From a virus (lineage: Duplodnaviria > Caudoviricetes), in IMG/VR virus record IMGVR_UViG_2775507097_000001, positions 1 through 64,000 of that record: a stretch of 64,000 nt of DNA. One strand, 5' to 3'. The position numbers and the translations under genes are program-made. Positions 1 to 64,000 of the stretch are shown here, piece after piece. Under the pieces are notes generated by a model, which saw only the letters and a program-made list of their open reading frames with translations, did not search any database and was not told where the DNA came from. How positions within the stretch are numbered: position 1 is the stretch's first letter; every line of letters begins with the position of its first letter.

Positions 1-14
1 AGGCCGCTGTGGCT

Positions 15-116
15 CTACTGGTCGTAGTGGTCGGACGGTTCGTCGGGCTCGCCCTGCCGGGTCATGCAGGCCGGATCGTGGAGTTCGTCCGGCCTGGCAC
101 CGCAATCGCAGTGCAC
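15..116 (-). CDS. Possible 33-aa small protein (VHCDCGARPDELHDPACM...)
   Basis: Read by eye; GTG just after the upstream stop with GGAG RBS, high GC3. Confidence 0.35.
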   Translation of the reverse strand: MHCDCGARPDELHDPACMTRQGEPDEPSDHYDQ

Positions 117-117
117 G

Positions 118-315
118 TCACGACTCCGCGCGGGTCTGGTTGACGTGCGCGGCCCTGACGTAGCGCAGCTTTCCGATCCCGGGGGTGTGCAGCGTGTAGG
201 TCAGCTGGCCCGTGGAGGTGGAGGAGTCTACGACGGTCCACCAGGTGCCGCGGAAGCGCTGGATGCTGCCCTCGTACTTGACGAAGGCTCCGCGACTGAA
301 GCGCTTGGCAGGCAT
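118..315 (-). CDS. Small hypothetical protein (SH3/KOW-like beta pattern)
   Basis: MPAKRFSRGAFVKYEG...; GGGGG RBS before ATG 315; downstream of repeated promoter. Confidence 0.7.
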   Translation of the reverse strand: MPAKRFSRGAFVKYEGSIQRFRGTWWTVVDSSTSTGQLTYTLHTPGIGKLRYVRAAHVNQTRAES

Positions 316-352
316 GGATCCCCCTGTGGGTGGTGGTTGGTGCGGTGTGTCC

Positions 353-389
353 ACACTAGCCCATCTTCTATTACGTACGCAATACAAGA
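353..389 (-). promoter_or_regulatory. Promoter/operator copy 1: TTGCGT-N18-TAGTGT overlapping 26-bp imperfect palindrome
   Basis: TCTTCTATTACGTACGCAATACAAGA at 364-389, identical at 5949-5974, related copy at 18930-18955. Confidence 0.75.
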
Positions 390-408
390 TGCGGGAGGAT
401 CACACGAC

Positions 409-440
409 AAAGGGGCCTAGCCGTCAGGCCAGACCCCTTT
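409..440 (-). terminator. Intrinsic terminator after ssb
   Basis: Minus-strand hairpin AAAGGGGUCUGGCC/GGCUAGGCCCCUUU. Confidence 0.7.
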
Positions 441-457
441 GCGCCGAACACACAAGA

Positions 458-964
458 TCAAAACGGAGGTTCGTCCCCTCCCCACGACCCCGCAGCCTGA
501 CCCGCCGACTGCGCCGCAGCACCCCACGGATCACCCGACCCAGCCGACTGCTGCTGACGCGCCTGCCCGTACTCCTGCCGGCCCTGGCCCTGCCCCGAGT
601 TCCCCGAAGCCTTCGTCACCTTCGCCGTCGCCGAACGGAGGGACGGGCCGATGGAGTCGATACGGACCGAGATCTTCGACCGCTTCCCACCAGTCTGCTT
701 GTCCTCCCACGACTCCTGCACGGCCCGGCCCACCGCGACCACCTCCATTCCCTTGTCCAAGGAGTCACAGATGTTCTCGGCGAGCTGCTTGAAGGCCTTG
801 CAGTCCCAGTACGTCGTGTCCGCGTCGGACCACTCGCCGGAGGCAGAATCCTTCACCCGCCGCAACGTGACGATGGTGAACGCCGCTACCGCGACACCCG
901 AAGGACTGAACCGAAGCTCAGGCGACGCGGTCAACCGGCCGGTCAAGGTCATCGTGGTGCTCAT
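458..964 (-). CDS. ssb: Single-stranded DNA-binding protein
   Basis: GRLTASPELRFSPSG OB-fold start, G/Q-rich linker, acidic C-terminus DEPPF. Confidence 0.97.
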   Translation of the reverse strand: MSTTMTLTGRLTASPELRFSPSGVAVAAFTIVTLRRVKDSASGEWSDADTTYWDCKAFKQLAENICDSLDKGMEVVAVGRAVQESWEDKQTGGKRSKISVRIDSIGPSLRSATAKVTKASGNSGQGQGRQEYGQARQQQSAGSGDPWGAAAQSAGQAAGSWGGDEPPF

Positions 965-1956
965 GCTGCTGCTCCTGCCTTCTTGTTGGAGGACCTCAAC
1001 GCCAGAACGTTCAAGGACCGATTCATCTCTCGCGAAGCCTTCTCGGACGACTTGCCGCGCCCCTTACCCAGCGGGCCGCCCACATGCTTGTAGGTCAAAC
1101 CAGTGATCACGCTGCCGATAACCTTCCGGGTCACCCCGTAACGCAGCCCCAGCTCCTCATGCGTCACCCCGCCCCTCGCGTACCGCTGGCGGATCTGCAA
1201 CACCTGCGCATCCGTCAGCAAGCCCTGCGACGGCGGCACAACCGGGAACACCAGCCCCTGCCTCACGTACTTCTTCCGCATCCGCGACACGAACTGGGCC
1301 GTCGTATTCGGGGACTGCCCCCGCACCCGGTCGATGTCCAAATACGTCATCTTCCGACGCAGGCCCTCAGCGATCGCCGCGAGCTGCTGCTCATGCGTCA
1401 GACGCACCAGACCACCAGCCAGATAGTCGTTGATCTCACCCGCGTCGTCCGCCGAGGACGGTCCCAGAGCATCCCGGCCGGGCTCCGCGTCCGGCACGAT
1501 CTCGCCCGCAAGCCGGCCCGCCAGCCTGAGCGTCACCATCGACACCCCAGGCTCCGCGACCTCCGCGACAGGCTTCCCGTACGCGCCGGCCTCCAGCGCC
1601 AGCAGTCGAGCCTCCTCCGCGTCATACGCGCCGTCGATCCGCTCGTCCAGCAGCAGCTGGGCACGCTCCGAACCGGTCAGCCCGCCGCGGATCATGGGTT
1701 GTGAGACCAGCACGGACTCGTCGGCATCTATCTGCGCTGCTAGGCATTCCTGGAGCACCGGGCAGGACAGGCACGCCTGGCGGGCCCGTACGGCCTGTAC
1801 AGCGTCGTCTCCGTCCCACCAGGACGCGGGGCGGTTGTAGCAGGAGGATCGATGCTCCCAACTGTTCGTGAAGGATGTGGGGCGACGCCTCCAGTCCGTG
1901 GTGGGGAGCGCTGCCAGTGTCGTAACGCGGCGCGTCGCGGTCGCAGTGGCGGTCAT
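961..1956 (-). CDS. WhiB-like Fe-S domain protein with C-terminal HTH
   Basis: WEHRSSC...ARQACLSCPVLQECL...IRGGLTGSER; C-terminal LTDAQVLQIR...THEELGLRYGVT; start re-called at ATG 1956. Confidence 0.8.
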   Translation of the reverse strand: MTATATATRRVTTLAALPTTDWRRRPTSFTNSWEHRSSCYNRPASWWDGDDAVQAVRARQACLSCPVLQECLAAQIDADESVLVSQPMIRGGLTGSERAQLLLDERIDGAYDAEEARLLALEAGAYGKPVAEVAEPGVSMVTLRLAGRLAGEIVPDAEPGRDALGPSSADDAGEINDYLAGGLVRLTHEQQLAAIAEGLRRKMTYLDIDRVRGQSPNTTAQFVSRMRKKYVRQGLVFPVVPPSQGLLTDAQVLQIRQRYARGGVTHEELGLRYGVTRKVIGSVITGLTYKHVGGPLGKGRGKSSEKASREMNRSLNVLALRSSNKKAGAAA

Positions 1957-2414
1957 GCGAGGACTCCGGGCGGGTTGAGGAGGGCGATGTGGTCGGCGTG
2001 CATCTGGTCGAGGTCGGTGATCCACAGGACGAGCTGGGATCCCTTGACCGGGGTGCCGATGCGGGGGTCGGGGCCGAGGAGGTGGTCCTTGTTGTCGTCG
2101 GGGAGGATCCCGGCGTCCACGAGGCCATCGACAGCAGCTTTGGCGGAGGGCGCCCAGTTGCCGGGGTCGCGGCGTTTGATGCTGGTGTCCGGGTGGATGA
2201 CGAAGTAGACGTGGGCGCGCTGGAGGGCCGGGATGTCGCTGTGGCGGGCCATGGTCCATGCGGCGTTGCGGATGACCTTCACCATCTCGGCTTTGCGCCT
2301 GAAGTGCAGGTTCTGGTTGGCGTTGATGAGCTTGGTTTTGGCGGGGAGTTCGAGGCGCCAGGACTGGGGGCGGATGATGCCGCCGTGCTCGGCCTCGGGG
2401 GCGGTCATGGTCAC
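1953..2414 (-). CDS. RusA-like Holliday junction resolvase
   Basis: RRDPGNWAPSAKAAVDGLVDAGILPDDN matches RusA D-x-x-N...K...D...DD pattern. Confidence 0.8.
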   Translation of the reverse strand: MTMTAPEAEHGGIIRPQSWRLELPAKTKLINANQNLHFRRKAEMVKVIRNAAWTMARHSDIPALQRAHVYFVIHPDTSIKRRDPGNWAPSAKAAVDGLVDAGILPDDNKDHLLGPDPRIGTPVKGSQLVLWITDLDQMHADHIALLNPPGVLA

Positions 2415-2887
2415 GTGGCAAGTCCCCTCTGGTTACGGAGTCGGTAGGCCCGCATGTGCTGTGAATGGACTGCTTTGCATTCCGGGCAGCGGCAGCCGTA
2501 GTTGTTGTAGGTGGCTCGCTTGCCGTGGCCTGCTCGGTCGGCCCTGGCAGGGTCTGCTCGGCGTTCGGCACGAATGCGGACTTGTTCACGGGCGTGGGCT
2601 GCACGGCATTCGGAGCAGCGGCAGCCGCGCTGGTAGCCGTTGAGGCCGTGTGTGATGGGCGTGGCTTGTCGCGGCTTGTAGTGGCGAGTGCAGAGGGGGC
2701 GAACCCCGTCGTCGGTGCTGGTGCTGGGCTTGTATTCGGCGAGGGGGCGCCATTCCTTGCAGGCGCGGCACCACTTCAGTCCGGCGTCCTTCTTGGTCAT
2801 GTATGCGGCCGGTGTGAGTCCGAGACGGGTCGCGGCTGCGCGGATGCCGGCCGGGTACTCGGCGGTCTCAGGGGCGGTCATGGTCAC
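2411..2887 (-). CDS. Cys-rich putative zinc-binding protein
   Basis: KWCRACKEW and two HG...Y..GCRCxEC repeats; start re-called. Confidence 0.7.
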   Translation of the reverse strand: MTMTAPETAEYPAGIRAAATRLGLTPAAYMTKKDAGLKWCRACKEWRPLAEYKPSTSTDDGVRPLCTRHYKPRQATPITHGLNGYQRGCRCSECRAAHAREQVRIRAERRADPARADRAGHGKRATYNNYGCRCPECKAVHSQHMRAYRLRNQRGLAT

Positions 2888-3288
2888 TTCGTCACCGCCG
2901 TTTCCTGCGGGGCGGTGGTGAGCATGCGGTGGCCCTGGTAGTCCTCGCGCGGTACGAGGGTGAGCTGGCCGGGCGGGTCCGGGATGGGCTGCGGGTCGGC
3001 GGGGCCGTCGTCCTCGTGCCGGTACTCGATGCACCGGTACTGGTTCGGGATGGAGATGTATCCCTCCACCGAGCGCGGTCCTTCCATCCACTGGATGGGG
3101 GTGCGGCCCAGGTAGGCGACCATGATGAGCGGGCATCCGGGGCCGGCGGTCTCTTCGGAGCGCTGCTCGCGGTCGTGCCAGCAGGTCTCGCAGTTCGCGT
3201 AGAACCAGCCGTCGGCCTCAGTCCCGTTGGAGAACGGTGTCTCGTGGCGGGCTTCGTCGTACAGGGCGTCCACACTGTCGGGCGTCAT
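2884..3288 (-). CDS. Hypothetical phage protein
   Basis: PFSNGTE...NCETCWHD; start/stop overlaps with neighbours. Confidence 0.75.
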   Translation of the reverse strand: MTPDSVDALYDEARHETPFSNGTEADGWFYANCETCWHDREQRSEETAGPGCPLIMVAYLGRTPIQWMEGPRSVEGYISIPNQYRCIEYRHEDDGPADPQPIPDPPGQLTLVPREDYQGHRMLTTAPQETAVTK

Positions 3289-3653
3289 GCCTCTTCCTCT
3301 TCGTCGTCGATGCGGGTCTGGGTGACGGCGATGGTGAGGGGGACGGATCCGTCGGCGTCGGATGCGCAGAACACCCACTGGTTGATGTCCGGGTCGATGT
3401 GGGCGTGTTCGTGGTGGGCCATCTCGACGTACTTGCCGTCGGGCAGGAGTACGTTGCATTCGACGGCGAACGGGGTCTTGGGGAGGTGCCCAAGGCGGAG
3501 GAGGTCGCCGTTCCAGACGCGGAGGCCGGGGTGGGCCTTGACCGCGGCGCCGAGCTGGTTGTCACCGTTCTCGGCGGCGATGAGGGCGTCCACGTTGGCC
3601 TGGTGGAGGGCGGCTGCGAGGGCGGCAATGTAGCCGGGTGTCGGTTCAGGCAT
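3285..3653 (-). CDS. Hypothetical protein
   Basis: Translationally coupled ORF in operon. Confidence 0.7.
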   Translation of the reverse strand: MPEPTPGYIAALAAALHQANVDALIAAENGDNQLGAAVKAHPGLRVWNGDLLRLGHLPKTPFAVECNVLLPDGKYVEMAHHEHAHIDPDINQWVFCASDADGSVPLTIAVTQTRIDDEEEEA

Positions 3654-4152
3654 CCGCGGACTCCTTGAGGGCGTCAGCGACGGTGCGACCCCGGTAGGTG
3701 AGCGTCGGCGCCAGTTCCCGGGCGAGCTTCAGGGCTGCGTCGTGGTCAAACTGGTGCGTGGCCAGCCATGCGGCTTCAGCCTGGTCGTCCTCCCCGAAGT
3801 CGGGCTCGTAGGACCAGGTGCCATCGGTGCCGTAGCAGCGGAGGCGCTGTGTGATGGAGTACTGGCCGTTGCCGCGGTAGTGGACGTTGATCGTGAACGT
3901 GTATCGGTCTTCGTGGCCTTCGGGAAGGCTGCTGACGACGTAGCGGATGGGAAGGATGGTGGCCTGCTGACTGGTCTCTTCGGCTTCCTGCTGGGCCTGT
4001 TGCTGTACGGCTGCTCCTGCGAGGACGGCTTCGATGACGTGCTGGAGGATTTCCTTCGGGTCGCCCTGGAGGACGATCGCCATGGCGGCGGCCGGGCAGA
4101 GCTGGTTGAGGGCTCCCGCGGCAATGTCAGTGAGCTGGGCGGTGTCGGTCAC
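3646..4152 (-). CDS. Hypothetical protein
   Basis: Coupled ORF, normal composition. Confidence 0.7.
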   Translation of the reverse strand: MTDTAQLTDIAAGALNQLCPAAAMAIVLQGDPKEILQHVIEAVLAGAAVQQQAQQEAEETSQQATILPIRYVVSSLPEGHEDRYTFTINVHYRGNGQYSITQRLRCYGTDGTWSYEPDFGEDDQAEAAWLATHQFDHDAALKLARELAPTLTYRGRTVADALKESADA

Positions 4153-4787
4153 GGCTCGGGGTGCTCCTTCGGGGTCTCGGTGTCGGCGGCCGTGCGGGCG
4201 GCGAGACCGGCGGCGATGGTGGTGACGGAGAGCGGCTCGGTGTCCGCGGTGGTCTTCTTCGCGGCCTGGATGCCGTCGATGAGCGCGAGCGCTTTGGGCG
4301 TGTAGTGGCGGGTGTGGCAGTGGACGGCGTGGGCGACGGCGGAGCGGAGGTCGTTGGGGGTGTGGATGGGTTCGCAGTGGTGGGCGCCTTGGGCGCAGGG
4401 GGTGAAGGTGTGGAAGGGGGCGGCGGAGTTGTCGTCGGGGGTGTAGGCGAGGAGGGCTCCGGAGGGGAAGGAGCGGGTGACGGTGCCGTCGGGGCGTTCC
4501 TGCCAGTCGCGTATGAGGCCGGCGGGCAGGTTGTGGGTGCGGGCGGCGTAGTAGGCGGCGATCTGCTTCTCGGTGATGAACTCGACGGGCCGGGTGGGGA
4601 GCGGGGCGGGCGGCTTGACCAGGGAGACACGCGGGCGCTTGGCCAGGGACACAGGCGGGTTGGCGGGCTTCGGGATGGCCTTGCGGGCCGGCCGGGTGCT
4701 GGTGCGCTTCGCGGCCGCCTTCTTGGCGGCGGGCTTCGGGGCCGGTGCGGTGGTGGTGGCCTGCGCAGCGCGTGTTCTGGTGGTCAT
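4149..4787 (-). CDS. Hypothetical protein with basic Ala/Lys/Pro-rich N-terminus
   Basis: PKPAAKKAAAKRTSTRPARK; coupled ORF. Confidence 0.7.
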   Translation of the reverse strand: MTTRTRAAQATTTAPAPKPAAKKAAAKRTSTRPARKAIPKPANPPVSLAKRPRVSLVKPPAPLPTRPVEFITEKQIAAYYAARTHNLPAGLIRDWQERPDGTVTRSFPSGALLAYTPDDNSAAPFHTFTPCAQGAHHCEPIHTPNDLRSAVAHAVHCHTRHYTPKALALIDGIQAAKKTTADTEPLSVTTIAAGLAARTAADTETPKEHPEP

Positions 4788-4912
4788 TGCTGTTCTCCGT
4801 CCTGCGGGTTCTTGGGTGGGGCTGTGCTGCTCCGGTGCTTGTGCTGGTGGAGGGTGATGAGGAGTGCGATCGCGGTGAGGACGGCGGCGGCGATGCCGTC
4901 CGGCCAGCTCAT
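4784..4912 (-). CDS. Small single-TM protein (42 aa)
   Basis: MSWPDGIAAAVLTAIALLITL; ATGA overlaps at both ends. Confidence 0.6.
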   Translation of the reverse strand: MSWPDGIAAAVLTAIALLITLHQHKHRSSTAPPKNPQDGEQQ

Positions 4913-5127
4913 TGGGAGTTCGCCGCCTGCTGTGATGCGGTGACGATGCAGTCGGCCGCGTGCATGTAGCGGGCCGGACTGTTGTCGTCGTGCTCCCGCT
5001 CCGGCTGGCAGTGGCACAGCAGCGCCTCGATGGCAGTCAGCTGCCGCTTGGCCTCGTCCAGTTCGGACTTGACCTGCTCGATGCGGGCGTTCAGCTCGGT
5101 GGAGCGATCGGCCAGGTTCTGTTCCAT
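4909..5127 (-). CDS. Small coiled-coil protein
   Basis: Heptad pattern LNARIEQVKSELDEAKRQL. Confidence 0.65.
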   Translation of the reverse strand: MEQNLADRSTELNARIEQVKSELDEAKRQLTAIEALLCHCQPEREHDDNSPARYMHAADCIVTASQQAANSQ

Positions 5128-5375
5128 CAGGACGGCTCCTGCTCTGCACGGCCGGAGATGCGGCGCTCCTCCAGCTCGGCGCCCTTCACGTAGGCGCTGT
5201 AGCCCTGGGCGTACGCGAGGTTGGGGTGCAGGTCGGCGATGTATGCGGCACGGACGCTGAGCTGGTGGATGGTCAGGGTGGCGTGGTCGTCGTAGGCGTC
5301 GGCGCGTCCGGCGAACCGGTCGAGTTCCGCGGCGGAAAAGTTGCCGGCGGTCTGGGCGAAGGTCATGGTCGTCAT
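5127..5375 (-). CDS. Hypothetical protein
   Basis: Coupled ORF. Confidence 0.65.
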   Translation of the reverse strand: MTTMTFAQTAGNFSAAELDRFAGRADAYDDHATLTIHQLSVRAAYIADLHPNLAYAQGYSAYVKGAELEERRISGRAEQEPS

Positions 5376-5409
5376 GGCGTCGGGTTCGTTCTTGGCTGGG
5401 GGGTGGGGG

Positions 5410-5730
5410 TTATGCGACGGCTTCGGTGATGTCCGGGTGGATGTCCTCGCCGGCGAGGGAGAGGGCGTGGACCAGGACCGGGGTGCTCGAGCCGTCGGAG
5501 CGGAGCTCGGTGTGGGTGTGGAGCGTCCAGAGGGTTACGGCGCCGCCTGCGCGCTGCCGGGTGACGTAGCCGCCCAGGGCGTTGATCCAGGCGCGGAGTT
5601 CGTGGATGTCGGCGGTGAAGATGTGGGCCGCGGTGTCGCGTGCGGTGATACGTCCTGTGGGGAGGCCGTGGAGGTCGGCGGTGACCTGGGCGTCGATGGC
5701 CGGGTCGGTGCGGCGGATGCTGATCGGCAT
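5410..5730 (-). CDS. Hypothetical protein
   Basis: MPISIRRTDP with GGGGAG RBS; start re-called. Confidence 0.7.
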   Translation of the reverse strand: MPISIRRTDPAIDAQVTADLHGLPTGRITARDTAAHIFTADIHELRAWINALGGYVTRQRAGGAVTLWTLHTHTELRSDGSSTPVLVHALSLAGEDIHPDITEAVA

Positions 5731-5937
5731 GCGGGTCTCCCCTGCTGGTGGTGCGTGTGGTTGTTCACCCGGCGCGCGCAGAGCGTGTCGTGCGCGGCCG
5801 GGGAGCTGTTGGGTGTCAGGCGACTTCGCCGCGCATAACGGCCATGAGGAAGTCGTCCAGGACGATCGGGGCGGGCTCCGGGTGGTCAGGAAGGGTGCGA
5901 GGACTGCCTGTTGGGGCGGTTCCTGGGCTGTGGGACC

Positions 5938-5974
5938 ACCGTAACCCATCTTCTATTACGTACGCAATACAAGA
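5938..5974 (-). promoter_or_regulatory. Promoter/operator copy 2: TTGCGT-N18-TACGGT
   Basis: Same 26-bp palindrome as 364-389. Confidence 0.75.
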
Positions 5975-5988
5975 GCGCGGGGGATGAG

Positions 5989-6025
5989 AAAAGCCCCTGC
6001 CCCGCGGGTCTGGGGGCAAGGGCTT
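5989..6025 (-). terminator. Intrinsic terminator
   Basis: AAGCCCUUGCCCC/GGGGCAGGGGCUU followed by U run on the minus strand. Confidence 0.75.
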
Positions 6026-6044
6026 CACTGGCAGGGTGGGGCGT

Positions 6045-6275
6045 TCAGGCGTCGCGGGCTCTGATCTTCACCGCGTGGACCTTCAACAGGGCCGTGTACG
6101 AGAAGTAGTTGGTCTTGCCGCGGCGGACCTTCTTGATGCCCTCCTGGCGGATCCAGTTCTCCAGGGTGCTCTTCGGGGCCGGATGGCCGGTTCGCTGGAA
6201 CAGCGCGACAGCCTCATCGAGAGTTACCGGATCGGGGATGCCGGCGATGGTCGGTATGGCGGACGTGATGGCCAT
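6045..6275 (-). CDS. Small MerR/Xis-like HTH DNA-binding protein
   Basis: VTLDEAVALF...KSTLENWIRQEGI...NYFSYTAL. Confidence 0.7.
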   Translation of the reverse strand: MAITSAIPTIAGIPDPVTLDEAVALFQRTGHPAPKSTLENWIRQEGIKKVRRGKTNYFSYTALLKVHAVKIRARDA

Positions 6276-6396
6276 GCGGCCTCCCATGATCGACGGCCAC
6301 AGTTCGCAGCTCCGGCGGCCGATGACGGGCGGATTCGAGGAATCCGTTCGTGTGCTTTGTGTGCGGTTGTTCTTCTGTAGACAGGCGAACCGGCAG

Positions 6397-6933
6397 TCAG
6401 GTTGCGCGGATTTTCAAGATTTCTTTCTGCGTCACGTACTGAGTAGCCAGGCGGGCCAGGGTCCATGCCGACGACATTCCGTCGCGTCCACGGCACTCCA
6501 CGTTCAGGCACATGGCCCGCCGCGTGTAGGGCTGCCACTGCAGGCCCCACGTCGTGCAGCGGGGGCAGGGGTGCGCGCAGACGACATCGTGGTCGCCGAG
6601 CGCGATGGCGTGCTCGAGGCTCTGACGGTAGATCACGATGTCGCGGCGCTGGCGGACTTCGGCCGGGGCGTCCTCGGTCTGTTCCTCCCACCAGGCGTAG
6701 ACGTCGCGGACGCGGGCCGGGACCGGTCCGATGTCGCCGGCGGCCTCGTCACGGGCATGCTGGACGACTTCGTCGACGCAGCGGGACATGTAGTCGACGA
6801 TGCCGAGGTTGAGCGGGGCACCGGGGGTGACGCTGGGGGAGCGGCGTTCGGAGGGGCCGGTCTGGGGGTGTTCGCGGTAGTGGGTGGCCAGCAGGTGGAG
6901 CCGAAATGCGGCGTCTTCTGTGTCGCGGCCCAT
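6397..6933 (-). CDS. Hypothetical protein with C-terminal zinc ribbon
   Basis: CPRC...CLNVEC; start re-called at ATG 6933. Confidence 0.7.
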   Translation of the reverse strand: MGRDTEDAAFRLHLLATHYREHPQTGPSERRSPSVTPGAPLNLGIVDYMSRCVDEVVQHARDEAAGDIGPVPARVRDVYAWWEEQTEDAPAEVRQRRDIVIYRQSLEHAIALGDHDVVCAHPCPRCTTWGLQWQPYTRRAMCLNVECRGRDGMSSAWTLARLATQYVTQKEILKIRAT

Positions 6934-7164
6934 GGTGTCCCCGTCCCCTCGGGCGGCCCCCGGGGCGCGGATCGTCCGTACGTATGTCGGGGCGCGCGCC
7001 GGTGGCCGGAAAGCGTGATTCCGGGCTGTTTCCGGACGCCCCACTATGGCACGCGAGTGAGGGGACGTGAACGTTCCGTAAGAAAGGATCAATGCCCCTG
7101 GCATGAGAGTTACTGAGCGGTGACCTTGTGAAGATGAAACAACCCCCGGCATATGCGGACAAGT

Positions 7165-7527
7165 TCAGAGGAGGCCGGGCGCCGCCTTCATCCCGTCGAT
7201 CATGGCGTGAAGTTCCCGGCGTTGCTCATCGTCCACGATCCCGTGCACGTGGGCTCCCGCAAGCATGGTGCTCACCAGGTCCAGAGTGATCTGATAGGCC
7301 TCTGCGGTGTCCGGGTCGGTGAGAGTCCGCTCGCACTTCAGGAAGCGCGCCTCGACGCTGTCGGTGAGACGCTGCTGCGGGGACGCTGATGGTTCGCTGG
7401 ATTCCCTGGGGTCCGGCACGGTGTCCTCCCTACGCTGCTTACGGCGTGAGGAAGGGCCCTTGCGGAACAGGATGACGGTGCCAGGGCCACCGTCTGGCCC
7501 GGGGTCAAGGGGCTCTGCTGCGGACAT
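7165..7527 (-). CDS. Hypothetical protein
   Basis: MSAAEPLDPG with GGGGA RBS. Confidence 0.65.
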   Translation of the reverse strand: MSAAEPLDPGPDGGPGTVILFRKGPSSRRKQRREDTVPDPRESSEPSASPQQRLTDSVEARFLKCERTLTDPDTAEAYQITLDLVSTMLAGAHVHGIVDDEQRRELHAMIDGMKAAPGLL

Positions 7528-8127
7528 GGGGTGTCCCCGATCCCTGGCAGAAGTGGGAAGGTCCTCGTACGCCCGGTCGGTGTCGGCGGTCCACCCGGGC
7601 CCCCCGCGCGTCCGGCTGCCAGTCCAGACACTTGGACTTGCCACTGTGGCATCGATTCCAGGCGGTCGGTAAGTGACTGCGGGGTATTAACCGCCTGCTG
7701 ACATGTATTCGATACGGTTTTGGCCAGAGGGTGACGGAGAGGCTACATCCGGATACGGAAACAGCCCCTGCGAGTGCCAGAAGGTTCAGGCGATTCGAGG
7801 GGCTGAACGGTCCTCCCGGGCATGCCCGTTCGTTGACGGCAGTCTAATCCGGGAAGTCCCCATGCAGTACAGAGGCTTGCCCAGTTTTTTCGGCCGGGGA
7901 GTGTGGGGGATGGCGGACGCGCGGCCGGGCCGCCCCCGGAGGGCTGCGATCCACGCGGGGGCTGTCCCCGGCCGTGCAGCCGTCGGCCATGGGAACCGGC
8001 AGCACCCCCCACCCAAGGCGCATATATGCACTCCGGGAAGGGACTTGCACAGGGATCACTCAGGTGGGTGACAGATAAACCCCGTCATCCGGCACGTATT
8101 CGACCGAATCTGGTCGGCGCATGACGA

Positions 8128-8166
8128 GGCCCCGCCCTCTACCTCGCGGGCAAGGAGAGCGGGGCC
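8128..8166 (-). terminator. Terminator-like hairpin after parB
   Basis: GGCCCCGC...GCGGGGCC stem just past the parB stop. Confidence 0.6.
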
Positions 8167-8181
8167 AGTCGCGCAGATGGT

Positions 8182-9357
8182 TCAGATGGCGCTCGCGGTC
8201 ACCCGCGCCAGCACCCTGGCCAGGGCTTCAGGGTTCTTCTCCCGGCCTTTCTCCAAGAGGACGTGCAGCATCAGGAAGTACGGCTCGTCGACCATCTTCA
8301 GCGCCAGGTGCTGCCCCAGAATGGGGCCGTCGTCGTACGGCAAGGTACTTCCGCTGGGCAACGGCGCTTCGAGGCCCCGCTCGGTGTGGCGCGGCTCGGG
8401 GAGGACCGGCTGGATCGGATCCGGCTGCGCCTGCACGGCATCCGGTTCCAACGTGGCCGGGTTCGGCTTTACCGCGCTAAAGGTCTGCGCGGTGGTCACC
8501 GACTCGAGGACCGCCTTGCCGGATGTGGGCGGCGGCTGTGGTGGCGCGTATACCGCGGTATACGTCTCCGGGGCCGGGGCCGCCTCTACAGCCGTCGCGG
8601 GAGCCGAAGCCGGCGCGGCGGCGGGAGCAAGGACGGGGGCAAAAGCAGGGACGGGGGCGGGTTTCGGTGCGGAGGGTGCCAGGGGCGGCTGCTCCTGGTC
8701 CGTCTTCCACGCCGGATACTGCTCGTCGGATGGCATTGCCGCGTACCGGCGCATGTCCCGGAACGCCGTCAGCTTTCCGTCGAAGACGAGCTGCACCATC
8801 TCGTCGGTGAGGCGCAGCAGGCCGATCCGCTGGTTGAACCATTGCTTCGACTTGCCCATGGCCTTCGCCGCGGCGGACTGGTTGCCGTCGTGGAGAGCCA
8901 GCATCGCGTGCAGGCCGTTGGCCTCTTCGATGGGGTTGAAGTTGGCGCGCTGCACGTTCTCCGCCAGCACGGCGGAGAAGAACCGGATCCTGGACTCGGT
9001 CAGGTCGTGCCGCAGCAGCACGTCGAGACTGTCCAGGCCCACCTTGAGGGCGGCACGCCAGCGGCGCTCACCGGCCGCCATGACGTAGCGGCAGCCGTCG
9101 GGCAGATGCCCGGCGTGTTCGGGGTACAGCTTCAGGTAGGCGGCCTTGGAGACGGCCACGCAGGGCTGCAGCTGTCCGGCACGCATGCCCTCGCCGAGCT
9201 CGGCGAGTTCGGTCTCGTCGAAGTTCCGCCGCGGGTTGAGCGGTGTGGGAGCGACGGTGTCCGGGTGGACGTGGACGAGATCGGGTCGGCCGGCCCCGGG
9301 GACTGCCTCAACCTTGGCGCCGGCCAGGGAGGCGAGAGAGACGCGCTTGCCCGACAT
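8182..9357 (-). CDS. parB: ParB/Spo0J partition protein
   Basis: NPRRNF, GERRWRA arginine patch, ENVQR, HTH NQSAAAKAMGKSKQW; follows parA. Confidence 0.95.
   Translation of the reverse strand: MSGKRVSLASLAGAKVEAVPGAGRPDLVHVHPDTVAPTPLNPRRNFDETELAELGEGMRAGQLQPCVAVSKAAYLKLYPEHAGHLPDGCRYVMAAGERRWRAALKVGLDSLDVLLRHDLTESRIRFFSAVLAENVQRANFNPIEEANGLHAMLALHDGNQSAAAKAMGKSKQWFNQRIGLLRLTDEMVQLVFDGKLTAFRDMRRYAAMPSDEQYPAWKTDQEQPPLAPSAPKPAPVPAFAPVLAPAAAPASAPATAVEAAPAPETYTAVYAPPQPPPTSGKAVLESVTTAQTFSAVKPNPATLEPDAVQAQPDPIQPVLPEPRHTERGLEAPLPSGSTLPYDDGPILGQHLALKMVDEPYFLMLHVLLEKGREKNPEALARVLARVTASAI
8547..8564. promoter_or_regulatory. Candidate parS inside parB
   Basis: Perfect palindrome CGTATACCGCGGTATACG. Confidence 0.75.
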
Positions 9358-10019
9358 CAGCGGCGTCCTCCGTAACCACGCTCCAGGGCCAGGCGGAAGT
9401 AGTCCTCGCGGGCGCGCAGCGTGGTGCCGTTGTCCGCGTACTGCGTGACGACCTTGCCTTCGGAGGCGGCCCTGGTGTGGATTTTGTAGCGGCGGATGAC
9501 GGTCTTCGCGCGGGGCCAGCCCATGGCGTCGATGTACTCGATGGTGTCGTCGAGGTCGGCGCGGCCGTCGCGGGGGTCCCAGGCGTTGATGACGACGGTG
9601 TAGGGGAGGCCGCGGGGCACGATGACGCGTTCGATGGTGCGGGCGGTGGGGTCGAAGGCGAGGGGCTCGGGCGGCATGGGGACCAGGACGTCGTCGGCGA
9701 TGTCGAGGGCCGCGGCGAGGATGTGCTCGTTCTCGAGGCTGCCGGGGGTGTCGATGAAGATGTGCTGCCGCTGTTCGTTGTCGCCGAGGACGTCGTGGGT
9801 GACGGCGGCGAGGTTGACGGCGGTGGTGGTCTTCCCGACGCCGCCCTTCTGGTTCGCGATGACGTGGATCTGCGCGCCGAGGTTCTTCAGGTCGGCGAGG
9901 CTGTCGGAGTCTTCGTGCGCGGCCGCGAAGTCAAAGGGCAGGTTGTCGCCAACGCGGTCTGCCCACCAGATCGTTGATCCCTGTGGGTCGGTGGAGACAA
10001 CGAGGACTGAGGAAGGCAT
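9357..10019 (-). CDS. parA: ParA-family ATPase with rearranged motif order
   Basis: NQKGGVGKTT, STDPQGS, IFIDTPG; start re-called at ATG 10019 after GGAG. Confidence 0.92.
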   Translation of the reverse strand: MPSSVLVVSTDPQGSTIWWADRVGDNLPFDFAAAHEDSDSLADLKNLGAQIHVIANQKGGVGKTTTAVNLAAVTHDVLGDNEQRQHIFIDTPGSLENEHILAAALDIADDVLVPMPPEPLAFDPTARTIERVIVPRGLPYTVVINAWDPRDGRADLDDTIEYIDAMGWPRAKTVIRRYKIHTRAASEGKVVTQYADNGTTLRAREDYFRLALERGYGGRR

Positions 10020-10128
10020 GGTGCTCCGTTTCCGTGTGCTTCCCGAGCGGTGCTCGGTACTCGGACGGCCATAGCTTCTCAGATCGGTGCTGTGGGGTCG
10101 GGGATTGGGCAGGGTTTGCGCCTGGCGG

Positions 10129-10146
10129 CGTATACCGCGGTATACG
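10129..10146. promoter_or_regulatory. Candidate parS upstream of parA
   Basis: CGTATACCGCGGTATACG. Confidence 0.75.
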
Positions 10147-10197
10147 TCCATCGCCCTCGCCCGCGCGCCTCCCTCGCACAGTCCACCCCGGGCTCGG

Positions 10198-10215
10198 CGT
10201 ATACCGCGGTATACG
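10198..10215. promoter_or_regulatory. Candidate parS upstream of parA
   Basis: CGTATACCGCGGTATACG (20-bp palindrome with flanks). Confidence 0.75.
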
Positions 10216-10237
10216 CGGGAGTGGTCAACGCGGTCGG

Positions 10238-10393
10238 TCAGATGTCGTCTTCGTCCACGTCGTCCTCGTCGAGCAGGGCAAGACCTTCGGGGTACACGGG
10301 CTCCTGGAACAGCCGGTGACGCTCCCACGCGGGCGCCGGCCCGGCCTGCCGGGGCGCGGCAGGAACTTGGGCAGGGGTGGCGGTCTGCGGCAT
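10238..10393 (-). CDS. Small acidic-tailed protein (51 aa)
   Basis: MPQTATPAQ...LLDEDDVDEDDI, GAGGAG RBS; read by eye. Confidence 0.55.
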   Translation of the reverse strand: MPQTATPAQVPAAPRQAGPAPAWERHRLFQEPVYPEGLALLDEDDVDEDDI

Positions 10394-10403
10394 CGGGGGC
10401 TCC

Positions 10404-10553
10404 TCAGGCGGCGTGGGGAAGCAGGCGGCGGAGGCGGGCGTAGTCGTCCAGCCAGGCCCGTTCCTCGCGGTCCTGCTGCCGGTGCCACTCGGGGGTGAAC
10501 TCGGCGGGCGCGTCGGTGTCCTCGAGCGCAGGGTGCGGCAGGGTCTCCAGCAT
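10404..10553 (-). CDS. Small hypothetical protein (49 aa)
   Basis: MLETLPHP...RRLLPHAA with GGAG RBS. Confidence 0.55.
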   Translation of the reverse strand: MLETLPHPALEDTDAPAEFTPEWHRQQDREERAWLDDYARLRRLLPHAA

Positions 10554-10621
10554 GGGCGGCTCCGTTCGTGCGGGGTGATCGCGAACAGGCTCCCGCAGAT
10601 CTTGCGCAGTGTTCCCTCCGC

Positions 10622-11404
10622 TCAGGCGACGTCGAACGCGCGGCGCACCGGTGCCGCGTCGCCGCCGCGCTTGCGGGCGATCGCGGCCCGGCGGATCTGT
10701 TCGGCGCGGTCCAGGGTCGGGGCGGTGAGCCGCTCGAGCTCGGCGACGGCATCGGTGAACGCGGTCTCCGGCTCCCGGTTCGCGGGGTGGGTCAGGACCT
10801 GGTTCTGCCGCTCGATGGCGTCGGCGACGCGGGGGTCGGTGGGCGTGCTGCTGGCTTTGGCGGCCTGGTGGGCTTCGAAGGTGCGGCGGTAGCCGGGGGA
10901 AGCGGTCTCTCGCGTGCGCACGGGTGCAGGCGGCACGGCGGGCTCCTCGACGGCGGGGGACGGTGCGGCGGTGGCTCCGGCGGCCAGCACGCGGATCTTG
11001 CGGACCGCGGGCCGGCCGAGGCGGTCGTTGAGGTGCTTGGCCAGTTGCCGCTCGAAGAGCCGGATCTGCGTGGCGTACGCGGCGCTCGAGGGCCGGAGGG
11101 TGAGCAGGCCGTGTTCGGCGTCGTAGCCGACGGGCTGCACGGTGGTGGCGAGTTCGGTGGGGCAGATCTGCGTCCACTGGTCGATGAGTTCGCCGCCGCC
11201 GATGCTTTCCTTCCAGCCTTGTTCGGCGGTGAGGCGTTCGAGGATGCCGCCGAGGCCGATGGGGTCGCGGCCGCCGGTGCGGCTCTCGCGGACGGTGCGG
11301 CGGGTCTTGCGGGCGGGTTCGGCCGGCCGGGTCTTGGCGGCCGCGCGGGCGGCGGCGAGGGCCTGGCGGGCGAGGTCCGCGCCAGATGCGGTGGGCTCAG
11401 CCAC
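10622..11404 (-). CDS. DciA/DUF721-family helicase loader-like protein
   Basis: DLARQAL...RDPIGLGGIL...GW...QWTQI...LTLRPSSAAYATQIRLFERQL...AVRKIRV, the actinobacterial DUF721 pattern. Confidence 0.85.
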   Translation of the reverse strand: MAEPTASGADLARQALAAARAAAKTRPAEPARKTRRTVRESRTGGRDPIGLGGILERLTAEQGWKESIGGGELIDQWTQICPTELATTVQPVGYDAEHGLLTLRPSSAAYATQIRLFERQLAKHLNDRLGRPAVRKIRVLAAGATAAPSPAVEEPAVPPAPVRTRETASPGYRRTFEAHQAAKASSTPTDPRVADAIERQNQVLTHPANREPETAFTDAVAELERLTAPTLDRAEQIRRAAIARKRGGDAAPVRRAFDVA

Positions 11405-12092
11405 GGTGGTCCTCCATGCGGTAAACGCGGACGGGGATACCTGCGGTCTTGGCGCGGCTGATGCAGTCAGCGGTGCCGCGGGAGTTGTTCCGGGAGAAGG
11501 CCAGGACGAGATCGACGCCCATGTCGACCATCAGCTGGTTGCGGTAGTGACCGGCCAACGGGCAGTACTCGCCGTGCCTGGACATCTTGCGATGTGGCGT
11601 GGACGGGCAGGCCGGAGTGCAGGGGCCTGACCAGTTGGCAGGGAAGCCGTGGTGGAACACGCCGTTGTCAATGGCCCACTGCTTGGCGATGGCGTCAGCG
11701 CCGGTGGGGCAGTCGCCATGGACGACGGTGAAGTGGACTTCGGGTGAGACGGTCTGGACGGCATCGTGCCAGGCGTCCAGGAGCGCGTCAGCGACAGCTT
11801 GTTGGTCGGCCCAGGTGCGCGATCCGGTGACCAGGACGTGGACTTCCTGAATGCAGCCGATGACCTTCTTGATGATCGGCTCGGGAAGGGCGGCGTTCAG
11901 CTTCTCCGCCATCTTCAAAGCGACAAGGCGCAGCTGGGTCAGCCAGGCCTGGTTGATGCACTCAACGATCAGGATGCCGCGCGGTGCGTCGAACCCAGAC
12001 GGCGTCCACCCGTACGACCCGTGCGGCTGCCGGAGCACGGATGCCCATGCGGCCACTAGTTCAGCACTGATAGCTGACTCGGTCATGCCCAT
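11397..12092 (-). CDS. DciA-like domain fused to SLOG (YspA/DUF2493-type) domain
   Basis: N-term GILIVECINQAWLTQLRL...KLNAAL; C-term VLVTGSRTW...VVHGDCPTGADAIA...AGHYRNQLMV...SRGTADC. Confidence 0.8.
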   Translation of the reverse strand: MGMTESAISAELVAAWASVLRQPHGSYGWTPSGFDAPRGILIVECINQAWLTQLRLVALKMAEKLNAALPEPIIKKVIGCIQEVHVLVTGSRTWADQQAVADALLDAWHDAVQTVSPEVHFTVVHGDCPTGADAIAKQWAIDNGVFHHGFPANWSGPCTPACPSTPHRKMSRHGEYCPLAGHYRNQLMVDMGVDLVLAFSRNNSRGTADCISRAKTAGIPVRVYRMEDHRG

Positions 12093-13414
12093 GCTCCCTG
12101 ACGCTCGAGAAGGGCCTGCTTGCCGATGGCGTACTTACACAGGGGCTCGCCGTACAGATCGAGGGCGTCGTCCTTGTCCTCGTCGTAATGGGCAATGACC
12201 TCGGGCCAGATGTCCCAGTCCATCTGCGCTCGGGCCCGTTCCTCGGCGGTATACGCGCGCTTCGGCTCCGTCTCGGGGGCGCCGAACAGCGCTTCCAGGG
12301 CAGCGCGTGCGGCGGCCTGCTCGCGGCCCGCGGTGCTGTCCTCCCAGGCGACGGCCTGCGCCAGCTCCTGCTGGTGCTGGGTGTCCATGGCGATCCGGGC
12401 GCGGATGAACGCGACGGGGTTCTTGGGCTTCCAGCGCATGCCGGAGCACATGCCGTTGAGTTCGTCGGCGATGCGTAGACCGTCCCAGCCGCGGTCGGTC
12501 CAGGGCCGCAGGACGTACTCGAGACGGCGCAGCGGCACCTTCTGCGTCCAGTTGACGAGGGCTCGCACCAGCCGGATGGTCTGGCTGGCTTTCTGGACGT
12601 CGACCGCGGTACGGCGGCGGCCGTCGATCTGGCTGCTCTGGTGCGGGATCGGGGTCTTCGGCGGCCGAGCCTGCGAGGTGTAGTTAAAACCACCTACTAG
12701 ATCAACCTGACTCTCTTCTTTAACCACCGTTAGGGAAGGGGGCGCAAGGCTCTCCGAATCGGAGTTGTCCACAGGCGGGTTATCCACAGGCTTCTCCTGG
12801 CCCCGAAGGTCCACGATGATCCGAGCGGTGTACCCGGAGCCGACGATGCGGTGGCTCATGGCGTGGTCGTAGACCGGGGGGATGACCGCGGCGTACACGG
12901 TGGCGGTGGCCGCGTATCCGCCGAGGCCGAGCATGGGGCGCACGTTGGTGCGGGTGCCGTGCTGGACCCAGGCGAGGGCGCCCAGCTCCCGCAGATATGA
13001 CACGTGCCGCTTCACGGTGGCCTTGTCGACGCCGAGCCGGTGCGCGGTCTCGAGCATGCAGTAGCGGGCGTGCCCGGTGTCGTAGTCCATGCGTGCTGCG
13101 AGGTCTTCGGCGACGCGCAGCGTGGTGGCGTTCGCGCGGCCGTGCAGGCCGGCTGCGATCAGCCACGCGACTGCGCGAAGCCACCGACGCGGGCCGCTCC
13201 GGCGCGAGGCAGTGCACGCCACCTCTTGGGCGGCGCCGCGGACGAGAGCAACCTGGCCTGCACTGTAGTCGTACGCACGTTCGATTTCGACAGTAGGGGC
13301 GTATGTGTCCGGGGTGGATTCGGTGCGCTGGATGCCACCCGACCGGGGGGAGATTCCTCGCGAATCGCCCACGGTGGAGTTGCCAAGCTGACAAGAAGGG
13401 GTGCGGTGCTGCAC
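12083..13414 (-). CDS. Replication initiator (HTH Rep)
   Basis: HTH ETAHRLGVDKATVKRHVSYLRELGAL; internal DnaA boxes; adjacent to DciA and ParAB; likely start GTG 13414 (ORF open to 13495). Confidence 0.75.
   Translation of the reverse strand: MQHRTPSCQLGNSTVGDSRGISPRSGGIQRTESTPDTYAPTVEIERAYDYSAGQVALVRGAAQEVACTASRRSGPRRWLRAVAWLIAAGLHGRANATTLRVAEDLAARMDYDTGHARYCMLETAHRLGVDKATVKRHVSYLRELGALAWVQHGTRTNVRPMLGLGGYAATATVYAAVIPPVYDHAMSHRIVGSGYTARIIVDLRGQEKPVDNPPVDNSDSESLAPPSLTVVKEESQVDLVGGFNYTSQARPPKTPIPHQSSQIDGRRRTAVDVQKASQTIRLVRALVNWTQKVPLRRLEYVLRPWTDRGWDGLRIADELNGMCSGMRWKPKNPVAFIRARIAMDTQHQQELAQAVAWEDSTAGREQAAARAALEALFGAPETEPKRAYTAEERARAQMDWDIWPEVIAHYDEDKDDALDLYGEPLCKYAIGKQALLERQGAWA
12680..12788. 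other. Candidate replication origin: AT-rich stretch plus two DnaA boxes
   Basis: TTGTCCACA 12765-12773, TTATCCACA 12780-12788, AT-rich 12680-12733. Confidence 0.7.
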
Positions 13415-13642
13415 TATGTACCTGCCTTCGTTGATGGCCTTGCGGGAACGCAAAAGCCCTCGGTGGCGGTGAAGTGGTTCGTGGAGAACCTGCATTTCGC
13501 TCGCTCGGGTTGGCGCCCGGCGGGCCTTAGATCGGCATTGGCGTGCTGATCCGTGGTACGAGGGCCGCAGAGGCCCGGAGGTGTTTGGCGCACCAGTCCG
13601 GGACGCGGCCAGGCGGTCGAGGAATCTCCCGCCCAGAAAGCG

Positions 13643-14317
13643 CTACGTCATCTGATCTCTCTTTCGTGGTTGTCGAGCACCGTCCCCGAGGCGCGGGGTA
13701 CGGGAGTCATCGGCGGCCAGCCACCGCTCCTGGTAGGCCAGGGCGAGCGGCAGGCAGCTGTGCCGCGTGTGGAACACGGCGGTGTTGGACCCGAGGTCGG
13801 GACGAATCAGGTTGTCTCCCGGGAACAACATGCTGTGCTCCCGGGGCGTTACGGCCTGGCCGCAGCCGTGGCAGGCGCCGTGGACCAGCCGCATCTCGAA
13901 GTCGATCCGCTTACCCTCGATGGCCATCACGCGGTCCATGAACACTTCGCGGCAGGGCGGCAGGTCGCCGCAGTGGCTGCACACCGCGTAGTGCTTGGGG
14001 AGAACCAGGTACTTCCAGGACGCCGGGGCGGTCCCCACCTTCAGCGGGTCCTTGGTGCGGTCGGTCCGGTTATGGATGTACAGCGGGCGACCGTTCCACG
14101 TCTCATGGTCAGGCTCACCGGCTGCCTGCCAGGCCTGGACGAAGCTGGTCTTCCAGTTGGCGAGGTTGATTTCCTCGGTGCGGACGATGAGCAGCGGCTT
14201 GTAGTTCCACGCCACCACGGTGCCGGGGACAATCTCGGCGGCCGTGACGACGGTGGTGTCCTGCTCGTCGGGGGACCACTCGTCATACGGACGGGCGGCA
14301 TAGCCCCGGGGGCTCAT
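13643..14317 (-). CDS. Hypothetical Cys-containing protein
   Basis: CSHC...C, CHGC...H...C; normal codon usage. Confidence 0.75.
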   Translation of the reverse strand: MSPRGYAARPYDEWSPDEQDTTVVTAAEIVPGTVVAWNYKPLLIVRTEEINLANWKTSFVQAWQAAGEPDHETWNGRPLYIHNRTDRTKDPLKVGTAPASWKYLVLPKHYAVCSHCGDLPPCREVFMDRVMAIEGKRIDFEMRLVHGACHGCGQAVTPREHSMLFPGDNLIRPDLGSNTAVFHTRHSCLPLALAYQERWLAADDSRTPRLGDGARQPRKRDQMT

Positions 14318-14470
14318 CGTGTGCTGTGGGTTGAAGTGACAGGACCCGTCTGCATCGCCGGTGTGATCTTCACGGCGGTGTCCGGGGTTCGACTGTCTGA
14401 TTGCCCGGGTGTCCGGGTACGCTCTGCCATGTCGGCACCTTTACTTCGTCGCAAGCTTTGTGGTGTCGTC

Positions 14471-14560
14471 AGCCCTCGCGTTCCGGCTTCGCAAACCGGG
14501 ACCGCCACCAAGGTGGCAGCGGGGGCTTCCGACTTTGTCGGAGTGCGTCCTCCGCGCAGC
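14471..14560 (-). ncRNA. Candidate structured regulatory RNA
   Basis: Three adjacent hairpins with an outer AGCCC/GGGCU stem; segmented complementarity to rep leader 13442-13470. Confidence 0.45.
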
Positions 14561-14675
14561 CTCGCAACTGACTGCACCTCAAACGCAAGGCTCAGCCTAC
14601 CGTTTCGACTGGTCATCTGTCCCGGTCCCTTCCCTCCGTGTCTTACGTACGACTAGTCACACCGCAGTTGATGTC

Positions 14676-15119
14676 TCACGGGTGTTCACGGCCGTCCTCG
14701 CCGTCCGCGGGATGCCACTCCGGAGCCCGCTCAGCCGCCACCCGCGACTGGCCCGCCATCCCGCCCATCGCCAGGAACCCCGCCTCCGTCAACTGCCCCT
14801 GGAGACGCGCCAGCTTGTCCCGGTTGAACCGCGGCGCGTTCATCAACTGGCCCGCCCGCACCCCCACCACCAACGCCCGATCCCAAATCTCCTGCACCAC
14901 CGCCGGATCCACCCCCGGGAACAAGTCCGCCGGAAGCTTCCGCGGCGTGCCCACCGTGTCCAACTGCGCGGCCGCGATCAGCCCCGCGATATGCGCGCCC
15001 GTCGACACCGCCCGCCCGGCGAGCACGAAGTCCACCGGCGGGACGGCCGGCGGCTCGGCGGCCGAGGCGCTCGAGCTGGTGGAGGCGACGGAAGACGACG
15101 GGGTGGGGATCTGGCTCAT
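14676..15119 (-). CDS. Hypothetical protein
   Basis: Coupled ORF. Confidence 0.65.
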   Translation of the reverse strand: MSQIPTPSSSVASTSSSASAAEPPAVPPVDFVLAGRAVSTGAHIAGLIAAAQLDTVGTPRKLPADLFPGVDPAVVQEIWDRALVVGVRAGQLMNAPRFNRDKLARLQGQLTEAGFLAMGGMAGQSRVAAERAPEWHPADGEDGREHP

Positions 15120-15997
15120 GCTGCGGCCTCCAGGCGTGCGGTGCGGATGGTGGTGGGGAAGGGAAGCGGCTCAGCGACGTACGGAGCGACGAGGCGGAGT
15201 CTCGGACGCAGGGAGCGGCGCGCCGAGGCCGCGGCGGAGGGGGTCTGGCGCGGCCTCGGCCCGCGCCGCGGGGCCGGCTGGCCCGGCCACAGGTTGAGCA
15301 CCAGCTGCTGCGGGGCGCCCGCGGCGATCCGGCGCTGCCGGGCACCGTCCGTCGTCGGCGCCGCCGCGATCGGCCACTGGCCGTCCGGGACGATCCGGCA
15401 CCGGCGCGGCAGCAGATCATGCGCGGCCGCCAGCCGCAACAGCTGCTCCCGGGTCGCGGTCTCCTTGTTCAACCCCAGCAGCGTGCACAGCACCGACCGG
15501 TTCCAGTTCGCCGTCCGGACATCCATGCCCGCCCGGTACGCCACCAGCTCCTCATCCGTCTCCCGCGCCAACGCCGCCAGCACGGCCCGCTTCTGTACGG
15601 TGCGCGCCTCCGCGAGATCCTGCCGCGCGGGCAACGGCGCGTTCGCACGCCGGGCAATCAGCGCCCGATGACGGTCCAGAGCCAGCTCCCCGCCCCAGAT
15701 CCCATCCGGCTGCACCAGCTTCCCGTCCGCGGTCTCCGAGTTCGCATACGCTCGGCAGGCCTCCAGCACCGGACACGCCCTGCACACCGCCAGCGCCCGC
15801 TTCTCCCGGGCCAGCCGGTCCTTCTGCGCTTCCCCGCCATCCTCCGAAGAAGACGACCACGCATCCAACGACAACGACGCGTCCCCCAGCGCCCGGCCGG
15901 GCAGAGCCGGATCCCAGTGCGGGGCACACCCCTTGTACTTGGCGAACCGGTGCTCGTAGAAGGCGGCAGCCGCCTCGATCGGATCCAGCGTGCTCAT
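15116..15997 (-). CDS. WhiB-like transcription factor, extended
   Basis: ALAVCRACPVLEACRAYA...GIWGG. Confidence 0.85.
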   Translation of the reverse strand: MSTLDPIEAAAAFYEHRFAKYKGCAPHWDPALPGRALGDASLSLDAWSSSSEDGGEAQKDRLAREKRALAVCRACPVLEACRAYANSETADGKLVQPDGIWGGELALDRHRALIARRANAPLPARQDLAEARTVQKRAVLAALARETDEELVAYRAGMDVRTANWNRSVLCTLLGLNKETATREQLLRLAAAHDLLPRRCRIVPDGQWPIAAAPTTDGARQRRIAAGAPQQLVLNLWPGQPAPRRGPRPRQTPSAAASARRSLRPRLRLVAPYVAEPLPFPTTIRTARLEAAA

Positions 15998-16281
15998 AGA
16001 GCAGGCCCCCCTTCCGGGTTGTGGTGTGTAGCGAGAGCGGTGTCCAGGACCAGATCCGCGGCATCCAGGACCGCCCGGTCCTCGAGCACCGCGTGAAAGC
16101 GGACGCTGAACGCTTCGATGTCACGGATGTGCGCGGCGCCCTCGAGACGCCGAACGGCGCGCTCCGCGAGCAGAGCGCGCCGCAACTTGCGATGCCGGCG
16201 CACAGCGAGCGCACCGAACAGAGCCGCCGCGGTGAGGGCCGCGGCAACGGCTATCGGACGTAGGGGCATAGCGGCCTTCAC
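15994..16281 (-). CDS. Small membrane-anchored protein
   Basis: Hydrophobic IAVAAALTAAALFGALAV then RRHRK. Confidence 0.65.
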   Translation of the reverse strand: MKAAMPLRPIAVAAALTAAALFGALAVRRHRKLRRALLAERAVRRLEGAAHIRDIEAFSVRFHAVLEDRAVLDAADLVLDTALATHHNPEGGPAL

Positions 16282-16320
16282 CTCCAGGGCAGGGGCAGGA
16301 ACGGACGGGGAGTCGATCGG

Positions 16321-16662
16321 TCAGGGGTGGAACAGGGCGTTGCGCTTCGCGGCCTCCGCCATCCGGGCCGCCGTATACCGAGCGGCCTCCTCGGCACCGA
16401 CCCGAACGTCCGGGTACTCCCGAAGCCGCTCGCGCGGCGTGCGCAACGTGCCGGTCTCGGCCATCTCGGCCGCGTCAAGCACCGCGTCGTCATGCCTGCG
16501 CTGCTCACGCCTCGGCAGAGACCGCCAGGACCGCATCCGAGCGACGTGCTCGGGAACGCTCGGGCGGCGCTTCTCCCACCAGAACGCGACGGGGACGCCG
16601 ACCACGGCGACGACCAGGACAGCGGGGATCAACAGACGGACCAGAAGTTCGGATGTGGACAT
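16321..16662 (-). CDS. Membrane-anchored hypothetical protein
   Basis: LLIPAVLVVAVVGVPVAFWW; start re-called. Confidence 0.65.
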   Translation of the reverse strand: MSTSELLVRLLIPAVLVVAVVGVPVAFWWEKRRPSVPEHVARMRSWRSLPRREQRRHDDAVLDAAEMAETGTLRTPRERLREYPDVRVGAEEAARYTAARMAEAAKRNALFHP

Positions 16663-16742
16663 GGCGGAGCTCCGTTCGGCGATAGCCGGATGTGGGTGGT
16701 GGTGCGGAAGCCCCGTGGGGTGGGCTGGACGTGATGGCCGCG

Positions 16743-17240
16743 CTACGCGGCGGTGCTCAACCGGATGAACCAGGTGACCGCCAAGTCGGCAGCCGTGCAC
16801 GGCTCACACGGGATCTCATAGTGCGCGGTATGCCACTGATACCCGCTGCGCGTCCCGCACTCGGGACGCTCGGCCGCGGTGGCGTGGACGCGGCGAGGCG
16901 AGTGGTAGCGGTTGCTCTTCGCCGCCTGGCGCGCCACGTCGACCTCCGGCGCAGAACGCCGCGGCTTGGCTACAGCCTTCCGGCGCGACCGGCGCGGCAT
17001 CTGGCCGTTCTGAACGATGTACCGCTCCCGGCCGTCCAAGCCCCCGCGGATCCCCTCACGGTCCGACGGACGCAACCTCTTCTCATCCACCAGAGTGGCG
17101 GACAAACACGCCTCCCTGACCGGACAGCCAGCGCATGCGGCCCGGGCGCGAGCCTCCTGCTCTGTCGCCCCCTTGGACGGGTAGAACAGCGCCTGGTCCA
17201 GTTTCCGGCATGCGGCCCGCTCCTCCCACCCGGCGGCCAT
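16743..17240 (-). CDS. WhiB-family transcription factor with C-terminal Cys/His motif
   Basis: WEERAACR...FYP...ACAGCPVREACL...GIRGGL; CGTRSGYQWH...CEPC. Confidence 0.9.
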   Translation of the reverse strand: MAAGWEERAACRKLDQALFYPSKGATEQEARARAACAGCPVREACLSATLVDEKRLRPSDREGIRGGLDGRERYIVQNGQMPRRSRRKAVAKPRRSAPEVDVARQAAKSNRYHSPRRVHATAAERPECGTRSGYQWHTAHYEIPCEPCTAADLAVTWFIRLSTAA

Positions 17241-18166
17241 CAGGCGGCCTGCCCTTCCGTGGCGTTGGCCTGGGCGGCCTGCTGCTTCAAGTGGGCGATG
17301 CGGCGCGTCAGGAGGTCCTCGACACGCACGTCCATCTCGCCGACCTTCACCGGCTCGTCCAGCAGGCCATGTTTCCGGGCGTCGGCAAGGTTCTGCTCGC
17401 ATGAAAGGCGGTTCGACCAACCGGCGTTGATCTTTCCCTTCAATGCCTCCAGCGTCGTGCCGCCCGCCTGCTCCTGGCGGCGCACGTCCTCGCGCTGCTC
17501 CGCCCGCCCGGTCTGCTCCTGTTCCGGCGGGGTGGCGTCCTCGGTGGCCTGCGATCCCGGTTCGGGCCGCACCGGCGCATCGTCCGGCTCCGGAAGCGGC
17601 GCCGCGACCTTCTCCCATTGCTCCGGCGGATGCGCGGCAGAGAAGTTCACCACCGGGGCCGAGGAGCCGTCGTTGTACAGCGACAGCCCGAACGCGTCCC
17701 CCAGGTGGGTAGCGGCCCGCTTGAACGCCTGAGACGACGCGGTCTTCATTCCCATGTCGTGCGCGTCTGCCAGGTTCGGCAGGTTGTTGCCCGCACCGGC
17801 CGCTTCACCGTCCCAGTGCCCCAGCTCCCGCCCCTGAACGTCCTTCACGATCAGACGGACTTGCGCCCGGTACACGACCGTCCACTTGGAACGGTTCCCG
17901 TTGGGCGTTTCGATCTCCCTGACCAGGGTCAGTTCACGGTTCTCGGTGTCGTAGCCGGCGAACCCGAACACGCGGAGCAGATACCGCTTGATGTCCCAGG
18001 CCTGCATGTGCGCAAAGCCCTTGTCGTCCTTACCAACCCGCTTGGGGTCAACGGCCCGGTGCAGCAGCCGAAGCTGAGGCGCGGTGAAGCGGCTGACCTG
18101 GTTTTGGGTGTGCTGGGTGGGGCCCTCCGCCGTCGTGCTGGCGGGGGCCTCAATGGCCTGAGCCAT
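17240..18166 (-). CDS. Rad52/Rad22-family (Sak-like) single-strand annealing protein
   Basis: AHMQAWDIKRYLLRVFGFAGY...HDMGMKTASSQAFKRAATHLGDAFGLSLY. Confidence 0.9.
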   Translation of the reverse strand: MAQAIEAPASTTAEGPTQHTQNQVSRFTAPQLRLLHRAVDPKRVGKDDKGFAHMQAWDIKRYLLRVFGFAGYDTENRELTLVREIETPNGNRSKWTVVYRAQVRLIVKDVQGRELGHWDGEAAGAGNNLPNLADAHDMGMKTASSQAFKRAATHLGDAFGLSLYNDGSSAPVVNFSAAHPPEQWEKVAAPLPEPDDAPVRPEPGSQATEDATPPEQEQTGRAEQREDVRRQEQAGGTTLEALKGKINAGWSNRLSCEQNLADARKHGLLDEPVKVGEMDVRVEDLLTRRIAHLKQQAAQANATEGQAA

Positions 18167-18244
18167 GAGGTCTCCTTGTGATGCGTGATGTGGCGGCCAG
18201 CCCGGGGAAGACGTCGTCCCTTCGGCCCGGGCCGGCCGCGGCCG

Positions 18245-18778
18245 CTACTCGGCGGCCGCCTCAGTTCCTTCGGGCGCGGCCGGGTACAGGCGGGCCATCC
18301 ACTGCGTCGCCAAATGCCGGGCGTTCAGCTTGTGGCCACGAATCGTCGGCCACTCGTGCTCGACCACAAAATCGGCCGCAGCCTTCTCAACTCGGGTGAC
18401 CAGGGCGCGCGGCGCCCGGATGTTCATCACCGACTTCGCCTCAGCCTCGCCGTGCCGGGCATACGTCGGCTTCTCCGGAGTCCACTGGCCGGCCAGGAAC
18501 CGAATCCACCCTTCCAGCACGTCCGCCGTCAGATTCGACGACTCATAGGCACGCATGTGAAGGCCGGACTCGATCGGGATCGCCATGGGCACCAGGTCGA
18601 TACGGCTTACCGCATCCAGGGCCACGTCGAGCGCGTCGGCGGTCTTGGTGGCGCTGTCGATGAGGGCCTGCACCGCTTCGGCCTGTAGAAGGTCCCCACG
18701 CGAAGCGAGAGCATCGGCCACGGTCTGGGCGTCGGTGGTGACTTCAGTGAGGCGGCTTCGCTGGGGCTTTGCGGGCAT
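18245..18778 (-). CDS. Putative DNA-binding regulator (ribbon-helix-helix-like)
   Basis: SVMNIRAPRALVTRVEKAA pattern; first gene of leftward operon, divergent from operator copy 3. Confidence 0.55.
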   Translation of the reverse strand: MPAKPQRSRLTEVTTDAQTVADALASRGDLLQAEAVQALIDSATKTADALDVALDAVSRIDLVPMAIPIESGLHMRAYESSNLTADVLEGWIRFLAGQWTPEKPTYARHGEAEAKSVMNIRAPRALVTRVEKAAADFVVEHEWPTIRGHKLNARHLATQWMARLYPAAPEGTEAAAE

Positions 18779-18929
18779 GGGGGCGTGTCCTTCCGGGCGC
18801 CGGCATCCATCCCGGCGGCCGGGCGGGCGCCTGCTGTCGTGTGTGGGCACGCCTAGTTTCCTCCTTCTTCTATTGCTGTCACACCTGGGGGGTGTACGGG
18901 GTTGTCCCGGTACCCCAGATGATACGCAC

Positions 18930-18966
18930 TCTTGTATTGCGAGTGCAATAGAAGAATGGGTAAGGT
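18930..18966 (+). promoter_or_regulatory. Promoter/operator copy 3: TTGCGA-N18-TAAGGT
   Basis: TCTTGTATTGCGAGTGCAATAGAAGA; extra half-site TCTTCTATTGC at 18866-18876. Confidence 0.75.
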
Positions 18967-18998
18967 GGTCACACACCACAGCAACAGGGGGAACCACC

Positions 18999-19232
18999 AT
19001 GAAGGCCAACAGCCGCAGTGCGCGCCGCACCATCCGCACCCGCGCCACACAGACCCGCGCAACCCGCCGCGCCCACCAGGCCGTTGCCACCGGTACCCCC
19101 CAGACCGCCCGCACCCACCTCATCGCCGCCGGCATCGACGACCCCACCGCCAAGCGCTTCGCCGGCGCCTTCTCCCGCGGCGTCACCGCAGCCGCCCGCT
19201 TCGAGCAGGCCGCCCACCACCTCGCCGCCTGA
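18999..19232 (+). CDS. Small basic hypothetical protein
   Basis: MKANSRSARRTIR; GGGGGA RBS after promoter. Confidence 0.7.
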   Translation: MKANSRSARRTIRTRATQTRATRRAHQAVATGTPQTARTHLIAAGIDDPTAKRFAGAFSRGVTAAARFEQAAHHLAA

Positions 19233-19284
19233 CCGCAGCCTAGGCATTTACCACCTGACCGCCCGCTAGGACAGGACGACCACC

Positions 19285-19554
19285 ATGGGCATGTCCACCC
19301 ACATCAAAGGCTTCGCCCCACCCGACGAGCGCTGGCAGCAGATGAAAACCATCTGGGACGCCTGCCGAGCCGCCCACATCGACCCACCCGCCGACGTGGA
19401 ACGCTTCTTCGACGGCGCAGAACCGAACCGGAACGGTCAAGAGGTCGACATTCCCCACCGCGATTGGCAGGACGACCAGCGCCAGGGAATCGAGATCCGG
19501 ACCGACGACATCCCTGAAAACGTTAAGGTCATCCGCTTCTACAACTCCTGGTAG
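19285..19554 (+). CDS. Hypothetical phage protein
   Basis: MGMSTHIKGF...IRFYNSW; AGGA RBS. Confidence 0.75.
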   Translation: MGMSTHIKGFAPPDERWQQMKTIWDACRAAHIDPPADVERFFDGAEPNRNGQEVDIPHRDWQDDQRQGIEIRTDDIPENVKVIRFYNSW

Positions 19555-19584
19555 CAGGCAACGCCGCAGCCCCGGAGACGACGA

Positions 19585-19613
19585 AGGCCACCGCCCCGGA
19601 CCGGGTGGTGGCC
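19585..19613. terminator. Terminator-like hairpin
   Basis: AGGCCACCGCCC/GGGTGGTGGCCT. Confidence 0.6.
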
Positions 19614-19708
19614 TGACTGGTCAGACTCATCGCGCACAGCGATGTTACCCCGAGAACTCCCCATGCAGGTAGATAGGTTGGGGGATCGATTTGGAGGAGG
19701 TTTTCTCG

Positions 19709-20203
19709 GTGACCGTGACCGTGATGACGGACCACCAACTGGTGGACGTGTTCGAGGACCGGAAGCGGTGTACGGCGTGCGGTGTGGTGGCGGTGCGTCA
19801 GTACAACCCGCAGTCCCGATCCGACGCCAAGGTGTGGACGGACTGGCGGGCACCGGACGGCCGGACGTGGCTCACCACGCCTGACGGATACATCCAGCCG
19901 CCTTCGTGCCCGCTTCCCGCCGTGGAGGCGCTGTGTCCGTGGGAGGACCGGGCGATGCGGTACGCCGGCCCGAAGGGTGACGTGCAGCTGGCGACCGCGA
20001 TGGCGACGTGGTGCGAGCGGCATGAGATGGCCGTGGCCGACTGCCCGGAGCCGGGTCCGTACTGCCCAGGGGCCCTGGCGCACGAGGACGGGGAAGAGGG
20101 GCGGCCTGGTCCGTGCACCGGGCGGGAGAACTCCTGCAAGTGCATGTGTTCGGCCTGCTGTGGCGACGATCCGCATACGTGGGGATACGACGGGCCGTTC
20201 TGA
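19709..20203 (+). CDS. Cys-rich hypothetical protein
   Basis: GGAGGAGG RBS; CTAC and CKCMCSACC. Confidence 0.65.
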   Translation: MTVTVMTDHQLVDVFEDRKRCTACGVVAVRQYNPQSRSDAKVWTDWRAPDGRTWLTTPDGYIQPPSCPLPAVEALCPWEDRAMRYAGPKGDVQLATAMATWCERHEMAVADCPEPGPYCPGALAHEDGEEGRPGPCTGRENSCKCMCSACCGDDPHTWGYDGPF

Positions 20204-20401
20204 GCGTGCCTGCGGGCCCGGCTGGTGGAGAGCGCGGGCCCGCGGCAGGGGTGGTGCGGGAGCTCCACCCTTGGGAAATGTTGCTCGACCGCACTGCCGG
20301 GCAGGTTACGCCCCGCCGGCCGTCCCAGGGAACACCCCGGACCACACCGCCCCCACACCCACCCGGGGCACCCCGATACCCCATCTGACCTGCCACTCTG
20401 C

Positions 20402-20509
20402 AAAACTTCGGAGCCCCCACCCTCCCAGCCGCACACGCGCGGCCCCGCCCCGCACACCCCCACGATCCGCACCACCAGCGGCAGGGGGCTGAGGCGGCTC
20501 CGAAGTTTT
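20402..20509. repeat. 14-bp perfect inverted repeat with 80-bp spacer
   Basis: AAAACTTCGGAGCC 20402-20415 and GGCTCCGAAGTTTT 20496-20509. Confidence 0.8.
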
Positions 20510-20548
20510 ACCAAGTAGATCAACAAGGGTTTCGGGCAAGATAAGACC

Positions 20549-21415
20549 ATGGACCCCGTCGACCTGCTCAACGACTGGCTCGCCACCAGCGCCCTGAGAG
20601 CCAGCACCCGCGCCGAATACGGGCGCGAGATCGGCTACTTCATCGCCTGGTGCGCCCACCAGACGCCGCCCGTCGACGTCCTCACCGCAGGCCCCGCAGA
20701 CATCGCCGCCTGGTCCCACGATCACCACCTGCACGCCCTCCTCGACGGACGGCCCTTCGACGGACCCGACGCCCTCGGCTACCTCGCCGCCGCACACCCC
20801 GACGCCGCCCGCACCCACGACCGCCGCATCACCGCCCTCACCCAGTACTACGAAGCCGCCAGGAACCGCGGCCACATCACCCTGCCCCCCGACCTGTCCG
20901 TGCTGCGCTCCGGCGTACCCCGCCCGGCCGGCGCCAAGAACCGCCTGGACCCCCGCGAACGAGCCGTCCTCCTCGCCTGCACCGGCGGCTGGGGACCGCA
21001 GCGTTCCAAGCACTACCAGCGCGACCAGCTCATCGTGTACCTCCTCCTCGAAGGCCTGCGCCCCGCCCACGTCGTCCGCATCGACCGCCGCCACCTCTAC
21101 CCCCAACCCGACGGCTTCTGGGACATCCGCGCCCCCGACGACCACGAGAACGTCGGCCGCAAGTTCACCCTGGACCCCCTCACCGGCGCCGCCCTGAAGG
21201 CCTACCTCGCCGTACGACCCGACCCGGTCGAACCCGACGAACACGCCCTCCTCCTCAACACCCACCGCCGGGCACTCTCCTCCGGCTGGCTCAACATGCT
21301 CATCGGCCAGATCGCCGCCACCCACCCGCTGCTCGCCGACCGCGACCCCGCCATCACCGCCGACGCCGTCGCCCACACCGGCCTGTGGGACGCCCCCGAG
21401 CAGGCCAACGGCTGA
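20549..21415 (+). CDS. Tyrosine recombinase-like protein lacking C-terminal catalytic residues
   Basis: Core-binding-type N-terminus (STRAEYGREIGYFIAWC), RDQLIVYLLLEGLR; box II degenerate (TADAVAHT) and no Tyr nucleophile. Confidence 0.75.
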   Translation: MDPVDLLNDWLATSALRASTRAEYGREIGYFIAWCAHQTPPVDVLTAGPADIAAWSHDHHLHALLDGRPFDGPDALGYLAAAHPDAARTHDRRITALTQYYEAARNRGHITLPPDLSVLRSGVPRPAGAKNRLDPRERAVLLACTGGWGPQRSKHYQRDQLIVYLLLEGLRPAHVVRIDRRHLYPQPDGFWDIRAPDDHENVGRKFTLDPLTGAALKAYLAVRPDPVEPDEHALLLNTHRRALSSGWLNMLIGQIAATHPLLADRDPAITADAVAHTGLWDAPEQANG

Positions 21416-21998
21416 ACGTGGCCGCTTCGCCGGACGCAGCATGACCGGCCTCGCTAGGGTGACCCGGTGACCGATCAACGAGGCCCAAAGCGCGACGGCG
21501 ATCTGACAGACGAACAGGCCACCCTGCTCCTGCAGTCCTTCACCGAGACCATCACCGAGGCCGGTGAAATCGCGGCCATGCTGTCCAAGTACGTTGCCGC
21601 GGGCGGCCGGGACTGGGAAACGTACGAACGGATGCTGGACCACTGGGCCCGCCAAGGCCTGAAGATGGTCCACGCCGGACGCGGCGCCCTGCACCCCGAG
21701 CTGGTCCCGCTGTCGGCCAAGCAGATCGAGCAGGCCGCCGGGATCACCGGCCGCGACGGCGGGATGCGTGAGCACCTGCATCAGACGATGGCAGCCGCGT
21801 TGCTGTCCACGGTGTGGTTCGTCGGCGAGCACCACCTCATCGAGGCCGAAGACTGGCCGGAAGACCTGCCCGACGTCGTCCTGAGCGCCGTACGGCAGGC
21901 ACCGGGCATCAACAACGACCCCACCATGCGCAACCTCCGCGACACAGGCCGCCCCCGCCGGTAAACCGTCGCCCACACCGGCCTGTGGGACACCCCCG
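21366..21998 (+). repeat. 33-bp direct repeat (1 mismatch), 600 bp apart
   Basis: CCGTCGCCCACACCGGCCTGTGGGACRCCCCCG at 21366-21398 and 21966-21998. Confidence 0.9.
21467..21964 (+). CDS. Hypothetical protein between direct repeats
   Basis: 165-aa ORF; TAGGGT just upstream suggests a leaderless transcript. Confidence 0.7.
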   Translation: MTDQRGPKRDGDLTDEQATLLLQSFTETITEAGEIAAMLSKYVAAGGRDWETYERMLDHWARQGLKMVHAGRGALHPELVPLSAKQIEQAAGITGRDGGMREHLHQTMAAALLSTVWFVGEHHLIEAEDWPEDLPDVVLSAVRQAPGINNDPTMRNLRDTGRPRR

Positions 21999-22008
21999 GC
22001 CAGGGCGA

Positions 22009-22650
22009 CTAAGCGTCGGGGTCCTGCTTCTTCACGGCCGCCTTGCCGATCTGCGCGAGCGGGTTGTTCTCCCCCTGGCTGTCCTGCCGCGCGGGAGCGG
22101 GCTCCGCGAATTCCTTGGTGTAGGGATCCCAGTAGCGCAGGCGGACCCCCAGGATGCGCACGGGCGGGAGTTCCCGGTAGCGCTGGAACACGGTGCCTGT
22201 ACGCCCGTCCACGCCCTCAAGGGTGTTGCACTGGCGGCATAGGAGGCCACGCACCAGGCCGGTTCCGTGATCGTGGTCGACTACGAGCTGATCCACGCGC
22301 CCGCAGATCGCGCACCGGCCCGCGTGCCATTCGTACAGGACGGTGTCGGCCCGGTCCTCTGCCTCGAACTGGCTGTCAGCGGTCACCGAGTGCAGCACCT
22401 CGGCGGACTCGGGGCGCGTGATGGGCCAGCTCCAGCAGGCAGGTGCACTCAGCTGCAGTCCGCTCCTATACCTGCGGTACGGCTCCCCCCAACGTCTGTC
22501 CTTCTCGGCCTTTCGCTTCTCGTACTCGGCACGCTCTGCCGGGTTCAAGTGCGTGACACAGGCAGGGAAGGGGGACAGTCGGAAGCCACGGCAGGGCTTC
22601 CTCGAACTCGCCGTGGTCCGCCCGCAGCGTGACTCTTCGTCCATCGTCAC
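22009..22650 (-). CDS. Endonuclease VII-like (His-Me) domain protein
   Basis: CAICG...LVVDHDHGTGLVRGLLCRQCN. Confidence 0.85.
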   Translation of the reverse strand: MTMDEESRCGRTTASSRKPCRGFRLSPFPACVTHLNPAERAEYEKRKAEKDRRWGEPYRRYRSGLQLSAPACWSWPITRPESAEVLHSVTADSQFEAEDRADTVLYEWHAGRCAICGRVDQLVVDHDHGTGLVRGLLCRQCNTLEGVDGRTGTVFQRYRELPPVRILGVRLRYWDPYTKEFAEPAPARQDSQGENNPLAQIGKAAVKKQDPDA

Positions 22651-23678
22651 AGCCCGATCCCGATCAGCGCGTTGTCGTCCTCGTCCCACTGGTCGACGAT
22701 CTGCATGTAGCCGTCCAGGACCTTCGAGCCGTCGGCGTGCCCGGTTACCGCGGCAATGGCCTTGCGGTCCTTCCCGGCGCGGCGTGCCTCGGTGGCCATG
22801 CCGGAGCGCACGGAGTGCCCGGTGAAGAGTTCCTCGAACCCGGCGCGTAGTCCGGCCGCGGTGATGAGGTCGCCGGCGCGCTGCGGGGTGAGGCCCTGCG
22901 GCTGTACGGATCCGGTGTGGTGGATCCGGCGGAAGGCGTGCCGGTCCGGGTCGGCGATCTGTGCGGCGTCGCGCCAGGCCTGCCAGGCGAGTACGGGGCA
23001 GGTGGCCGCATGCTGTCCGTACGGCACTGCGACGGTGCGGGGTTCGGTCTTGGAGACGCGGACGTCGACCAGGAGGCCCTTGTCGTCGTCGCGGATGTTC
23101 CGCAGCCGGAGCCCGGCGAGCTCGGCGCGGCGTGCGGCGATGGAGAACCCGAGCAGGATCATCGCGCGGTCGCGGATGCCGAAGATGTCGGTGTCGCACT
23201 TGGAGACGATGAGGCGGAGATCGACCAGGCGCATTGCGGGGGCCTTCCCGCGGCCGCGCGCGGGCTCCTCTGCCTCGTCGGCCTTCTTCTGGTAGTCCTT
23301 CAGCAACTCGCGGGCCGCCTTGGTGGCTTCCGGGTCCACGATGACGCTGTGCTGCTGCCGCAGGGTGACGGTGACGCCGGCGAGCTTGCGGTCGACGGTG
23401 GAGTAGGCGCGCTTCTCCCGGTTCCACAGGTAGTCGACGAACGCGCGCAGCGTGCCGCGCGTGGCGGCGGTGGGCGGGATCTGGAGCTGGGCGCAGAACG
23501 CGGTCCAGGTCTTCCAGTCCCCGGCGTAGGCGCGGGTGGTGTTGTCGGGGCGCTGGTCCTGCGCGTGGGTGTCGGAGGCGGCGTCGAGGGCGGCGAGGCG
23601 GGCGCGCAGCTCGTCGTCGAACTCTGCGGGGAGCGGGGGGCGTTCGTCCGGTCTGGCGGGAAGTCTGCCGGTGCTCAT
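22647..23678 (-). CDS. Cre-like tyrosine recombinase
   Basis: NTTRAYAGDW; RDRAMILLGF..AARRAEL, SKT, TGHSVRSG, TGH, VLDGY: complete R-K-H-R-H-Y set; no arm-binding domain. Confidence 0.92.
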   Translation of the reverse strand: MSTGRLPARPDERPPLPAEFDDELRARLAALDAASDTHAQDQRPDNTTRAYAGDWKTWTAFCAQLQIPPTAATRGTLRAFVDYLWNREKRAYSTVDRKLAGVTVTLRQQHSVIVDPEATKAARELLKDYQKKADEAEEPARGRGKAPAMRLVDLRLIVSKCDTDIFGIRDRAMILLGFSIAARRAELAGLRLRNIRDDDKGLLVDVRVSKTEPRTVAVPYGQHAATCPVLAWQAWRDAAQIADPDRHAFRRIHHTGSVQPQGLTPQRAGDLITAAGLRAGFEELFTGHSVRSGMATEARRAGKDRKAIAAVTGHADGSKVLDGYMQIVDQWDEDDNALIGIGL

Positions 23679-23959
23679 CGAGTCGGCCCGTTCTGCGGGA
23701 TGAGGTCTCCGCCGTGTTCTCGGTTCATCTCGCAGACTTCCTCCCACGTTCGGGCGAACTGAAAGTAAGCGGCGCGTGGGTCGTCGGCAAGGACGTGCCC
23801 CAATTCGCGGCGGGTGCGCTCGCGCTCGGAGTGCGCGGCCTGTTCGGCTCGCCACTCGACGATCTCGTCTGGTGTGGCGTCCATGAGGATGAACGTGTCG
23901 GTGATGCTGGAGAACACGGCGAGCAGGCCGTCTGGTTGCTTGATGATCTGCTGTCCCAT
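23675..23959 (-). CDS. Hypothetical protein
   Basis: MGQQIIKQPDG; coupled to recombinase. Confidence 0.7.
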   Translation of the reverse strand: MGQQIIKQPDGLLAVFSSITDTFILMDATPDEIVEWRAEQAAHSERERTRRELGHVLADDPRAAYFQFARTWEEVCEMNREHGGDLIPQNGPTR

Positions 23960-23969
23960 TGCGGCCGCC

Positions 23970-24260
23970 TCAGTTCTTCCATTCGGGCAGGAAGTCGGGG
24001 TGGTCGCGCCACTGCCGGGCCGCGATCGTCAGGAAGAAGTGCAGCGTGCTCGGGTTGTCGCCGCGCGCGATCTCAGCCTGGGCGGCGCCCTTGATGACGG
24101 TCGTCATGTCGAGGAGGGCCTGGTGGGGCCGATCTTCGGTGGAGCTGTACGGGATGGCGTCGCGCAGTGGCTTGACGCGAGCGTTGATGAAGTCGATGAC
24201 CTTGTCGATGTCGTCCATGGTCTTGGCTAGTGGCGGTGTGTAGGCGTCGGCCTGAGTCAT
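23970..24260 (-). CDS. Hypothetical protein (DUF6221-like C-terminus)
   Basis: QWRDHPDFLPEW; TAGAAT 6 nt before ATG suggests leaderless. Confidence 0.65.
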   Translation of the reverse strand: MTQADAYTPPLAKTMDDIDKVIDFINARVKPLRDAIPYSSTEDRPHQALLDMTTVIKGAAQAEIARGDNPSTLHFFLTIAARQWRDHPDFLPEWKN

Positions 24261-24387
24261 GGTCACATTCTATCGATCTTCGCTGGCCATATGTGAGCTT
24301 ATCGCGTCTCACGGGGCGTCAGATTCTTCGTCAGGAGCGATTCTCCGGGTCGGGACGCACGGGGGATGGATTCCGTCTCGACATCCC

Positions 24388-24417
24388 TTGCAACTTCGCC
24401 TCACCGTGAGGCATACT
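24388..24417 (+). promoter_or_regulatory. Promoter TTGCAA-N18-CATACT with palindromic operator in spacer
   Basis: GCCTCAC-C-GTGAGGC at 24398-24412. Confidence 0.7.
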
Positions 24418-24469
24418 GAAGTCCTGAGGTCGAGGGAACAGCCCGAAGCCCAGCAAGAGGGGGAACACC

Positions 24470-24649
24470 ATGACCTTCACCAGCCGCGACCTCCGCGACC
24501 AGATCGTCACTGCCACCGACGCCAGCGACGGCGAATACGACGTCGACGCCATCGTCGAGGAGATCGTGGCCGCACACGGCGCCGTCGACATCGACACCCT
24601 CGACACCGACGAGTTCTGGGCCATCGTCGGCAAGCACGCCACCGCCTGA
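24470..24649 (+). CDS. Small acidic protein (59 aa)
   Basis: MTFTSRDLRDQ...DEFWAIVGKHATA; GAGGGGG RBS; read by eye. Confidence 0.7.
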   Translation: MTFTSRDLRDQIVTATDASDGEYDVDAIVEEIVAAHGAVDIDTLDTDEFWAIVGKHATA

Positions 24650-24873
24650 TGGCTGCCGAGCCCGAGCGGTGGACGATCGCCGAGGTGGCTTCCTACCTCG
24701 GTGCAGCGTCCACCGGAAGCGCCCGCAAGACACTGTCCCGATGGGGCGTGAAGGCCGTCGCCCGCCAGCCTGGCCGCGCTGGCGCCAGCCTTTACGACGC
24801 TGAACAGATCCGCGCGGCGCGATCCTCCGCGCCCGGGCAGGGCGCCCGAACCGACCGCGCCACCGAGGAGTGA
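24649..24873 (+). CDS. Small HTH DNA-binding protein
   Basis: WTIAEVASYLG...ARKTLSRWG...LYDAEQIR...PGQGARTD. Confidence 0.75.
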   Translation: MAAEPERWTIAEVASYLGAASTGSARKTLSRWGVKAVARQPGRAGASLYDAEQIRAARSSAPGQGARTDRATEE

Positions 24874-24884
24874 GGACACCGACG

Positions 24885-25358
24885 GTGAGCGAATCCAGCA
24901 CGCAGCCCCCAGAGCAAAAAGCCGCCGCGACCCTCGCCCGCGAGTGCACCGACCTTGCGGCAGTCGTCCTTTGGTGCGCCGACCGAGTCCGGTCCGTCGA
25001 CGACAGCCCGGCGGTACAGGACGCAGCCGATCACCTGCACGACCTGTCCGTCAGGGCGCGAGCCGACATGACACCGATCACGGACTACTGGTCCAATCCG
25101 GACAGGGCCTCAATCATCCGCTGGTGTGCGCAGGATATTCACTCCATGGGCGGCGATGCTGACGTGGAGCGTGCCGCCGAATACCTGGACGACCTGGCCC
25201 TGGAAGCACAGGAGGCGCACGACGAAGCGGAGGCGCAGGCCAACTTGGATGCACTCGTGCCGCTTGCCGAGAGCCTGACCGCTTGCGGGTGCACCACGGG
25301 TTCGCCAGGCATGTACGAAGGACCAGCCCGGGATTGCCCCCTCCACGGCAAGAAGTGA
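24885..25358 (+). CDS. Hypothetical protein with internal duplication
   Basis: WCADRV...AADHLHDL and WCAQDI...AAEYLDDL. Confidence 0.7.
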   Translation: MSESSTQPPEQKAAATLARECTDLAAVVLWCADRVRSVDDSPAVQDAADHLHDLSVRARADMTPITDYWSNPDRASIIRWCAQDIHSMGGDADVERAAEYLDDLALEAQEAHDEAEAQANLDALVPLAESLTACGCTTGSPGMYEGPARDCPLHGKK

Positions 25359-25369
25359 GGACACCGACC

Positions 25370-25771
25370 GTGAACACCGACATCTGGAACGTCCAGAGGT
25401 TCGATCAGACGCTGGGCGTCTACTCCAATCCCGAGGCTGCCCGGGCGCACGGCGACCACGCCATCCACGCCCACTTCCGCCACCACATGGACCGTCACAG
25501 GGTTCCCGACAGCCACCGGGTCATCGACTGGCGCGTGGACTGCTGCGGGCACCTGTACGGCCCCGGCCAGTTCAACCACACCGCGTACCCAGAGAAGCAT
25601 GCAGAGGGATGCTCACGGCAGAAGTCCGGCCTGCTGGTCCTACGCCCGTTCTGGGCCGCGAGCGGCACGAAGGTCGGCACCGGTCACGTCAGCACTGATT
25701 GGGAGATCTGGCAGGGCGTGGCCTGCGACCGGTTCGATCCCAGCTTCGATCCGAGCACAGTGCTCGTATAG
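25370..25771 (+). CDS. Hypothetical protein
   Basis: GAGGA RBS and GTG start. Confidence 0.7.
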   Translation: MNTDIWNVQRFDQTLGVYSNPEAARAHGDHAIHAHFRHHMDRHRVPDSHRVIDWRVDCCGHLYGPGQFNHTAYPEKHAEGCSRQKSGLLVLRPFWAASGTKVGTGHVSTDWEIWQGVACDRFDPSFDPSTVLV

Positions 25772-25783
25772 GTCTGTCAACGA

Positions 25784-25818
25784 CGACGCCCCGGCTGAGG
25801 AAAGCAGCCGGGGCGTCG
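25784..25818. terminator. Terminator hairpin
   Basis: CGACGCCCCGGCTG/CAGCCGGGGCGTCG perfect stem. Confidence 0.75.
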
Positions 25819-26386
25819 CCATGCAGGCTATCCGCTGGCGTCGAAAATCGGTCAACCAGCAAAACCGCAGGCTAGCGTTGCCTAGCGGAAGGAAGCGGAG
25901 CGTAGCAGTTCCTTGCGAATTACCCGCGAGTTCCTTTGGGTTCCCGTCACTTCACCTGCTCGGATGATGCCGATGGCTGGGTATGGCAGAGCCGCCTGCG
26001 AGAGGTCAGGTTTCTGTCATACCGTTCCCGAACTCGCAGGAGAAACCGGCTTACGGGGAGAAGAGCATGACCATGCGGCGAGAAAGTGGGGACTGTCACA
26101 TCCGGCATGAGGAACGTCGCGTTCCCCCGGGTTGGTTAGGCGTTGGTTCGGATCTGAGTTGCTCTGAGTGGTTGTCAGTGGCCCTTCGAGCGATGACGAA
26201 CCGTCACCAGTCGTCCGCTCAGGGCGTCGTCTTGATGCTCGGACGCCCCGGTGTACGTGGCGCGTCGTAGACTGCGGGATGCAGAAGGACCCCATTCCCA
26301 GCACGAGTTGTCGAGGCCCGTGTGTTGGGAGGGGTCCCTGCGTGATGTTCCATCCGCCCCAGTAGAAGGAAGAGGATAGATACACC

Positions 26387-26572
26387 GTGAAACACCTTAA
26401 CAAGGATCCCGACGGTTCAGACAGTAGCGTCCAACGGATCCGCGTGAAGATTCGCGATTGGATGAAGCGCAACGGCCGTGCTGTCCACGACCAGATGATC
26501 CGAGGCGCCTCGTACAGCCTTGGCAGCGGGGCCGTGAGCCTCCTCATCGTCTGGTTCGAAGCCCGCCACTGA
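26387..26572 (+). CDS. Small protein with C-terminal hydrophobic helix
   Basis: GAGGA RBS; GASYSLGSGAVSLLIVWF. Confidence 0.6.
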   Translation: MKHLNKDPDGSDSSVQRIRVKIRDWMKRNGRAVHDQMIRGASYSLGSGAVSLLIVWFEARH

Positions 26573-26588
26573 CGGCGAAGAGGTCCTC

Positions 26589-26622
26589 GATGACCCCCGC
26601 GGGAGGATCCGTGGGGGTCATC
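26589..26622. terminator. Bidirectional terminator-like hairpin
   Basis: GATGACCCCCGCGG/CCGTGGGGGTCATC between convergent genes. Confidence 0.7.
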
Positions 26623-26634
26623 TGCGTTGTACGG

Positions 26635-26799
26635 CTACTTCGCCCGCCCGGCTTCCACCTTGGCCAGGCAGACGACGCACAGGGGGCAGCCGCCGAGCCC
26701 GTACCGGTGGGTGGGGTGGCCGCAGCCCGCGCACGGGCCGACCTGGGCGGGCGCGCACACGGGGGCGGGAGGGACGGGACGGGCCGCAGTGGTGCTCAT
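26635..26799 (-). CDS. Small zinc-finger-like protein
   Basis: GPCAGC...HRYG..GCPLCVVC; TACGAT just upstream. Confidence 0.55.
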   Translation of the reverse strand: MSTTAARPVPPAPVCAPAQVGPCAGCGHPTHRYGLGGCPLCVVCLAKVEAGRAK

Positions 26800-26905
26800 G
26801 GCGCCATCGTACGTACGTGCGGGTATCCAGCACAGCAGAGTGCCCCCGCTCCCCCGCCGTGTGGCGGGTGGAGCGGGGGCACTGTCATGCGGTTCGTCAG
26901 GGTCG

Positions 26906-27598
26906 TCAGGTGCGGCGCAACAGCCCCAGAGGCAGCAGCGGAGAGGGACTGTCACTCGGCGACGGCTGCTCGCTAGGACTCGGACTGGGCGCGGGTGACG
27001 GGCTGGCCGTGCTGGTCTGCACACAGTGATAGCGCGGATTGTCCGGGTCAAAGTTGTCGACCGCGGTGCACTGGTACTCGTTGCCGTCCTGGTCGGTGTA
27101 CGTCCAGGACTTTGGAGGAGAACCGTTACTGCCATCCTTGCCCGGCGCGCCGCTCGCGCCCTCGGCTCCCGTGGGCCCGGCAGGTCCCGCGGGGCCGGCC
27201 ACCGTGGAGTTCGCTCCCGGGGCGCCCGACGGTCCCGGGGCGCCCGACGGTCCCGGAGGGCCGGTCGGCCCGGGGCTCGGGGTGATGGTGGGGGCGGCCT
27301 TGCCCGGCTGCCCAGACGCACCCGTCGGGCCAGGGGGCCCGGACGGTCCGATCAAGCCCGCCGTGCCGGCAGAACCACGCGGCCCAGCCACTGGGGTACC
27401 GCCCAGTGATTTGACCTGCGCCGCAAGGAGGTCACTGCGATGTCGCTCAGCCGAAAGGTTCTGCGACATCATCAGGAACCCAGTAACAACGGCGGCCAGC
27501 GTGCCAGCCGCCAAGGCGATCGCCGCAGCAGCGACCAGGTTGCCCCGCCGGTGTCGCCTACGTGCTTCCACCCGGCTGCCAGAACTCGGGGGATTCAT
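26906..27598 (-). CDS. Membrane-anchored collagen-like protein in lysis cassette
   Basis: N-terminal TM, coiled coil, Gly-X-Y repeats. Confidence 0.85.
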   Translation of the reverse strand: MNPPSSGSRVEARRRHRRGNLVAAAAIALAAGTLAAVVTGFLMMSQNLSAERHRSDLLAAQVKSLGGTPVAGPRGSAGTAGLIGPSGPPGPTGASGQPGKAAPTITPSPGPTGPPGPSGAPGPSGAPGANSTVAGPAGPAGPTGAEGASGAPGKDGSNGSPPKSWTYTDQDGNEYQCTAVDNFDPDNPRYHCVQTSTASPSPAPSPSPSEQPSPSDSPSPLLPLGLLRRT

Positions 27599-27939
27599 TT
27601 CCCTCCCATCATGACCAGGATGACCGGGATGACGAGCCCGAGGATCGGGATGATGACCGAGGCGACCATGTAGCGGCGGGTTTGCGTGACCCGGTTAGCG
27701 TCTTGGGAGCGCTGGTTCTGAATGGCGGCCACATCCCGGTCGTGTCTGGTGGCCAGCTGCTCGAGGTCTTTCCCGAGGTCGCTGATGTCCTTCGCCATAG
27801 CCGCCTTTTCCGCGGCGTACACGTCGGCGCTCACCAGCTTGTCGAGACGAGCGTTGATCAACGCCATGTCCTCGCGGACATCGCCTCTCAAGAGCTGGAT
27901 GAGCCGTCCCAGCTCGCCCAGAGACGGCTCATCGGCCAT
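27595..27939 (-). CDS. Coiled-coil protein with C-terminal TM (lysis cassette)
   Basis: EPSLGELGR...VIIPILGLVIPVILV. Confidence 0.8.
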   Translation of the reverse strand: MADEPSLGELGRLIQLLRGDVREDMALINARLDKLVSADVYAAEKAAMAKDISDLGKDLEQLATRHDRDVAAIQNQRSQDANRVTQTRRYMVASVIIPILGLVIPVILVMMGGK

Positions 27940-27972
27940 GGCTTGCTCCGGTGGGGGGTGTCGATAACAGGA

Positions 27973-28347
27973 TCAGGCCGCGTGCTCGAGGCTCGGACTC
28001 CTCAGTGCGGCCGCGGGCACCGGAGCGGTGACCTGCGTGCGACTCCACAGGCCGATCACGACGGTGACCAGCGACAGCCACAGGGCCTGGTGGTCGGCGT
28101 CCAGCTTCAAGCCGAAGCCGACCGCGGCGGCCACAAGTGCCTGCGCCAGGTTGAAGACCGCCGCGCCGATGCTGTCGTGAGCCACGACAGCGATGAACAG
28201 GGCGACGCCGCAAGCGGCGACCGTGTTGACGGTGGCCTGCTGGTTCACGGTGGCGTGGAACACGTAGGCCGAGGCGAGCTTCACCAGGATCGAGATGAAG
28301 GCCAGGACCGCGGCGGGCTCGCGCCCAAGGATCTTGATGGAAGGCAT
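27973..28347 (-). CDS. Holin-like multi-TM protein
   Basis: ILGREPA start, four hydrophobic segments, RTQVTAP end; follows endolysin. Confidence 0.8.
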   Translation of the reverse strand: MPSIKILGREPAAVLAFISILVKLASAYVFHATVNQQATVNTVAACGVALFIAVVAHDSIGAAVFNLAQALVAAAVGFGLKLDADHQALWLSLVTVVIGLWSRTQVTAPVPAAALRSPSLEHAA

Positions 28348-28373
28348 GGGAGGAACCGTTCTGCGAGTAGGGG

Positions 28374-29555
28374 TCAGTCGGTGATGGTGAAGCCGTGCTT
28401 GGAGCCGAGCTTCGCGAGGGAGGTCTTGCCGGGGATGCCGTCGGCGGCGCTGCCGGTGTAGCCCAGCCGCCCCTGCCACGCCTTGTAGGCGTTGACGGTG
28501 AGCGTGCCGAACGATCCGTCGACGTACTGGGAGGCGAGGAGCTTCTCCGCGGCGAGCGCCCGCTCGACCAGCAGCACCTCGGCCTTGTGCGTCGTGTGAC
28601 CCTGTGCCGCGGCCGGGTCGTGCTTCGCCGCGTACACGACGTGCGCAAGGGAGACCTTCGGCTTCGTGGCCGGCTTCGGCGGGACGGGCGGGGGCGGGGT
28701 GGGAGCGACCGCCTTCCCCGGGACCTTGGTGATGTCGATGCCGCCCGGGTCCCAGTGGGTGTTGCCGGGAACGTGGCAGTGCCCGTAGTGCCCAGCCTCG
28801 GACTGCCAGATGACGCGGGAGCGCGGCATTGCTTGGCTCGACGAGGTGACGGGGGGTCCTGCGGGCCAGACGTCGGGGATGTTGTGCGCCCGCCCGGCGG
28901 CGAGGAGCTTGCGGAAGTTCGGCTTGGCGGCCGGATCGAATCCGTCGGTCCAGGGCGGGGACGGCATGGCGACGACCTCGACCTGAATGTTGACCGTGCC
29001 CTCGCGGTTCGTGCGGCGGGTGCCGTCGTTCTGCAACGCCCGGGCGGACTGGGTGAGGGGGCCGAACTGGCCGAGCCTGTCCGTCTTGGGGTCGTACAGC
29101 ACCTGCGGCTCGAACCCTGCGTTGATCAGGTAGGACGCCATCGAGGTGAAGTAGCCGGTGGGGCTGACGGTGACGTGCCAGGTGAACCGGGGGCCCGCTT
29201 CGGGGTGGTCCATGGCGCCGCCGATGACCTGCCCGCCGAGACGCTCGACGCCGTCGATGTAGGCGGGGCCGCTGGGGGCGGTCTGCGGCGCGACGGCGCT
29301 CTCGAGTCCGGGAGCGGGAGCGCGGACGGTGAACGGGGCGGCGTCGACGGGCTGGTACCAGTCGAGGTCGCCGCCCTCCTCGTCGGGACGGAGGACGAAG
29401 AACGCGCCGTCCTGCCGCGGGTGTTCCTTGACGAACCGCGGCACGTCCTCGAGACCAGCGAGGGCCCGCACGGTCTCGACGTGGTCCTGGTCGACCTCGC
29501 CGCAGTAGGTGACGGTCTGGTCGGGGTGGACGATCGCGGCGTGGAATGTGGTCAT
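28374..29555 (-). CDS. Endolysin (amidase-2-like catalytic domain plus peptidoglycan-binding domain)
   Basis: WHVT...IQVEVV...GHCHVPGNTHWDPG; VDGSFG..T..AYKAWQ..LGY...ADGIPG. Confidence 0.9.
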   Translation of the reverse strand: MTTFHAAIVHPDQTVTYCGEVDQDHVETVRALAGLEDVPRFVKEHPRQDGAFFVLRPDEEGGDLDWYQPVDAAPFTVRAPAPGLESAVAPQTAPSGPAYIDGVERLGGQVIGGAMDHPEAGPRFTWHVTVSPTGYFTSMASYLINAGFEPQVLYDPKTDRLGQFGPLTQSARALQNDGTRRTNREGTVNIQVEVVAMPSPPWTDGFDPAAKPNFRKLLAAGRAHNIPDVWPAGPPVTSSSQAMPRSRVIWQSEAGHYGHCHVPGNTHWDPGGIDITKVPGKAVAPTPPPPVPPKPATKPKVSLAHVVYAAKHDPAAAQGHTTHKAEVLLVERALAAEKLLASQYVDGSFGTLTVNAYKAWQGRLGYTGSAADGIPGKTSLAKLGSKHGFTITD

Positions 29556-30502
29556 CACAGCCCCTTCGTGATGGTGGGGACGTTGTTGTCGTGCGCCCAC
29601 TCGTTCACCAGCGCCACGACCTGAACCAGTCGAGGATCCGCAGAAGGAGTGGGCGACGGAGGAGGGGAAGGAACCGGCGTGGGCGCCGGCGGTACCACGG
29701 CAGGGAACGGCTTGCCGGTGAGAGCGGTGTAGTCCGCGGCGAGCGCCGCCAGGTCGACGCCGGCCAGGAACGCCGGATGCGTCAGGTGCTCAGGGAAGAT
29801 GACGACCCAGGCCTCCTCGACCTTGCGCCGCCAGTAGGCGTCGGTGAACGACGTCTCTTCGGCCCATGTGATGAACCGTTCATCCCCGCCGAGTGGACCC
29901 GGGCCGGCCGCGCCGTAGCCGCCAGTGATGACGGAGTGGCCGCCGTCGTCCGGGCTGGATCGGTGGTAGTCCCAGGGCTTCCCGCTGTCGAAGTCGGTCA
30001 TGTTGGCGGCCTGGACGACGATGCCGGTCCACACGAATCCGAAGATCGCGATGGCGGCCTTGACCTCGTCGGGGCTGGACGGGTCGACCTTGGCGAACGC
30101 GAGAGCCTTCTTCCCGTCCGGGCCGCCGTGCTTGACGAGGTACTCGAGGAGGGTCTGGATGTCCATGCCGTTGTCGTGCGACGAGCCCGGCCCGTTGGTC
30201 TCGGCGGTGCCGTTCGGGTCGAAGCCCGGGTTTTGCGTCTTGTAGACGGCCCAGACCTCGTCCTGCGTCGGGTAGTACTCGGCGCCGAGGATGAAGGTGA
30301 GCAGGCGGCGGACGTTGGCCCACGTGACCGCGACACAGTCACCGGCAACGTCGTTGCCGCGCATCTCCCAGGCGGCGAGCCGCGCAAGGTAGTCGGCTGC
30401 GGCCGGGTGCGCAGGGACCTTGCCGGTGAAGAGCCGGGCGAACTTGAGGGCCGGGGCCTGTTTCGGGGCGCGGCGGCCGTACTTGCGGATGGTGCTGGTC
30501 AA
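29555..30502 (-). CDS. Papain-like (C1-type) cysteine peptidase
   Basis: GNDVAGDCV (Cys), GGHSVITGGY (His), FITW. Confidence 0.7.
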   Translation of the reverse strand: MTSTIRKYGRRAPKQAPALKFARLFTGKVPAHPAAADYLARLAAWEMRGNDVAGDCVAVTWANVRRLLTFILGAEYYPTQDEVWAVYKTQNPGFDPNGTAETNGPGSSHDNGMDIQTLLEYLVKHGGPDGKKALAFAKVDPSSPDEVKAAIAIFGFVWTGIVVQAANMTDFDSGKPWDYHRSSPDDGGHSVITGGYGAAGPGPLGGDERFITWAEETSFTDAYWRRKVEEAWVVIFPEHLTHPAFLAGVDLAALAADYTALTGKPFPAVVPPAPTPVPSPPPSPTPSADPRLVQVVALVNEWAHDNNVPTITKGL

Positions 30503-30518
30503 CGAGCCCTCCAGGGCA

Positions 30519-30548
30519 TAAAAAAGGCCCGGCCGGAGGGCACGGGCG
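30519..30548 (-). terminator. Terminator-like hairpin between tail and lysis genes
   Basis: GCCCG/CGGGC stem followed by UUUUU on the minus strand. Confidence 0.5.
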
Positions 30549-30566
30549 TCGACGTGGCGCGGCTGG

Positions 30567-30776
30567 TCAGGAGACTTCGGGCTGCGGGTCCAGCAGCACT
30601 GCGGAGACGAGCGTCATGAGCTGCCTGCACAGGCCGCACTCGGCGAAGACTGTGCCGACGTTGGAGTAGCAGGGGTTGACCTCGAACTGCTTGCCGCTGT
30701 TCGGGCACGCCTCGTTGTCGTCGCGGGCGGTGACGTCGTAGTACAGGCCGGGTTCGAAAACGGGGGGCGTGCTCAT
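30567..30776 (-). CDS. Small Cys-containing protein at end of tail module
   Basis: MSTPPVFEPGLYYDV...CPN...CGLC. Confidence 0.65.
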   Translation of the reverse strand: MSTPPVFEPGLYYDVTARDDNEACPNSGKQFEVNPCYSNVGTVFAECGLCRQLMTLVSAVLLDPQPEVS

Positions 30777-31513
30777 ATCCCCATCACCATCCAGCTGATT
30801 CCGGTCGATGTGTTGTTCGTGCGGGTCAGCCACACCGTGAGGCCGGTCGCGGAGACGTTGGTGACGCCGACTCCGGTGACCTGGGTGCCGGGCAGCGACG
30901 TCTGCGCTGTGGCGAATGCGGTGAAGGTGGAACCCATGAGGTTCAGGCCGGTGACGTTGAAAGACGTCGGCACGCCCGGGGACGGCGTGATGTTGATCGT
31001 GCCGTAGGCGATGTTTGCCGCGGTCAGCACGCCCAAGACGTCCATGTTGCACTGGTTGCTGTCCTCTGCCTGGACGTACACGTAGGGGTGGCCGCCCTCG
31101 AACGTGGACTCGAGCGTGAGCATGGCCCGGTGTGCGGTCGACGCGACGTTGCCCGATGTCAGGATGAGATCCGTGTACTGGAACGCGTCCGAGTCGTAGG
31201 TGATCCCGGCCGGGACCGCGACCTGGCCGTCCTCGACGGGCCGGAACTGCAGTTGCCCGCTGCTCAGATACCCGCTCATGTTGATCGGGTCCTGTAGGCC
31301 GCGCGTCCATAGACCGCCACCGCCGTTGCCGGCGTCCGGGCCCAGTTCCGCCAGCAGGGTCGTGCCATCGTCCGCGTACACGCGCAGGGTGCCGACGGAC
31401 GCGGCCGTCATGCGGCGTGCGGCCCGCATCTCCCTCACCTCGCGCTCGAGGGAGGCAAGGCGTCGGGCCAGTGAGGTGGCGTCCGGCGGGAGTTGGTCGA
31501 GTTGCCGGGGCAT
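30773..31513 (-). CDS. Minor tail protein
   Basis: N-terminal coiled coil LARRLASLEREVREMR, beta-rich C-terminus. Confidence 0.8.
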   Translation of the reverse strand: MPRQLDQLPPDATSLARRLASLEREVREMRAARRMTAASVGTLRVYADDGTTLLAELGPDAGNGGGGLWTRGLQDPINMSGYLSSGQLQFRPVEDGQVAVPAGITYDSDAFQYTDLILTSGNVASTAHRAMLTLESTFEGGHPYVYVQAEDSNQCNMDVLGVLTAANIAYGTINITPSPGVPTSFNVTGLNLMGSTFTAFATAQTSLPGTQVTGVGVTNVSATGLTVWLTRTNNTSTGISWMVMGI

Positions 31514-32599
31514 TCAGCTCTCCTCTACCAGGATCGGGCGGATGCGGTCGGCGCCCGGGTCGAGCTCCCACGACCAGCAGCGGGCGACCACGTTGGCGCC
31601 TTGCGGGTGCCGCGGTGAGCGTTCGACGGCCATGCGGACGGTGTCGCCGAGCGCCCAGTCCCGGTTGAGGCGTGGGGCGCGGGAGGCGACGGCCTCGATG
31701 GACCACACCTGGGCGCCCTGTTGCATGAGCGTCAGCGACTGCGCGGCGTGGGCGTTCAGCTGGTCCGGGTCGGTGACGCCGGTTGCGGGGGTGTAGCGGT
31801 ATTCCCAGCGGGGCCAGCCTGCGGCGATGAGCGCGGTCGCCTCGTGCGGGCTGGACGTGAGCCGGGACGACCCCTCGCCCTCACCACGGGCGAGAACGAC
31901 GGTGGCGCCTTTGCCCTGTTCGTAGGACTCGGCGAGGGTGTACGAGTCGACGCAGCCCGGAAAGTCGAAGGTCGCTTCCGGCGTAGTTGTTTGGCTGCCG
32001 ATGGCCGGGCGGACGCGCAGCGGGAACTGGAACCCCGAGTGGCTGCCGTTCCAGACGACGTCGACGGTCCACTCGGGGCCGCCGTCCAAGGCCATGAGCT
32101 CTTTGAGGCAGGAGAGGATCGACTTGTCGTCGCCGTCCTCGGTCAGGTAGGTCATGGTGACGCCCGTGTTCGGCGCGTCGATGACGATCGGCGGCCCGTT
32201 GGTGAGGGCGGGGGTGACGAGGGCAGAGATGACCGCTGCCTGGTCGGTGCCGATGAGGGTCTGCGTTCCCGGGTAGCGGCCGTCGAGGTAAGCCTCGAGG
32301 GTGATGGCCCCCAGGGACAGGGTCTGCGGGCTGCCACCGCCCCGGGTCAGTACCGCGCCCGCCCAGAGCGGCGTGTCAGTAGCTGTGTCGACGGCCACCA
32401 GCGCGGACTGGCCCGGCGTGGTCGCTTCGGTCCAGCCGCTCGGAGCGCCAGCCAGGTTGAGCTCGAACTGGAGCGTTGTCGAGTCGCCGAGTTTCCGTGT
32501 GAGCGCCCCAGTCGGCTTGAGGGAGGGGAGGTCCTCGATGATGCCGCCCGAGCCCAGGTCGCAGCCGTACCAGGCAAGTTGGTAGGGCGTCTCCGTCAT
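31514..32599 (-). CDS. Minor tail protein (baseplate hub-like)
   Basis: LWAGAV, GGPEW, LGDTV; position; start re-called. Confidence 0.8.
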   Translation of the reverse strand: MTETPYQLAWYGCDLGSGGIIEDLPSLKPTGALTRKLGDSTTLQFELNLAGAPSGWTEATTPGQSALVAVDTATDTPLWAGAVLTRGGGSPQTLSLGAITLEAYLDGRYPGTQTLIGTDQAAVISALVTPALTNGPPIVIDAPNTGVTMTYLTEDGDDKSILSCLKELMALDGGPEWTVDVVWNGSHSGFQFPLRVRPAIGSQTTTPEATFDFPGCVDSYTLAESYEQGKGATVVLARGEGEGSSRLTSSPHEATALIAAGWPRWEYRYTPATGVTDPDQLNAHAAQSLTLMQQGAQVWSIEAVASRAPRLNRDWALGDTVRMAVERSPRHPQGANVVARCWSWELDPGADRIRPILVEES

Positions 32600-33630
32600 C
32601 AGACGGACTCGTAGGAGCCGGTGATGCGGACCTGGCTGCCGTTGGCCATGGTCTCCGGCACGCCCTGGCTGTGGAAGGCGAGCCGGCAGTCGGTCTGTGA
32701 GGGCGGGAAGAATGTGCTGATGCTCGTCGCGGTCGGCGAGATCACGGTCTGTCCCGCCCACCGGTTCGTGCCGAGCAGCTGGGCGACGCCGATCATGGAG
32801 GCGCCGAGGTTGGCGGCCGCGAAGGGCGGCATTGTCCAGTTGTAGTTGCCGGACCCGTATGTGGTGGTCGAGCCGCAGGTGAGGTTGATGTGGAAGATCA
32901 CCTGGCGGCCGATCTTCTGGTAGCGGCCGGCCAGCGTCCCGTTCCCCACGGCCGGGTTGGTGGTGGAGCCGGTCCACACCGGCGTGTAGGACGTCCAGGC
33001 GCCCGGCACCTTGTAGTAGGTGTCGTAGGAGGATCCGTTCCAGCGCAGCAGGTCGGTGCCGTTGTCGTAGAACTGGCCGATGTACGGAGTCGAGGGCGCG
33101 GTCGCGGTGGGCAGGATGCCGCCCGGTGCCACGGTGTTGGGGCGGACCGCGGTCGACACGGAGGCGGTGCCGCCGTTCGACACGGACAGCACGCTGATCG
33201 TGGCCAGCGGCATGTAGATCTGCGTGCCCGCCGGGGTCGGCGCGACCGGGGAGGCGGACGGGGTTCCCGCCAGGTAGACGATGTCGCCCTTGGCCAGGCC
33301 GGACGCGTCGACGGAGTTGTCCCACACCCTCAGATAGACCAAGTCCACCCTGTTCAGGGTGGCGTGGGCTGCCGTGTACGTGCCCGGGGACACCGTGGAC
33401 GGGAACGCCACCCGGTAGACGCCTTGCCCGCTGAAGGCGACCGCGGCCACGCCCGCGCTGCAGTTGATGGTCGTACCGGCCAGCGTGACCGTCAGGCCCG
33501 GGTCGCCAGGCCGGACGCCGGACCGGGAGCCGAGGGCGGTCCCGTCGGTCATGATCTGCATGGCCTCGACGTTGCGGGCCTCCAGGCCCGAGAAGGTCAG
33601 CGAGTCGATCGCCCATACGTCTACTGGCAT
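32599..33630 (-). CDS. Minor tail protein
   Basis: RSGVRPG, RVDLVYLRV, WTSYTPVWTG...GRYQKIG. Confidence 0.85.
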   Translation of the reverse strand: MPVDVWAIDSLTFSGLEARNVEAMQIMTDGTALGSRSGVRPGDPGLTVTLAGTTINCSAGVAAVAFSGQGVYRVAFPSTVSPGTYTAAHATLNRVDLVYLRVWDNSVDASGLAKGDIVYLAGTPSASPVAPTPAGTQIYMPLATISVLSVSNGGTASVSTAVRPNTVAPGGILPTATAPSTPYIGQFYDNGTDLLRWNGSSYDTYYKVPGAWTSYTPVWTGSTTNPAVGNGTLAGRYQKIGRQVIFHINLTCGSTTTYGSGNYNWTMPPFAAANLGASMIGVAQLLGTNRWAGQTVISPTATSISTFFPPSQTDCRLAFHSQGVPETMANGSQVRITGSYESV

Positions 33631-33640
33631 GTCTGCCTCC

Positions 33641-34513
33641 TCACATCCAGGCCGAACGCCATGTGGCGGTCAGCATCGCGCTGGCGTTGTAGGTGCCCGA
33701 CTGGAACTGGTAATTGACGGCCGAGCCGGCGGGGATCGTGGGCCAGCCGGACGCGACGGTCATGAAACGGCGACGGGAAACGCCGCCGTTGAGGACCACG
33801 GTGTGCGCGTCGGTGTCGATGACGAGGACATCGCCGCTGGCCAGATCCAGCGAGTAGACGAGCTGTCGCACCGTGCCGTCCGGATAGAGAGCGGACACGG
33901 TCGGCGCGACGACGGGCCCGGCGATCGTCAGGACCGGGCGGGTGTCCATGGAGCCGATGTTGATGGCGTTGATCTGCCCGGACACCGTCGTCGCCGAGAA
34001 TGCGGCTGGGAACGTCACCGGGAAGGTCAAGCCACCCGTTGTGGTCGGCAGGCCCGTCGTGCCGGACTGCAGGGTCGTGCTGTAGCGCCGCGGATCCGCG
34101 GCCGTCACCAGCACGCTGTAGGTGGCGATCCGGTCCGTGACATAGGCCATCAGAGGCTTGCCGGACCGCCGGACCGTCGCCTGCTTCGGCCCCGTCAGCT
34201 CGTACACCACCAGCGTGGTGTCGCCCAGGGCGGCTGCCGTCCGCAGCCTCTCCAGGGCGTCCTCGAGCGTCGTCCGGTCCGGTGCCGTGACCGTGCCGGC
34301 CAGCGTCATCGGGCGGGAGCCGAGATAGGTAGGCGACGCCCACGCCCCGTGGTCGGCTTCCCTCTCGGTGTATTCGGACCGGACCTCGGCGCTGTCCCAG
34401 CCGTCGAAGGACTGCAGGGACCAGGCGACCCCGTTCGCGTCCACCCCGCCGAGCGGGATGGCGCCGAGGTCGACCCGTAGTCCGCCGAGATCCTGTCCTG
34501 CAGTGAACGGCAC
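33641..34513 (-). CDS. Distal tail protein (Dit-like)
   Basis: Directly after tape measure; AADPRRY, WRSAW end. Confidence 0.85.
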   Translation of the reverse strand: MPFTAGQDLGGLRVDLGAIPLGGVDANGVAWSLQSFDGWDSAEVRSEYTEREADHGAWASPTYLGSRPMTLAGTVTAPDRTTLEDALERLRTAAALGDTTLVVYELTGPKQATVRRSGKPLMAYVTDRIATYSVLVTAADPRRYSTTLQSGTTGLPTTTGGLTFPVTFPAAFSATTVSGQINAINIGSMDTRPVLTIAGPVVAPTVSALYPDGTVRQLVYSLDLASGDVLVIDTDAHTVVLNGGVSRRRFMTVASGWPTIPAGSAVNYQFQSGTYNASAMLTATWRSAWM

Positions 34514-34526
34514 CGCGCCCCCTTCC

Positions 34527-37500
34527 TCAGCCGACGAAATTCATGTGCCGGGCAATGTCGGCGGCCTGTTCGGCGCTGGTCTGCTTGGCGCCATTGAGGG
34601 TGATGTTGGTGACGCGGTCGCCGTGCCCTCCGCCCCACGGGGTGCCGTAGTCGTTGCTGGCGTACCGGCTGGCCGGGACCAGGTGGTAGCCGAGCGCCGC
34701 CGCGGAGGCGGCCAGCAGCGCCCTGCTGCGGGCGGTCCGAGTGAGCGGGATGAACGCCTCCGGCCCCGCCTCCCCGGCCAGAACCGGGGTGGCCCGGCTG
34801 AGGATCCCGCCCAGTGCCATGGCCTTCCCGCCCTGGGACACCCACTGCCGGACGAAGACGTCCTTGTTCGGTGCCGGGAGCGCGCCGATCGCGCCGGTCA
34901 TCTTCGGGACCAACGCCTTGATGACGTCGGTGCCCAGGCCTGCGGCGATGAGATCGGCGTAGCCGCGCCCGGTGCCGCCGCGCAGCGTGGACAGCAGGAT
35001 CAGGCTGTTGGTGAGGTCGTCACCGGTGAGCGTGCCCTCAGCCTTGCCGACCGCCTGGTTCGCCTTGGCGGCCTGCGTCTTGCTGCCGACCGCCTGGTGA
35101 GCGAGCGTCTGCGCGTTGGAGTCGCCCTGCGCGGCGAGCGCGGACGCCAGATCCCCGAACCCTTGCGAGGCCAGCGTCTGGAGATCCTTGGCGAACTGCT
35201 GGTTCGTGGTCGTCGCCGCGCCGAGCTGCTTGGTGAAGTCCTGCAGCGTGGCCTTGGCCACGTCCCCGGTTTTCTGGAGCTTCTTGACGATGTCGTTGAA
35301 CTGCTTGTTCGAGGCTCCGGCCAGCGAGTTGACGAGGGCGTAGCCGTCCTCGCCCATCCCTTCGAGCATCGACTCAACCTCGGCGCCGCCCCGCTTGCTG
35401 ATCTTTGCGAGGTTGCCGCGCCACTTGTCCGTCGCCGCGACGCTCTTGTTGAGCTGCGTCTCGTAGGCCTTGAGGTCGAAGCCGGTGGGGGCCTTCGCCC
35501 CCTTCTTCACGCCAAGGGCCGCGTCTGCTTTGTTCACACCCGCGCGGTCAGCCGAGACCGTCTTGTCGGCAGACTTCTTCGCCGACCTGGCCTTGTCGAC
35601 CCGCGACTGGGCGGCCCGCAACTGGGCCGCCGTGTGGTGACCGTGACGTACCCGGGACAGGTTCTTCTCGGCGTTGCTGAGGTCGTCGGCCTTCTTCTTC
35701 GCGTCCTTCAGCGCCGAGTTGAGCTTGTCCCATGCCGCCTTCAGGGCGTCGACGGCCTTGTCGTAGCGCGTCTTCGGATCCGACGGGCCGCCCAGCACTG
35801 CCTGCCCGGTCGGCGTGTAGGTGAAGCCGGCGAGCCCTCCGCCCGCGAACCGCTTGGCGTTGAGGCGGTCGAACATGTGGGTGCCGTACTTGCGGACGGC
35901 GTCTGCCTTGATGACGTACTCGCCGTTGGAGACGAGCGCCGGGATGCTGTCCGAGGTACCCGTGCCGGGGCCTACAACCCGGCCGCCGAACGGCATGTAC
36001 TGGATGGCACCGCCATCCGCGTAGCCCCGCACGAGGCCGCCGCGCGCGTACTTGCCGCCCTCATGGGCGACCGTGCCATGATCCGTGTGCGTCGTCACGA
36101 CGTTGACGGAAACGGTCTTGCCATGGACACCGTCGATGTAGCCCTGGATGGTGGCCGCAGCCGAGCTCGGACCGCCCGTCGGCAGGGTGATCGTGACCTG
36201 CTTGCCGTGCGTCCGCGAGATGTGGAACCCGAGCGACGAGAGCGCCTCCTCGGCCACCTTGGTCAAGGCTCCGACCGTGACGGTCTTCCCCTTGGTACCG
36301 GCGACCTTGCGCCGTACTGCGTCCAGATCCGTGAGCGCCTTGGAAGTTGCAGCACTGACCGGCAGCTTCTTCCCCGGCAACTTCTTCGCGAGCAGCGCGT
36401 CAAGAGCGGCAGCAGCCTTGTCGGTCGGCGCCGTGATCTCCATCTGCCGGCCGCCGGGCAGCGTCTTGACCTTGAAGCCGACCGACTCGATGTCCTTCTT
36501 GGCCTCGGTGGTCAGCGCCGACACCCGGATCGTGGAGCCCTTCGGCATGTGCCCGGCAAGACCCTGGACGTACAGCAGCTGCTTCTGCGTGTCCGACAGA
36601 CCCGGCGTCGACATCGTGATCGCCAGCGACGACGGGATGAACCCCATCTGCATGGCCAGGACCTTCGCCTGGTCGGCGGTGAGCCCGAACTTCTGCCCGG
36701 CCCTGACTGCGGCCTTCCACGACTTCTCCATGGCGCCCTCGGCCTGCTGCAGCGCCGGAACGACATCGGTCTTGTTGGCCCTCGCGTAGTCGTAGGTGGC
36801 CTGGGCCGCGCCGGCCGTCTGCTCGTTGAGGCCCTGCAGCTTGGTCCACAGGGACTGCCCGTTCTCACTCGTCGTGTTCAGGCTGCCGTCGACCTGCAGA
36901 AGAGCCTTGCCGTAGCCCTTCGCGTGGTCGACGCCGTCCTTGTAGCTGCCGTTGAGATCAAGCAGCGCCTGATTCATGACCGCGACCGCCGCCTGCACGT
37001 CCAGCTCGCCGCCCGACAGCAGATCGAGAGCAGTGTGCAGAGCGCGCGCCTTCGTGTCCGCATCCGATGCGGAGTCCCCGAGCGTCTTGATCGCGCCCTG
37101 CAGCCGCCCCGTCGGATCGGTGGCATCCAGAGCCGCAGCGCCAGACCCCTTGACCGCGTCGGCCAAGTCCTTCTGCTTCGTGCGAGCCGCGTCGAACTCC
37201 CCGGAGAGAGAACCGAGCGCATCAGCGGCGTTCTTGTAGACCTGCCCCTGCGGCGTGTACACCTTGCCGGCCGTCCGGCCTGCGTTCACAAACTTCGTGT
37301 TCTCCTCGGCGGCAGCGGATAGCCGCTTGCGCAGCCCATCAACCGATGTGCCCTGCCCGAGGTAGGCGTCCGTGAGCTGGGTGGCGTTGATGCCCGCGCG
37401 GTGCATGACGTCCAGCAGTTGCGTCTTGCCGTCCTTCAGCTTTGTGTCCGCCAGGGTCTGCACGGCCGCAGCGCGAACGCTGCCGTCTGCCACACCGGCG

Positions 37501-39803
37501 GACTGCTGCAGTGCCGTAGTGAGAGCGGAGATCCGCTGCTGGTGGGCTGCCGCGGCAGCCGCGGCTTCCTGCTGCTTCTTGGCCAGCAGGTCCAAGCCGA
37601 TCATTGCGGCGCCGATTGCGACACCCCACGGCCCGCCGAGGAACCCGTACAAACCCCGGGCGGCACCCATCAGCCCGCGCCCGGCGCCCGTGCCGATCGC
37701 GGCCAGAGCGCCGCCGGCCGCCGACCGGAAACCGACCAGGCGACCGCCAGCCTCCTGGATGCCAGTAGAGGCGGTGCGGAACGAGTTGCCCATCGCGGCG
37801 ATCGTCGGGGAGCGGGCCTCGAGTGCAGCGAGCCCGGCACCCCAGCGGCCGAGCGAAACCCCGGCCCGGCTGGCAAGGATCGTCTGCGTCTGCATGGCGC
37901 CGCGCACGCCGTTGAACGACGCGACCGCCGAACGGCCGTAGCCCGCGACCGCGTTCTGCATGCCCTGGATCTGCCCACGGAACGGGCGCATGGCGAGCAT
38001 TGCCAGCACGGACAGCTGGATCGGGCCTGGCAGCCCTGCGAACGCGTGCGCGATGCCGCCCACGAGCTCGCCGACCGGGCGCAGGATTCCCGACATCTCC
38101 CCGAAGAGCCCCACGCCGACCTGGAGACGGCCTGTGAGCACACCAAGGGCACCCGCCCCCGAGGAGACGGACCCGAACATGTCGTGCAGCCCGCCGAGCA
38201 GTGGCTGGGCGGCAGCCCCGGCGTTGCCGAACGCCTGGCCGAGGGAGTGCACGGAGGTGATGGCCAGCGGCACGGAAGCAACCGCAGCCGACGTGATCGC
38301 CGCCTTCAGTGGGGCGGCGAGACTCGACGCGGCCCGGCCGATACCGCCAGCCGCCGAGTGCAACTTCGCCTCGACGGACGGCCCGTAAATGTCCCACAGG
38401 TCACCGGCGATACGGATGCCGGACTTGATGTACGGGATGGCCTTCGAGACGCCCTGCGTCATCGACCGCGTGATTCCCTCGAGGCCCGGGGCGATGCCCA
38501 GGTAGATCTGGAGGAACGCGCTGGAGATCTGCTTGCCGAGGCCGCGCATCGCGCCGCCCAAGCCCTTGGACTCGGCGGCAGCCAGAGCCGCGGCCCCGCC
38601 CACACGACCTACCTGCACGCCGAACGTCTGGAAGGCTTCCCCGCCCTGGTGCGCGAGGGCCACCATGCCCGCGAGGGCGGGCTTGCCGAACGCCATTGCC
38701 GCGGCGGCCGTGAACTGCTGGGTGGTGAGGTGGTGGGAGGCGTCACCGAGCTTGGTGATGACGTACTGCAGGCCCTTGAAGTTGCCCTGGCCGTCGAACG
38801 CCTCGATGCCGAGCTCGTGAAGACCCTTGGTGGCCAGCTTGGTCGGCTTGGCCATGTTGACCAGCGCCGACCGCAGGGCGGTACCGGCGGTCTCACCGAT
38901 GATGCCGGACTTGCCGAGCAGGCCAACCGCAGTGGCTGTGTCCTTGATGGAAACGCCCATGGTGTGGGCGATCGGGCCCACGTACTTCATGGCGTAGTAG
39001 ATGTCCATCAGCTCGCCAGAGGCACTGTTGGACGTGTTCGCAAGGACGTCCGCGACGTGGGTCGCCTCTGTGGACTTGAGGGCGAACTGGTCCATGATGT
39101 CGCCCTCGATCTTCGCCGCGGTTGCGACGTCAGTTCGAGCAGCAGCAGACAGCTGGATCGTGCCTCGAGCAGCCCTGATCGCGTCCTGCGCAGACAGGCC
39201 CGCCTTCGACAGCTCCACCATCGCGTCCGCGGCCTCAGCCGCATTCGCCGACGGCAGCTTCATGTCCGCGCCGAGGGCCTGCGCCTCACGGCCGGCCGCC
39301 GCCATCTGTCCCCCCGAGGCGCGCGTGACCTCGAGGAATTTGTTCATCGCGTCCGTGTACTCGTTGCCCGAGTGGACGATGTCGTGCAGGCCGAAGATGA
39401 TCGCGCCGCCCGCCAGAAGCGCGCCGAGGTGCTTCATCGGGCCTAGGACTGATGTGATGCCGGACTGGACTGAGCCCATTCCGGTGCGCGCCGCAGCCCC
39501 CATCCGCCCGAAAGCGGGCGACGTCAGGGCGGCCTCGTTCCGCATGGCCCGCGCGCCGCGGCCTGCGGCCAGCGCCGCAGCTTCGGCCTCACCGACACCC
39601 GCCGCGCCGCCGCGCGCACCCGCCCCCATGGCCATGAGGCCGGTGCGGGCTATCGCCCCGTCCGCGCCGAGGGCGCGAATCCCGCGCCCAGCGACAAGGG
39701 AGGCCTCGCCGAGGGCCAGCAGTTCGCCAGTGCCGGTACGCACGATGGTGCCAAAGCCCGGCATCTCGGCGATGACGCGGACGCGCACGGTACGGTCGGC
39801 CAC
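34527..39803 (-). CDS. Tape measure protein
   Basis: 1758 aa Ala/Gly-rich; AGTALRS core; GPGTGTSDSIPA..SNGEYV; GEAGPEAFIPL. Confidence 0.97.
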   Translation of the reverse strand: MADRTVRVRVIAEMPGFGTIVRTGTGELLALGEASLVAGRGIRALGADGAIARTGLMAMGAGARGGAAGVGEAEAAALAAGRGARAMRNEAALTSPAFGRMGAAARTGMGSVQSGITSVLGPMKHLGALLAGGAIIFGLHDIVHSGNEYTDAMNKFLEVTRASGGQMAAAGREAQALGADMKLPSANAAEAADAMVELSKAGLSAQDAIRAARGTIQLSAAARTDVATAAKIEGDIMDQFALKSTEATHVADVLANTSNSASGELMDIYYAMKYVGPIAHTMGVSIKDTATAVGLLGKSGIIGETAGTALRSALVNMAKPTKLATKGLHELGIEAFDGQGNFKGLQYVITKLGDASHHLTTQQFTAAAAMAFGKPALAGMVALAHQGGEAFQTFGVQVGRVGGAAALAAAESKGLGGAMRGLGKQISSAFLQIYLGIAPGLEGITRSMTQGVSKAIPYIKSGIRIAGDLWDIYGPSVEAKLHSAAGGIGRAASSLAAPLKAAITSAAVASVPLAITSVHSLGQAFGNAGAAAQPLLGGLHDMFGSVSSGAGALGVLTGRLQVGVGLFGEMSGILRPVGELVGGIAHAFAGLPGPIQLSVLAMLAMRPFRGQIQGMQNAVAGYGRSAVASFNGVRGAMQTQTILASRAGVSLGRWGAGLAALEARSPTIAAMGNSFRTASTGIQEAGGRLVGFRSAAGGALAAIGTGAGRGLMGAARGLYGFLGGPWGVAIGAAMIGLDLLAKKQQEAAAAAAAHQQRISALTTALQQSAGVADGSVRAAAVQTLADTKLKDGKTQLLDVMHRAGINATQLTDAYLGQGTSVDGLRKRLSAAAEENTKFVNAGRTAGKVYTPQGQVYKNAADALGSLSGEFDAARTKQKDLADAVKGSGAAALDATDPTGRLQGAIKTLGDSASDADTKARALHTALDLLSGGELDVQAAVAVMNQALLDLNGSYKDGVDHAKGYGKALLQVDGSLNTTSENGQSLWTKLQGLNEQTAGAAQATYDYARANKTDVVPALQQAEGAMEKSWKAAVRAGQKFGLTADQAKVLAMQMGFIPSSLAITMSTPGLSDTQKQLLYVQGLAGHMPKGSTIRVSALTTEAKKDIESVGFKVKTLPGGRQMEITAPTDKAAAALDALLAKKLPGKKLPVSAATSKALTDLDAVRRKVAGTKGKTVTVGALTKVAEEALSSLGFHISRTHGKQVTITLPTGGPSSAAATIQGYIDGVHGKTVSVNVVTTHTDHGTVAHEGGKYARGGLVRGYADGGAIQYMPFGGRVVGPGTGTSDSIPALVSNGEYVIKADAVRKYGTHMFDRLNAKRFAGGGLAGFTYTPTGQAVLGGPSDPKTRYDKAVDALKAAWDKLNSALKDAKKKADDLSNAEKNLSRVRHGHHTAAQLRAAQSRVDKARSAKKSADKTVSADRAGVNKADAALGVKKGAKAPTGFDLKAYETQLNKSVAATDKWRGNLAKISKRGGAEVESMLEGMGEDGYALVNSLAGASNKQFNDIVKKLQKTGDVAKATLQDFTKQLGAATTTNQQFAKDLQTLASQGFGDLASALAAQGDSNAQTLAHQAVGSKTQAAKANQAVGKAEGTLTGDDLTNSLILLSTLRGGTGRGYADLIAAGLGTDVIKALVPKMTGAIGALPAPNKDVFVRQWVSQGGKAMALGGILSRATPVLAGEAGPEAFIPLTRTARSRALLAASAAALGYHLVPASRYASNDYGTPWGGGHGDRVTNITLNGAKQTSAEQAADIARHMNFVG

Positions 39804-39840
39804 GGCAGCCCCCTATTCAGTTGTCGCGCATTGAGGCAGG

Positions 39841-40440
39841 TCAGTCGGTGGCCAGCCCGAAGGAGCGGAGGACGTCGGCGGCAGCCTGCGAGGGCGGGCC
39901 GAGCTCGCCGGTCTGGAACTGGATCTGGATGGCGGCGGACCACAGTTGTGCGAGCTGCCCGTCGGAAAGCTCGCTCCAGAAGGCCGCGAACTCCTCGGGT
40001 GTCGCTGGCTTCGGCTCGATCAGCTGGGCCTCGACGAGCGCAGGGGCGAAGGCATCCGCGTCGAAGGCCGGTTCCTCGCTCCCGCCGCGGGCTGCCGCCT
40101 TCTCGATCTGGTCCTTGGTCGGCGGATGCTCCACCCGCAGTGCCTGGTAGGCCCGATGGGTGATGGCTTCGAGGGTGAACCGGACCCGGGACTCTTCGGC
40201 CTGCGCTTCCAGCTCCTGGAGGCGCTTGGCGACGTCCCGGGCGGATTCTGTGCCGTTGGCTTCGTCGTGGCGTTGCGCCCGCTCGAGGAGCTGCTCGAGG
40301 GCGTCGATCTCCGACGCGGCCTCAGCGTTCATGACGAGTTCGACGATGTGCCGTGGCCGCTGGATCTTCGCCCGGATGTCAGCGAACGTCAGCGCTGGCT
40401 TCGCAGCCCGGCGCGCGGGCGGCTTCCTGCTCGTAGTCAT
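39841..40440 (-). CDS. Second tail assembly chaperone paralogue
   Basis: HRAYQALRVEHPP...FDADAFAPALV aligns with 41196-41672. Confidence 0.75.
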   Translation of the reverse strand: MTTSRKPPARRAAKPALTFADIRAKIQRPRHIVELVMNAEAASEIDALEQLLERAQRHDEANGTESARDVAKRLQELEAQAEESRVRFTLEAITHRAYQALRVEHPPTKDQIEKAAARGGSEEPAFDADAFAPALVEAQLIEPKPATPEEFAAFWSELSDGQLAQLWSAAIQIQFQTGELGPPSQAAADVLRSFGLATD

Positions 40441-40465
40441 TGGATTCCCTGTCCTTGACGTGCTG

Positions 40466-40843
40466 TTACATGGCCTGGTGGACGGCGATTTCGATGCCGG
40501 TGACCAGGTCTTCGGCGTTCGCGTCGAGCGCGGGGCCGAGGTGTGGGAGGGGGGCGTTCTTCGAGGTGCCGTACTCGATGATGTTGCCGAGCGGCCCCTG
40601 CGCCATGCCCTTGTCGGGGCCGATCTCGCCCTCGACGCCTTCGGCGGTGACCTTGACGTCGTAGGTGATCGAATACGGGTAGGCGGGCAAGTACTTGTGG
40701 CCCTTGATCCGGTTGCGGGCGTCGTCCCGGACCTTCTGCGAGGTGACCTTCACGGCCTTCCCCGCGTTCACCCGCAGCCGCTCAGCGAAAGTGCCCAGGT
40801 CGTCCACCACCACGGTGAGGCCAATCACGTCGATTCCCGCCAT
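40466..40843 (-). CDS. HK97 gp10-like tail completion protein
   Basis: EGEIGP...IIEYGTSKNAPLPHLGPAL. Confidence 0.85.
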   Translation of the reverse strand: MAGIDVIGLTVVVDDLGTFAERLRVNAGKAVKVTSQKVRDDARNRIKGHKYLPAYPYSITYDVKVTAEGVEGEIGPDKGMAQGPLGNIIEYGTSKNAPLPHLGPALDANAEDLVTGIEIAVHQAM

Positions 40844-41208
40844 CACTGCTCCCTCCGGAACACGCTGACCTTCAGCCCCTCGGTTTTGCCGCCGTCTTCC
40901 TGGTGTGCGGCCACCCGGCGGGCGCCGGCGAGGCAGGCGTGGCATTTCGTGATCGACGCGTCGTAGGCGAACTCGGCCTCGGCCTGCGTGGTCTCGGACA
41001 GCAAATGGCCACAGTCTCCGCACAGCCCCGATTCGGCCTCCATCAGGGCCATTGCCCACCAGCGGTCCTCCGGCAGCCATAGCGGCTCACCGGGGGCAGG
41101 CTGCGGGCGGCCGAGGAGGATGCTGCGCGGAATGCCCCAAGCCCGCGCCGCTTCAACTTCCCGCCGGTACGGGAGGCGGTGATCCCGCAGGCGGGCTACG
41201 AGAAAGGG
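40843..41208 (-). CDS. Tail assembly chaperone -1 frameshift extension (gpT-like)
   Basis: -1 frame PFLVARLRD...WLPEDRWWAMAL...CGDCG...CHAC opens at slippery site. Confidence 0.75.
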   Translation of the reverse strand, partial: PFLVARLRDHRLPYRREVEAARAWGIPRSILLGRPQPAPGEPLWLPEDRWWAMALMEAESGLCGDCGHLLSETTQAEAEFAYDASITKCHACLAGARRVAAHQEDGGKTEGLKVSVFRREQ

Positions 41209-41672
41209 ATCGGCGACGGCTCCTCGTTCACCGCGAGCGCCGTCGCGAAGAGCATCCTGGCGGTGCCGTCGTTGACTACGTCCAGCAGCCTGTCGACCTG
41301 CGCCGGCGTCAGCGACGGCTCGACACAGCAGGCAGCGAGAACCGCGGGCAGGAACGTGCCCGCGTCGTAGGGCTCCTTCGAGTCCTTCGGCGCCGGATGA
41401 GCGGCGAGCAGGTTGCTGTAGGCGCGGTGCCCGAGCGCCCGAAACCGGAACTCGACCGCCGTCTCCCGCACCCGCTCCCGGGCCGCAGCAATGCGCTCCT
41501 GAAGCTCGAACGCCGGGTTCGTCTCGCCGAGCGACGTCGGCTGCCACTCCCCCAGCTGTCCCAGCTCCGCCTCCAACGCCTCCAACTCGGCGCCCGCGTC
41601 GCCCGCAAGGCACACCGGAACGGTGACCTCGCGAGGCGACGCCCCTGCCAAAAGCTCCGAGATGTCCGGCAT
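41196..41672 (-). CDS. Tail assembly chaperone (gpG-like)
   Basis: Directly after major tail gene; ends IPFS at slippery sequence. Confidence 0.85.
   Translation of the reverse strand: MPDISELLAGASPREVTVPVCLAGDAGAELEALEAELGQLGEWQPTSLGETNPAFELQERIAAARERVRETAVEFRFRALGHRAYSNLLAAHPAPKDSKEPYDAGTFLPAVLAACCVEPSLTPAQVDRLLDVVNDGTARMLFATALAVNEEPSPIPFS
41202..41208 (-). other. Programmed -1 frameshift heptamer C CCT TTC
   Basis: X XXY YYZ pattern one codon before the stop; -1 frame open to 40843. Confidence 0.75.
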
Positions 41673-42151
41673 CAGGCGACGACAGCCCGCGTCGCCGGGT
41701 CCGACGTGACCTTCAGCGGCGCCATGAACTTCGAGACCTCGTTGGCCGCCGGGGCGATGTTCTGCGCCTCGCCCGCCGCGACCGGGTACACCTCGACCTT
41801 GTCGCCGGTGGCGAACGCGGTGGCGTAGGCCACGCCGCGGCGCACGATGACGAAGCCAGTCGCGCCATACGTCAGCGTGGTGTACGGCTGGTCCTCGGTC
41901 GGGGTCGAGCCCCGCTTGAACGTCAGCTCGACCGTGTAGGAGCGGCGGCCGGGCTGGTTGGTGGTGAACGTGCTGGCCAGCGACGACGTGTCGACGTCCG
42001 CCGTCGCCGGGTCGGCCTTGAGGCCGTCCGGGGTCAGCCGGGTCGTCCAGTCGTTCGCGGCGGTCAGCTCCGCGACCGTCGGTGCGCTCAGGTTCGCGAT
42101 GCTGGTCGCGAACGCGACCTTCGTGTTGCCATCGCTGATCAGGTCAGACAT
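41672..42151 (-). CDS. Major tail (tube) protein
   Basis: IANLSAPTVAEL...VIVRRG...GDKVEVYPV. Confidence 0.9.
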   Translation of the reverse strand: MSDLISDGNTKVAFATSIANLSAPTVAELTAANDWTTRLTPDGLKADPATADVDTSSLASTFTTNQPGRRSYTVELTFKRGSTPTEDQPYTTLTYGATGFVIVRRGVAYATAFATGDKVEVYPVAAGEAQNIAPAANEVSKFMAPLKVTSDPATRAVVA

Positions 42152-42219
42152 GAACCCTCCTCGGGGGCATGAAAAAAGCCCCGGTCAGCGGGGCGGGGCG
42201 AGACTGGGGGCGGGCAGGG

Positions 42220-42552
42220 TCAGATGCGCAGCGCGGCGACGGTCACCGACGTGACGGCCGAGTAGCCGACGCTGGCCTGCTGGTTGATGTCCGCGTGCAA
42301 GGACGAGTCGATGGGGCCGATGAACTTGTCGGTCGCGTTCGCGACGGTGACGATCCGATCCGGCAACGTCAGCCCCTTGACCTGGTTGGACTGCGTCGTG
42401 ATGGTCACGGTGACCGGGCTGGCCCCGCCGTTCTTCACGTGCAGGAAGATGTTGGACGCGCCGAGCGGGATCTTGTCGCCGCCGCCCGCGGCCGTCGAGT
42501 AGGTCGCGGCCAGACCAGCCGCGGTGATCGACTGAAGGCTGAGAACTGCCAT
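42220..42552 (-). CDS. Small virion structural protein
   Basis: Beta-rich LHVKNGGASPVTVTI in structural operon. Confidence 0.7.
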   Translation of the reverse strand: MAVLSLQSITAAGLAATYSTAAGGGDKIPLGASNIFLHVKNGGASPVTVTITTQSNQVKGLTLPDRIVTVANATDKFIGPIDSSLHADINQQASVGYSAVTSVTVAALRI

Positions 42553-42562
42553 GGTGATCTCC

Positions 42563-42973
42563 TCACTGAGGGATTGAGCGCAGCCGGTACCGGGCTACGG
42601 CGTAGTAGTTGGGGGGTGTTACGTCGTCGTCCCTTTGCACCGGCTGACCGTCGAGGAACTCCGGCCGCCAGGACACGCGCCCAGCGACCGTGATTCTCGC
42701 CGCGAGAGCCGCCATGGCCCGGTCCGAAACAGATGCCGCCTGCTCGGCGGTGAGCCCAACACAGGTGAGCTGGACCTCGCCGACGAAGTCGACAAGGTCA
42801 TCAGCGAGTGATGCCGCCACCGCACGCCCCGGAGTCGGGTAGAGCACCGTGTACGGCTGGGTGGCCGTCGGTACGACGCCCGGGGGCGCCCCACCGAAGT
42901 AGACGGTCAGATCGGCCCCGGTGAGAGCTGCGGTGACCGCATCGACGTGAGGAAGAACAGCGGGAGTCGTCAC
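42563..42973 (-). CDS. Tail terminator
   Basis: PYTVLY...QLTCVG.TAEQA...VQRDDDV. Confidence 0.8.
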   Translation of the reverse strand: MTTPAVLPHVDAVTAALTGADLTVYFGGAPPGVVPTATQPYTVLYPTPGRAVAASLADDLVDFVGEVQLTCVGLTAEQAASVSDRAMAALAARITVAGRVSWRPEFLDGQPVQRDDDVTPPNYYAVARYRLRSIPQ

Positions 42974-42986
42974 GGGCGGCCTCCCG

Positions 42987-43394
42987 TCACGTGGCGCCTT
43001 CGACGGTGATCCGCCATGCGGTCGCCGTGCTGCTGAAATCGACGGCCATCACCGCGAACGGCTGGTCGACGAGCCGGGTATCACCGGACGCCGTGATGAC
43101 GACCGCGTCCCCGACCCGCAGGTTGTCCGTGGCAAGCGACGCGAACGGCAACGCCAGCTCGTAGCGGGCCACGATCGTCAGCCGCTCCCCCGCCTCCTCG
43201 TTGCGAGGAACCCGCTGGGGCTTCAGGCGGCACGCACCCGAATACAGGACCGTCGGCGTCCCCGGTGTGAGGACGCTCGTAGGGCGGTCCAGGGTCGACG
43301 CCCCGGGCCGGCTGATCGTGCAGGTGTCCACCAGCAGCTGATCGTGTGCGGCGCGGCCCGCCGCCAGCAGCGGCTGAATGTCGATTGCCGTCAT
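42987..43394 (-). CDS. Head-tail joining (stopper-like) protein
   Basis: DTCTISRP...LYSGACRL...GDAVVIT...TAWR; start re-called. Confidence 0.8.
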   Translation of the reverse strand: MTAIDIQPLLAAGRAAHDQLLVDTCTISRPGASTLDRPTSVLTPGTPTVLYSGACRLKPQRVPRNEEAGERLTIVARYELALPFASLATDNLRVGDAVVITASGDTRLVDQPFAVMAVDFSSTATAWRITVEGAT

Positions 43395-44023
43395 CACGTC
43401 ACCGGTGCCACAGAGAACGACCGTCCGCGGTACACGCGCAGGGCCTCTTTGTGGTCCGCGGTCAGCAGGGCCCCGCCGATGGTCTCGGAGGCAAACGTCC
43501 GCTGATAGTCGTCGATCGACTCCGACCGCAGGCCCTGCGGGTTGGTCATGTTCATCTGCGCCAGATCCAGCACCACGTCGACGACGTCGTCCGGGACCTC
43601 GGCGTAGCCGTGGCTGTAGGTGACCCGGACCCGCTGGGCCCAGATCCCCTGAGGCCGCATGAACGGCCAGCCCATCAGCCGGGTCGGCGCCCACCACGCC
43701 TCGCCGCGGGTCAGCTCGGAGCCGATCCGGGTGAAGTCGCGGCCCTCGATGGCCGTGTACTCCTGATCGGCGATCCCGAACAGTTCCACGACCGTCAGCG
43801 GGTGCGTGTCGTCGACGACGACGGGCCGCTGCGGCAGCCGCAGAATCCGCCCGTTCCCGGGCAGGGTGACCGTCTCGTTCTCCACCAGGGTGAACTGCTG
43901 ACGACAGTACTTCCGGACCCGCGCGGAGGCCCGGCGGATCGCCATCGCCGCCTGCGCCGGATCCAACGACCGCTGCAAGGCGGCCTCGAGATCCGCCTGC
44001 GTCGCGAGAGGGGTCGGGGACAT
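43394..44023 (-). CDS. Head-to-tail adaptor
   Basis: LATQADL...ASARVRKY...VTYSHGY..VPDDV...NPQGLRSESIDDY. Confidence 0.85.
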   Translation of the reverse strand: MSPTPLATQADLEAALQRSLDPAQAAMAIRRASARVRKYCRQQFTLVENETVTLPGNGRILRLPQRPVVVDDTHPLTVVELFGIADQEYTAIEGRDFTRIGSELTRGEAWWAPTRLMGWPFMRPQGIWAQRVRVTYSHGYAEVPDDVVDVVLDLAQMNMTNPQGLRSESIDDYQRTFASETIGGALLTADHKEALRVYRGRSFSVAPVT

Positions 44024-44034
44024 GCGGGCCCCCT

Positions 44035-44400
44035 CTACTCCTCGGCGTCGGCCAGGGCCGTCAGCCGCTTCACCACGGTCGACCGCGGCTTGTCCTTCGC
44101 CTGCTCAGCCGCCAGGGCCTGCGCCGCACGCTCGCGGTCGCCGTCCACCCACGACATGAGGTCGTCGATCGTGCCGTCCACCGGCGGACCGTCGCCCTCT
44201 TCCTGCTGCTCGGGCTCGGCCGGGGGCTCCTTCGGCGCCTGAGGCGGCTCGGGGTCCGCCTCCAGGATCTCCACCGATCCCTCGGGAGCGTTGTCGGCGA
44301 AGTGCCGGGCCTGATCGCCCTCCAACTCCGCGTCCTTATGGAACGTGGTGACCGCATAGTTCCAGTACGCGGTGAACTCCTCGAGCACGCGCACGCGCAT
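44035..44400 (-). CDS. Small head-associated protein
   Basis: GTIDDLMSWV...AEQAKDKPRSTVV after capsid gene. Confidence 0.7.
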   Translation of the reverse strand: MRVRVLEEFTAYWNYAVTTFHKDAELEGDQARHFADNAPEGSVEILEADPEPPQAPKEPPAEPEQQEEGDGPPVDGTIDDLMSWVDGDRERAAQALAAEQAKDKPRSTVVKRLTALADAEE

Positions 44401-44470
44401 GACTCATCTCCTTCGTGAAGGCCCGCCGGCGCGGACGGACAGGGATGCGTCCGCGCCGACGGGAGCCATA

Positions 44471-45808
44471 TCAGGCGTGCTCGATGACAACGCCGCGCTT
44501 GTACAGCGCCGCATCGCCCGTGCCCGCATCGGACGGAACACCGAAGTCACCGACCCACGACCAGGTCGAGGAGATGACCTGCTGCAGGCGGTCCTGCGCC
44601 GGACGCACCAGCAGGGTGACGTCCACGGCAGGCGCGGCCTGGATGGTGCGGATCTCGGGCACGTCCTCGACGCCGGTTCCGGCGAGGAGACTGTTGGTGC
44701 CCTCGAACGGAGCCGCCATCAGCGCGTTCGCACCCAGCACGATCGGCCGGTGCACGAGCAGGGTGCCCGCCGAGCCGCCGTTGGCGATGGTCGGGGCCTC
44801 GAGGTTGCGGACCCAGTCGATGCCGGCGAAACGCCCGATGCTGAGGTCCCGGTAGATCGGGGAGTCGATGCGGCCCTGAAGGGCCTGCTTGAAGTCGGAG
44901 TCCGCGAACAGCTGGGCCTCGGTGTCGGGGTCGATGTGGGCGACGTAGTAGCCGCCGACGGTCGGGACCGCCATCTTCCGCAGGCGCGCCACGGCGGCCC
45001 TGAAGTTCGCGAACGTCACCGTGTTCGACCCGGTCAGGTCGTAGGCGGAGTTGCCGGTCGCCCGGACCGAGATCGGAGCGTTCGCCGCGACCACGTAGTC
45101 ACCGGCGACGTCGACGCGGGCAGTGCCCAGGGTCAGCGTCTTGGTGCCGAGGTTCACGCCGGTCACCGTGTTGCCGGTGCCCGCGATCGACACGGTGAGC
45201 GGGTTGGACGCCGACACGGCGGTCGGGACACCGTTGACCATGACGGTCTCGAAGCCGTCCGTCGAATTGACGATGATCGACGTGTCCGAGGACCCGGCCG
45301 TGGTGCACCAGGTCCGGCCGCCCGCGTAGGCCTTGAACAGCTTGTTCCGGGCCACCTGGTTGATGGTCTGACCTGCGTTGATGCCGAGGTTCTCCACGTC
45401 GGCGAGGAACTTGCTCGCGAGGGCCATCGAACTGCCCAGCATGTTGGTGTCCATCGAGTTCGCGTACTGGTCCATCGTCACGGACCACTGCTCGATGCTG
45501 TACGTGGCCGCCGACGGGTCCGACCCGGTCACCGGAGTGGTGACGGGGGCGAGCAGGCCCTTGCGGGTGAAAGTCTTGGTGTCACCCAGGCCGCCCATCC
45601 ACGGCTCCGCGTCCGCGATCTGTGGGAACAGGAAGTTCGGCACCAGCGCGTCCCGGAACACGCGGTCGAGCATGCCGTTCTGCAGCATCGCCTGGATGCC
45701 AGCAGGCAGGGACGGCCGGACACCAGCGTGCCGGTCGAGTCGGAACCACGGCCGGGCCGGGCCCTTGACGGAAAGCCGCGGACGGGCCGCGGTCAGGCTG
45801 GGGGTCAT
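44471..45808 (-). CDS. Major capsid protein
   Basis: 445 aa; position after scaffold; YYVAHIDP, IGRFAGIDW, DRLQQ. Confidence 0.9.
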   Translation of the reverse strand: MTPSLTAARPRLSVKGPARPWFRLDRHAGVRPSLPAGIQAMLQNGMLDRVFRDALVPNFLFPQIADAEPWMGGLGDTKTFTRKGLLAPVTTPVTGSDPSAATYSIEQWSVTMDQYANSMDTNMLGSSMALASKFLADVENLGINAGQTINQVARNKLFKAYAGGRTWCTTAGSSDTSIIVNSTDGFETVMVNGVPTAVSASNPLTVSIAGTGNTVTGVNLGTKTLTLGTARVDVAGDYVVAANAPISVRATGNSAYDLTGSNTVTFANFRAAVARLRKMAVPTVGGYYVAHIDPDTEAQLFADSDFKQALQGRIDSPIYRDLSIGRFAGIDWVRNLEAPTIANGGSAGTLLVHRPIVLGANALMAAPFEGTNSLLAGTGVEDVPEIRTIQAAPAVDVTLLVRPAQDRLQQVISSTWSWVGDFGVPSDAGTGDAALYKRGVVIEHA

Positions 45809-45809
45809 G

Positions 45810-45998
45810 TCACTCCTCAGTGATCTCTACGGACACCAGGTCCGGGTATTGCTCAGCGACCATCTGGAGGCCGAGCAGTGCGGTTTGGGCGATGGCCGAA
45901 ACGGCGGCGCAGACGCGACCCCCAGCGGCGTGCTCCTCGTGACCGGCCACCGTTATCTCGGTGCGCCCGTCGCCCAGATGGGCACGGACTTCGATCAC
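45810..45998 (-). CDS. prp: Prp-family (YsxB/DUF464) cysteine protease
   Basis: MIEV...ITVAGH...VCAAVSAI...QYPD.V; His/Cys dyad motifs. Confidence 0.85.
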   Translation of the reverse strand: MIEVRAHLGDGRTEITVAGHEEHAAGGRVCAAVSAIAQTALLGLQMVAEQYPDLVSVEITEE

Positions 45999-46729
45999 AC
46001 GCGTTGCCTGTAGCCGTACTTGGCGAGCTCCGCGGCGACCTGGTCCTTCGAGGCCTCGAGGTAGTTCACCGGCGCGGGAGCACCGCGCGAGCCCTGGCCG
46101 GGGTCCGGCTTGGGCTGCGGCTTCTTCTCGGGGGCCGGAGCAGCCGGCTCGGGCCTGGCCCAGTGCGGCTTACGCTCCAGCAGGTCCGACAGGGCCGTCT
46201 CGATGGCGTCCGTGTCGATCTCGCCGTCGGCGTCGACGTACTGGCTGGGGTCACGCATCAGCACGTCCACCGCGTCAGTCGGGTCGGCGAACTCTCCGGC
46301 CGCCGCACGGACCTCGGCAGCCACAGCGCGCGCCGTGGCCTTCGCAGCCTGCTTCTCGGACCGTTCGGCCTTCGCCGCGAGCTTCTCCGACTCGGTCCGG
46401 TCGCGGTCCTTGAACTCCTCAACCTGGCGGGCGAGGTCGTCGGCGCGCTTCTTCTCCGCGGCCGCGGCCTTCCGGGCTTCCGCCTTCTCGGCCTTCATAC
46501 GGTCGAGCGCTTTCTTACCCGCGTTGCCGAGCTTGTCGGCGCCCTCGGGCTCCGGCTCAGGCTCGGGGTCCGCCGGATCGTCTGCAGGATCCGGGGCGGG
46601 CTCGGGGTCTGCGGGGTCGTCCGCCGGGTCCGGAGCAGGCTCGGGGTCGGACGGCTCGGGGTCGTCGTGTCGGGACAGGTTGAACCAGGCGATCCCGGTT
46701 GCCGGGACCTTCTCAATCTCGGTGGACAT
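45995..46729 (-). CDS. Capsid scaffolding protein
   Basis: D/P/E-rich N-terminal repeats, LGNAGKKALDRMK coiled coil, KPHW; start re-called. Confidence 0.9.
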   Translation of the reverse strand: MSTEIEKVPATGIAWFNLSRHDDPEPSDPEPAPDPADDPADPEPAPDPADDPADPEPEPEPEGADKLGNAGKKALDRMKAEKAEARKAAAAEKKRADDLARQVEEFKDRDRTESEKLAAKAERSEKQAAKATARAVAAEVRAAAGEFADPTDAVDVLMRDPSQYVDADGEIDTDAIETALSDLLERKPHWARPEPAAPAPEKKPQPKPDPGQGSRGAPAPVNYLEASKDQVAAELAKYGYRQRV

Positions 46730-46819
46730 TGCGTCCGCCCCTTCAGTTGTGGACATGCGAAAGGGGCCCCATTGCGGGACCCCCTGGTGTTGGTCGATGG
46801 TCATCCCTGCCGGAAGCGG

Positions 46820-47857
46820 CTAGGACAGATAGCCGAAGCGCTTGAGCATCCCGATCAGCTCGTCGCGATCTTCGGAGAGTCGGAGGATCTCGCTGGGCGT
46901 GAGCCGCGGCGTCTTCAGGTGGAAGCGCGGCAGTCCCTGTTCCACGTCGGCGCGGCCGCGAGCGAACCGTTGGCCCGTGCGCTGCTCCGCCTCGCGGCGC
47001 ATCTGCTGGAAGAACTCCCCGCGGCGCGTCGTGCCCTCGAGCGTGGCCACGACCTTCTTGCCGTAAGCGTCCAACGTCACCGTCGACCGACCCGCGTTGA
47101 CGACCTTGTAGATGTCGGCGCCGTTCCGGATCGCCTCAGCGCCGCCGATCGTGAACCGGCGATCCTGCTCAGCGCGCGACAGGCCGTTGAAGAACGACAT
47201 CGGGTTCACGTGCCGCCCAGGGCGCGCATCGGTGGCGGGAACCCCATAACAAGCGCACCTTTTGTGACGTTGAAAGTCCGCGTTCCACCGGTACCAGCGA
47301 CCCGCCAGGATCGCGCACCTCGCGCAAGCTCCCGCCCGGACTTGCCGGACGTAGCCCGTCACCGAACGGTTCGCGACCATCGCCACACCAGCCGCGCCGC
47401 GGCCCGCATCCGCGACCTCCGACGCGGCAATCCGCAGCAACTGGGCCTGCCCGGCGAGCATCGCCTCCTGCAGCGTCAGGCCGCCGCCGATCAGCGTCTT
47501 CGTGCGGATCACCGGCAGGTACAGTAGCGAGTCCAGCGTCCGGCCGTCCGCGGCGACACCCGAAAACGAGCGGGCATCCACACGCGCCGCCTGCTCCAGG
47601 TAGTCGTTGCTGAGGCCGTCCATGCGGACCATCGCCTCGATGTACGGCTGGCCCGTGGACGCCGCCACCAGCTGGCCGGCGGACACGGCCCGGACCATCG
47701 CCGCACCCAAGCCCTGCAACCAGGACCCGGACAGGTCTGCAGCGGCAAGCCGCTTCCACAGCCGTTCCATCGTGACCGTCGTCTGAATGACGGCCCGCTG
47801 CTGAGACCGGCCGTAGGCGTCGACGATGGCCGCGTGGGCCTGCGTTGCAACGGCCAC
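46820..47857 (-). CDS. Minor capsid / MuF-like protein
   Basis: GYVR...ACARCAILAG...FQRHKRCAC after portal. Confidence 0.8.
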   Translation of the reverse strand: MAVATQAHAAIVDAYGRSQQRAVIQTTVTMERLWKRLAAADLSGSWLQGLGAAMVRAVSAGQLVAASTGQPYIEAMVRMDGLSNDYLEQAARVDARSFSGVAADGRTLDSLLYLPVIRTKTLIGGGLTLQEAMLAGQAQLLRIAASEVADAGRGAAGVAMVANRSVTGYVRQVRAGACARCAILAGRWYRWNADFQRHKRCACYGVPATDARPGRHVNPMSFFNGLSRAEQDRRFTIGGAEAIRNGADIYKVVNAGRSTVTLDAYGKKVVATLEGTTRRGEFFQQMRREAEQRTGQRFARGRADVEQGLPRFHLKTPRLTPSEILRLSEDRDELIGMLKRFGYLS

Positions 47858-47858
47858 G

Positions 47859-49241
47859 TCAGCCTCCCGCAGGGGCCTCGAGCGGCTGCGGCTCCGGCTG
47901 GGCGGTGGACAGCTGGTGCAGATCCATCGCCGTCATCCGGGTCAGGGCCTCGTCCTGCATGCCCCGCATTCGGTCCCGCTGCACTGCGCTGTAGCCGAGG
48001 TCTTCCCATGCCTGCTCGGTCGGCAGGATGCCGCTGGCGTGGAGTTTCACGACGGCGTCGGCTTTCTGTGCGTAGGTCGGAGTCGCCGGGTCCCGCCACA
48101 CGGTCTCGAGCTTGCCGGTCCGCGGGTCGAGTTTGCCGTCCCGGACCAGCAGGACGAGCCGCATGACGCGTTCCCACGCCTCGCCGAACGCCCGCTGACG
48201 CCGCTCCGCGCGCTTCACCAGACGAGCCTCCGACGCGCGGATCGCGTCCGCGGACGGCGGCTGATCGGTGGCCAGGCCGAGGAATGCGGGCGGCAGGCCC
48301 GTCAGGGCAGCCACCAGACGCGCAAGAACGTTGATCGTCTCGTGGAAGTTCGACAGCTGCGCCTCGGGGAACTGGCCGAACTTGACGTTGTCGCCCTCGT
48401 TCACCCACAGGCGGCCCGCCAGCGACGACATCGCACCGAGCGGCTGCCCGTTCTCGTCGGCGAAGTCGTCCCGGGACATGCCCGTCGCCCACCGGCGCGG
48501 CATCGCGTGATACTCCGCGCTGACCATCATGTCCGAGGCGATCTTGCAGGCCGCATCCGAGATCGGAATGACGGAGCGCAGTTCAGACGTGCCGTCCAGG
48601 TGGCGCAGCCGCGGCCGGTTCGCCAGCGGGACGACAAGCACCTGGCCGAGCTTGTGCTCGTCCTGCTCAACCGCGGTCCAAGCGCCCTTCTGCTGCTCGA
48701 ACGTGATCCGCTTGTTCGGCAGATACAGCGTCGCCCACTTCACCGGGGCAGCCCCCGCGGAGGGTTCATCCCACCGCTTGATCGCCGCCATCACCTGCCG
48801 GGTACGAGGATCCCGCTCCGCGAACACCTCGAGGGCGGACTCTGCGGTGATGATCGGCGTGGCCTCGTCGTCCTCGTTCGCGCCGATGATCGCGTAAGAC
48901 CGTTTCAGGGCCAGCGCATCGACGTGGGCCTGCTGGCTGCCCTCGTCCATGTCGGAGGCCTGCCACACCGACCACAGATCCTCCGCCGTGGTCTCACTGT
49001 CCGCGTACCGGAAGCCCTCGACGTCCAGCCGCTCATCCAGCGCGTCCACCACCAGTTGCGGCCAGTTGATGACCAGCTGCCGCATCCGGTCCGACAGCTC
49101 CGACTGGATCTCCGGCGCTAGATACGACAGAGGCTGCGTGCCCTCGTAGTAGCTGTCCATCAACCGCAGATTCGGCAGATCGTTGTCGTGCGCCGCAATC
49201 AGCCGCTTCAGCCAGGCATCCGGCTCGAGGTCGAGGGCCAC
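47859..49241 (-). CDS. Portal protein (SPP1 gp6-like)
   Basis: YYEGTQPL, NWPQLVVD, PSADAIRA.E.RL, WRDP. Confidence 0.95.
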   Translation of the reverse strand: MALDLEPDAWLKRLIAAHDNDLPNLRLMDSYYEGTQPLSYLAPEIQSELSDRMRQLVINWPQLVVDALDERLDVEGFRYADSETTAEDLWSVWQASDMDEGSQQAHVDALALKRSYAIIGANEDDEATPIITAESALEVFAERDPRTRQVMAAIKRWDEPSAGAAPVKWATLYLPNKRITFEQQKGAWTAVEQDEHKLGQVLVVPLANRPRLRHLDGTSELRSVIPISDAACKIASDMMVSAEYHAMPRRWATGMSRDDFADENGQPLGAMSSLAGRLWVNEGDNVKFGQFPEAQLSNFHETINVLARLVAALTGLPPAFLGLATDQPPSADAIRASEARLVKRAERRQRAFGEAWERVMRLVLLVRDGKLDPRTGKLETVWRDPATPTYAQKADAVVKLHASGILPTEQAWEDLGYSAVQRDRMRGMQDEALTRMTAMDLHQLSTAQPEPQPLEAPAGG

Positions 49242-49259
49242 AGGTCACCCCCGTCATCG

Positions 49260-50879
49260 TCATCGCATCACAGTCGTCTTCCGGGAGCGCGGCGGCTCGT
49301 TGCCGCCCGCCTTGATTGCGTCCCGTCGGGCTTCCCAGGACAGGCAGCCCGCCATGGAAAGGTCGATCTTCCGAGGGGAGTCGTGGCGGTCCTTCTGGAT
49401 CACCCACATCGGCTTGCCCTCGTCGTCCTTCACTCCGGCGTTCCGCTTCACCGCATGGGCGATGTGCCGGGCGAAGGCGTCGCTGCCGTCGTGCGACAGC
49501 TCGCCGCCCGTCATTGCCGTCTTGTACGCGCGCAGGGCGAACGCCATCTGGCGGCGCCGGTGCGTCCACCACTCGGTGACGACCTTCGGGCCGTACTTGC
49601 CGGCCCAGCCCGCGATCGTCTCCTCCCAGTAGGCCGGGTCCGCGTAGACGCGCACGACCCGCCACGTTTGCATGGCCTCGTCCAGTACGGCGTTCACCTC
49701 GGCCTCGGGGACTTCCCACGATTCGGCCTCCTGCTTGTTCGCAGGCGACTCCCACACCCCGAGCACCCACTGGTGGCCCGTCTCGATGTGGGTCGCGATG
49801 AAGCCTGTCGAGTCGCTCCACTTCGACCCGTCGAAGCCGATCGCGATCGCTTCCTTCGCCGGGACGATGAAGTGCGAGTCCGCCAACTCCCGCCAGCGCC
49901 CCGGGTCGAACGCCTTCGCTGAGGCGGTTCCGGGCTGGTTCAGGAAGTACCTGCGGGCGTCCGCCGGATCGGTGTCCGGCTCCCGCATATCGCTGGCAAT
50001 CCGCTCGAGATCCATCCACTTCGCTGCGTCGCCGTACACGAACTCCAGAGCGGGCAGCAGCTGGTCGTCGTCGTGCAGGTCCTCGACATGCGGGGCTTCG
50101 CGGTGGTCAAAGAGCAGACCGCCGTCACGTACCCGGCCCGAGGCGACCGCCTTGTGGTACTCGTGCGTCGCCTCCGCCACCGAACTCTCGCCGACCGCAT
50201 ACATCGTCGACGTCTCCAGTGACCACGGCTCGGCAGCACGGCGCTTCACCAGGTTGCGGCGCACCGTCTTGTGCATGGCCTTCAGCTCGGGCAGGACGTA
50301 CAGGTGCGTCTCGTCGAAGACGCTGAACGTCTCCTTGCCGCCATCCTTCGCGGCGCCGGACGACGTCGACGGGACGATCTCGCCGCCGCCCTCGATGAAG
50401 ATGCGGCTCGACGTCTGCGCCGAACGCCCCAGGTCGATTCCCGGGAACTCGTCGCCGGCGTATTCGACGAGGTGCTCGAGCATCGCCGTGACGTTGTCGT
50501 AGGTGTTGCCGGACTGGTTCTCCTCCGTCGCCAGGCAGCGAATGAAGGGGTACACCTGCGCGCGGCCCACCGGATCACCGGCAGCGTCCCAGCCGTCGAA
50601 CCTGCACGGCCCCAGCGCCTCGAAGCACACCAGCGCGCCGGCGAGCTCGCTCTTCGCCCTGCCCTTCGGCCGGGACAGGAACGCGCGGTTGACCTTCCGG
50701 CGGCCCGTCACCGGGTCGAGCTGGTAGGCCTTGACGATGAACGCGGCCATCTCGTCGTCGATGAGCAGAGGCTCGCCCTGCACGTCGCCGGGACCGTGGC
50801 ACAGGTAGTGCTCGATCCAGTCGATGGCCTCGAAGCCGAGGGAGACGAAGCGGTCCGGGTCAGCTATCCGCCTGGCCAT
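49260..50879 (-). CDS. terL: Terminase large subunit
   Basis: RPKGRAKSE Walker A, FDETH Walker B, GFDGS..DST, KID nuclease motifs. Confidence 0.97.
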   Translation of the reverse strand: MARRIADPDRFVSLGFEAIDWIEHYLCHGPGDVQGEPLLIDDEMAAFIVKAYQLDPVTGRRKVNRAFLSRPKGRAKSELAGALVCFEALGPCRFDGWDAAGDPVGRAQVYPFIRCLATEENQSGNTYDNVTAMLEHLVEYAGDEFPGIDLGRSAQTSSRIFIEGGGEIVPSTSSGAAKDGGKETFSVFDETHLYVLPELKAMHKTVRRNLVKRRAAEPWSLETSTMYAVGESSVAEATHEYHKAVASGRVRDGGLLFDHREAPHVEDLHDDDQLLPALEFVYGDAAKWMDLERIASDMREPDTDPADARRYFLNQPGTASAKAFDPGRWRELADSHFIVPAKEAIAIGFDGSKWSDSTGFIATHIETGHQWVLGVWESPANKQEAESWEVPEAEVNAVLDEAMQTWRVVRVYADPAYWEETIAGWAGKYGPKVVTEWWTHRRRQMAFALRAYKTAMTGGELSHDGSDAFARHIAHAVKRNAGVKDDEGKPMWVIQKDRHDSPRKIDLSMAGCLSWEARRDAIKAGGNEPPRSRKTTVMR

Positions 50880-51315
50880 CGACGACCTTCAGGACGCGGT
50901 CCCTGCGTGAGGTTCCACCGCGGGGGCTTGCCGAGCGCCGGGCCACAGGCTCGATGTCCGGCTCGGCTACGGTCCAGCGCAGCCGCACCCGGTCCGCTGC
51001 CGTGCCGCCGAGGGACGCCTCGTTCAGCCGGATCTCCGCCAGCAGATCTTTCCTCGGCTCGCCCCAGTACTCCTGCACGAGTTCGGCGAGCATGTGCAGC
51101 CGCTGCCAGTCCGTCGGCAGGAACGTCGCAGCTTGCGGGCTGCTGCGCCACGTCTCGTACCAGGCCAGCGTGCGGCTGTCGTAGTCGTGTCCGCCGGGCA
51201 GTTCCGGCGTGGGTCCATCCGGTCCGTTCGCCGGGAGGACTGTCGTCGTGACCGCGTCGGCGTTGCGCCGGCGCCGCTGAGACGCATCCTTCGGCAGGGG
51301 TCCGTTTCCAGGCAT
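50860..51315 (-). CDS. terS: Terminase small subunit
   Basis: GPLPK...RRRRN, W..W..SPQA, EIRL.E..LG.T..DR.RLR. Confidence 0.9.
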   Translation of the reverse strand: MPGNGPLPKDASQRRRRNADAVTTTVLPANGPDGPTPELPGGHDYDSRTLAWYETWRSSPQAATFLPTDWQRLHMLAELVQEYWGEPRKDLLAEIRLNEASLGGTAADRVRLRWTVAEPDIEPVARRSASPRGGTSRRDRVLKVVDGQADS

Positions 51316-51515
51316 TGTGATCACCTCTGTTGGTGCCGTTGCGGCATCAGACCGACGGCCATTGCGGCGCGCCGGTAGCTACACAGGGTTACGCGATGAA
51401 GATCGATTTCCGGGGCCCAAAATCCTGTGACCCGTATGGGACCCGATAGCCCTCCCCGTAGGTCCAGATTCCATGATCCAATGACCCTTTGGCCCCTGGG
51501 TCTTGCCCGCCGAGG

Positions 51516-52040
51516 TTACGCAGCGTGATCCTGCTTGGCGCTGTTGCAACCCAGGCAGCAGGTGCGGACGTTGGCCAGGGTGTGGTCGCCGCCCTTCGAT
51601 AGCGGCGCCACGTGGTCGACGGTCGGGCTCATCACGTCGAACGGTGAGGCGTCCGGGTCGGTCGGCCGCTCGCACCGGTAGCAGACCCAGCCGTCACGCT
51701 CGAAGACCTGGAGCCGGTCGAACCGATGGATGACCGTCGCGCCGGCAAGCTGTGCTCGCTTCACCGCGTCGGTGCTCCAGTCGTAGCTGCCTGTGTGTGC
51801 GGCTGCTGGTCCGAACTGCACGATGCGGCGGCAGGCTATGGAGCAGGTGGGCCTGCGGTCTGCCTTGTGTGGGCGTCGTATCGGGGTACCGCAGGCGGTG
51901 CACGAGGTGGGGATAGCGGCGTGCCTGTTGGGCTGGTGCTTGCGGTTGTAGTGGGTGGAGCACAGGCCGAGAGCGCGGTACTTGTTCGGGCATCCAGGTT
52001 CGGTACAGGTCTTGGTGCGTGAGGGGGTGAGCGTTGGCAT
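51516..52040 (-). CDS. HNH endonuclease
   Basis: VFERDGWVCYRC...TVDHVAPLSKGG.H...N....C..CN..K. Confidence 0.92.
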   Translation of the reverse strand: MPTLTPSRTKTCTEPGCPNKYRALGLCSTHYNRKHQPNRHAAIPTSCTACGTPIRRPHKADRRPTCSIACRRIVQFGPAAAHTGSYDWSTDAVKRAQLAGATVIHRFDRLQVFERDGWVCYRCERPTDPDASPFDVMSPTVDHVAPLSKGGDHTLANVRTCCLGCNSAKQDHAA

Positions 52041-52059
52041 GTCGGTCTCCGGGTATGGC

Positions 52060-52093
52060 GAAGCCCCCGACACCCGGATGGGTCGGGGGCTTC
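52060..52093. terminator. Hairpin between the two HNH genes
   Basis: GAAGCCCCCGAC/GTCGGGGGCTTC. Confidence 0.55.
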
Positions 52094-52130
52094 TGCTCGC
52101 CGGGATCAGTGGCGAGTGCTGGTGGGTTGG

Positions 52131-52526
52131 TCAGTGCAGGCCGAAGGTTCCGGGCTGCTCTCGTGCGGTGCTGCTGGCGTGGCAGAGGCCGCAGAGTCCG
52201 CGCCCGCGCTTGGGATCGTTGTGGTCGAGCCCTCGTTCGATGAGGTCGCGCTTACTCAGTGGCCAGTGGTCTGCGTGTTCACTGGGTCTGGCGCATGCGG
52301 AGTCTGGGTCGCTGCACTGGGGGCAGCCGGGGCAGACGCAGATGGGATCGCGGGCCAGGACTGCCGGCCGGAAGCGGGTCTCGTGTTCTCGTCCGTATCC
52401 GCGCTGTCTCGCTGTGCCGCGCCGTTGTTCCGCCTCACGGCGGTGGTCGTCGCACTTCCCACCGCGATCGCTGAACTCGGGGCAGCCGGGTACGGAGCAG
52501 ACGCGCCAGCCGGTTCGTCGTGGCAT
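52131..52526 (-). CDS. Terminase-associated HNH protein
   Basis: CSVPGC...RQRGYG...DPIC...ADH...LCGLCH. Confidence 0.88.
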   Translation of the reverse strand: MPRRTGWRVCSVPGCPEFSDRGGKCDDHRREAEQRRGTARQRGYGREHETRFRPAVLARDPICVCPGCPQCSDPDSACARPSEHADHWPLSKRDLIERGLDHNDPKRGRGLCGLCHASSTAREQPGTFGLH

Positions 52527-52539
52527 GGCGGCCTCCCGT

Positions 52540-52725
52540 TCAGCTTCGGGGGGCCAGACGGCGGACAGCGGCCTTGGCGAGTTCCCACGTGAAGGGGATG
52601 TCGAGTGTTCGCGCCTTGCTGAGCTTCAAGACCGGATGCAGCGAGAGCTTGCCGTCCGTGCTCTGCACCCAGCAGTAGGACTTGCCGAAGAGGACGGTCT
52701 CACCCGTGCGCCAAGGGGATTCCAT
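52540..52725 (-). CDS. Small hypothetical protein
   Basis: MESPWRTG with GGAGG RBS. Confidence 0.55.
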   Translation of the reverse strand: MESPWRTGETVLFGKSYCWVQSTDGKLSLHPVLKLSKARTLDIPFTWELAKAAVRRLAPRS

Positions 52726-52739
52726 GCGGCGCCTCCGCT

Positions 52740-53039
52740 TCAGGTGATGCCGAGGTAGCCGGACAGCCGGACGATGTTCTCGGATCCGGGCGGGTCGAAG
52801 GACACGTAGACGCGGTAGTCGCCTGCGGCCAGCGTGAGCGCCCCGCCGTCGGGTCCGATGAGGAGTCGGGCCTCGGTGCCGTTGGCCCACGTCCCGGTCT
52901 GCCAGTCGCTGGTCACCGGGTTGTCCCGGTTGGAGACGGGGAGGAAGGCGAGCTTGGGTGGGGTGCCGGTGATGTCGACTCCGGCTGGTGCGGTGACGGG
53001 GACGTGGACGTACTCGGTCGAGGTGGCGGGGATCAGCAC
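52740..53039 (-). CDS. Small Ig-like putative structural protein
   Basis: IPATSTEYV...W..GTW...ARLLIGP...GDYRVYV; start re-called. Confidence 0.7.
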   Translation of the reverse strand: MLIPATSTEYVHVPVTAPAGVDITGTPPKLAFLPVSNRDNPVTSDWQTGTWANGTEARLLIGPDGGALTLAAGDYRVYVSFDPPGSENIVRLSGYLGIT

Positions 53040-54295
53040 GGTGCGCCTACCTCCAAGTCGTCGGCTTGGGGTGCCTGCACGGTCCAGGTGGGCACGTATG
53101 GCTGGCCTGCTGCCCACGGGCTGTAGGGGGCGCCGACAGTGACGTTGATGTCGTCGTGGGTGCCGAGTGTTGTCCCGCTGGCTGTGAGCGTCGCCGTGGC
53201 GGCGAGCGCGGCTTGGCCGGCTGCCGCCGTGCTTCCTGCTGCGGTGAGAGTTGCCGCGGCGTTCAGGGCGGCGCCTGCGATCGTTGCTCGGGTGCCCGCC
53301 GCTGTGAGGGTGCCTGTGGCGCTCAGTGTGGCGTCTCCGAGTGTGGGCGCCGTGCCGGTGATTCCGCTGGCCGTCAGTGTGGCCGTGGCCGTGAGGGCGG
53401 CGGCGGCGTTGTATGCGGCCTGTCCTTGGGCGGTCAGTGCGGCGGTTGCAGCGAGTGCGGTGAGTCCTGGGTGGTCCACTAGTCCGGCGGCTGTCAGGTT
53501 CGTGGTCGCCGTGAGGGCTGCGTTGCTGCTGGTGGCTAGCGTTCCGCTGGCGGTCAGGGTCGCCGTTGTGGCGAAGGTCGCCGTTCCGGCTGTGGCGCGG
53601 ATGCCGTCTGCTGTCAGGCCGGCTGTGGTTGTCAGCGCCGTATCGCCCGTAGTGGCGCGGAGGCCGGATGTGGACAGGGTTGCTGTTGCGGCGAGGGCGG
53701 AGGATCCTGCTGTTGCCCGTAGGCCGGTGGCGGACAGTGTGGCTGTACCCGGGAAGGCCGCGTCGCCTGTGGTGCCGGTGGTGACGTCTGCCGCGGTGAA
53801 GTCGTCGAAGCGGAGCAGGTTGGTGGATTCGGCTCGGAGGCCGACGCTGGTGCCGGTGGTGACGGCGGTGTCGGTGACGGAGACGCGCTGGACGCCGTTG
53901 ACGAATCCTTTGATCGTCGAGCCGACGGCCTGCACTTTCGCGATGTCGCCTGCGACGGCTGCCCCGGCAAAGGAGCCGATCGACGTGAACGAGCCGCCTA
54001 CGACGGAGAAAAGGTTCCAGCTCGTGCCGTCGTTGCGCCACAGGTAGCCCTGGCTGATGTTGCTGTTGCCGCGGCACCACACGCCGTGGCTGACGGCTGC
54101 GGTGGCGGCGATGGTGACCTGGGCTGAGTGGTCGTTGGTGGCCATCGTTCCGGCAGCACGGAGGATGATCGTGCCGCCCGCTGAGCCGGAGCTGAGCTGG
54201 TTGGAGATGATCGACCAGTCGCCGCTTACCTCGACCCAGTTGGCGCCGAGGTTCGTGCTGTCAGCGCGGTTGAAGTCGTCGGTGATGGTCGTCAT
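53033..54295 (-). CDS. Putative fibre protein: beta-sandwich N-domain plus ~15-aa Ala/Thr repeats
   Basis: DDFNRAD...FDDF; repeated G.AAL.ATATLTA.G. Confidence 0.75.
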   Translation of the reverse strand: MTTITDDFNRADSTNLGANWVEVSGDWSIISNQLSSGSAGGTIILRAAGTMATNDHSAQVTIAATAAVSHGVWCRGNSNISQGYLWRNDGTSWNLFSVVGGSFTSIGSFAGAAVAGDIAKVQAVGSTIKGFVNGVQRVSVTDTAVTTGTSVGLRAESTNLLRFDDFTAADVTTGTTGDAAFPGTATLSATGLRATAGSSALAATATLSTSGLRATTGDTALTTTAGLTADGIRATAGTATFATTATLTASGTLATSSNAALTATTNLTAAGLVDHPGLTALAATAALTAQGQAAYNAAAALTATATLTASGITGTAPTLGDATLSATGTLTAAGTRATIAGAALNAAATLTAAGSTAAAGQAALAATATLTASGTTLGTHDDINVTVGAPYSPWAAGQPYVPTWTVQAPQADDLEVGAPC

Positions 54296-54333
54296 GGCGA
54301 CGTCTCCGATCAGCCGCTACGCCGCCTCAAGGG

Positions 54334-54732
54334 TCAGGAGGCTTGCGCCCCGAGGCTTACACCCAAAGATTGCAATGTGAATGTGTCGCCCGACGCCCAC
54401 GCCTTGCTGGCCGTCAGTGCCACCGAGAACAGGAACGTGCCGCCGCTGCTCGCGGTCCATACGGAGATGTCGGTGATGGTCTCCGAGGTGCCGCCGTTGG
54501 TCCAGGCCGGGTTCGTGCCGGTGAGGGCGAGTGCGGAGCCGGCGGACGATGCGGCATGCGTGAAGATCACGCGCGTGTTCGATCCGGCGCTGATCGCGGT
54601 GGTTCCGGCGGCGCCGGGGTTGGCGGTGTGGAGCTGCGCGTACTGGGCGGCGACGGGCCCGAAGGCGGCGCCCGCCGCCCTGAGCGTGTTGAGCCAGTTG
54701 GAGACCAGCGTGGTGGACAGTCCTTCAGCCAT
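54334..54732 (-). CDS. Putative virion structural protein
   Basis: QLHTANPGAAGT...VWTASSGGTFL...GDTFTL. Confidence 0.75.
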   Translation of the reverse strand: MAEGLSTTLVSNWLNTLRAAGAAFGPVAAQYAQLHTANPGAAGTTAISAGSNTRVIFTHAASSAGSALALTGTNPAWTNGGTSETITDISVWTASSGGTFLFSVALTASKAWASGDTFTLQSLGVSLGAQAS

Positions 54733-54856
54733 CGGTGGGCTCCTCTTCGTCGTTGAGAGGCGCGGCCTCGTCGGTGTCTGCTGGTGTCGGGTGGGGGGCG
54801 GGGGTGACTTCGCCGGAGGCTTCGATGGTCAGGGCGAACGTGTGCTCGTCGGCCAC
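54725..54856 (-). CDS. Small acidic protein (43 aa)
   Basis: GGAG RBS; LTIEASGEVTPA; overlaps next start. Confidence 0.55.
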   Translation of the reverse strand: MADEHTFALTIEASGEVTPAPHPTPADTDEAAPLNDEEEPTDG

Positions 54857-54935
54857 GGCGTCTCCTTCGATGGGGCGGGTCACGATCTGGTTCTTGCCGT
54901 GTACGCCGTGTGTGCGGGCTGTCATCATTCGCGGC

Positions 54936-55472
54936 ATGTCTGAGCTGACTGATGCGTCTGCCGTGCCGCCGATGCCCGAGAATCCGCCTGCTGCAGGGAG
55001 GCGTTGGCCGCGTCCACTGGTGACCGGGCTTGCCGGTCTCGCCGTCGGGGTGGTTGCGGTGGGCCTGGCGTGGGGCCTATCCAGCGGCGGCGGCGCAGGG
55101 ACATCGCCGGGCGCGAAACCGGTGAAGACCTTCACCATGAAGGGCGACATGAAGCTGGTGCTCAGCCTGCACGAGGCGCTGCAGCAGCTGTCTCAGGGCG
55201 GCCAGTGCATGCCACGCCATAGCGGCCCGTACATGGACATCCAGGAAGGCGCCACTGTGACGGTGTACAGCGCCAGCGGAAAGGTCGTTGCGACGGGCGC
55301 GCTTCAGCAGGGCGTGCCGAGCGCCACGGATTGCACGTTCCCTTTCACGGCCAGCGGCGTGCCCGAGGGTGAAAAGTTCTACCAGGTAGAGGTCGAGCAC
55401 TCGGGAAGGAAGCCGGTGTCGGCGCAGAAGGCCCGCCAGGGCGAGGTCCTCATCGAGCTCAAGTCGGGCTGA
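54936..55472 (+). CDS. Membrane-anchored exported protein, opposite strand (moron-like)
   Basis: TM LVTGLAGLAVGVVAVGLAW; Cys pair; YQVEV; start re-called. Confidence 0.75.
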   Translation: MSELTDASAVPPMPENPPAAGRRWPRPLVTGLAGLAVGVVAVGLAWGLSSGGGAGTSPGAKPVKTFTMKGDMKLVLSLHEALQQLSQGGQCMPRHSGPYMDIQEGATVTVYSASGKVVATGALQQGVPSATDCTFPFTASGVPEGEKFYQVEVEHSGRKPVSAQKARQGEVLIELKSG

Positions 55473-55487
55473 GGCTGGGCGGTCTGT

Positions 55488-55754
55488 TCAGTCGTCGGCG
55501 CGCCAGTGCCAGGTGCCGCCATCTTCGGCGGACCCCTCGTAGGCGACCTGCTCGTTGAAGAACATCCCTGTGGGGTTGAGCACAGCCAGGCTCACCACGG
55601 CTGGCGCTGTAGTGACGCCATGCTCGTCTTTGCCCCGGTCGGTGCCCGCCACAACCGCGGTGATGACCGCTGCGCGGCACTCCTTGCCGTACTCGCCGCC
55701 AGGGGTGCCGTAGCTGACGTAGTGGACGATGTCGCCGACGCTGGGCTCAGGCAT
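55488..55754 (-). CDS. Hypothetical phage protein
   Basis: PSVGDIVHYVSYGTPGGEY...RAAVIT...GTWHW. Confidence 0.8.
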   Translation of the reverse strand: MPEPSVGDIVHYVSYGTPGGEYGKECRAAVITAVVAGTDRGKDEHGVTTAPAVVSLAVLNPTGMFFNEQVAYEGSAEDGGTWHWRADD

Positions 55755-55800
55755 CGAGTGTCCTTCGGGAGCGGAGGCGGATGAAGGCCGATCAGCGAGG

Positions 55801-56157
55801 CTAGCTGAATTCGCGGTCGTTGAAGTCGTGGCCGCAGGACTTGAAGTCGTTGGCGCTGGTCCTGCCGTACTGCCGTTCGGGGGGCCGGTTGAGGTGGTCG
55901 ATGCCGTCGGCCTTGGCGTGGGCCAGGTCGAGCAGCTCGGCGAGGCTGCATTCTCGGCCGTACTCATCGACGATGGGCCCGGACAGTGCGCGTCGCACCC
56001 AGTGGGCGAAGACTTCGTCGCGCGGCCATTCGGGGTCGGCGCGGAACAGGAATCGCCAGCCTGCGGACGACTTGCCGAGGTGGATGCGCTCGGATTCCGC
56101 GCAGTGCTCGCAGGCGTTGGGGCAGGACGGGGTGTTGACGTAGTAGTTGGTGCCCAT
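55801..56157 (-). CDS. Hypothetical phage protein
   Basis: MGTNYY...HLGKSSAGW.F...DEYG...EFS. Confidence 0.8.
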   Translation of the reverse strand: MGTNYYVNTPSCPNACEHCAESERIHLGKSSAGWRFLFRADPEWPRDEVFAHWVRRALSGPIVDEYGRECSLAELLDLAHAKADGIDHLNRPPERQYGRTSANDFKSCGHDFNDREFS

Positions 56158-56159
56158 GG

Positions 56160-56984
56160 TCAGCTCCAGGTCCAGCCGCGCACGTACTCGATGTCCATCT
56201 GGGCGCTGGTGTTCGGCTTCGGCGCGGCGCCTTCGAGGGCGGTCTCGTTCTGGATGTCCCAGCTCATCGGCGTGTTGGGGACCGCGGTGGTGCTGTGGCC
56301 GGCCGTGCGCCCGTCGATGGTCAGGGTGACGCTGCCGGGCTGCCAGGTGATCACGGTGGTGTGCCAGTCGGTCCACTTCGCGCGGGCGTCGTAGGCGTCC
56401 TGGTCGCCGCCGATGCTGTTGAGGTGGTGGGCGTAGCCGTTGACGCTGCCCGTCCAATTCCCCTCGGGGAAGTCGATCTCACAGTTCGGGCAGGCGCTGT
56501 CCGTCACGGGCCAGAGCAGGTGCGCGCTCTTGTAGCCGGTCGCGGCCTTGGAGACTCGCCACCGTTCTTCGTACCGCCCGTACCGCTGGCCCATCAGGGC
56601 CTTGGGTACGACGGTCGCGGAGTGGACGGGGCCGCTGGCGCCGCGCCACATGCGGATGTGGAGCTGGCCGCCGGAGATCCACAGGGTGGTGGCGGGGTCG
56701 TAGTAGCCGCCGACCGGGTAGTTGCGCTGGGTGGCGGTGTCGGGCCAGCCCGCGGGGTACGTCCACCAGGCGGCGCGGACGCTGCCGGTGAGGCCGCCGC
56801 AGTACGCCTTCGGGGTGTCCGCGGCGTGGTTGCAGTCCGTGAAGTGGCCCTTGGCGACGGGGGTGTTGAATCCGTCGGCGTAGCGGAGGTGCCAGGTTGG
56901 GGTGCTGCCGGCCGCGGTGGGTGCGGTGAGGCTGGCGAGCAGGAGGCCGGCGGCGAGTGCGGCGGTGGTGAGGATGCGGCGCAT
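56160..56984 (-). CDS. Secreted glycoside hydrolase family 16-like protein
   Basis: Signal peptide; YGRYE, LLWP, EIDFPE catalytic motif, WHT..I.W.P. Confidence 0.85.
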   Translation of the reverse strand: MRRILTTAALAAGLLLASLTAPTAAGSTPTWHLRYADGFNTPVAKGHFTDCNHAADTPKAYCGGLTGSVRAAWWTYPAGWPDTATQRNYPVGGYYDPATTLWISGGQLHIRMWRGASGPVHSATVVPKALMGQRYGRYEERWRVSKAATGYKSAHLLWPVTDSACPNCEIDFPEGNWTGSVNGYAHHLNSIGGDQDAYDARAKWTDWHTTVITWQPGSVTLTIDGRTAGHSTTAVPNTPMSWDIQNETALEGAAPKPNTSAQMDIEYVRGWTWS

Positions 56985-56997
56985 GGCACCCCCAGGT

Positions 56998-57237
56998 CTA
57001 TGGCGTGGTGTTGCTGGGTGTGGGGTCCGACGCTCTCGGTGTAGTGGTCGGCGTGGGTGTGGGCGAGGGCGACACGGGCGGGGTCGGCTGGAGTGTCGTG
57101 GATGGCGCCGTGCTCGGCGACTTGCTCGGTGTTGCCGTTGTGGTGCTGGGTGCCGGGCTGGGGTTGTCGTGGGTGCAGGCGACGGGTCCGACGAGGAATC
57201 CGGCGACGAACAGGGCGGTGATGAGGGGGCGGCGCAC
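56998..57237 (-). CDS. Small Pro/Thr-rich lipoprotein-like protein
   Basis: Signal peptide ending PVAC then P/S/T-rich tail. Confidence 0.6.
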   Translation of the reverse strand: MRRPLITALFVAGFLVGPVACTHDNPSPAPSTTTATPSKSPSTAPSTTLQPTPPVSPSPTPTPTTTPRASDPTPSNTTP

Positions 57238-57411
57238 GGTTCTCCTCGTATGGGGTGTTGGCGAGTCCCGCCGCCCTCGGCGGGGGTCCGATCGGGCGGC
57301 GGGACGCTCAGGGTTTGTGTCCGCCCGGTCCCCTTCCCAAGGGCCGGGCGGACGTGGGCCGAGCGCGTGGCGCTTCGAGGCCCGTCCCTGCGGCGCCCAC
57401 CGCAGGGAGAT

Positions 57412-57651
57412 CTAGGCGGCGTCGACGATCCGGGTCCGTCCCTTGATTTCGGGCGGCGGCGTCGGGGTGATGACCTCTCGGGTTTCCTTGTCACGCTCGG
57501 CTGGGTCGATCTCCATGAGGTCGTAGCGGGCGTTCTTGCCCTTGCCGTAAACCTTGATGCGGCCTTCGGATGCCCAGCGCCAAATGGTGCCGACGGGTCG
57601 TCCTGTCCAGAAGGCGACGTCGGCGGCTGTGGCGAGCGCTACGGAGGGCAT
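57412..57651 (-). CDS. Small HTH DNA-binding protein
   Basis: AFWTGRPVGTIWRWASEGRI...ARYDL.E. Confidence 0.75.
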   Translation of the reverse strand: MPSVALATAADVAFWTGRPVGTIWRWASEGRIKVYGKGKNARYDLMEIDPAERDKETREVITPTPPPEIKGRTRIVDAA

Positions 57652-57671
57652 GGTCACCTCCAGATACGACG

Positions 57672-57698
57672 AAGGCCACCCGTGTGGAGGGTGGCCTT
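57672..57698 (-). terminator. Terminator-like hairpin
   Basis: AAGGCCACCC/GGGTGGCCTT. Confidence 0.55.
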
Positions 57699-57777
57699 AG
57701 CGCGAAAGTCGTGCGATCTAAGCAGAGCCTGACTTCGCGATCACTGATTGTCAAGCCCATACGGCTTTTTGCGCCCC

Positions 57778-58551
57778 TCACGCCACTTTACGGCGCCCTT
57801 CAGCGAGCGACCTGAGATCGGATAGCAAGTAGAGGCTCACGCCGTCGTCGTCTACCACGAAGGGTTTCAGCTTGCCTCGGTGTTGCCATACGGCCGCCGT
57901 GTTGTGGCGGATGCCCAGGAGACTGGTTGCTTCCCTGAGGGTGGACAGGTCCGGCTGGAGGGGAGGCCCGGGTGTTACGGCAGCAGTGGCGGGTCTGCGT
58001 TCCAGCCCCGCCAGCGTGGGCCATTCCGGGTCCGGGGGACCGAACTGATCCGCCACAGCTGCAATGTGCGCATCTAGCGCTTCATCGCGACGGAAGTACT
58101 CTCCCCTGCTGGTCACCCGGATGTTGCGGAATTGCTGGTGACGCAGCGACTCCCCTTCGCGGCCGCCGGGTTCCCAGGCAAGCACCTCGTCGGGGAGCAG
58201 TGCTTCGAACCTCTTGTACGGGCTGGTTGTCGTCCCGATTTTCACGAGGCGCCCGCGGAGGGCGTAGTACACGATCGATGCGGGGATGCGCCCCGGCTGG
58301 CGTGCGGCTGCCAGCCGCTGTTGCTCCGCAAACTTCTCCCGACCCGCCTCTACGGCTGCGCCAACCTCTTGCATCGTCAGCGTTCCCCGCTCTGTGCGCT
58401 TTTGCTGGAGCTGGACTGCGATGAAGGTGAATGCCGGGTCGTCTGTGTCGATCAAGTCCATGAGGGTCTGGATACTGCGCCGAACACCATCTCCGACACG
58501 GATCCTCTCCTGCCAGTCTCGGGACAGGCGAGGTCGCCTAAGCTGTGGCAT
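57778..58551 (-). CDS. GIY-YIG/T5orf172-like domain plus C-terminal HTH
   Basis: VYY....LVKIGTT...R...E...H..F...GEYF; TLREATSLLGI. Confidence 0.8.
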   Translation of the reverse strand: MPQLRRPRLSRDWQERIRVGDGVRRSIQTLMDLIDTDDPAFTFIAVQLQQKRTERGTLTMQEVGAAVEAGREKFAEQQRLAAARQPGRIPASIVYYALRGRLVKIGTTTSPYKRFEALLPDEVLAWEPGGREGESLRHQQFRNIRVTSRGEYFRRDEALDAHIAAVADQFGPPDPEWPTLAGLERRPATAAVTPGPPLQPDLSTLREATSLLGIRHNTAAVWQHRGKLKPFVVDDDGVSLYLLSDLRSLAEGRRKVA

Positions 58552-58663
58552 GTCGATCTCCTCTGAAGGTCGGCCACGCCCCGGGATCGGTCGCACGGTC
58601 GCCGGGGTCTCAACTGTCCCAATTCTACCGGCTTTTGGATCTATTCGCCGGGATTCTTGCAGG

Positions 58664-59104
58664 TCATTCGGGGTGGCAGCAGTTCATGGCGTCGCATTCG
58701 TCCGGCAGATGCCAGTCGCCTCGACACCCGCACGGGCAGCCGCCCATCTTCCCGGAGGCGATGAGCTTGCGGGCTTTGGCGAGGAGCAGGTTCTCGGGGA
58801 TCGGGCCGAGCTGGGCTTCGAGGACGGCGTGGACGTTCCACCGCATGCGCCAGTTCATGGACGAGGTGCCGGGGGTGCGCCGGACGGCGTCGAGGAACGC
58901 CTCGTCGGGGATGTCCTTGCACTGCATCGGGCGGCCGTGGACGAGACGGATTCCGTCGGGACGTACGGTGCCCTCGCGCAGGTCGGGGTGGAAGGCGAAC
59001 ATGAAGGACGCTTGTGCCTTCTGTAGGGCGTCGACTGCGCGGCTTGCGTCGATGGTGATCTCGATCGTTACAGGCTCGGGCTCGTCTTCAGGCTGCTCGT
59101 TCAC
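58664..59104 (-). CDS. Hypothetical protein
   Basis: MQCKDIPD...LLLAKARKLI...GCPCGCRGD. Confidence 0.7.
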   Translation of the reverse strand: MNEQPEDEPEPVTIEITIDASRAVDALQKAQASFMFAFHPDLREGTVRPDGIRLVHGRPMQCKDIPDEAFLDAVRRTPGTSSMNWRMRWNVHAVLEAQLGPIPENLLLAKARKLIASGKMGGCPCGCRGDWHLPDECDAMNCCHPE

Positions 59105-59448
59105 GGCGTCCACTCCTCGCCTTTGTGGTCGGGGTGCCCGGCAAACGGCTGGGCCAGGAGGCACAGTGTCTTCTCGGCCGCGTCCAGTGCCCCGTAGTGG
59201 TCGACTTCCGTGTCGCCCTCCGCGGCCGTGAGCATCCCGACCATGTGGTCGATGAGGGCGAGCTTGGCTTCGACGTCGGCAAGGACGCGGGCAGGTAGAC
59301 CACAGTTGCAGGCGCCTGTCTCGTTGTTTGGGTGCAGGACGTCAGGCAAGGACTCGCAGTCTCTGTGATGCGACTCTTCCCATACGTCCTGCTGACGGGC
59401 AGCATCCTCGGCGAGCCGTGCCCGCAGGAAGTCGGCGATCTCGTTCAC
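59101..59448 (-). CDS. DUF6221-like protein
   Basis: DFLRARLAED...RVLADVEAK...LAQPFAGHPD. Confidence 0.8.
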   Translation of the reverse strand: MNEIADFLRARLAEDAARQQDVWEESHHRDCESLPDVLHPNNETGACNCGLPARVLADVEAKLALIDHMVGMLTAAEGDTEVDHYGALDAAEKTLCLLAQPFAGHPDHKGEEWTP

Positions 59449-59648
59449 GGCTGTCTCCTGACTGTGGGCCGTCCGCCGATCCCGGTTTTGATGCTGCCGC
59501 CGGGGTGGAGGTGGCCGTCGGCTTGGGCGAGCATGTCGAGGCCGCGTCCGAGGACGGCGACGGGGTCTTCGCCGCGGTAGCAGCGGCGGAGGATCTGCCA
59601 CATGCGGATTGTGGGCTGTACGAGGGGCAGGGAGCGCAACCCGGTCAC
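59445..59648 (-). CDS. Small hypothetical protein
   Basis: GTGA overlaps at both ends. Confidence 0.5.
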   Translation of the reverse strand: MTGLRSLPLVQPTIRMWQILRRCYRGEDPVAVLGRGLDMLAQADGHLHPGGSIKTGIGGRPTVRRQP

Positions 59649-60352
59649 GCTGCGACTCCTGCCGTCTCGGCAAGCACTTGTTCTTGTGCGGCGCGGAGTT
59701 GGCGCCACTCTCCCAGGGTTTCCCAGCGGGTTCCGCAGGTGGCGCATCGGACGCGGTGGGAGGTGGCTGTGGCGGTCAGTGGCTGTCCGCAGAGGGTGTT
59801 GTCGGTGCGGGTGGGGCATAGGCCGATGGCGACGCGGCCGGGCCGGCGTTCGTTGTTGACGATGGCGGTGCATTCGCCGTGGAGTTTGCGGAGGTCGTCG
59901 ATGTCCTGGCCGACGGATTCGTAGCTGGAGCAGGCCCAGAGCAGGTTGTTGGCGAGGAACGTGGCGTGGGCGGGTACGGCCTGGGCGGGGCTGCCGCGCC
60001 AGGGGGCGACTGTCCAGCCGAGCGCGTTGCGCCACGCGTCCTCGATGTCACGGAGCCGGGCTGCGACGCCGCCGGGGCCGACGAGGGCGAGAACTTCGAG
60101 CCGGGGCGGGATGGGCGGGGTCTTCGAGCCGGAGCTGCCGCCGCCTATCCGGCGGGCGCCGCGCATGAGGGCGGCTGCGGTGTTGAGCTGCCGGAACAGG
60201 GTGGGGAGTTCGGTGATGCGGCGGCTGGTGGCGTCTTCGCAGGGCCGGCAGGCCTGGCGTCCGGTTTCGGTGATCCAGAGTTGCCGGTTGCAGCGGGGGG
60301 TGCTGCAGGTCGGCCACAAATAGTCGTCGAGCGCGGTGGGCTGGTCGTGCAC
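59645..60352 (-). CDS. Zinc-ribbon-containing phage protein
   Basis: C...C, CRPC, IGLCP...CG..L...VRCATCG..W. Confidence 0.75.
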   Translation of the reverse strand: MHDQPTALDDYLWPTCSTPRCNRQLWITETGRQACRPCEDATSRRITELPTLFRQLNTAAALMRGARRIGGGSSGSKTPPIPPRLEVLALVGPGGVAARLRDIEDAWRNALGWTVAPWRGSPAQAVPAHATFLANNLLWACSSYESVGQDIDDLRKLHGECTAIVNNERRPGRVAIGLCPTRTDNTLCGQPLTATATSHRVRCATCGTRWETLGEWRQLRAAQEQVLAETAGVAA

Positions 60353-60688
60353 GGTCGGCTCCCTCGTCTGCGGGCCGGCCCCGCTGCCCGGGGGAAGTTG
60401 GGCGAGCCGGAGCACTTCGGCTTGGTGTTGATGCTGTCGCAGGTTGGGGGGTTTGTCTGAGACGCCTTCCCCCGGGCGGGACCGTGAGCGCGCATGAGGC
60501 GGCCCCGCCGGTCTGGGGATGACTGGCGGGGCCGGTGTGCTCGGGGCCTGGGGAGGGCTGGTCCGAGCTGGGTGTTGCGCGGCTTGCGGTGCTTGGGGCG
60601 GGGGGACGCTTCCGGAGCTCCGGGCCGTGCACGTCTGATGGTGGCGTACGGGCGGGGCTTTGTCTGAGCCGCTTCCCCCGGGGCTGGC

Positions 60689-61357
60689 TCACCGCCAGGG
60701 CGGGAGCCCGCCGTTGGCCCACTGCACGAGCGCGTCGCCGTTGATGAGGCGGATCGGCTGGGGCAGCATCGCGTTGGTGTCGACGGCGGCGCGGGTGAAA
60801 CCGGCGGTGGTGACGATGGCGGCAGCGTGGCAGTGGTGGATGTCGCGGTAGACGCCGTTGGTGGTCTGGACGACCGGGGAGCCGACGTTGTTGCCGTCCT
60901 GGTGGTGCTTGCACTGGATGAGGATGCGGCGTCCGTCGTTGAGGTGGACGAGGACGTCGGCGCCGCGGTCGTTGGCCTGGCCTACGGCGGTGGCTCGGGT
61001 GACGGAGGGGTCCTTCTGGGCGAGTTCGGCGATGGCGCGTTCGAAGCGGGCCGGGGTCATGCGGTGGAAGGCGTCCAGGGTGCGGCGGCCGCGGGCGGGC
61101 AGCGCGGGTCGGTAGAAGCTGAGGCCGTTGATCCTCTCGATGAGCGGGGCGAGGCGGCGGGGCCGGACGGCGCGCAGGACGAGCAGGGCACCTATCAGGG
61201 CAAGTGTGGTGGCGGTGAGGACGGGCCAGGTCTTGGCGATGCCCATGAGGGTGATGGCGATGCCCGCCCACCACCAGCCGAGGCGGGGTAAGCGGCGCCG
61301 GTAGCGGGTTCGGGTGGGGCGCTTGGTGCGGCGGGTCGTGTTGTGGGTGGCGGTCAT
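60689..61357 (-). CDS. Membrane-anchored Mrr-like (PD-(D/E)XK) nuclease-domain protein
   Basis: Two TMs; FERAIAEL, DRGADV, IQCKH, VTTAGFT, LINGD.L. Confidence 0.88.
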   Translation of the reverse strand: MTATHNTTRRTKRPTRTRYRRRLPRLGWWWAGIAITLMGIAKTWPVLTATTLALIGALLVLRAVRPRRLAPLIERINGLSFYRPALPARGRRTLDAFHRMTPARFERAIAELAQKDPSVTRATAVGQANDRGADVLVHLNDGRRILIQCKHHQDGNNVGSPVVQTTNGVYRDIHHCHAAAIVTTAGFTRAAVDTNAMLPQPIRLINGDALVQWANGGLPPWR

Positions 61358-61389
61358 GAGGGTCTCCAGGTGAGGGGCGGGGGCGATGG

Positions 61390-63669
61390 CTACGCGTCGG
61401 TGTCGTCCGGGGCCGGGCCGAGGCCGTAGTAGCCGCGGACTTCCTTGCCGTTCTCGGTCTGGCGGTGGATCTTGTCGGCCTTGACGAGGCGGGAAAGCGC
61501 GTTGTCGAAGGTGGATCCCTGGACTCCTGCGAGCTTGGCGATCTCGTTCTTGTCCTTGTAGATGACGTCGATGCCGAGTGGGTCGGAGACGTCCTCGAGT
61601 GCCCGCAGGATCTTGTCGTCGGCGCTGGCGGGCTTCTTCGGGGTGAGGTCGATGCCGCTGAACAGGACGGAGCTGCCGCCGTCTTGGTCGTCGCTGTCCT
61701 CGTCGCTGGGCAGGACGGAGCGGGCGGCGAGTTCATGCCGGTCGTCCCAGAACGGCCAGTCGGCGGGGTGGGTGATGTTGTTGGTGTCGATGTAGGGGGC
61801 GGCGTCCTCGAGGATCCACATCCGCATCATCTCGGCGTGTCCGCCGGGGCTGGCGGCGAAGGCGAGGCCGAAGGTCCGCTCGGGGTCGTCCGGCGGGGTG
61901 TTGGGGTCGTACACCATTTCGCGGTCGCCGGACCAGGCCGGGGGGATGTCGGCGGGGTTGCAGCCGGCGAAGTTCTCCGGCAGGTCGATGAGGGTCTTCT
62001 GCTGGGAGTCAGAGCGCAGCAGGATGAGGGATCCGCCGTAGAAGATGTTGTCGCGGATGGCTGCTTCGCCTCCGAGCTGGTCGAGTTGCATGATCTGGTT
62101 GGCGAGGATGATCGGCATGCCCATGGAGCGGCCCAGGCTGGCGCCGGCCTTGATGATGAACTTGGCTTCCTTGCGGTGTTCGGCGCTCTCTCCGAGGAGC
62201 TGGCTGGCCTCGTCGAAGATGAGGGGCGCCCAGGGGCGTTCGGGGCTGGGCTGGAAGTTCTTCATCTGGTCGCGTGCGGACTGTTCCACGCGGTGCATGA
62301 GGCCGTGGTACCAGATGCGCAGGGAGCCCATGGCGTCGTCGATTCCGAGGCCGGGGTGGGCGGCCATTTTGGTGATGGCTGGGTTGGAGGATCCCTTTGG
62401 GTCGGCGTAGATGATCGCGGATCCGTTGACGTGGTGGGCGAGGGCGATGAGCTGGAGGGTGCCGCCCTTTCCGGATCCGGTGACGCCGGCGACAAGGACG
62501 TGCTGGGAGCCCAGGGCGGGGTCGTGGAGCTGGATGCGGGCGGGGAAGCCGGAGACGCCGGGGCCGATCTGGATGTAGCCGTTCTTGTTGGGCTTCAGGA
62601 CGTGCAGGCCGGGGAACGCGGCGCCTTTCTGGAGGGGGTTGTGGGTCATCTTGCGGATGACGGCTTCGCGGGGGTTTTGGCGGGGCTCGTAGGAGATGAG
62701 GATCGGGGTGGTGCGGAGGGCTCCGGCGAGGGCGTTGCGGTCGGGGTGCGGAAGTCGGTCGAGGTCTTCACCTGCGACGACGAGGGCGACCTGGCCGCCG
62801 GTGTTCGGGTCGTCCTGGACGTTCTCCAGCTTGGTGCCGGCCATGAGGCCGCCGGGCTTTGACACCCACTTGCGCCATGCGCCAGTGAGGGTGGTGGGGT
62901 CGAGTTCGGCGGGTGCGACGAGGTTGACGGTGATGTGGCGTTCGCCGGCGTGGGCGCCGTGCTTGAGCTTGATCCAGCTGGGGTCCCGCTTGAAGAGGCT
63001 GGAGATGGTTTCGGCTGTGACGGTGACGGAGGATCCGGCGGGGGCGGTGATGGTGCCGGTCCAGCGGGCGGGGCTGGTGGTGCGGACGGTGAGGTCCTGG
63101 CGTTTGTGGCTGCCGGTTTCGGTGTTGGAGATGTGGTCGTACCAGCGGCGTGCGATGCGGTCGGCGTCGGTGAGGGGCAGCGTGGCCGCGGCTGCGGCGG
63201 TCTGACCGACGGCGGCGGTGGTGGCGGTCTTGGGCGGGCGGCCGAAGAAGTTGCGGAGCTTCCACGGGACGATGCCGACCGCGGCCCACCAGCCGAGGGA
63301 GACGATCCCGGGGATGGAGGGCAGGCCGAGGATGCCGGCCATGAGGGCGTCGGCGCCATCGGATCCGAGGAGGGTGCCCATTCCGAGGGCCATGCCAGTG
63401 GTGAGGGTGCTGATGAACATGGGGCTCTTGTGGGCCTGGACGATGTCCCCGGCGGGGAGGTTGCCGATCAGGCCTGCCGGTAGCCGGTTCATGTAGTTGG
63501 CGGTCATGAATCCGGCGGCGCCGCCGTAGGCGATGGCCGCGGTGAAGGCCGCGCCGCCGTCGAGGAACGGCGCGATGATGCCGGTGGCAAGGGGTGCGGC
63601 GCTGGTGATGACGGCGATGGTGCGCTCTGCGGAGGCGGCGCGGGGCTGGGCGGCGGCGGGCGTGGTCAC
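61390..63669 (-). CDS. FtsK/TraB-like conjugative DNA translocase
   Basis: N-terminal TMs, HVLVAGVTGSGKG Walker A, LIFDEA Walker B, C-terminal winged HTH EIAKLAGVQGSTFDNALSRL. Confidence 0.85.
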   Translation of the reverse strand: MTTPAAAQPRAASAERTIAVITSAAPLATGIIAPFLDGGAAFTAAIAYGGAAGFMTANYMNRLPAGLIGNLPAGDIVQAHKSPMFISTLTTGMALGMGTLLGSDGADALMAGILGLPSIPGIVSLGWWAAVGIVPWKLRNFFGRPPKTATTAAVGQTAAAAATLPLTDADRIARRWYDHISNTETGSHKRQDLTVRTTSPARWTGTITAPAGSSVTVTAETISSLFKRDPSWIKLKHGAHAGERHITVNLVAPAELDPTTLTGAWRKWVSKPGGLMAGTKLENVQDDPNTGGQVALVVAGEDLDRLPHPDRNALAGALRTTPILISYEPRQNPREAVIRKMTHNPLQKGAAFPGLHVLKPNKNGYIQIGPGVSGFPARIQLHDPALGSQHVLVAGVTGSGKGGTLQLIALAHHVNGSAIIYADPKGSSNPAITKMAAHPGLGIDDAMGSLRIWYHGLMHRVEQSARDQMKNFQPSPERPWAPLIFDEASQLLGESAEHRKEAKFIIKAGASLGRSMGMPIILANQIMQLDQLGGEAAIRDNIFYGGSLILLRSDSQQKTLIDLPENFAGCNPADIPPAWSGDREMVYDPNTPPDDPERTFGLAFAASPGGHAEMMRMWILEDAAPYIDTNNITHPADWPFWDDRHELAARSVLPSDEDSDDQDGGSSVLFSGIDLTPKKPASADDKILRALEDVSDPLGIDVIYKDKNEIAKLAGVQGSTFDNALSRLVKADKIHRQTENGKEVRGYYGLGPAPDDTDA

Positions 63670-63719
63670 GGCGTTCTCTCCTGGACTAGGGGTCGGTGCG
63701 GGCAGGGGGCGGGTGGGGG

Positions 63720-64000
63720 CTATTCCTGGGCGAACCAGGCGCGGTTGACGTCGTAGATGTGGCTGCCGACGGATGAGCGGCTGACGGCCTCTCCGATGCC
63801 GTGGTGGCTGTCCTTGTTCTGGTCGCGGGCTGCCTGTGCGGACCGGGCGGTGGTGTTGCTGGCGGCCGCGTAGCTGGTGGCTGCGGCCTCCAGACCGGCC
63901 ATGATCTTGGCGAGGTCGCGGGTTTCGCCGACCGTGGCGGAGTCGACGCCCAGGGAGCCGATGCCGTCAGCGACCTGTCCGGTGTCCCGGGCCTCTTCGA
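63720..64000 (-). CDS. Helical protein upstream of TraB-like gene (5' end outside window)
   Basis: Open frame to window edge: ...VDSATVGETRDLAKIMAGL...NRAWFAQE. Confidence 0.7.
   Translation of the reverse strand, partial: EEARDTGQVADGIGSLGVDSATVGETRDLAKIMAGLEAAATSYAAASNTTARSAQAARDQNKDSHHGIGEAVSRSSVGSHIYDVNRAWFAQE

What the first reader, a model, noticed from the sequence alone, without database searches (positions are those of the whole stretch)
8182..64000. One element with virion, plasmid replication/partition and TraB-type transfer modules: candidate conjugative phage-plasmid
Seen: an apparently intact siphovirus head/tail/lysis set, Rep with internal origin, ParAB with palindromes, a Cre-like recombinase without arm-binding domain, and an FtsK-type ATPase with TMs and C-terminal wHTH sitting in the same transcriptional direction as phage early genes, with no visible junction. 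Known: Streptomyces plasmids move as dsDNA through a single FtsK-like TraB; P1 uses Rep+Par+Cre to live as a plasmid. Inference: this element could spread both as particles and by hyphal conjugation.
Basis: partly seen in the sequence, partly recalled or inferred. Interest (0 to 1): 0.82.

Follow-up and report, generated by a model that had tools for sequence, protein, structure and literature searches.

The report
Streptomyces plasmid-phage with DNA-transfer pump
The window is part of a complete, circular 93-kb Streptomyces element that is both a plasmid and a tailed phage and also carries a plasmid-type DNA pump for hypha-to-hypha transfer; this kind has been known since plasmid-phage pZL12 (2010), so it is a well-supported new member, not a new kind.

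Summary
Contig C29 (93,191 bp; the window is its first 64 kb) closes on itself in an independent assembly of the reads, carries no chromosomal genes, and is collinear with Streptomyces plasmid-phage pZL12 and with dozens of circular 85-94 kb Streptomyces plasmids.

- **Plasmid part:** ParAB with three 16-bp palindromes, and a Rep gene holding the contig's only two DnaA boxes beside its most AT-rich spot. pZL12 has the same layout. There are also two DciA-like genes and one Xer-like tyrosine recombinase.
- **Phage part:** a complete siphovirus packaging, head, tail and lysis set.
- **Transfer part:** a 759-aa membrane ATPase with an FtsK/TcpA fold and a C-terminal winged helix. Its motor is homologous to SCP2 TraA, the major transfer protein (hhalign 98.6%). 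It has no match in 50,697 phage records.

The element is a three-way mosaic:
- backbone like pZL12;
- Tra cassette like ~90-kb plasmids such as NBC_01435 unnamed2;
- 30-kb virion module 77-93% identical in DNA to a chromosomal, probably integrated, prophage of Streptomyces sp. NBC_01384.

Spread by both virions and conjugation is plausible but untested. pZL12 is the experimental precedent. This scan has noted the same theme in at least 75 other genomes. Verdict: new member of a known kind.

The parts
458..964 (-). Single-strand DNA-binding protein (early/replication region)
   Evidence: Pfam SSB 1.5e-23. 46% identical to pZL12.1c and 73% to the NBC_01435 plasmid SSB.
8182..9357 (-). ParB partition protein
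   Evidence: Pfam ParB_N 1.8e-10 and HTH_ParB 3.6e-8. 42% identical to pZL12.16c.
9357..10019 (-). ParA partition ATPase
   Evidence: Pfam AAA_31/CbiA P-loop hits. 64% identical over 218 aa to pZL12.17c ParA.
10130..10214 (.). Two copies of the 16-bp palindrome GTATACCGCGGTATAC upstream of parA (candidate parS/operator). A third copy lies at 8548-8563 inside parB.
   Evidence: These are the only three copies in 93 kb. The core TACCGCGGTA has the same layout in pZL12, at 10392 and 8843.
10622..12056 (-). Two tandem DciA-like genes (10622-11404; 11397-12056, the latter with a YspA/SLOG domain). Probable helicase-loader function.
   Evidence: Pfam DciA 1.4e-15; YAcAr 8.6e-14 plus DciA 3.4e-5.
12083..13453 (-). 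Rep-like initiator, homologue of pZL12.20c
   Evidence: 41% identical over 477 aa to pZL12.20c. No Pfam or NCBIfam family. Its role as initiator is inferred from position and from the internal origin-like site.
12680..12790 (.). Candidate replication origin inside rep: an AT-rich stretch followed by two DnaA boxes 15 bp apart
   Evidence: The contig's only two TTRTCCACA boxes are here (expected 0.21 per window). The lowest-GC 80-bp window of the contig is at 12681. pZL12 likewise has its only two boxes inside pZL12.20c.
22009..22650 (-). Endonuclease VII-like protein
   Evidence: Pfam Endonuclease_7 6e-15. 55% identical to pZL12.35c.
22647..23678 (-). Xer/Cre-like tyrosine recombinase, the only recombinase on the contig
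   Evidence: Pfam Phage_integrase 7e-13. XerC/XerD models align over residues 40-317. 80% identical to pZL12.36c. It is the only PF00589 hit on C29, and there is no PF00239 hit.
27595..29558 (-). Lysis cassette: small membrane protein, holin (27973-28347), PG-binding lysin (28374-29558)
   Evidence: PHROG holin 4.7e-26. PG_binding_1 at 1.1e-4, just under the cut-off. Homologues exist in pZL12 and the NBC_01435 plasmid.
29555..34444 (-). Tail tip and minor tail proteins, including Dit (33641-34444)
   Evidence: SPP1_Dit 6.6e-8. PHROG minor tail and virion structural proteins.
34527..39803 (-). Tape measure protein (1758 aa)
   Evidence: PhageMin_Tail 4.4e-44. 85% identical to the NBC_01384 prophage TMP; dN/dS 0.19.
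39841..44400 (-). Tail assembly genes, major tail protein (41672-42151), neck and head-tail adaptors
   Evidence: PHROG major tail protein 4e-28, tail completion/Neck1, head-tail adaptor 5e-30.
44471..47857 (-). Major capsid protein (44471-45808), Prp-like peptidase (45810-45998), scaffold (45995-46804), head maturation protease/MuF-like (46820-47857)
   Evidence: TIGR04387 capsid 3.9e-14. PHROG major head 2e-24, peptidase 1.5e-7, head maturation protease 1e-60. Phage_scaffold weak.
47859..49241 (-). Portal protein (SPP1 Gp6-like)
   Evidence: Pfam SPP1_portal 1.3e-49. 94% identical to the NBC_01384 prophage portal; dN/dS 0.10.
49260..52073 (-). Large terminase (49260-50879), TerS-like (50860-51315), HNH endonuclease (51516-52073)
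   Evidence: PHROG terminase large subunit 5.9e-69. tblastn to 2042 actinophage records, best 42%. HNH 2e-8.
60351..61410 (.). Comparative module joint between the virion module and the Tra cassette. It holds a membrane-anchored Mrr-like nuclease gene (60689-61357, minus strand) and two copies of a 52-nt repeat with hairpins.
   Evidence: DNA similarity to the NBC_01384 prophage ends at 60351. Similarity to the NBC_01435 plasmid starts at 61410. Mrr_cat 7e-21. Repeats.
61390..63669 (-). FtsK-like membrane ATPase with C-terminal winged helix: candidate conjugative dsDNA translocase (SCP2 TraX+TraA equivalent)
   Evidence: AF2 model pLDDT 72.7. Foldseek top hits are the FtsK motor and TcpA, at 2e-8 to 1e-7. 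hhalign to SCP2 TraA 98.6%, E 1e-15. Collinear weak match to SCP2 TraX. 174 plasmid records and no phage record hold a homologue.
63720..64000 (-). Start of the upstream Tra-operon genes. This 127-aa gene runs to 64103. Beyond the window lie a 675-aa Gly/Ser/Lys/Pro-rich protein (64096-66123), small membrane and DUF6197 proteins, and a four-TM protein (67400-68413).
   Evidence: 40-65% identical and collinear with genes 2859-6275 of plasmid NZ_CP109494.1. The order matches SCP2.23c (glycine-rich, 710 aa), traB (137 aa), traX, traA. TM predictions.

Best explanation
C29 is a complete circular 93.2-kb phage-plasmid of a Streptomyces strain, belonging to the pZL12 family.

**Shown by sequence and comparison:**
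- The contig closes on itself.
- It carries a ParABS partition set.
- It carries a pZL12.20c-type Rep gene with an origin-like site inside it (two DnaA boxes and an AT-rich stretch), followed by two DciA-like genes.
- It carries a single Xer/Cre-like recombinase.
- It carries a complete siphovirus packaging, head, tail and lysis module under purifying selection.
- It carries an SCP2-type tra operon whose main product is a membrane-anchored FtsK-fold ATPase with a C-terminal winged helix.

**Inferred mechanism:**
- In the prophage state it replicates as a theta plasmid, using host DnaA and DnaB. ParAB partitions it, and the recombinase resolves multimers.
- On induction it packages its DNA into siphovirus particles and lyses the hyphal compartment.
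- Independently, the Tra ATPase assembles as a ring at the membrane or hyphal tip, binds the plasmid through its winged helix, and pumps unprocessed double-stranded DNA into a neighbouring hypha. The adjacent membrane proteins help intramycelial spread, as described for Streptomyces TraB/TraA systems.

The element arose by module exchange: a pZL12-like backbone, a Tra cassette shared with other ~90-kb and larger Streptomyces plasmids, and a virion module shared with an integrating prophage.
For: **Circularity and extrachromosomal state**
- Junction across the contig ends.
- No sequence shared with any other contig.
- k-mer depth 848 and 565 for C29 pieces against 40 for an unrelated 12.9-kb contig of the same run. 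This is a hint only.

**Family membership**
- Collinear protein matches to pZL12: ParA 64%, ParB 42%, DciA-like 50%, Rep 41%, EndoVII 55%, recombinase 80%.
- Collinear matches to circular plasmid NZ_CP109494.1: Tra 69%, plus four upstream genes at 40-65%.
- Gene order runs collinear across the contig ends, as in both circular relatives.

**Origin and parS**
-.

**Virion module**
- Annotation.
- dN/dS of 0.09-0.27 against the NBC_01384 prophage copy.

**Tra ATPase**
- Fold.
- SCP2 TraA homology.
- Homologues on 174 actinomycete plasmids, including non-phage plasmids of 100-437 kb, and in none of 50,697 phage records.
- A 72%-identical relative carries an added FtsK_gamma domain.
- Operon layout like SCP2 (glycine-rich protein, small protein, TraX/TraA).

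**Precedent**
- pZL12 is treated as an extrachromosomal temperate phage (PMC7157519).
Against: - No experiment exists on this element.
- No clt/TRS-type docking repeats could be identified near the tra gene. The densest 8-mer cluster encodes peptide repeats in the glycine-rich protein.
- The ATPase is not orthologous to pZL12's FtsK-like gene 71c (hhalign E 0.007, probability 5%), so the pZL12 transfer data apply by analogy only.
- It does not reach the Pfam FtsK_SpoIIIE cut-off.
- Family member pSAM1 gave <0.01% of virome reads in one medium (PMC11302927), so virion production in this family is not guaranteed.
- The junction evidence comes from what is probably the same sample as the assembly. 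It would look the same for a head-to-tail concatemer.
Confidence: 0.72

Rival explanations
1. It is a conjugative plasmid carrying a cryptic or defective virion module. It replicates and transfers as a plasmid but no longer makes infectious particles.
For: Family member pSAM1 yielded almost no virome reads, and its authors call its phage 'defective and/or not induced'. No repressor/induction switch or pac/cos site was identified here.
Against: All packaging, head, tail and lysis genes are present as uninterrupted, tightly spaced ORFs. The module is 77-93% identical in DNA to a chromosomal prophage, with dN/dS of 0.09-0.27. pZL12 itself is reported to form plaques (title of Zhong et al. 2010, cited).
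Confidence: 0.17
2. It is a true phage-plasmid, but the FtsK-like ATPase does not mediate conjugation. It might instead serve plasmid or phage DNA segregation into hyphal compartments or spores, or exclusion of incoming DNA.
For: No clt was found. No orthology to the tested pZL12 tra gene. The FtsK fold is also used for chromosome segregation and protein secretion: EccC and EssC appear among the fold hits.
Against: The motor is homologous to SCP2 TraA, named the major plasmid transfer protein. The same protein family sits on many non-phage Streptomyces plasmids and on no sequenced phage. The operon layout matches the SCP2 tra region. It occupies the same slot as the pZL12 FtsK-like gene.
Confidence: 0.09
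3. It is an assembly chimera, or an integrated composite of a prophage next to a separate integrative conjugative element.
For: Comparative module joints exist at about 30.5 kb and 60.35-61.41 kb. The closest virion module lies in a chromosome.
Against: An independent assembly joins the contig's end to its start. There are no chromosomal genes and no second recombinase. The same Tra-next-to-virion layout is found in many finished circular plasmids of the same size.
Confidence: 0.02

Closest known systems
Streptomyces plasmid-phage pZL12 / phage ZL12 (GQ919031; Zhong et al. 2010, J Bacteriol 192:3747)
   Same: - Circular and about 90 kb, with the same overall gene order.
- Homologous ParA (64%), ParB, DciA-like, Rep (41%, with the only two DnaA boxes inside the gene), EndoVII and recombinase (80%).
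- A siphovirus module.
- An FtsK-like membrane ATPase, a large protein and a four-TM protein sitting between the early genes and the terminase.
   Different: - The Tra cassette is not detectably orthologous.
- Terminase, portal and capsid have no BLAST match to pZL12.
- The pZL12 paper itself is not held, so its experimental details are known only through citing papers.
SCP2 transfer operon of S. coelicolor (SCP2.23c-traB-traX-traA; AL645771)
   Same: - The ATPase motor is homologous to TraA (hhalign 98.6%, 32% identity over 268 columns).
- The N-terminal part aligns weakly and collinearly with TraX.
- Upstream lie a ~700-aa glycine-rich protein and a ~130-aa protein in the same order.
   Different: - SCP2 is a 31-kb plasmid without phage genes.
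- TraX and TraA are separate ORFs there and one 759-aa protein here.
- The upstream proteins show no significant sequence similarity.
Circular 85-94 kb Streptomyces plasmids in PLSDB (e.g. NZ_CP109494.1, CP109516.1, pSAM1 NZ_CP012383.1, pSLE1 NZ_LN831788.1)
   Same: - Same size and same backbone.
- The g88-type Tra gene (47-69% identity) lies just upstream of the terminase and virion genes.
- The PGAP annotation lists terminase, capsid, tape measure, ParAB and integrase.
- pSLE1 was annotated by its synteny to pZL12 (PMC4487206).
   Different: - Their head modules differ from C29's: the portal matches only 2 of them, at 40%.
- C29 has an extra ~9 kb between the Tra gene and the terminase, shared in part with the NBC_01384 prophage.
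Chromosomal, probably integrated, prophage of Streptomyces sp. NBC_01384 (NZ_CP109559.1, about 8.019-8.048 Mb)
   Same: It is collinear with C29 30514-60351 at 77-93% DNA identity and 59-98% protein identity. This stretch is the whole virion module plus the HNH, GH16-like and neighbouring genes.
   Different: It lies in a chromosome with a tyrosine integrase 6.5 kb beyond the module. No homologue of C29's ParAB, Rep, recombinase or Tra lies within about 60 kb, and none of the Tra ATPase anywhere in that genome.
Phage-plasmid P1 of E. coli (Rep + ParAB + Cre)
   Same: This is a functional analogy only: a prophage kept as a partitioned low-copy plasmid, with a tyrosine recombinase that could resolve dimers.
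   Different: No homology was tested or claimed. P1 has no conjugation genes. The main phage-plasmid survey read here looked for relaxase and mating-pair genes (CONJscan) and does not mention Streptomyces (PMC7969092).

Membership tests
pZL12-like Streptomyces plasmid-phages | Circular extrachromosomal replicon of about 90 kb | tested here: met
   93,191 bp. End-to-start junction in an independent assembly. No shared sequence with other contigs.
pZL12-like Streptomyces plasmid-phages | Homologous maintenance backbone (ParAB, pZL12.20c-type Rep with internal DnaA boxes, recombinase) in the same order | tested here: met
   41-80% protein identity and collinear. Conserved DnaA-box pair and parS core.
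pZL12-like Streptomyces plasmid-phages | Complete tailed-phage structural and lysis module | tested here: met
   However, the head genes are not homologous to pZL12's by BLAST.
pZL12-like Streptomyces plasmid-phages | tra locus orthologous to pZL12's FtsK-like gene and neighbours | tested here: not met
   No BLAST match. hhalign E 0.007, probability 5%. Only position and architecture correspond.
pZL12-like Streptomyces plasmid-phages | Demonstrated plaque formation, lysogeny as a plasmid, and conjugal transfer | not testable with these tools
   Needs induction, infection and mating experiments.
Streptomyces FtsK-like conjugative dsDNA translocases (TraB / SCP2 TraA type) | FtsK-type motor domain with Walker A and B | tested here: met
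   Foldseek top hits are FtsK motor 2ius/6t8g and TcpA 6o1x. The Walker motifs are invariant in 39 homologues.
Streptomyces FtsK-like conjugative dsDNA translocases (TraB / SCP2 TraA type) | Sequence homology to an experimentally defined transfer protein | tested here: met
   hhalign against SCP2 TraA: 98.6%, E 1.1e-15, 268 columns. tblastn E 4e-9.
Streptomyces FtsK-like conjugative dsDNA translocases (TraB / SCP2 TraA type) | N-terminal membrane association and C-terminal winged-helix DNA-recognition domain | tested here: met
   Predicted helices 12-142 and hydrophobic segments. Helix-helix-helix-strand-strand at 683-750. Relative P0017 adds an FtsK_gamma domain. These are predictions only.
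Streptomyces FtsK-like conjugative dsDNA translocases (TraB / SCP2 TraA type) | Match to Pfam FtsK_SpoIIIE (PF01580) above the cut-off | tested here: not met
   No hit; only HerA_C at 19.4 bits, below its cut-off of 22. SCP2 TraA itself scores only 16 bits against a cut-off of 24, so this model does not capture this subfamily.
Streptomyces FtsK-like conjugative dsDNA translocases (TraB / SCP2 TraA type) | Cis-acting clt locus with short repeated recognition sequences near tra | tested here: inconclusive
   No convincing repeat cluster. The pSVH1 motif GACCCGGA is scattered, not clustered.
VirD4/TrwB/TraD type IV coupling proteins (the name PGAP gives many homologues) | Match to coupling-protein models; partnered relaxase and T4SS | tested here: not met
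   TraD and TrbE models score 16-17 bits against cut-offs of 366-810. No TrwB or VirD4 entry is among the fold matches listed. MOB-suite types 117 of 174 related plasmids as non-mobilizable, including NZ_CP109494.1. A relaxase search on C29 itself was not run.

The most novel reading that the evidence does not exclude
The ~90-kb Streptomyces phage-plasmids form a widespread lineage that really does use two horizontal routes, virions and FtsK-type hyphal conjugation. In this lineage both the transfer cassette (SCP2-TraA type here, a different type in pZL12) and the virion module (here taken from, or given to, an integrating prophage) are swapped as units at fixed slots. C29 would be an active, multi-copy example. 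That would contradict the working assumption of phage-plasmid surveys that such elements are not conjugative, because those surveys look for relaxase and T4SS genes and so cannot see this system.
Probability: 0.4. Interest if true: 0.6.

Novelty: new member of a known kind. Interest (0 to 1): 0.4.

Why it matters
An element that can leave a cell either as a virus particle or by pumping its DNA into a neighbouring hypha blurs the line between phage and conjugative plasmid. It would have two host-range filters instead of one.

[quoted passage not shown] The data here show instead a large family. Full-length homologues of the C29 ATPase are found in 62 PLSDB records and in 20 of 400 sampled Streptomycetaceae species genomes.

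C29 documents module exchange in three directions: with pZL12, with ordinary plasmids, and with an integrating prophage.

For Streptomyces genetics, such elements are candidate natural vectors that could move about 90 kb between strains by either route. The concept itself is not new, and nothing here is experimental.

Tried and rejected
- **pZL12 paper.** The paper (PMC2897331) is not held. Its results are cited only through other papers.
- **Orthology of the ATPase to pZL12.71c.** Rejected.
- **Phage records.** tblastn of the ATPase against 50,697 phage records gave no match, even though pZL12 is in that collection.
- **Sequence searches of PDB and NCBIfam.** Only P-loop-level hits.
- **clt search.**
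  - 8-10-mer clustering, 1-mismatch 8-mer families, and the pSVH1 motif gave nothing convincing.
  - The top cluster (64.9-65.2 kb) is explained by peptide repeats in the glycine-rich protein.
  - CCCGGGGGAAG occurs three times at 60.39-60.68 kb. These copies sit in hairpin and terminator-like repeats and are absent from the two relatives compared, pZL12 and NZ_CP109494.1.
- **Exact terminal overlap of the contig.** None. Closure was shown another way.
- **Terminal inverted repeats, as in linear plasmids.** None.
- **Tape measure as a marker for co-occurrence in GTDB species genomes.** Mostly on different contigs, or missed under a stricter filter. Only G250 has both on one contig, so this is not informative.
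- **Run X23 (another strain, raw reads).** It lacks the element, so it gave no coverage or end information.
- **Similarity between the upstream Tra-operon proteins and SCP2.23c or TraB.** Not significant.
- **att sites of the NBC_01384 prophage.** Not mapped.


Full report
**What the window is.** The window is the first 64 kb of contig C29 (93,191 bp, 68.7% G+C) of an 11.67-Mb, 98-contig actinomycete assembly. All close protein relatives are from Streptomyces or Kitasatospora. I called 139 genes by third-position G+C. No tRNA genes are present in the window.

**The observation.**
- ParB (8182-9357) and ParA (9357-10019) match their Pfam families.
- The 16-bp perfect palindrome GTATACCGCGGTATAC occurs exactly three times in the 93 kb: twice just upstream of parA and once inside parB. 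Its 10-bp core has the same arrangement in pZL12.
- The gene at 12083-13453 has no family assignment but is 41% identical to pZL12.20c.
- That ORF contains the only two DnaA boxes of the whole contig (12765 and 12780; 0.21 expected by chance per window), next to the most AT-rich 80 bp of the contig. In pZL12 the only two boxes in 90 kb also lie inside the homologous gene. The 'Rep with internal origin' is therefore a conserved feature.
- Two DciA-like genes follow, the second fused to a SLOG domain.
- The recombinase (22647-23678) is a 343-aa Xer/Cre-type tyrosine recombinase, 80% identical to pZL12.36c. It is the only recombinase on the contig.
- From 27.6 to 52.1 kb, all on the minus strand, lies a complete siphovirus set:
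  - lysis: holin and PG-binding lysin;
  - tail: minor tail proteins, Dit, a 1758-aa tape measure and the major tail protein;
  - head-tail joining: adaptors;
  - head: capsid, a small Prp-like peptidase, scaffold, protease and an SPP1-type portal;
  - packaging: TerL, a TerS-like protein and an HNH endonuclease.

**The ATPase.**
- The 759-aa product of 61390-63669 gets only P-loop-level hits from Pfam, NCBIfam and PDB sequence searches.
- I aligned 39 homologues. The AlphaFold model built on them has mean pLDDT 72.7 and shows three parts:
  - an N-terminal bundle of hydrophobic helices (12-142);
  - a mixed domain followed by a RecA-like core with Walker A (395-404) and Walker B (483-489);
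  - a C-terminal helix-helix-helix-strand-strand winged helix (683-750).
- Foldseek against the PDB ranks the FtsK motor domain and the FtsK-like conjugation coupling protein TcpA of pCW3 first (E 2e-8 to 1e-7). EccC/EssC and HerA follow.
- A 72%-identical relative carries an additional bona fide FtsK_gamma domain.
- tblastn against 72,556 plasmids finds homologues in 174 records, all actinomycete. They include plain plasmids of 100-437 kb, small plasmids where the gene is annotated 'transfer protein', and SCP2 traA.
- A profile comparison with SCP2 TraA gives 98.6% probability (E 1e-15, 268 columns, 32% identity).
- The preceding SCP2 gene traX aligns weakly but collinearly with the N-terminal part, so the C29 protein looks like TraX and TraA in one chain.
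- Upstream, beyond the window's end, come a 127-aa protein and a 675-aa Gly/Ser/Lys/Pro-rich protein. This is the same order as SCP2 traB (137 aa) and the 'glycine-rich protein' SCP2.23c (710 aa). Small membrane proteins and a four-TM protein follow.
- None of 50,697 phage records holds a homologue.
- I therefore file it as an SCP2-TraA-type member of the Streptomyces FtsK-like transfer ATPases, not as a VirD4-type coupling protein, despite the name PGAP gives many homologues.

**What the whole thing is.**
- C29 is collinear with plasmid-phage pZL12 (GQ919031, 90,435 bp, circular) and with circular plasmids such as NZ_CP109494.1 (90,308 bp).
- The gene order continues across the contig's ends, exactly as it continues around both circles.
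- Laying public data on the contig's end gave direct evidence:
  - In run X1, a Logan contig of 10,236 nt begins on the last 20 bases of C29.
  - At its positions 9811-9831 it contains a 21-mer that occurs in C29 only at 9791-9811. That is the offset expected if the end of C29 is followed immediately by its start.
- The molecule is therefore circular, or a head-to-tail concatemer, and complete.
- No other contig shares sequence with it.
- A second strain with the same species label lacks it.
- Its k-mer depth in X1 is 565-848, against 40 for one unrelated contig. This is a single-comparator hint of high copy number or ongoing induction.

**Mosaic structure.**
- Protein and DNA comparisons split C29 into three parts:
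  - The maintenance and early backbone resembles pZL12.
  - The Tra cassette (61410-67337) resembles the NBC_01435-type plasmids at 68-76% DNA identity and is not orthologous to pZL12's FtsK-like gene.
  - The block 30514-60351 is the virion module plus the HNH, GH16-like and neighbouring genes. It is 77-93% identical in DNA to a chromosomal, probably integrated, prophage of Streptomyces sp. NBC_01384.
- That prophage has its own integrase nearby. No homologue of C29's ParAB, Rep, recombinase or Tra lies within about 60 kb.
- dN/dS between the two copies is 0.09-0.27 for TerL, portal, protease, capsid, tape measure and tail genes. This argues that the module has been kept functional.
- A comparative joint therefore lies between 60351 and 61410. 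It contains a membrane-anchored Mrr-like nuclease gene and two 52-nt hairpin-bearing repeats.
- This is a recombination joint between modules. It is not the boundary of a separately integrated element.

**How common the linkage is.**
- Of 22 PLSDB plasmids of 85-94 kb with a full-length homologue of the ATPase, at least 17 are also hit by C29's tape measure or portal.
- Other plasmids of the same size with related tape measures carry a different Tra type or only weak matches. These include pSLE1, which its authors annotated from pZL12 (PMC4487206).
- In a sample of 400 Streptomycetaceae species genomes, 20 have a close homologue of the ATPase.
- Many homologues in the large protein collection sit on contigs of 85-98 kb.
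- Rhizosphere and soil metagenomes hold 21-31% of the sampled 31-mers of the head module. I did not lay most of these, so I treat this as a lead only.

**Literature.**
[quoted passage not shown] - pSAM1 of S. ambofaciens is a family member, with an ATPase 53% identical to C29's. It is strongly expressed in HT medium but gave <0.01% of virome reads in BM medium (PMC11302927).
- The main phage-plasmid survey searched only for relaxase and mating-pair genes and does not mention Streptomyces (PMC7969092).

**Mechanism and odds.** These odds are for separate propositions and are not the same as the confidences given for the explanations.
- About 0.9 that C29 is an autonomous circular phage-plasmid of this family.
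- About 0.7 that the ATPase operon is a conjugal transfer system.
- About 0.6 that the virion module is functional.
- About 0.4-0.5 that both routes work in this strain.
- The steps that are shown and those that are inferred are separated in the best explanation.
- The weakest points are the missing clt, the lack of orthology to the one tested tra locus, and the absence of any experiment.

**Verdict.** The finding is real and the reading is supported. It is a new member of a kind known since 2010, and this scan has already noted the same theme in at least 75 other genomes. The added value lies in four results: the closure of the circle, the SCP2-type identity of the Tra cassette, the conserved origin inside rep, and the three-way module exchange.

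Noticed in passing
window 332-391, 5924-5985; C29 75034-75072 and 78468-78521 (L005 11034-11072, 14468-14521): A ~40-60-nt sequence is repeated four times in intergenic regions of the element at 84-95% identity. It might be a shared operator, terminator or promoter element.
   Followed up: no
C29 93070-93191 (L006 9070-9191) and window 1-120: The contig break lies in a very G-rich stretch with nested hairpins. That probably explains why the assembler did not close the circle.
   Followed up: partly
window 45810-45998: A 62-aa Prp-like peptidase gene (PHROG 'peptidase', 1.5e-7) lies between scaffold and capsid. It is conserved at 77% in the NBC_01384 prophage. Earlier notes of this scan flagged a shared N-terminal motif on scaffold and capsid.
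   Followed up: partly
window 10622-12056: Two DciA-like genes lie in tandem directly after rep, the second fused to a YspA/SLOG domain. No helicase gene was seen on the element.
   Followed up: partly
window 60689-61357: An Mrr-type restriction endonuclease domain (7e-21) sits behind a predicted membrane helix, exactly in the joint between the virion module and the Tra cassette. It has no counterpart in pZL12 or in NZ_CP109494.1.
   Followed up: no
window 56160-56984: A glycoside hydrolase family 16-like protein lies between the Tra block and the terminase. It is 72% identical in the NBC_01384 prophage, with a relatively high dN/dS of 0.5.
   Followed up: no
window 9357-10019: The ParA gives Pfam matches only over about 23 residues around the P-loop (51-73), although it is 64% identical to pZL12 ParA over 218 aa.
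   Followed up: no
run X1, laid on L006:5000-9191: The k-mer depth of C29 pieces (848 and 565) is 14- to 21-fold that of the one unrelated contig seen in the same run (40). This suggests multi-copy state or spontaneous induction.
   Followed up: partly
NZ_CP109559.1 about 8.019-8.048 Mb (L029-L031): A chromosomal prophage of Streptomyces sp. NBC_01384 shares the whole 30-kb late module with C29. It has a tyrosine integrase at 8,054,831-8,055,364 and no plasmid genes. This is a clear case of module exchange between an integrating phage and a phage-plasmid.
   Followed up: partly
C29 75446-76492 and 83317-84393 (L005 11446-12492, 19317-20393): The part of the element beyond the window carries an N6/N4 DNA methylase and a LuxR-type regulator. 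It also carries an HTH-TPR regulator at 71840-73045.
   Followed up: no

Follow-up and report, generated by a model that had tools for sequence, protein, structure and literature searches.

Can a ParA-type partition ATPase keep its fold and its active site when the motifs that define it follow one another along the chain in a different order? The ParA/MinD ATPases of the SIMIBI class carry Walker A, Walker A', and Walker B in this linear order. The parA gene studied here lies in a 64,000-nucleotide stretch of viral DNA (positions 1 to 64,000 of IMG/VR record IMGVR_UViG_2775507097_000001), referred to below as the window, and its product departs from that order, since Walker A' (VLVVSTDPQGS, V5-S15) comes first, the deviant Walker A motif (K58-T64, within IHVIANQKGGVGKTT at residues 51-65) second, and Walker B (HIFIDTPG, H86-G93) third. 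Taken one by one, the motifs are regular. The deviant Walker A motif is defined as KGGxxGK[ST] with an N-terminal signature lysine (PMC9178275), a definition met by K58-GGVGK63-T64, and the Walker A' and Walker B criteria are met by VLVVSTD11 and HIFID90. A sequence-only reading of the window had claimed this motif order with the residues quoted, as well as an intact frame coupled to parB. Both claims held exactly: the translation gives the order, and the 220-aa ORF ends in a stop codon that overlaps the parB ATG by one base, at 9357, an arrangement of translational coupling. A GGAG lies 5 nt 5' of the parA ATG at 10019. An upstream in-frame GTG at 10328, which would open a 323-aa ORF, was rejected as the start because homologues share the same Met, GGAG precedes that Met, and palindromes occupy the upstream stretch. 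The features of the locus are listed in Table 1.

Table 1. Coordinates of the parA-parB locus and its palindromes, numbered along the window
Feature	Position	Strand	Description
parA	9357..10019	-	220 aa, block order A'-A-core; same ORF called by PGAP in pSAM1 ("ParA family protein")
Block A'	residues 1-50, 9870..10019	-	Strand with VLVVSTDPQGS, helix, LPFDF strand, helix
Block A	residues 51-83, 9771..9869	-	P-loop strand, deviant Walker A KGGVGKT (nt 9828-9848), helix α1, short linker
Core	residues 84-220, 9357..9770	-	Walker B strand HIFIDTPG (nt 9741-9764) and remaining ParA fold, including the IRRYK..H.RA..EG region
parB	8182..9357	-	391 aa; Pfam ParB_N (1.8e-10) and HTH_ParB (3.6e-8); GERRWRA motif in translation
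Palindrome copy 1	10199..10214		16-bp perfect GTATACCGCGGTATAC, upstream of parA; candidate parS/operator
Palindrome copy 2	10130..10145		16-bp perfect GTATACCGCGGTATAC, upstream of parA
Palindrome copy 3	8548..8563		16-bp perfect GTATACCGCGGTATAC, within the parB coding sequence (read as YTAVY)

The unusual motif order reflects true block homology and not a coincidence of motifs. HMMER aligned the protein to the 209-aa Synechocystis ParA (PDB ID 3cwq) in three out-of-order stretches: residues 52-73, the P-loop, on 3-24; residues 4-30, the A' strand and the Trp helix that follows it, on 30-54; and residues 84-200 on 68-182. In the reverse direction, a profile built from 90 swapped proteins matched 158 canonical relatives in the order hmm49-82, hmm3-47, hmm83-220. 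Since the forward and reverse tests agree, ParA resolves into three blocks, A' (1-50), A (51-83), and core (84-220), of which the first two are exchanged relative to the canonical order. In canonical ParAs, block A' is placed between helix α1 and the Walker B strand. Its equivalents are 3cwq residues 30-54 and, in relatives of canonical or circularly permuted order, profile positions 2-48; those of block A are 3cwq residues 3-24 and Soj residues 10-30, and the core is collinear with 3cwq residues 68-182.

General-purpose models register this architecture only in part. Pfam AAA_31 (40.2 bits; cut-off, 27) and CbiA (34.7 bits; cut-off, 25.4) both pass, and the AAA_31, CbiA, and MipZ matches cover only profile positions 3-25, on the P-loop stretch at residues 51-73. 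The protein scores 72.6 bits against NCBIfam NF041546 (ParA_partition), far under the cut-off of 180, in a non-collinear, split match. This failure is not caused by the swap alone, because the canonical relative P0123 also falls under the cut-off (89.9 bits). We found no dedicated NCBIfam model for the swapped ParA, and database names of swapped homologues read just "ParA family protein".

The swapped order is widespread among close homologues. It was found in 120 of the 120 best database matches (64-95% identity, each a 90% cluster). Sampling of actinomycete plasmids and metagenomes gave 131 homologues with this order, among them those of S. ambofaciens pSAM1 (96% identity), pSLE1, and phage ZL12 (64%). 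The ParA query is matched over at least 80% of its length, in one collinear place, by 162 plasmid records; these include pSAM1, pSLE1, large linear Streptomyces and Kitasatospora plasmids, and the phage/plasmid ZL12, whose parA we translated to read the swapped order directly. The plasmids carrying it range from 70 kb to 1.7 Mb, and the swapped ParA is therefore not specific to phage-plasmids. Full-length collinear copies of parA are present in 11 of 401 Streptomyces species genomes, the window's own genome counted. One Streptomyces genome holds two equal-scoring swapped copies on separate contigs (G264:C5:31155-31808 and G264:C8:3457-4110).

Independent sequence data also span the block junctions, at 9869/9870 and 9770/9771. 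Logan contigs of run X2, which bears the same species label and comes from another study, cover 9775-9932 and 9728-9804 with 0 differences, and soil metagenome X3 supplies contigs over 9826-10149 and 9572-9816. Each junction is therefore crossed independently, and no indels or joints were reported. Raw reads of the 2026 run X23 (same species label) touch only the P-loop codons, at the 90-95% likeness of another ParA, and are uninformative on the junctions.

The swapped gene is real, conserved, and under selection. In the 90-sequence alignment, which reaches down to 49% identity, D11, Q13, S15, W19, K58, G59, G60, G62, K63, T64, T65, D90, P92, and G93 are invariant. Nei-Gojobori dN/dS was 0.07-0.08 for codons 1-83 and 0.06-0.07 for the remainder, so that the rearranged part is constrained about as much as the rest of parA. 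This comparison was limited to pSAM1 and the NBC_00257 plasmid, synonymous sites being saturated in more distant pairs. That the protein is functional is very likely, with ATPase activity and partition inferred.

AlphaFold2, given the 90-sequence alignment, modelled one compact ParA domain (pLDDT 92.1, pTM 0.90). Block A' forms a β-α-β-α pattern (strand 5-9, helix 15-26, strand 30-33, helix 38-47) and block A a β-loop-α unit (strand 50-54, P-loop, helix 63-78), after which come the Walker B strand (86-90) and a regular α/β core. The top Foldseek matches were ParF, 3cwq, and Soj. In VIA-align, model residues 49-219 superposed on residues 1-206 of ParF (4dzz_A) with a Z score of 18.4 and an rmsd of 2.1 Å (161 of 206 residues aligned); Z was ~16 for Soj and ~15 for MinD. 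The ParF residues left unaligned match its A' excursion in number, and they remain unmatched because a sequential aligner cannot pair this excursion with a block that is N-terminal here. The window ParA is thus predicted by the model to have the ParA/MinD three-dimensional fold.

The location of block A' within this fold is shown by the circular permutant P0122, a relative in whose model (7-sequence alignment; pLDDT 80.5, pTM 0.84) block A' and core are collinear with ParF residues 28-206 (Z 16.1, rmsd 2.9 Å, 173 aligned). Residues 1-48 of the window protein were not directly superposed. That they fill the A' position in cis is inferred from the block homology, the matching β-α-β-α pattern, the model pTM, and the P0122 superposition. 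In the kinase-GTPase (KG) class of P-loop folds, the Walker B strand lies next to the P-loop strand. Helix α1 would therefore be a plain crossover to Walker B, and the last helix of block A' would return to the neighbouring P-loop strand. We infer that only two loop connections differ from those of a normal ParA. The sequence-only reading had likewise invoked neighbouring strands in the sheet; this point rests on general knowledge of KG-class folds, no model coordinates having been inspected.

The best explanation, which we hold with high confidence, is that the window encodes a working ParA partition ATPase with non-canonical chain wiring and with the fold and active site of a small ParA like ParF. 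Its fold, conservation, and genetic context are shown, while ATPase activity, dimerization, partition, and the evolutionary path are inferred. In this view, the strand-P-loop-helix unit (block A, 51-83), normally first, would sit after the strand-helix-strand-helix excursion that carries the A' aspartate (block A', 1-50), and would connect directly to the Walker B strand (from residue 84 on). The active site would comprise the signature Lys58, the catalytic Lys63 and Thr64, Asp11, and Asp90. ParA, the cotranslated helix-turn-helix (HTH) ParB, and the GTATACCGCGGTATAC palindromes would act as a parABS system that keeps a pZL12-like phage-plasmid in Streptomyces hyphae, through the usual partition cycle of ATP-sandwich dimer, nucleoid binding, and ParB-stimulated hydrolysis. 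In the literature searched, which did not cover the original pZL12 description (PMC2897331), we found no biochemical or genetic test of the swapped family.

The surroundings of parA meet the layout of a type I parABS locus, with parA followed by parB (ParB_N plus HTH) and repeated palindromic centromere-like sites. The ParB N-terminal peptide is MSGKRVSLASLAG. The three copies of the GTATACCGCGGTATAC palindrome in the window compare with 0.01 expected by chance, and copies occur at equivalent places in pSAM1, the NBC_00257 plasmid, and pSLE1. pZL12 carries a variant, TTTACCGCGGTAAA, as do loci whose parA is circularly permuted or canonical. The palindrome is likely to be the parS/operator of this ParB family.

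We examined how the blocks are arranged in wider kin by profile search of 1.84 billion 50%-identity representatives. The swapped order was found there in the query's own cluster (P0065) and in one divergent protein (P0136), and the next-best matches, with E values of 1e-89 to 1e-60, all aligned in three stretches. Among the relatives, P0123, P0125, P0126, P0132, and others have the canonical order A-A'-core, while P0122, P0124, P0141, and P0197, then P0271, P0274, and P0282, are circular permutants of order A'-core-A, with Walker A at about residues 205-214. Block sequences are near-identical across the three orders, as in the unit (I/V)HVIANQKGGVGKTT...NLAAV..DVLG. Two further proteins appear to lack a block, P0209 (186 aa) having A' and core without the P-loop block and P0160 (204 aa) having the core and a C-terminal P-loop block without A'; each may be a truncated gene call or a split gene.

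The three orders also share a genetic setting. Of the loci fetched, one circular permutant locus and one canonical locus have parB directly 3' of parA, and the palindrome T(A/T)TACCGCGGTA(T/A)A is common to loci of all three topologies. Its copies in swapped loci (the window, pSAM1, the NBC_00257 plasmid, pSLE1, and pZL12) and in L004, a circular permutant locus, are placed upstream of parA, within parB, or both; L005, a canonical locus, gave two copies, both inside parB. Given the same operon layout and palindrome family, we therefore conclude that a single ParB-parS system is paired with ParAs of three different chain orders.

These relatives bear on two further claims of the sequence-only reading. 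The claim that swapping the first two blocks back restores a normal short ParA held, as P0123-type relatives have that order from near-identical blocks. The claim of a rewired topology, not a simple circular permutation, held for the window protein; true circular permutants, with a C-terminal Walker A, exist among its nearest kin. The checks that the reading had named came out as it expected: ParA profiles gave non-collinear matches, many homologues of the same order were found, the predicted structure was confident and superposed on ParF and Soj, and independent assemblies crossed both junctions.

The history of the order is less clear. In a core-only tree (138 columns), the canonical P0125 and the circular permutant P0122 are nested inside the swapped clade. 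A full-length tree of re-ordered sequences (226 columns) instead unites the 30 main swapped proteins in one clade (SH-aLRT 84), with four circular permutants as its sister group (96) and canonical forms around it. Further circular permutants branch at other points of this tree, whose starred branches force at least two origins of circular permutants, and the divergent swapped P0136 is placed apart. A single clade of all 31 swapped proteins was not rejected by the AU test (p 0.92; the constrained tree was even better). Because the two trees disagree and the test does not reject a single clade, the number of relocations remains unresolved, and we do not claim independent origins of the swapped order. 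The canonical order must be the ancestral one, since the rest of the superfamily has it.

The swapped order may have arisen by duplication and loss. A partial 5' duplication of a canonical ancestor would give A-A'-A-A'-core, and loss of the first A and the second A' would then leave A'-A-core, every stage keeping a complete ATPase. This path is inferred and unsupported by intermediates: no protein with two A or two A' blocks was present among the 357 sampled, and no duplicated form (A'-A-A'-core or fused tandem) turned up when longer proteins were searched. The only longer-protein match, P0359, was discarded as a canonical relative with an over-long gene call.

A bolder reading, which in our judgment could prove right or wrong with equal ease, treats the strand-P-loop-helix unit as a position-independent module relocated several times within one actinomycete plasmid ParA clade, all three topologies being working ATPases on the same ParB-parS. 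The unit would stand at the N terminus in the ancestral form, between block A' and Walker B in the swapped family, and at the C terminus in at least two circular permutant lineages. If true, these ParAs would be the first case in nature of close homologues that build one P-loop fold with three chain topologies, and a direct test bed for the β-(P-loop)-α element as an autonomous ancestral unit.

Other explanations of the window protein fare less well. The one that survives best, itself unlikely, places block A' in trans, so that the N-terminal 50 residues would complete the sheet of a partner and yield a domain-swapped, obligate intertwined dimer and not a rewired monomer. In its favor, the N-terminal block is the least confident in the model (mean pLDDT 76-85 for residues 11-40), ParAs are dimeric anyway, and residues 1-48 are left unaligned by sequential structure aligners. 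Against it, the AlphaFold2 monomer is compact (pTM 0.90), with the block as a regular β-α-β-α unit, and the loop from helix 38-47 to strand 50-54 has only ~2 residues, as for a hairpin-like return in cis.

We give very little credence to a second alternative, in which parA is a decaying or functionally diverted relic (for example, a regulator or ParB partner only) whose active site was broken by the rearrangement. The violated motif order and the NCBIfam ParA_partition score far under its cut-off speak for it. However, nucleotide-binding and catalytic residues are all invariant across 90 sequences down to 49% identity, dN/dS is ~0.07, the order is kept on 70-kb to 1.7-Mb plasmids and an active plasmid-phage, and the parB coupling and parS-like sites are conserved. 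Finally, a local misassembly or sequencing artefact, conceivable in a source genome that is a 98-contig draft, is practically ruled out by the identical order in complete plasmid records and phage ZL12 and by independent contigs (from another study and a soil metagenome) that cross both junctions without indels.

The preferred reading, a rewired ParA working in cis, can be set beside known systems. Small ParAs without an N-terminal HTH (ParF of TP228, PDB IDs 4dzz, 4e03, 4e07, and 5u1g; Synechocystis 3cwq) resemble the window ParA in length (~205-220 aa), motifs, and overall fold, but their order is A-A'-B where the window has A'-A-B, so that one block is lost in sequence alignments and in sequential structure alignments. 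The partner of ParF is the small ParG, whereas the window ParA is paired with an HTH ParB with a GERRWRA motif and not with a small ParG-type protein. Soj/ParA of chromosomal ParABS systems (PDB IDs 2bek, 1wcv, 6iub, and 8ray) share its fold and, letter for letter, its NQKGGVGKTT P-loop; they too are paired with an HTH ParB and a palindromic site, and the IRRYK region of the window ParA aligns to the IPRNVR region of Soj. Compared with Soj, the window ParA is shorter, is carried on a plasmid or phage-plasmid, and has its N-terminal third permuted. The plasmid-phage pZL12 (phage ZL12, GQ919031), a different element, encodes a further member of the swapped family, pZL12.17c, with 63.8% identity to the query and a collinear match that spans 99% of it. 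Its gene precedes a parB, and one TTTACCGCGGTAAA palindrome lies 5' of parA and one within parB. pZL12.17c is annotated only "ParA", and the pSLE1 paper gives only the ParA identity to pZL12.17c (PMC4487206).

The nearest precedents are the circularly permuted GTPases (YlqF/YawG/RsgA; cpRAS, PMC2430557), which also show a natural, conserved re-ordering of nucleotide-binding motifs in a P-loop NTPase that retains its fold. The cpRAS-type proteins are true circular permutations in TRAFAC GTPases, whereas the window ParA is a SIMIBI-class protein with an internal segment swap that leaves the C-terminal two thirds in place. Unlike them, the swapped ParA has close relatives of both other kinds, circularly permuted and canonical. 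In the full-text literature searched, the coverage of which was incomplete, nothing described a permuted ParA or another permuted SIMIBI ATPase. With its order kept under selection in well over a hundred relatives, the swapped ParA is a natural permutation of a P-loop enzyme of a rare, non-circular kind.

The conserved permutations known so far in natural P-loop NTPases belong to a few GTPase families, and they are circular. The swapped ParA thus offers a natural experiment on how far the connectivity of a P-loop fold can change with function kept. It also calls for caution in annotation, as swapped ParAs score as split or weak ParA matches and fail equivalog cut-offs. Since pZL12/pSAM1-type phage-plasmids grow in Streptomyces, the family is a tractable system in which to study how rewired ParAs fold and how their ATPase works.

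As a parABS-stabilized phage-plasmid, the element itself is biologically ordinary. The window is a Streptomyces phage-plasmid of the pZL12/pSAM1/pSLE1 type, a plasmid type described in the pSLE1 paper, which relates pSLE1 to pZL12 (PMC4487206). On its minus strand it carries genes for a tape measure protein (34530-39803, 1,758 aa), a major head protein (44474-45808), a portal protein (47862-49241), and a large terminase (49263-50879); the structural and packaging region (31517-50879, minus strand) also includes a minor tail protein. In the Logan assembly of the probable source run, X1, contigs with the stretch 9300-10400 have a word depth of 565-795, and two other contigs with only short matches to it have about 37-40. 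Such depths are not copy numbers, and the contrast is at most a hint that the element may be multicopy or induced. The gene 5' of parA (10622-11404, minus strand) is the counterpart of the pSAM1 gene for a DUF721 domain protein, and further upstream, 12083-13495 is the counterpart of a helix-turn-helix protein gene, possibly a replication or regulatory gene.

Follow-up and report, generated by a model that had tools for sequence, protein, structure and literature searches.

Prp is an essential ribosome-maturation enzyme of Firmicutes, borrowed by one staphylococcal phage. The head module studied here belongs to a prophage in a Streptomyces-type genome (69% GC DNA) and holds a Prp-like gene between its scaffold and capsid genes, as a first-pass annotation had pointed out. 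This raises the question of what such a protein does in a phage whose host belongs to a phylum that does not need Prp for its ribosomes. We examined the stretch of 64,000 nucleotides that contains the module (the window, to which all coordinates refer), together with the host genome and related phages. Since the small Prp gene lies between scaffold and capsid and the two head proteins have a leader tag in common, trimming of the head proteins is most likely done by the phage itself. We think it likely that this temperate actinomycete phage has a self-contained, phage-encoded system of Prp-type head-protein processing, with a cut after His.

The mini-Prp gene and its predicted fold

The gene, here called mini-Prp, encodes a 62-aa cysteine protease homologue on the minus strand (45810-45998) and is assigned to PF04327 and phrog_4478 ('peptidase'). 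In a Pfam profile search it scored 29.9 bits against PF04327, above the gathering cut-off of 27 bits, with profile positions 1-57 of 90 covered, and it scored far under the cut-offs of the NCBIfam Prp equivalog models. The GTG start overlaps the stop codon of the scaffold gene (GTGA). The protein carries the motif G19-H20 and C30-A-A-V-S34, with His20 encoded at 45941-45939 and Cys30 at 45911-45909. H20, C30 and P52 never vary among 56 aligned mini-Prps and G19 hardly ever does, and S34 is nearly invariant in an alignment of 12 sequences. The homologues fall into 144 clusters, all of 61-67 aa. Judged by this conservation, mini-Prp is a genuine conserved member of the Prp family and not a fragment. 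The NCBI name for such prophage genes is 'ribosomal-processing cysteine protease Prp', which is misleading for those of actinomycetes.

In S. aureus Prp, Gly21, His22, Cys34 and Ser38 lie within G-H...C-A-x-x-S, and an Ala mutant of Asp31, three residues before the Cys, is inactive (PMC9261936). No equivalent of this Asp was found in the mini-Prp alignments, which place a two-residue deletion there, mini-Prp reading G-R-V-C where Prp has G-x-D-I-V-C. Short Prps of 66-69 aa on low-GC contigs retain the D-I, unlike mini-Prp. These were considered as members of the same system and rejected, their neighbours being small non-structural genes; we keep them separate because they do not adjoin a capsid gene.

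The protease had been described as minimal in the first-pass annotation, and this can be put more sharply: canonical Prp folds as two units, and mini-Prp corresponds to just one of them, laid out as beta-beta-alpha(-beta). AF2 models give this layout for the 62 residues, with a pLDDT of 95.9 when an alignment is used and 76.6 without one. The full two-helix Prp fold (about 105 aa) is absent, about 40 central residues of canonical Prp being missing; the mini-Prp helix aligns with either helix of a full-length Prp, and the mini-Prp tail with the C-terminus of such proteins. When the structure was compared with 48,161 PDB chains, four of the top six were Prps (2idl, 1s12, 4peo and 2g0i), at rmsd 2.4-2.8 and low Z-scores (3.9-4.5, thus 4.5 at most), and the alignment spans one half of each. 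Foldseek against the PDB gave nothing at E <= 0.001 and ranked 1s12 only 48th, and a PDB sequence search matched 4peo weakly (E 0.049), in two informative stretches.

As mini-Prp is one unit of two, it probably oligomerises to complete the substrate groove. Its activity cannot be taken for granted, since the approximately 40 central residues and the Asp31 equivalent are missing. If active, it would mark the lower limit of size for specific cysteine endopeptidases and, to our knowledge, would rank with the smallest sequence-specific ones known. Mini-Prps would also show either that canonical Prp arose through duplication of a unit or that the mini form arose through a deletion between two similar helices.

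A common tag on the scaffold and capsid leaders

The scaffolding protein gene (45995-46729, minus strand, 244 aa) matches phrog_4708, head scaffolding protein (3.7e-23), and its product is homologous to the gp5 scaffolding protein of Kromp, a lytic Streptomyces phage that carries this module too. The scaffold frame is open up to 46804 (45995-46804), and translation probably starts from the ATG at 46729, preceded by a GAAGGGG ribosome-binding site. The major capsid protein (MCP) gene (44471-45808, minus strand, 445 aa) encodes an HK97-fold, N4 gp56-like protein with 57.6% identity to the Kromp MCP; it matches phrog_1357, major head protein (2.2e-24), and reaches 52.7 bits against TIGR04387, under the cut-off of 60. 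The portal protein gene (47859-49241, minus strand; PF05133 SPP1_portal, 1.3e-49) belongs to the same head-module context. The order is scaffold, protease, capsid, and all three genes are coupled in translation.

Both leader motifs reported in the first-pass annotation are present: WFNLSRH (46687-46667) ends a 21-aa scaffold leader (46667-46729, minus strand), and WFRLDRH (45748-45728) ends a 27-aa capsid leader (45728-45808, minus strand). As had also been noted there, the leaders are otherwise unrelated, with no similarity upstream of the heptamer. A cut after the tag His would remove 21 residues from the scaffold and 27 from the MCP. The scaffold is predicted to be cut after His21, before Asp-Asp-Pro, and the MCP after His27, which would leave a mature N-terminus of Ala-Gly-Val-Arg; the corresponding MCP start predicted for Kromp is Asp-Ile-Arg.

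Six-frame translation of the 11,669,312-base genome contains the pattern WF.L.RH only three times: in the scaffold tag, in the MCP tag, and, at another place, in a short reading frame six codons ahead of a stop. The pairing of the motif on scaffold and capsid is far beyond chance. Its conservation was surveyed at about 250 loci, which include many repeats of the same contigs and reduce to 94 distinct capsid N-termini linked to mini-Prp. The capsid leader ends in His in all 94, with 76 matching WFx[L/I]xRH and 18 carrying variants. P7 Trp, P6 Phe, P4 Leu, P2 Arg and P1 His are nearly fixed across 73 capsid and 79 scaffold sites; P5 and P3 are free to vary, as is the leader ahead of the tag (about 8-27 aa). 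P1 is His in 73/73 distinct capsid sites, and the 79 distinct scaffold sites have W in 70, F in 77, L in 75 and R in 77, with H (75) or F (4) at P1. The conservation ends abruptly at P1, and P1' differs between scaffold and capsid.

These data bear on the reading that chance or an annotation artefact accounts for both the motif match and the small ORF, as might be suspected of a short ORF in 69% GC DNA, where spurious ORFs are common. We rejected this reading and give it practically no weight: the ORF passes the Pfam threshold and has its 144 clusters of same-length homologues, and the motif is essentially unique in the genome and kept in more than 90 distinct relatives, the 94 Prp-linked capsid N-termini among the evidence.

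Departures from the common tag are paired on the scaffold and capsid of one phage. P2 is Leu on both in lineage L072 and Ala on both in L118; L185 and L187 carry LPF[IVL]PxxxRH on scaffold and capsid alike, and in L249 the two proteins share a PF...H tag. The Prps of the variant-tag lineages are the most divergent, at 46-90 bits compared to about 120 for the rest. We tentatively suggest a joint reading, which we hold to be plausible if slightly short of an even call, in which a homo-oligomer of the single beta-beta-alpha unit would rebuild the two-lobed Prp groove, the specificity would have moved from a cut between Phe-Phe and Ala to one between Arg-His and Asp, and protease and tag would co-evolve as lineage-private pairs (with tags of the types WFxLxRH, LPFxPxxxRH and PFxxVxLxxH), acting as orthogonal leader peptidases. 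If mini-Prp is active, these lineages offer a clean natural experiment on protease/tag co-evolution, and the pair of a 62-residue protease and its 7-residue tag could become a small orthogonal processing tool.

Fate of the leaders and candidate enzymes

In the mechanism that we favour, mini-Prp, with His20 and Cys30 as its dyad, would bind W-F-x-L-x-R-H as P7 to P1 on the scaffold and MCP leaders and cut after the His. Relatives without a Prp gene inform on the fate of the leader. It is absent from 7/7 distinct homologous capsids of this kind, which come from Ralstonia and Komagataeibacter phages, Acetobacteraceae prophages and one contig of 39-44% GC (where the scaffold is homologous too); few independent events lie behind this co-occurrence, because these comparators make up only about three lineages. 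The co-conservation of tag and prp gene that the first-pass annotation had called for is thus without exception among the 94 Prp-linked and 7 Prp-less capsids. In a BLAST-anchored alignment of the capsid N-termini, the start Met of the leaderless capsids aligns with P1' or one residue later. The leader is therefore not part of the capsid fold. The position of this Met, the invariant P1 His of the capsids and a conserved footprint that corresponds to P7-P1 together argue for a cut after His, as the first-pass annotation had proposed for a self-contained system with a new tag.

It could be argued that the heptamer is a retained assembly or docking tag that stays uncut and that mini-Prp, drastically reduced in size as it is, binds it as a chaperone or regulator. 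In phage 80alpha the N-terminus of the scaffold is required for assembly, and cleavage, including that of the capsid protein, is dispensable (PMC5744158), which would fit such a role. However, mini-Prps conserve the His/Cys dyad and, four residues beyond the Cys, a Ser, just as active Prps do, leaderless capsids begin at the predicted cut or one residue later, and the conservation halts at P1 while P1' differs between the substrates. We regard a retained tag as improbable. Processing by mini-Prp, which we prefer, would also leave room for a function of the leader, which, by analogy with 80alpha, may act in assembly or folding before its removal.

A second question is whether another enzyme could remove the leaders, either the MuF-like protein encoded after the portal gene or a host protease, with mini-Prp having another role. 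Domains of the S78 (HK97-type) and S49 families were absent from the whole genome at E <= 0.01, in a search to which control genomes responded. In this respect the statement in the first-pass annotation that no prohead protease is present holds; it is less secure for the MuF-like neighbour, which is annotated as a protease elsewhere. This MuF/gp7-like minor head protein (46820-47857, minus strand, 345 aa) is assigned to phrog_1522, with PF25310 (VG15) below its cut-off, and its relatives in Kromp (gp4) and PHROGs (phrog_1522) bear the label 'capsid maturation protease'. Two further points would suit another enzyme, namely that mini-Prp has no Asp31 equivalent and that the Ralstonia and Komagataeibacter phages miss the leaders, the Prp gene and the MuF-like gene together. 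As these proteobacterial comparators also lack the MuF-like gene, the co-occurrence there cannot separate the two candidate enzymes.

On the other hand, Pfam showed no protease domain in the MuF-like protein, and NCBIfam and the PDB gave no hit; its match to phrog_1522 is confined to the N-terminal part of the profile, at positions 18-346 of 591. In the low-GC relative L253, whose capsid has no leader, the portal gene is nevertheless followed by a gene for a MuF-type minor head protein. The invariant His and Cys of mini-Prp would be hard to explain in a non-enzyme. Furthermore, the register of the 7-residue tag fits the biochemistry of Prp, as the S. aureus enzyme binds KLNLQFF as P7-P1 in its complex, with hydrophobic contacts at P1, P2, P4 and P6 (PMC9261936). 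We consider removal of the leaders by another enzyme to be very unlikely, and calling the MuF-like gene a 'capsid maturation protease' is probably a misannotation in this group of phages.

Within the genome, mini-Prp is the sole Prp and is sited in the prophage head module. The host L27 is of the short form and begins MAHKKG, in agreement with the first-pass annotation, which had actinomycete L27 without the N-terminal extension, and no prp separates rplU from rpmA, which adjoin each other. The Prp family would thus serve here as a private tool of the phage, in a phylum whose ribosomes have no need of Prp, at half the size and with a different recognition tag. A search of the searchable literature found no description of a phage mini-Prp/tag system.

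Comparison with known processing systems

The proposed role, maturation cleavage of the N-termini of capsid and scaffold, is that of the HK97 gp4-type (S78) serine prohead proteases, to which mini-Prp is unrelated in fold and chemistry. S78-type proteases have a targeting segment by which they are packaged into the prohead, and what they cut off is usually a long delta domain. Besides Prp, MEROPS clan CR has only one member, the protease of pneumococcal phage Cp-1 (PMC9405229), a cysteine protease that is likewise phage-encoded and takes an N-terminal extension off the major capsid protein. It is set apart, by its description, in belonging to a different family and to a podovirus and in removing a longer extension (about 40 aa).

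A close parallel is S. aureus Prp (YsxB, PF04327, MEROPS C108) with its substrates L27 and the 80alpha head proteins. Mini-Prp has in common with it the family and the His/Cys dyad within G-H...C-A-x-x-S, and in both cases the substrates (putative ones for mini-Prp) are parts of large self-assembling complexes. As in 80alpha, scaffold and capsid carry a short leader with a common 7-residue tag in which P4 is Leu and P6 is hydrophobic (here Phe), and some scaffolds of the mini-Prp phages have Phe at P1. Mini-Prp differs in being encoded by the phage rather than the host, in having 62 instead of 106 aa and one structural unit instead of two, and in the deletion of the Asp31-Ile32 equivalent, with an Arg (Arg28) two residues before the Cys. 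Its gene does not lie between rplU and rpmA as that of canonical Prp does, and it has no extended L27 as a substrate, the host phylum being without both Prp and the L27 extension. Where the 80alpha tag reads KLNLQFF followed by A, the tag described here reads WFxLxRH followed by D or A, with P1 His and P2 Arg in place of Phe-Phe and a P1' that is often acidic and that Arg28 may contact; unlike the 80alpha type, it does not resemble an extension of the host L27 and would not be cut between Phe and Ala.

A half-length Prp between the scaffold and capsid genes

The head module lies on the minus strand and comprises the large terminase (49260-50879), an SPP1-type portal (47859-49241), a MuF/gp7-like protein (46820-47857), the scaffolding protein (45995-46729), a 62-aa ORF (45810-45998), the major capsid protein (MCP, 44471-45808) and, after the MCP, a head-tail adaptor. 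The first-pass annotation had read the 62-aa ORF between the scaffold and capsid genes as Prp-like, and this was confirmed by a match to Pfam Peptidase_Prp (29.9 bits, gathering threshold 27), which covers profile positions 1-57 of 90 only; we call this half-length relative of the bacterial protease mini-Prp. The scaffold stop codon overlaps the mini-Prp GTG start (GTGA), one base separates the mini-Prp stop from the capsid ATG, and GAAGGGG and GAGGAG sites precede the scaffold ATG at 46729 and the capsid ATG, respectively; hence, the three genes look translationally coupled.

The MCP falls just short of NCBIfam TIGR04387 (N4-gp56 family major capsid protein; 52.7 bits, cut-off 60) and has homologues, 32-36% identical, in sheathed-tail Ralstonia and Komagataeibacter phages, so phages with different types of tail share one capsid type. 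The gene immediately following that of the MCP (44035-44400, minus strand) encodes 121 aa with a centre that is acidic and rich in Pro and Glu. Its product has no match in Pfam or PHROG, and its position is conserved among relatives (e.g. the loci L268 and L273); the protein may serve to decorate or complete the head.

Among 5.8 billion proteins searched, mini-Prp homologues formed 144 clusters, nearly all 61-67 aa long and 66-97% identical, from Streptomyces, Kitasatospora, Nonomuraea, Micromonosporaceae and Streptosporangiaceae, under the NCBI name 'ribosomal-processing cysteine protease Prp'. Streptomyces phage Kromp encodes a protein with 76% identity to mini-Prp, gp6, labelled just 'protease', between the scaffold (gp5) and the MCP (gp7). 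Across 56 aligned mini-Prps, His20 and Cys30, the predicted dyad, and Pro52 are invariant. Further short Prps (66-69 aa; L121:665-874, P0161; L122:3161-3361, P0133; also P0163) retain Asp-Ile before the Cys. Their genes are surrounded by small non-structural ones in contigs that look phage-like (in L121 the neighbours are dUTPase, RusA and HNH genes), with no capsid gene beside them in the L121 and L122 loci.

The alignment-based AlphaFold model of mini-Prp (pLDDT 95.9) consists of a beta hairpin, a His-bearing loop and a long helix from the Cys onward, and the single-sequence model has a final strand after the helix. Foldseek returned nothing significant for the mini-Prp model. An all-against-PDB structural search ranked the solved Prps 2idl, 1s12, 4peo and 2g0i among the six best of 48,161 chains, with low Z scores (3.9-4.5) and an rmsd of 2.4-2.8 Å over 51-59 residues aligned to their C-terminal half, matches that do no more than agree with the sequence evidence. 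Two stretches of full-length Prps (about 105 aa) match mini-Prp: its post-Cys helix can be aligned to helix 1 as well as to helix 2 of the S. aureus enzyme (4peo) and scores similarly on the two helices of 53 full-length Prps (37.3 and 33.1), and the Tyr-Pro-Asp strand tail scores 26.7 on their C-terminus vs 14.8 otherwise. It looks as if canonical Prp consists of two similar beta-beta-alpha units and mini-Prp of one, made up of the catalytic N-terminal part and the C-terminal end, with some 40 central residues missing. Within canonical Prps of ~105 aa (P0137, P0139 and P0212), helix 1 after the catalytic Cys also resembles helix 2 before the C-terminal strand, and helix 1 of full-length Prps scores 27.7 on their own C-terminal region (shuffled control, 16.8). 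This internal repeat suggests either an ancient duplication of the unit or a route to the mini form by inter-helix deletion.

A shared leader tag that accompanies mini-Prp

Both the scaffold and the capsid carry an N-terminal leader, of 21 and 27 aa, respectively, ending in WFNLSRH (46687-46667, minus strand) and WFRLDRH (45748-45728, minus strand), exactly as the first-pass annotation had it; upstream of this heptamer, the tag, the two leaders are indeed unrelated. In six frames of the 11.67-Mb genome, WF.L.RH matches three times. Two of these matches are the scaffold and capsid N-termini, 939 bases apart, and the third lies elsewhere in a short frame with a stop six codons on; a relaxed pattern was found in no other ORF of the window. 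Among 73 capsid sites, Trp is found at P7 in 65, Phe at P6 in 68, Leu at P4 in 66, Arg at P2 in 69 and His at P1 in all 73, and the corresponding counts for 79 scaffold sites are 70, 77, 75 and 77, with His (75) or Phe (4) at P1. In both sets P5, P3 and the 8-27 residues upstream vary freely; at P1', capsids have Asp or Ala and most scaffolds an acidic residue, Asp or Glu.

With the capsid as bait, we then collected loci from viral contigs, GTDB genomes and GenBank phages, located the Prp gene by HMM and the capsid N-terminus by BLAST anchor, and counted after deduplication. The co-conservation of motif and prp, proposed earlier as a check, was borne out: a His-ending leader is present in 94/94 distinct capsid N-termini adjoining a mini-Prp gene (WFx[L/I]xRH in 76, variants in 18), and none of the seven distinct homologous capsids without a Prp gene nearby has any leader, with no mixed case of either kind among these 94 + 7 capsids. 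The Prp-less relatives represent about three lineages, namely Ralstonia phages (Hyacinthe and kin), Komagataeibacter phages with Acetobacteraceae prophages, and a pair of viral contigs of 39-44% GC (L241/L253, IMG/VR 3300035198). In this pair, the scaffold is homologous too, the capsid gene follows it directly and the capsid is ~51-56% identical to actinomycete capsids, with no Prp gene and no leaders, which makes this low-GC phage a useful natural 'pre-cleaved' comparator. Prp-less capsids start Met-x-Ile-x-Asn-Phe-Pro; this Met aligns with the residue that follows the tag His where the tagged form reads His-Asp-Val-Arg, and one position further on where it reads His-Ala-Gly-Val-Arg. The alignment of the Met is the strongest in silico argument that the leader would lie outside the capsid fold, with the boundary after the His.

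Off-consensus tags are altered on both substrates of the same phage. P2 is Leu on capsid and scaffold in L072 and Ala on both in L118 (a Bifidobacteriaceae MAG), and in several loci of the Nonomuraea type one additional residue separates Trp from Phe on scaffold and capsid alike. In L185 and L187 (IMG/VR 3300044711_000084 and 3300033066_001350; capsid starts near 3543 and 2966), scaffold and capsid carry LPF[IVL]PxxxRH followed by Asp, and the mini-Prps score 46-53 bits and have a longer His-to-Cys loop. A third tag type, Pro-Phe...His, is found on scaffold and capsid in L249 and on the capsid of its relative L110, whose scaffold lies outside the locus. Both L185/L187 and L249/L110 look like private protease and tag pairs. 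The most altered tags go with the most divergent Prps (46-90 bits on the mini-Prp HMM vs about 120 in the rest), with longer His-to-Cys loops and parallel divergence of the capsid; this comparison, made without phylogenetic control, fits the co-evolution of one reader with two sites.

The cut site and the candidate enzyme

The crystal complex of S. aureus Prp has seven substrate residues bound (KLNLQFF, P7-P1), of which P1, P2, P4 and P6 make hydrophobic contacts, and the residue at P1' is small (PMC9261936). The actinomycete tag has exactly seven conserved positions up to the His, including P4 Leu and P6 Phe, and P1 is Phe in some scaffolds. The mini-Prp gene is the sole PF04327 match in the genome and, in agreement with the first-pass annotation, no Peptidase_S78 (HK97-type) or S49 domain was found anywhere in it.

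The one annotated rival is the MuF-like gene, as 'capsid maturation protease' is the label of both Kromp gp4 (L001:3866-4882, GenBank) and phrog_1522. The protein encoded here, however, matches only the N-terminal positions 18-346 of the 591-position phrog_1522 profile, and the leaderless L253 keeps a MuF-type minor head protein after the portal. Since it has no protease domain in Pfam, NCBIfam or PDB, the label is probably an inherited misannotation in this phage group. Co-occurrence in the Proteobacterial relatives cannot tell the two candidates apart, because both genes are absent there. We infer, with considerable confidence, that the enzyme is mini-Prp and that it removes both leaders by cleaving the bond after the His. 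The earlier interpretation, a self-contained maturation system with a new recognition sequence, is supported.

How the shortened enzyme would work can be approached from S. aureus Prp, whose Gly21, His22, Cys34 and Ser38 have equivalents in mini-Prp. Its Asp31-Ile32 pair is deleted, and a conserved Arg stands instead at the second position ahead of the Cys. Gln takes the place of its Phe42, the residue that stacks on both Phe (P1 and P2) of the substrate (PMC9261936). In S. aureus Prp, the D31A mutation abolishes activity (PMC9261936). We speculate that in mini-Prp the Arg stands in for the missing Asp and contacts the acidic P1'. It is equally speculative that the presumed oligomeric state is a dimer that rebuilds the two-lobed groove.

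Comparison with known Prp systems

The 2022 review of Prp does not mention actinobacteria and lists just one further member of clan CR, the Cp-1 phage protease (PMC9405229); therefore, a clan CR protease encoded by a phage is, in principle, nothing new. A 2025 preprint from the Prp field still states that bacteria with the L27 extension have prp and those without it do not (PMC12324487). Neither the mini form nor the tag came up in any paper in our literature search, mostly outside the subscription journals, so that, as far as searchable, the system is undescribed.

The nearest known case is staphylococcal phage 80alpha, in which host Prp, also the L27 protease, cuts scaffold and capsid; there, assembly depends on the scaffold N-terminus but not on its cleavage, and the phage can also do without cleavage of the capsid (PMC5744158). 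The presumed cleavage described here would involve the same family and the same kind of shared leader tag. In contrast to 80alpha, the protease is phage-encoded, half the size and devoid of the Asp31 equivalent of S. aureus Prp, the tag is unrelated to the L27 extension, and the phylum lacks both Prp and a long L27; as the first-pass annotation had stated for actinomycetes, the host L27 (rplU and rpmA adjacent) starts MAHKKG without an extension. The mini-Prp system is widespread in actinomycete prophages and is present in one isolated phage, Kromp.
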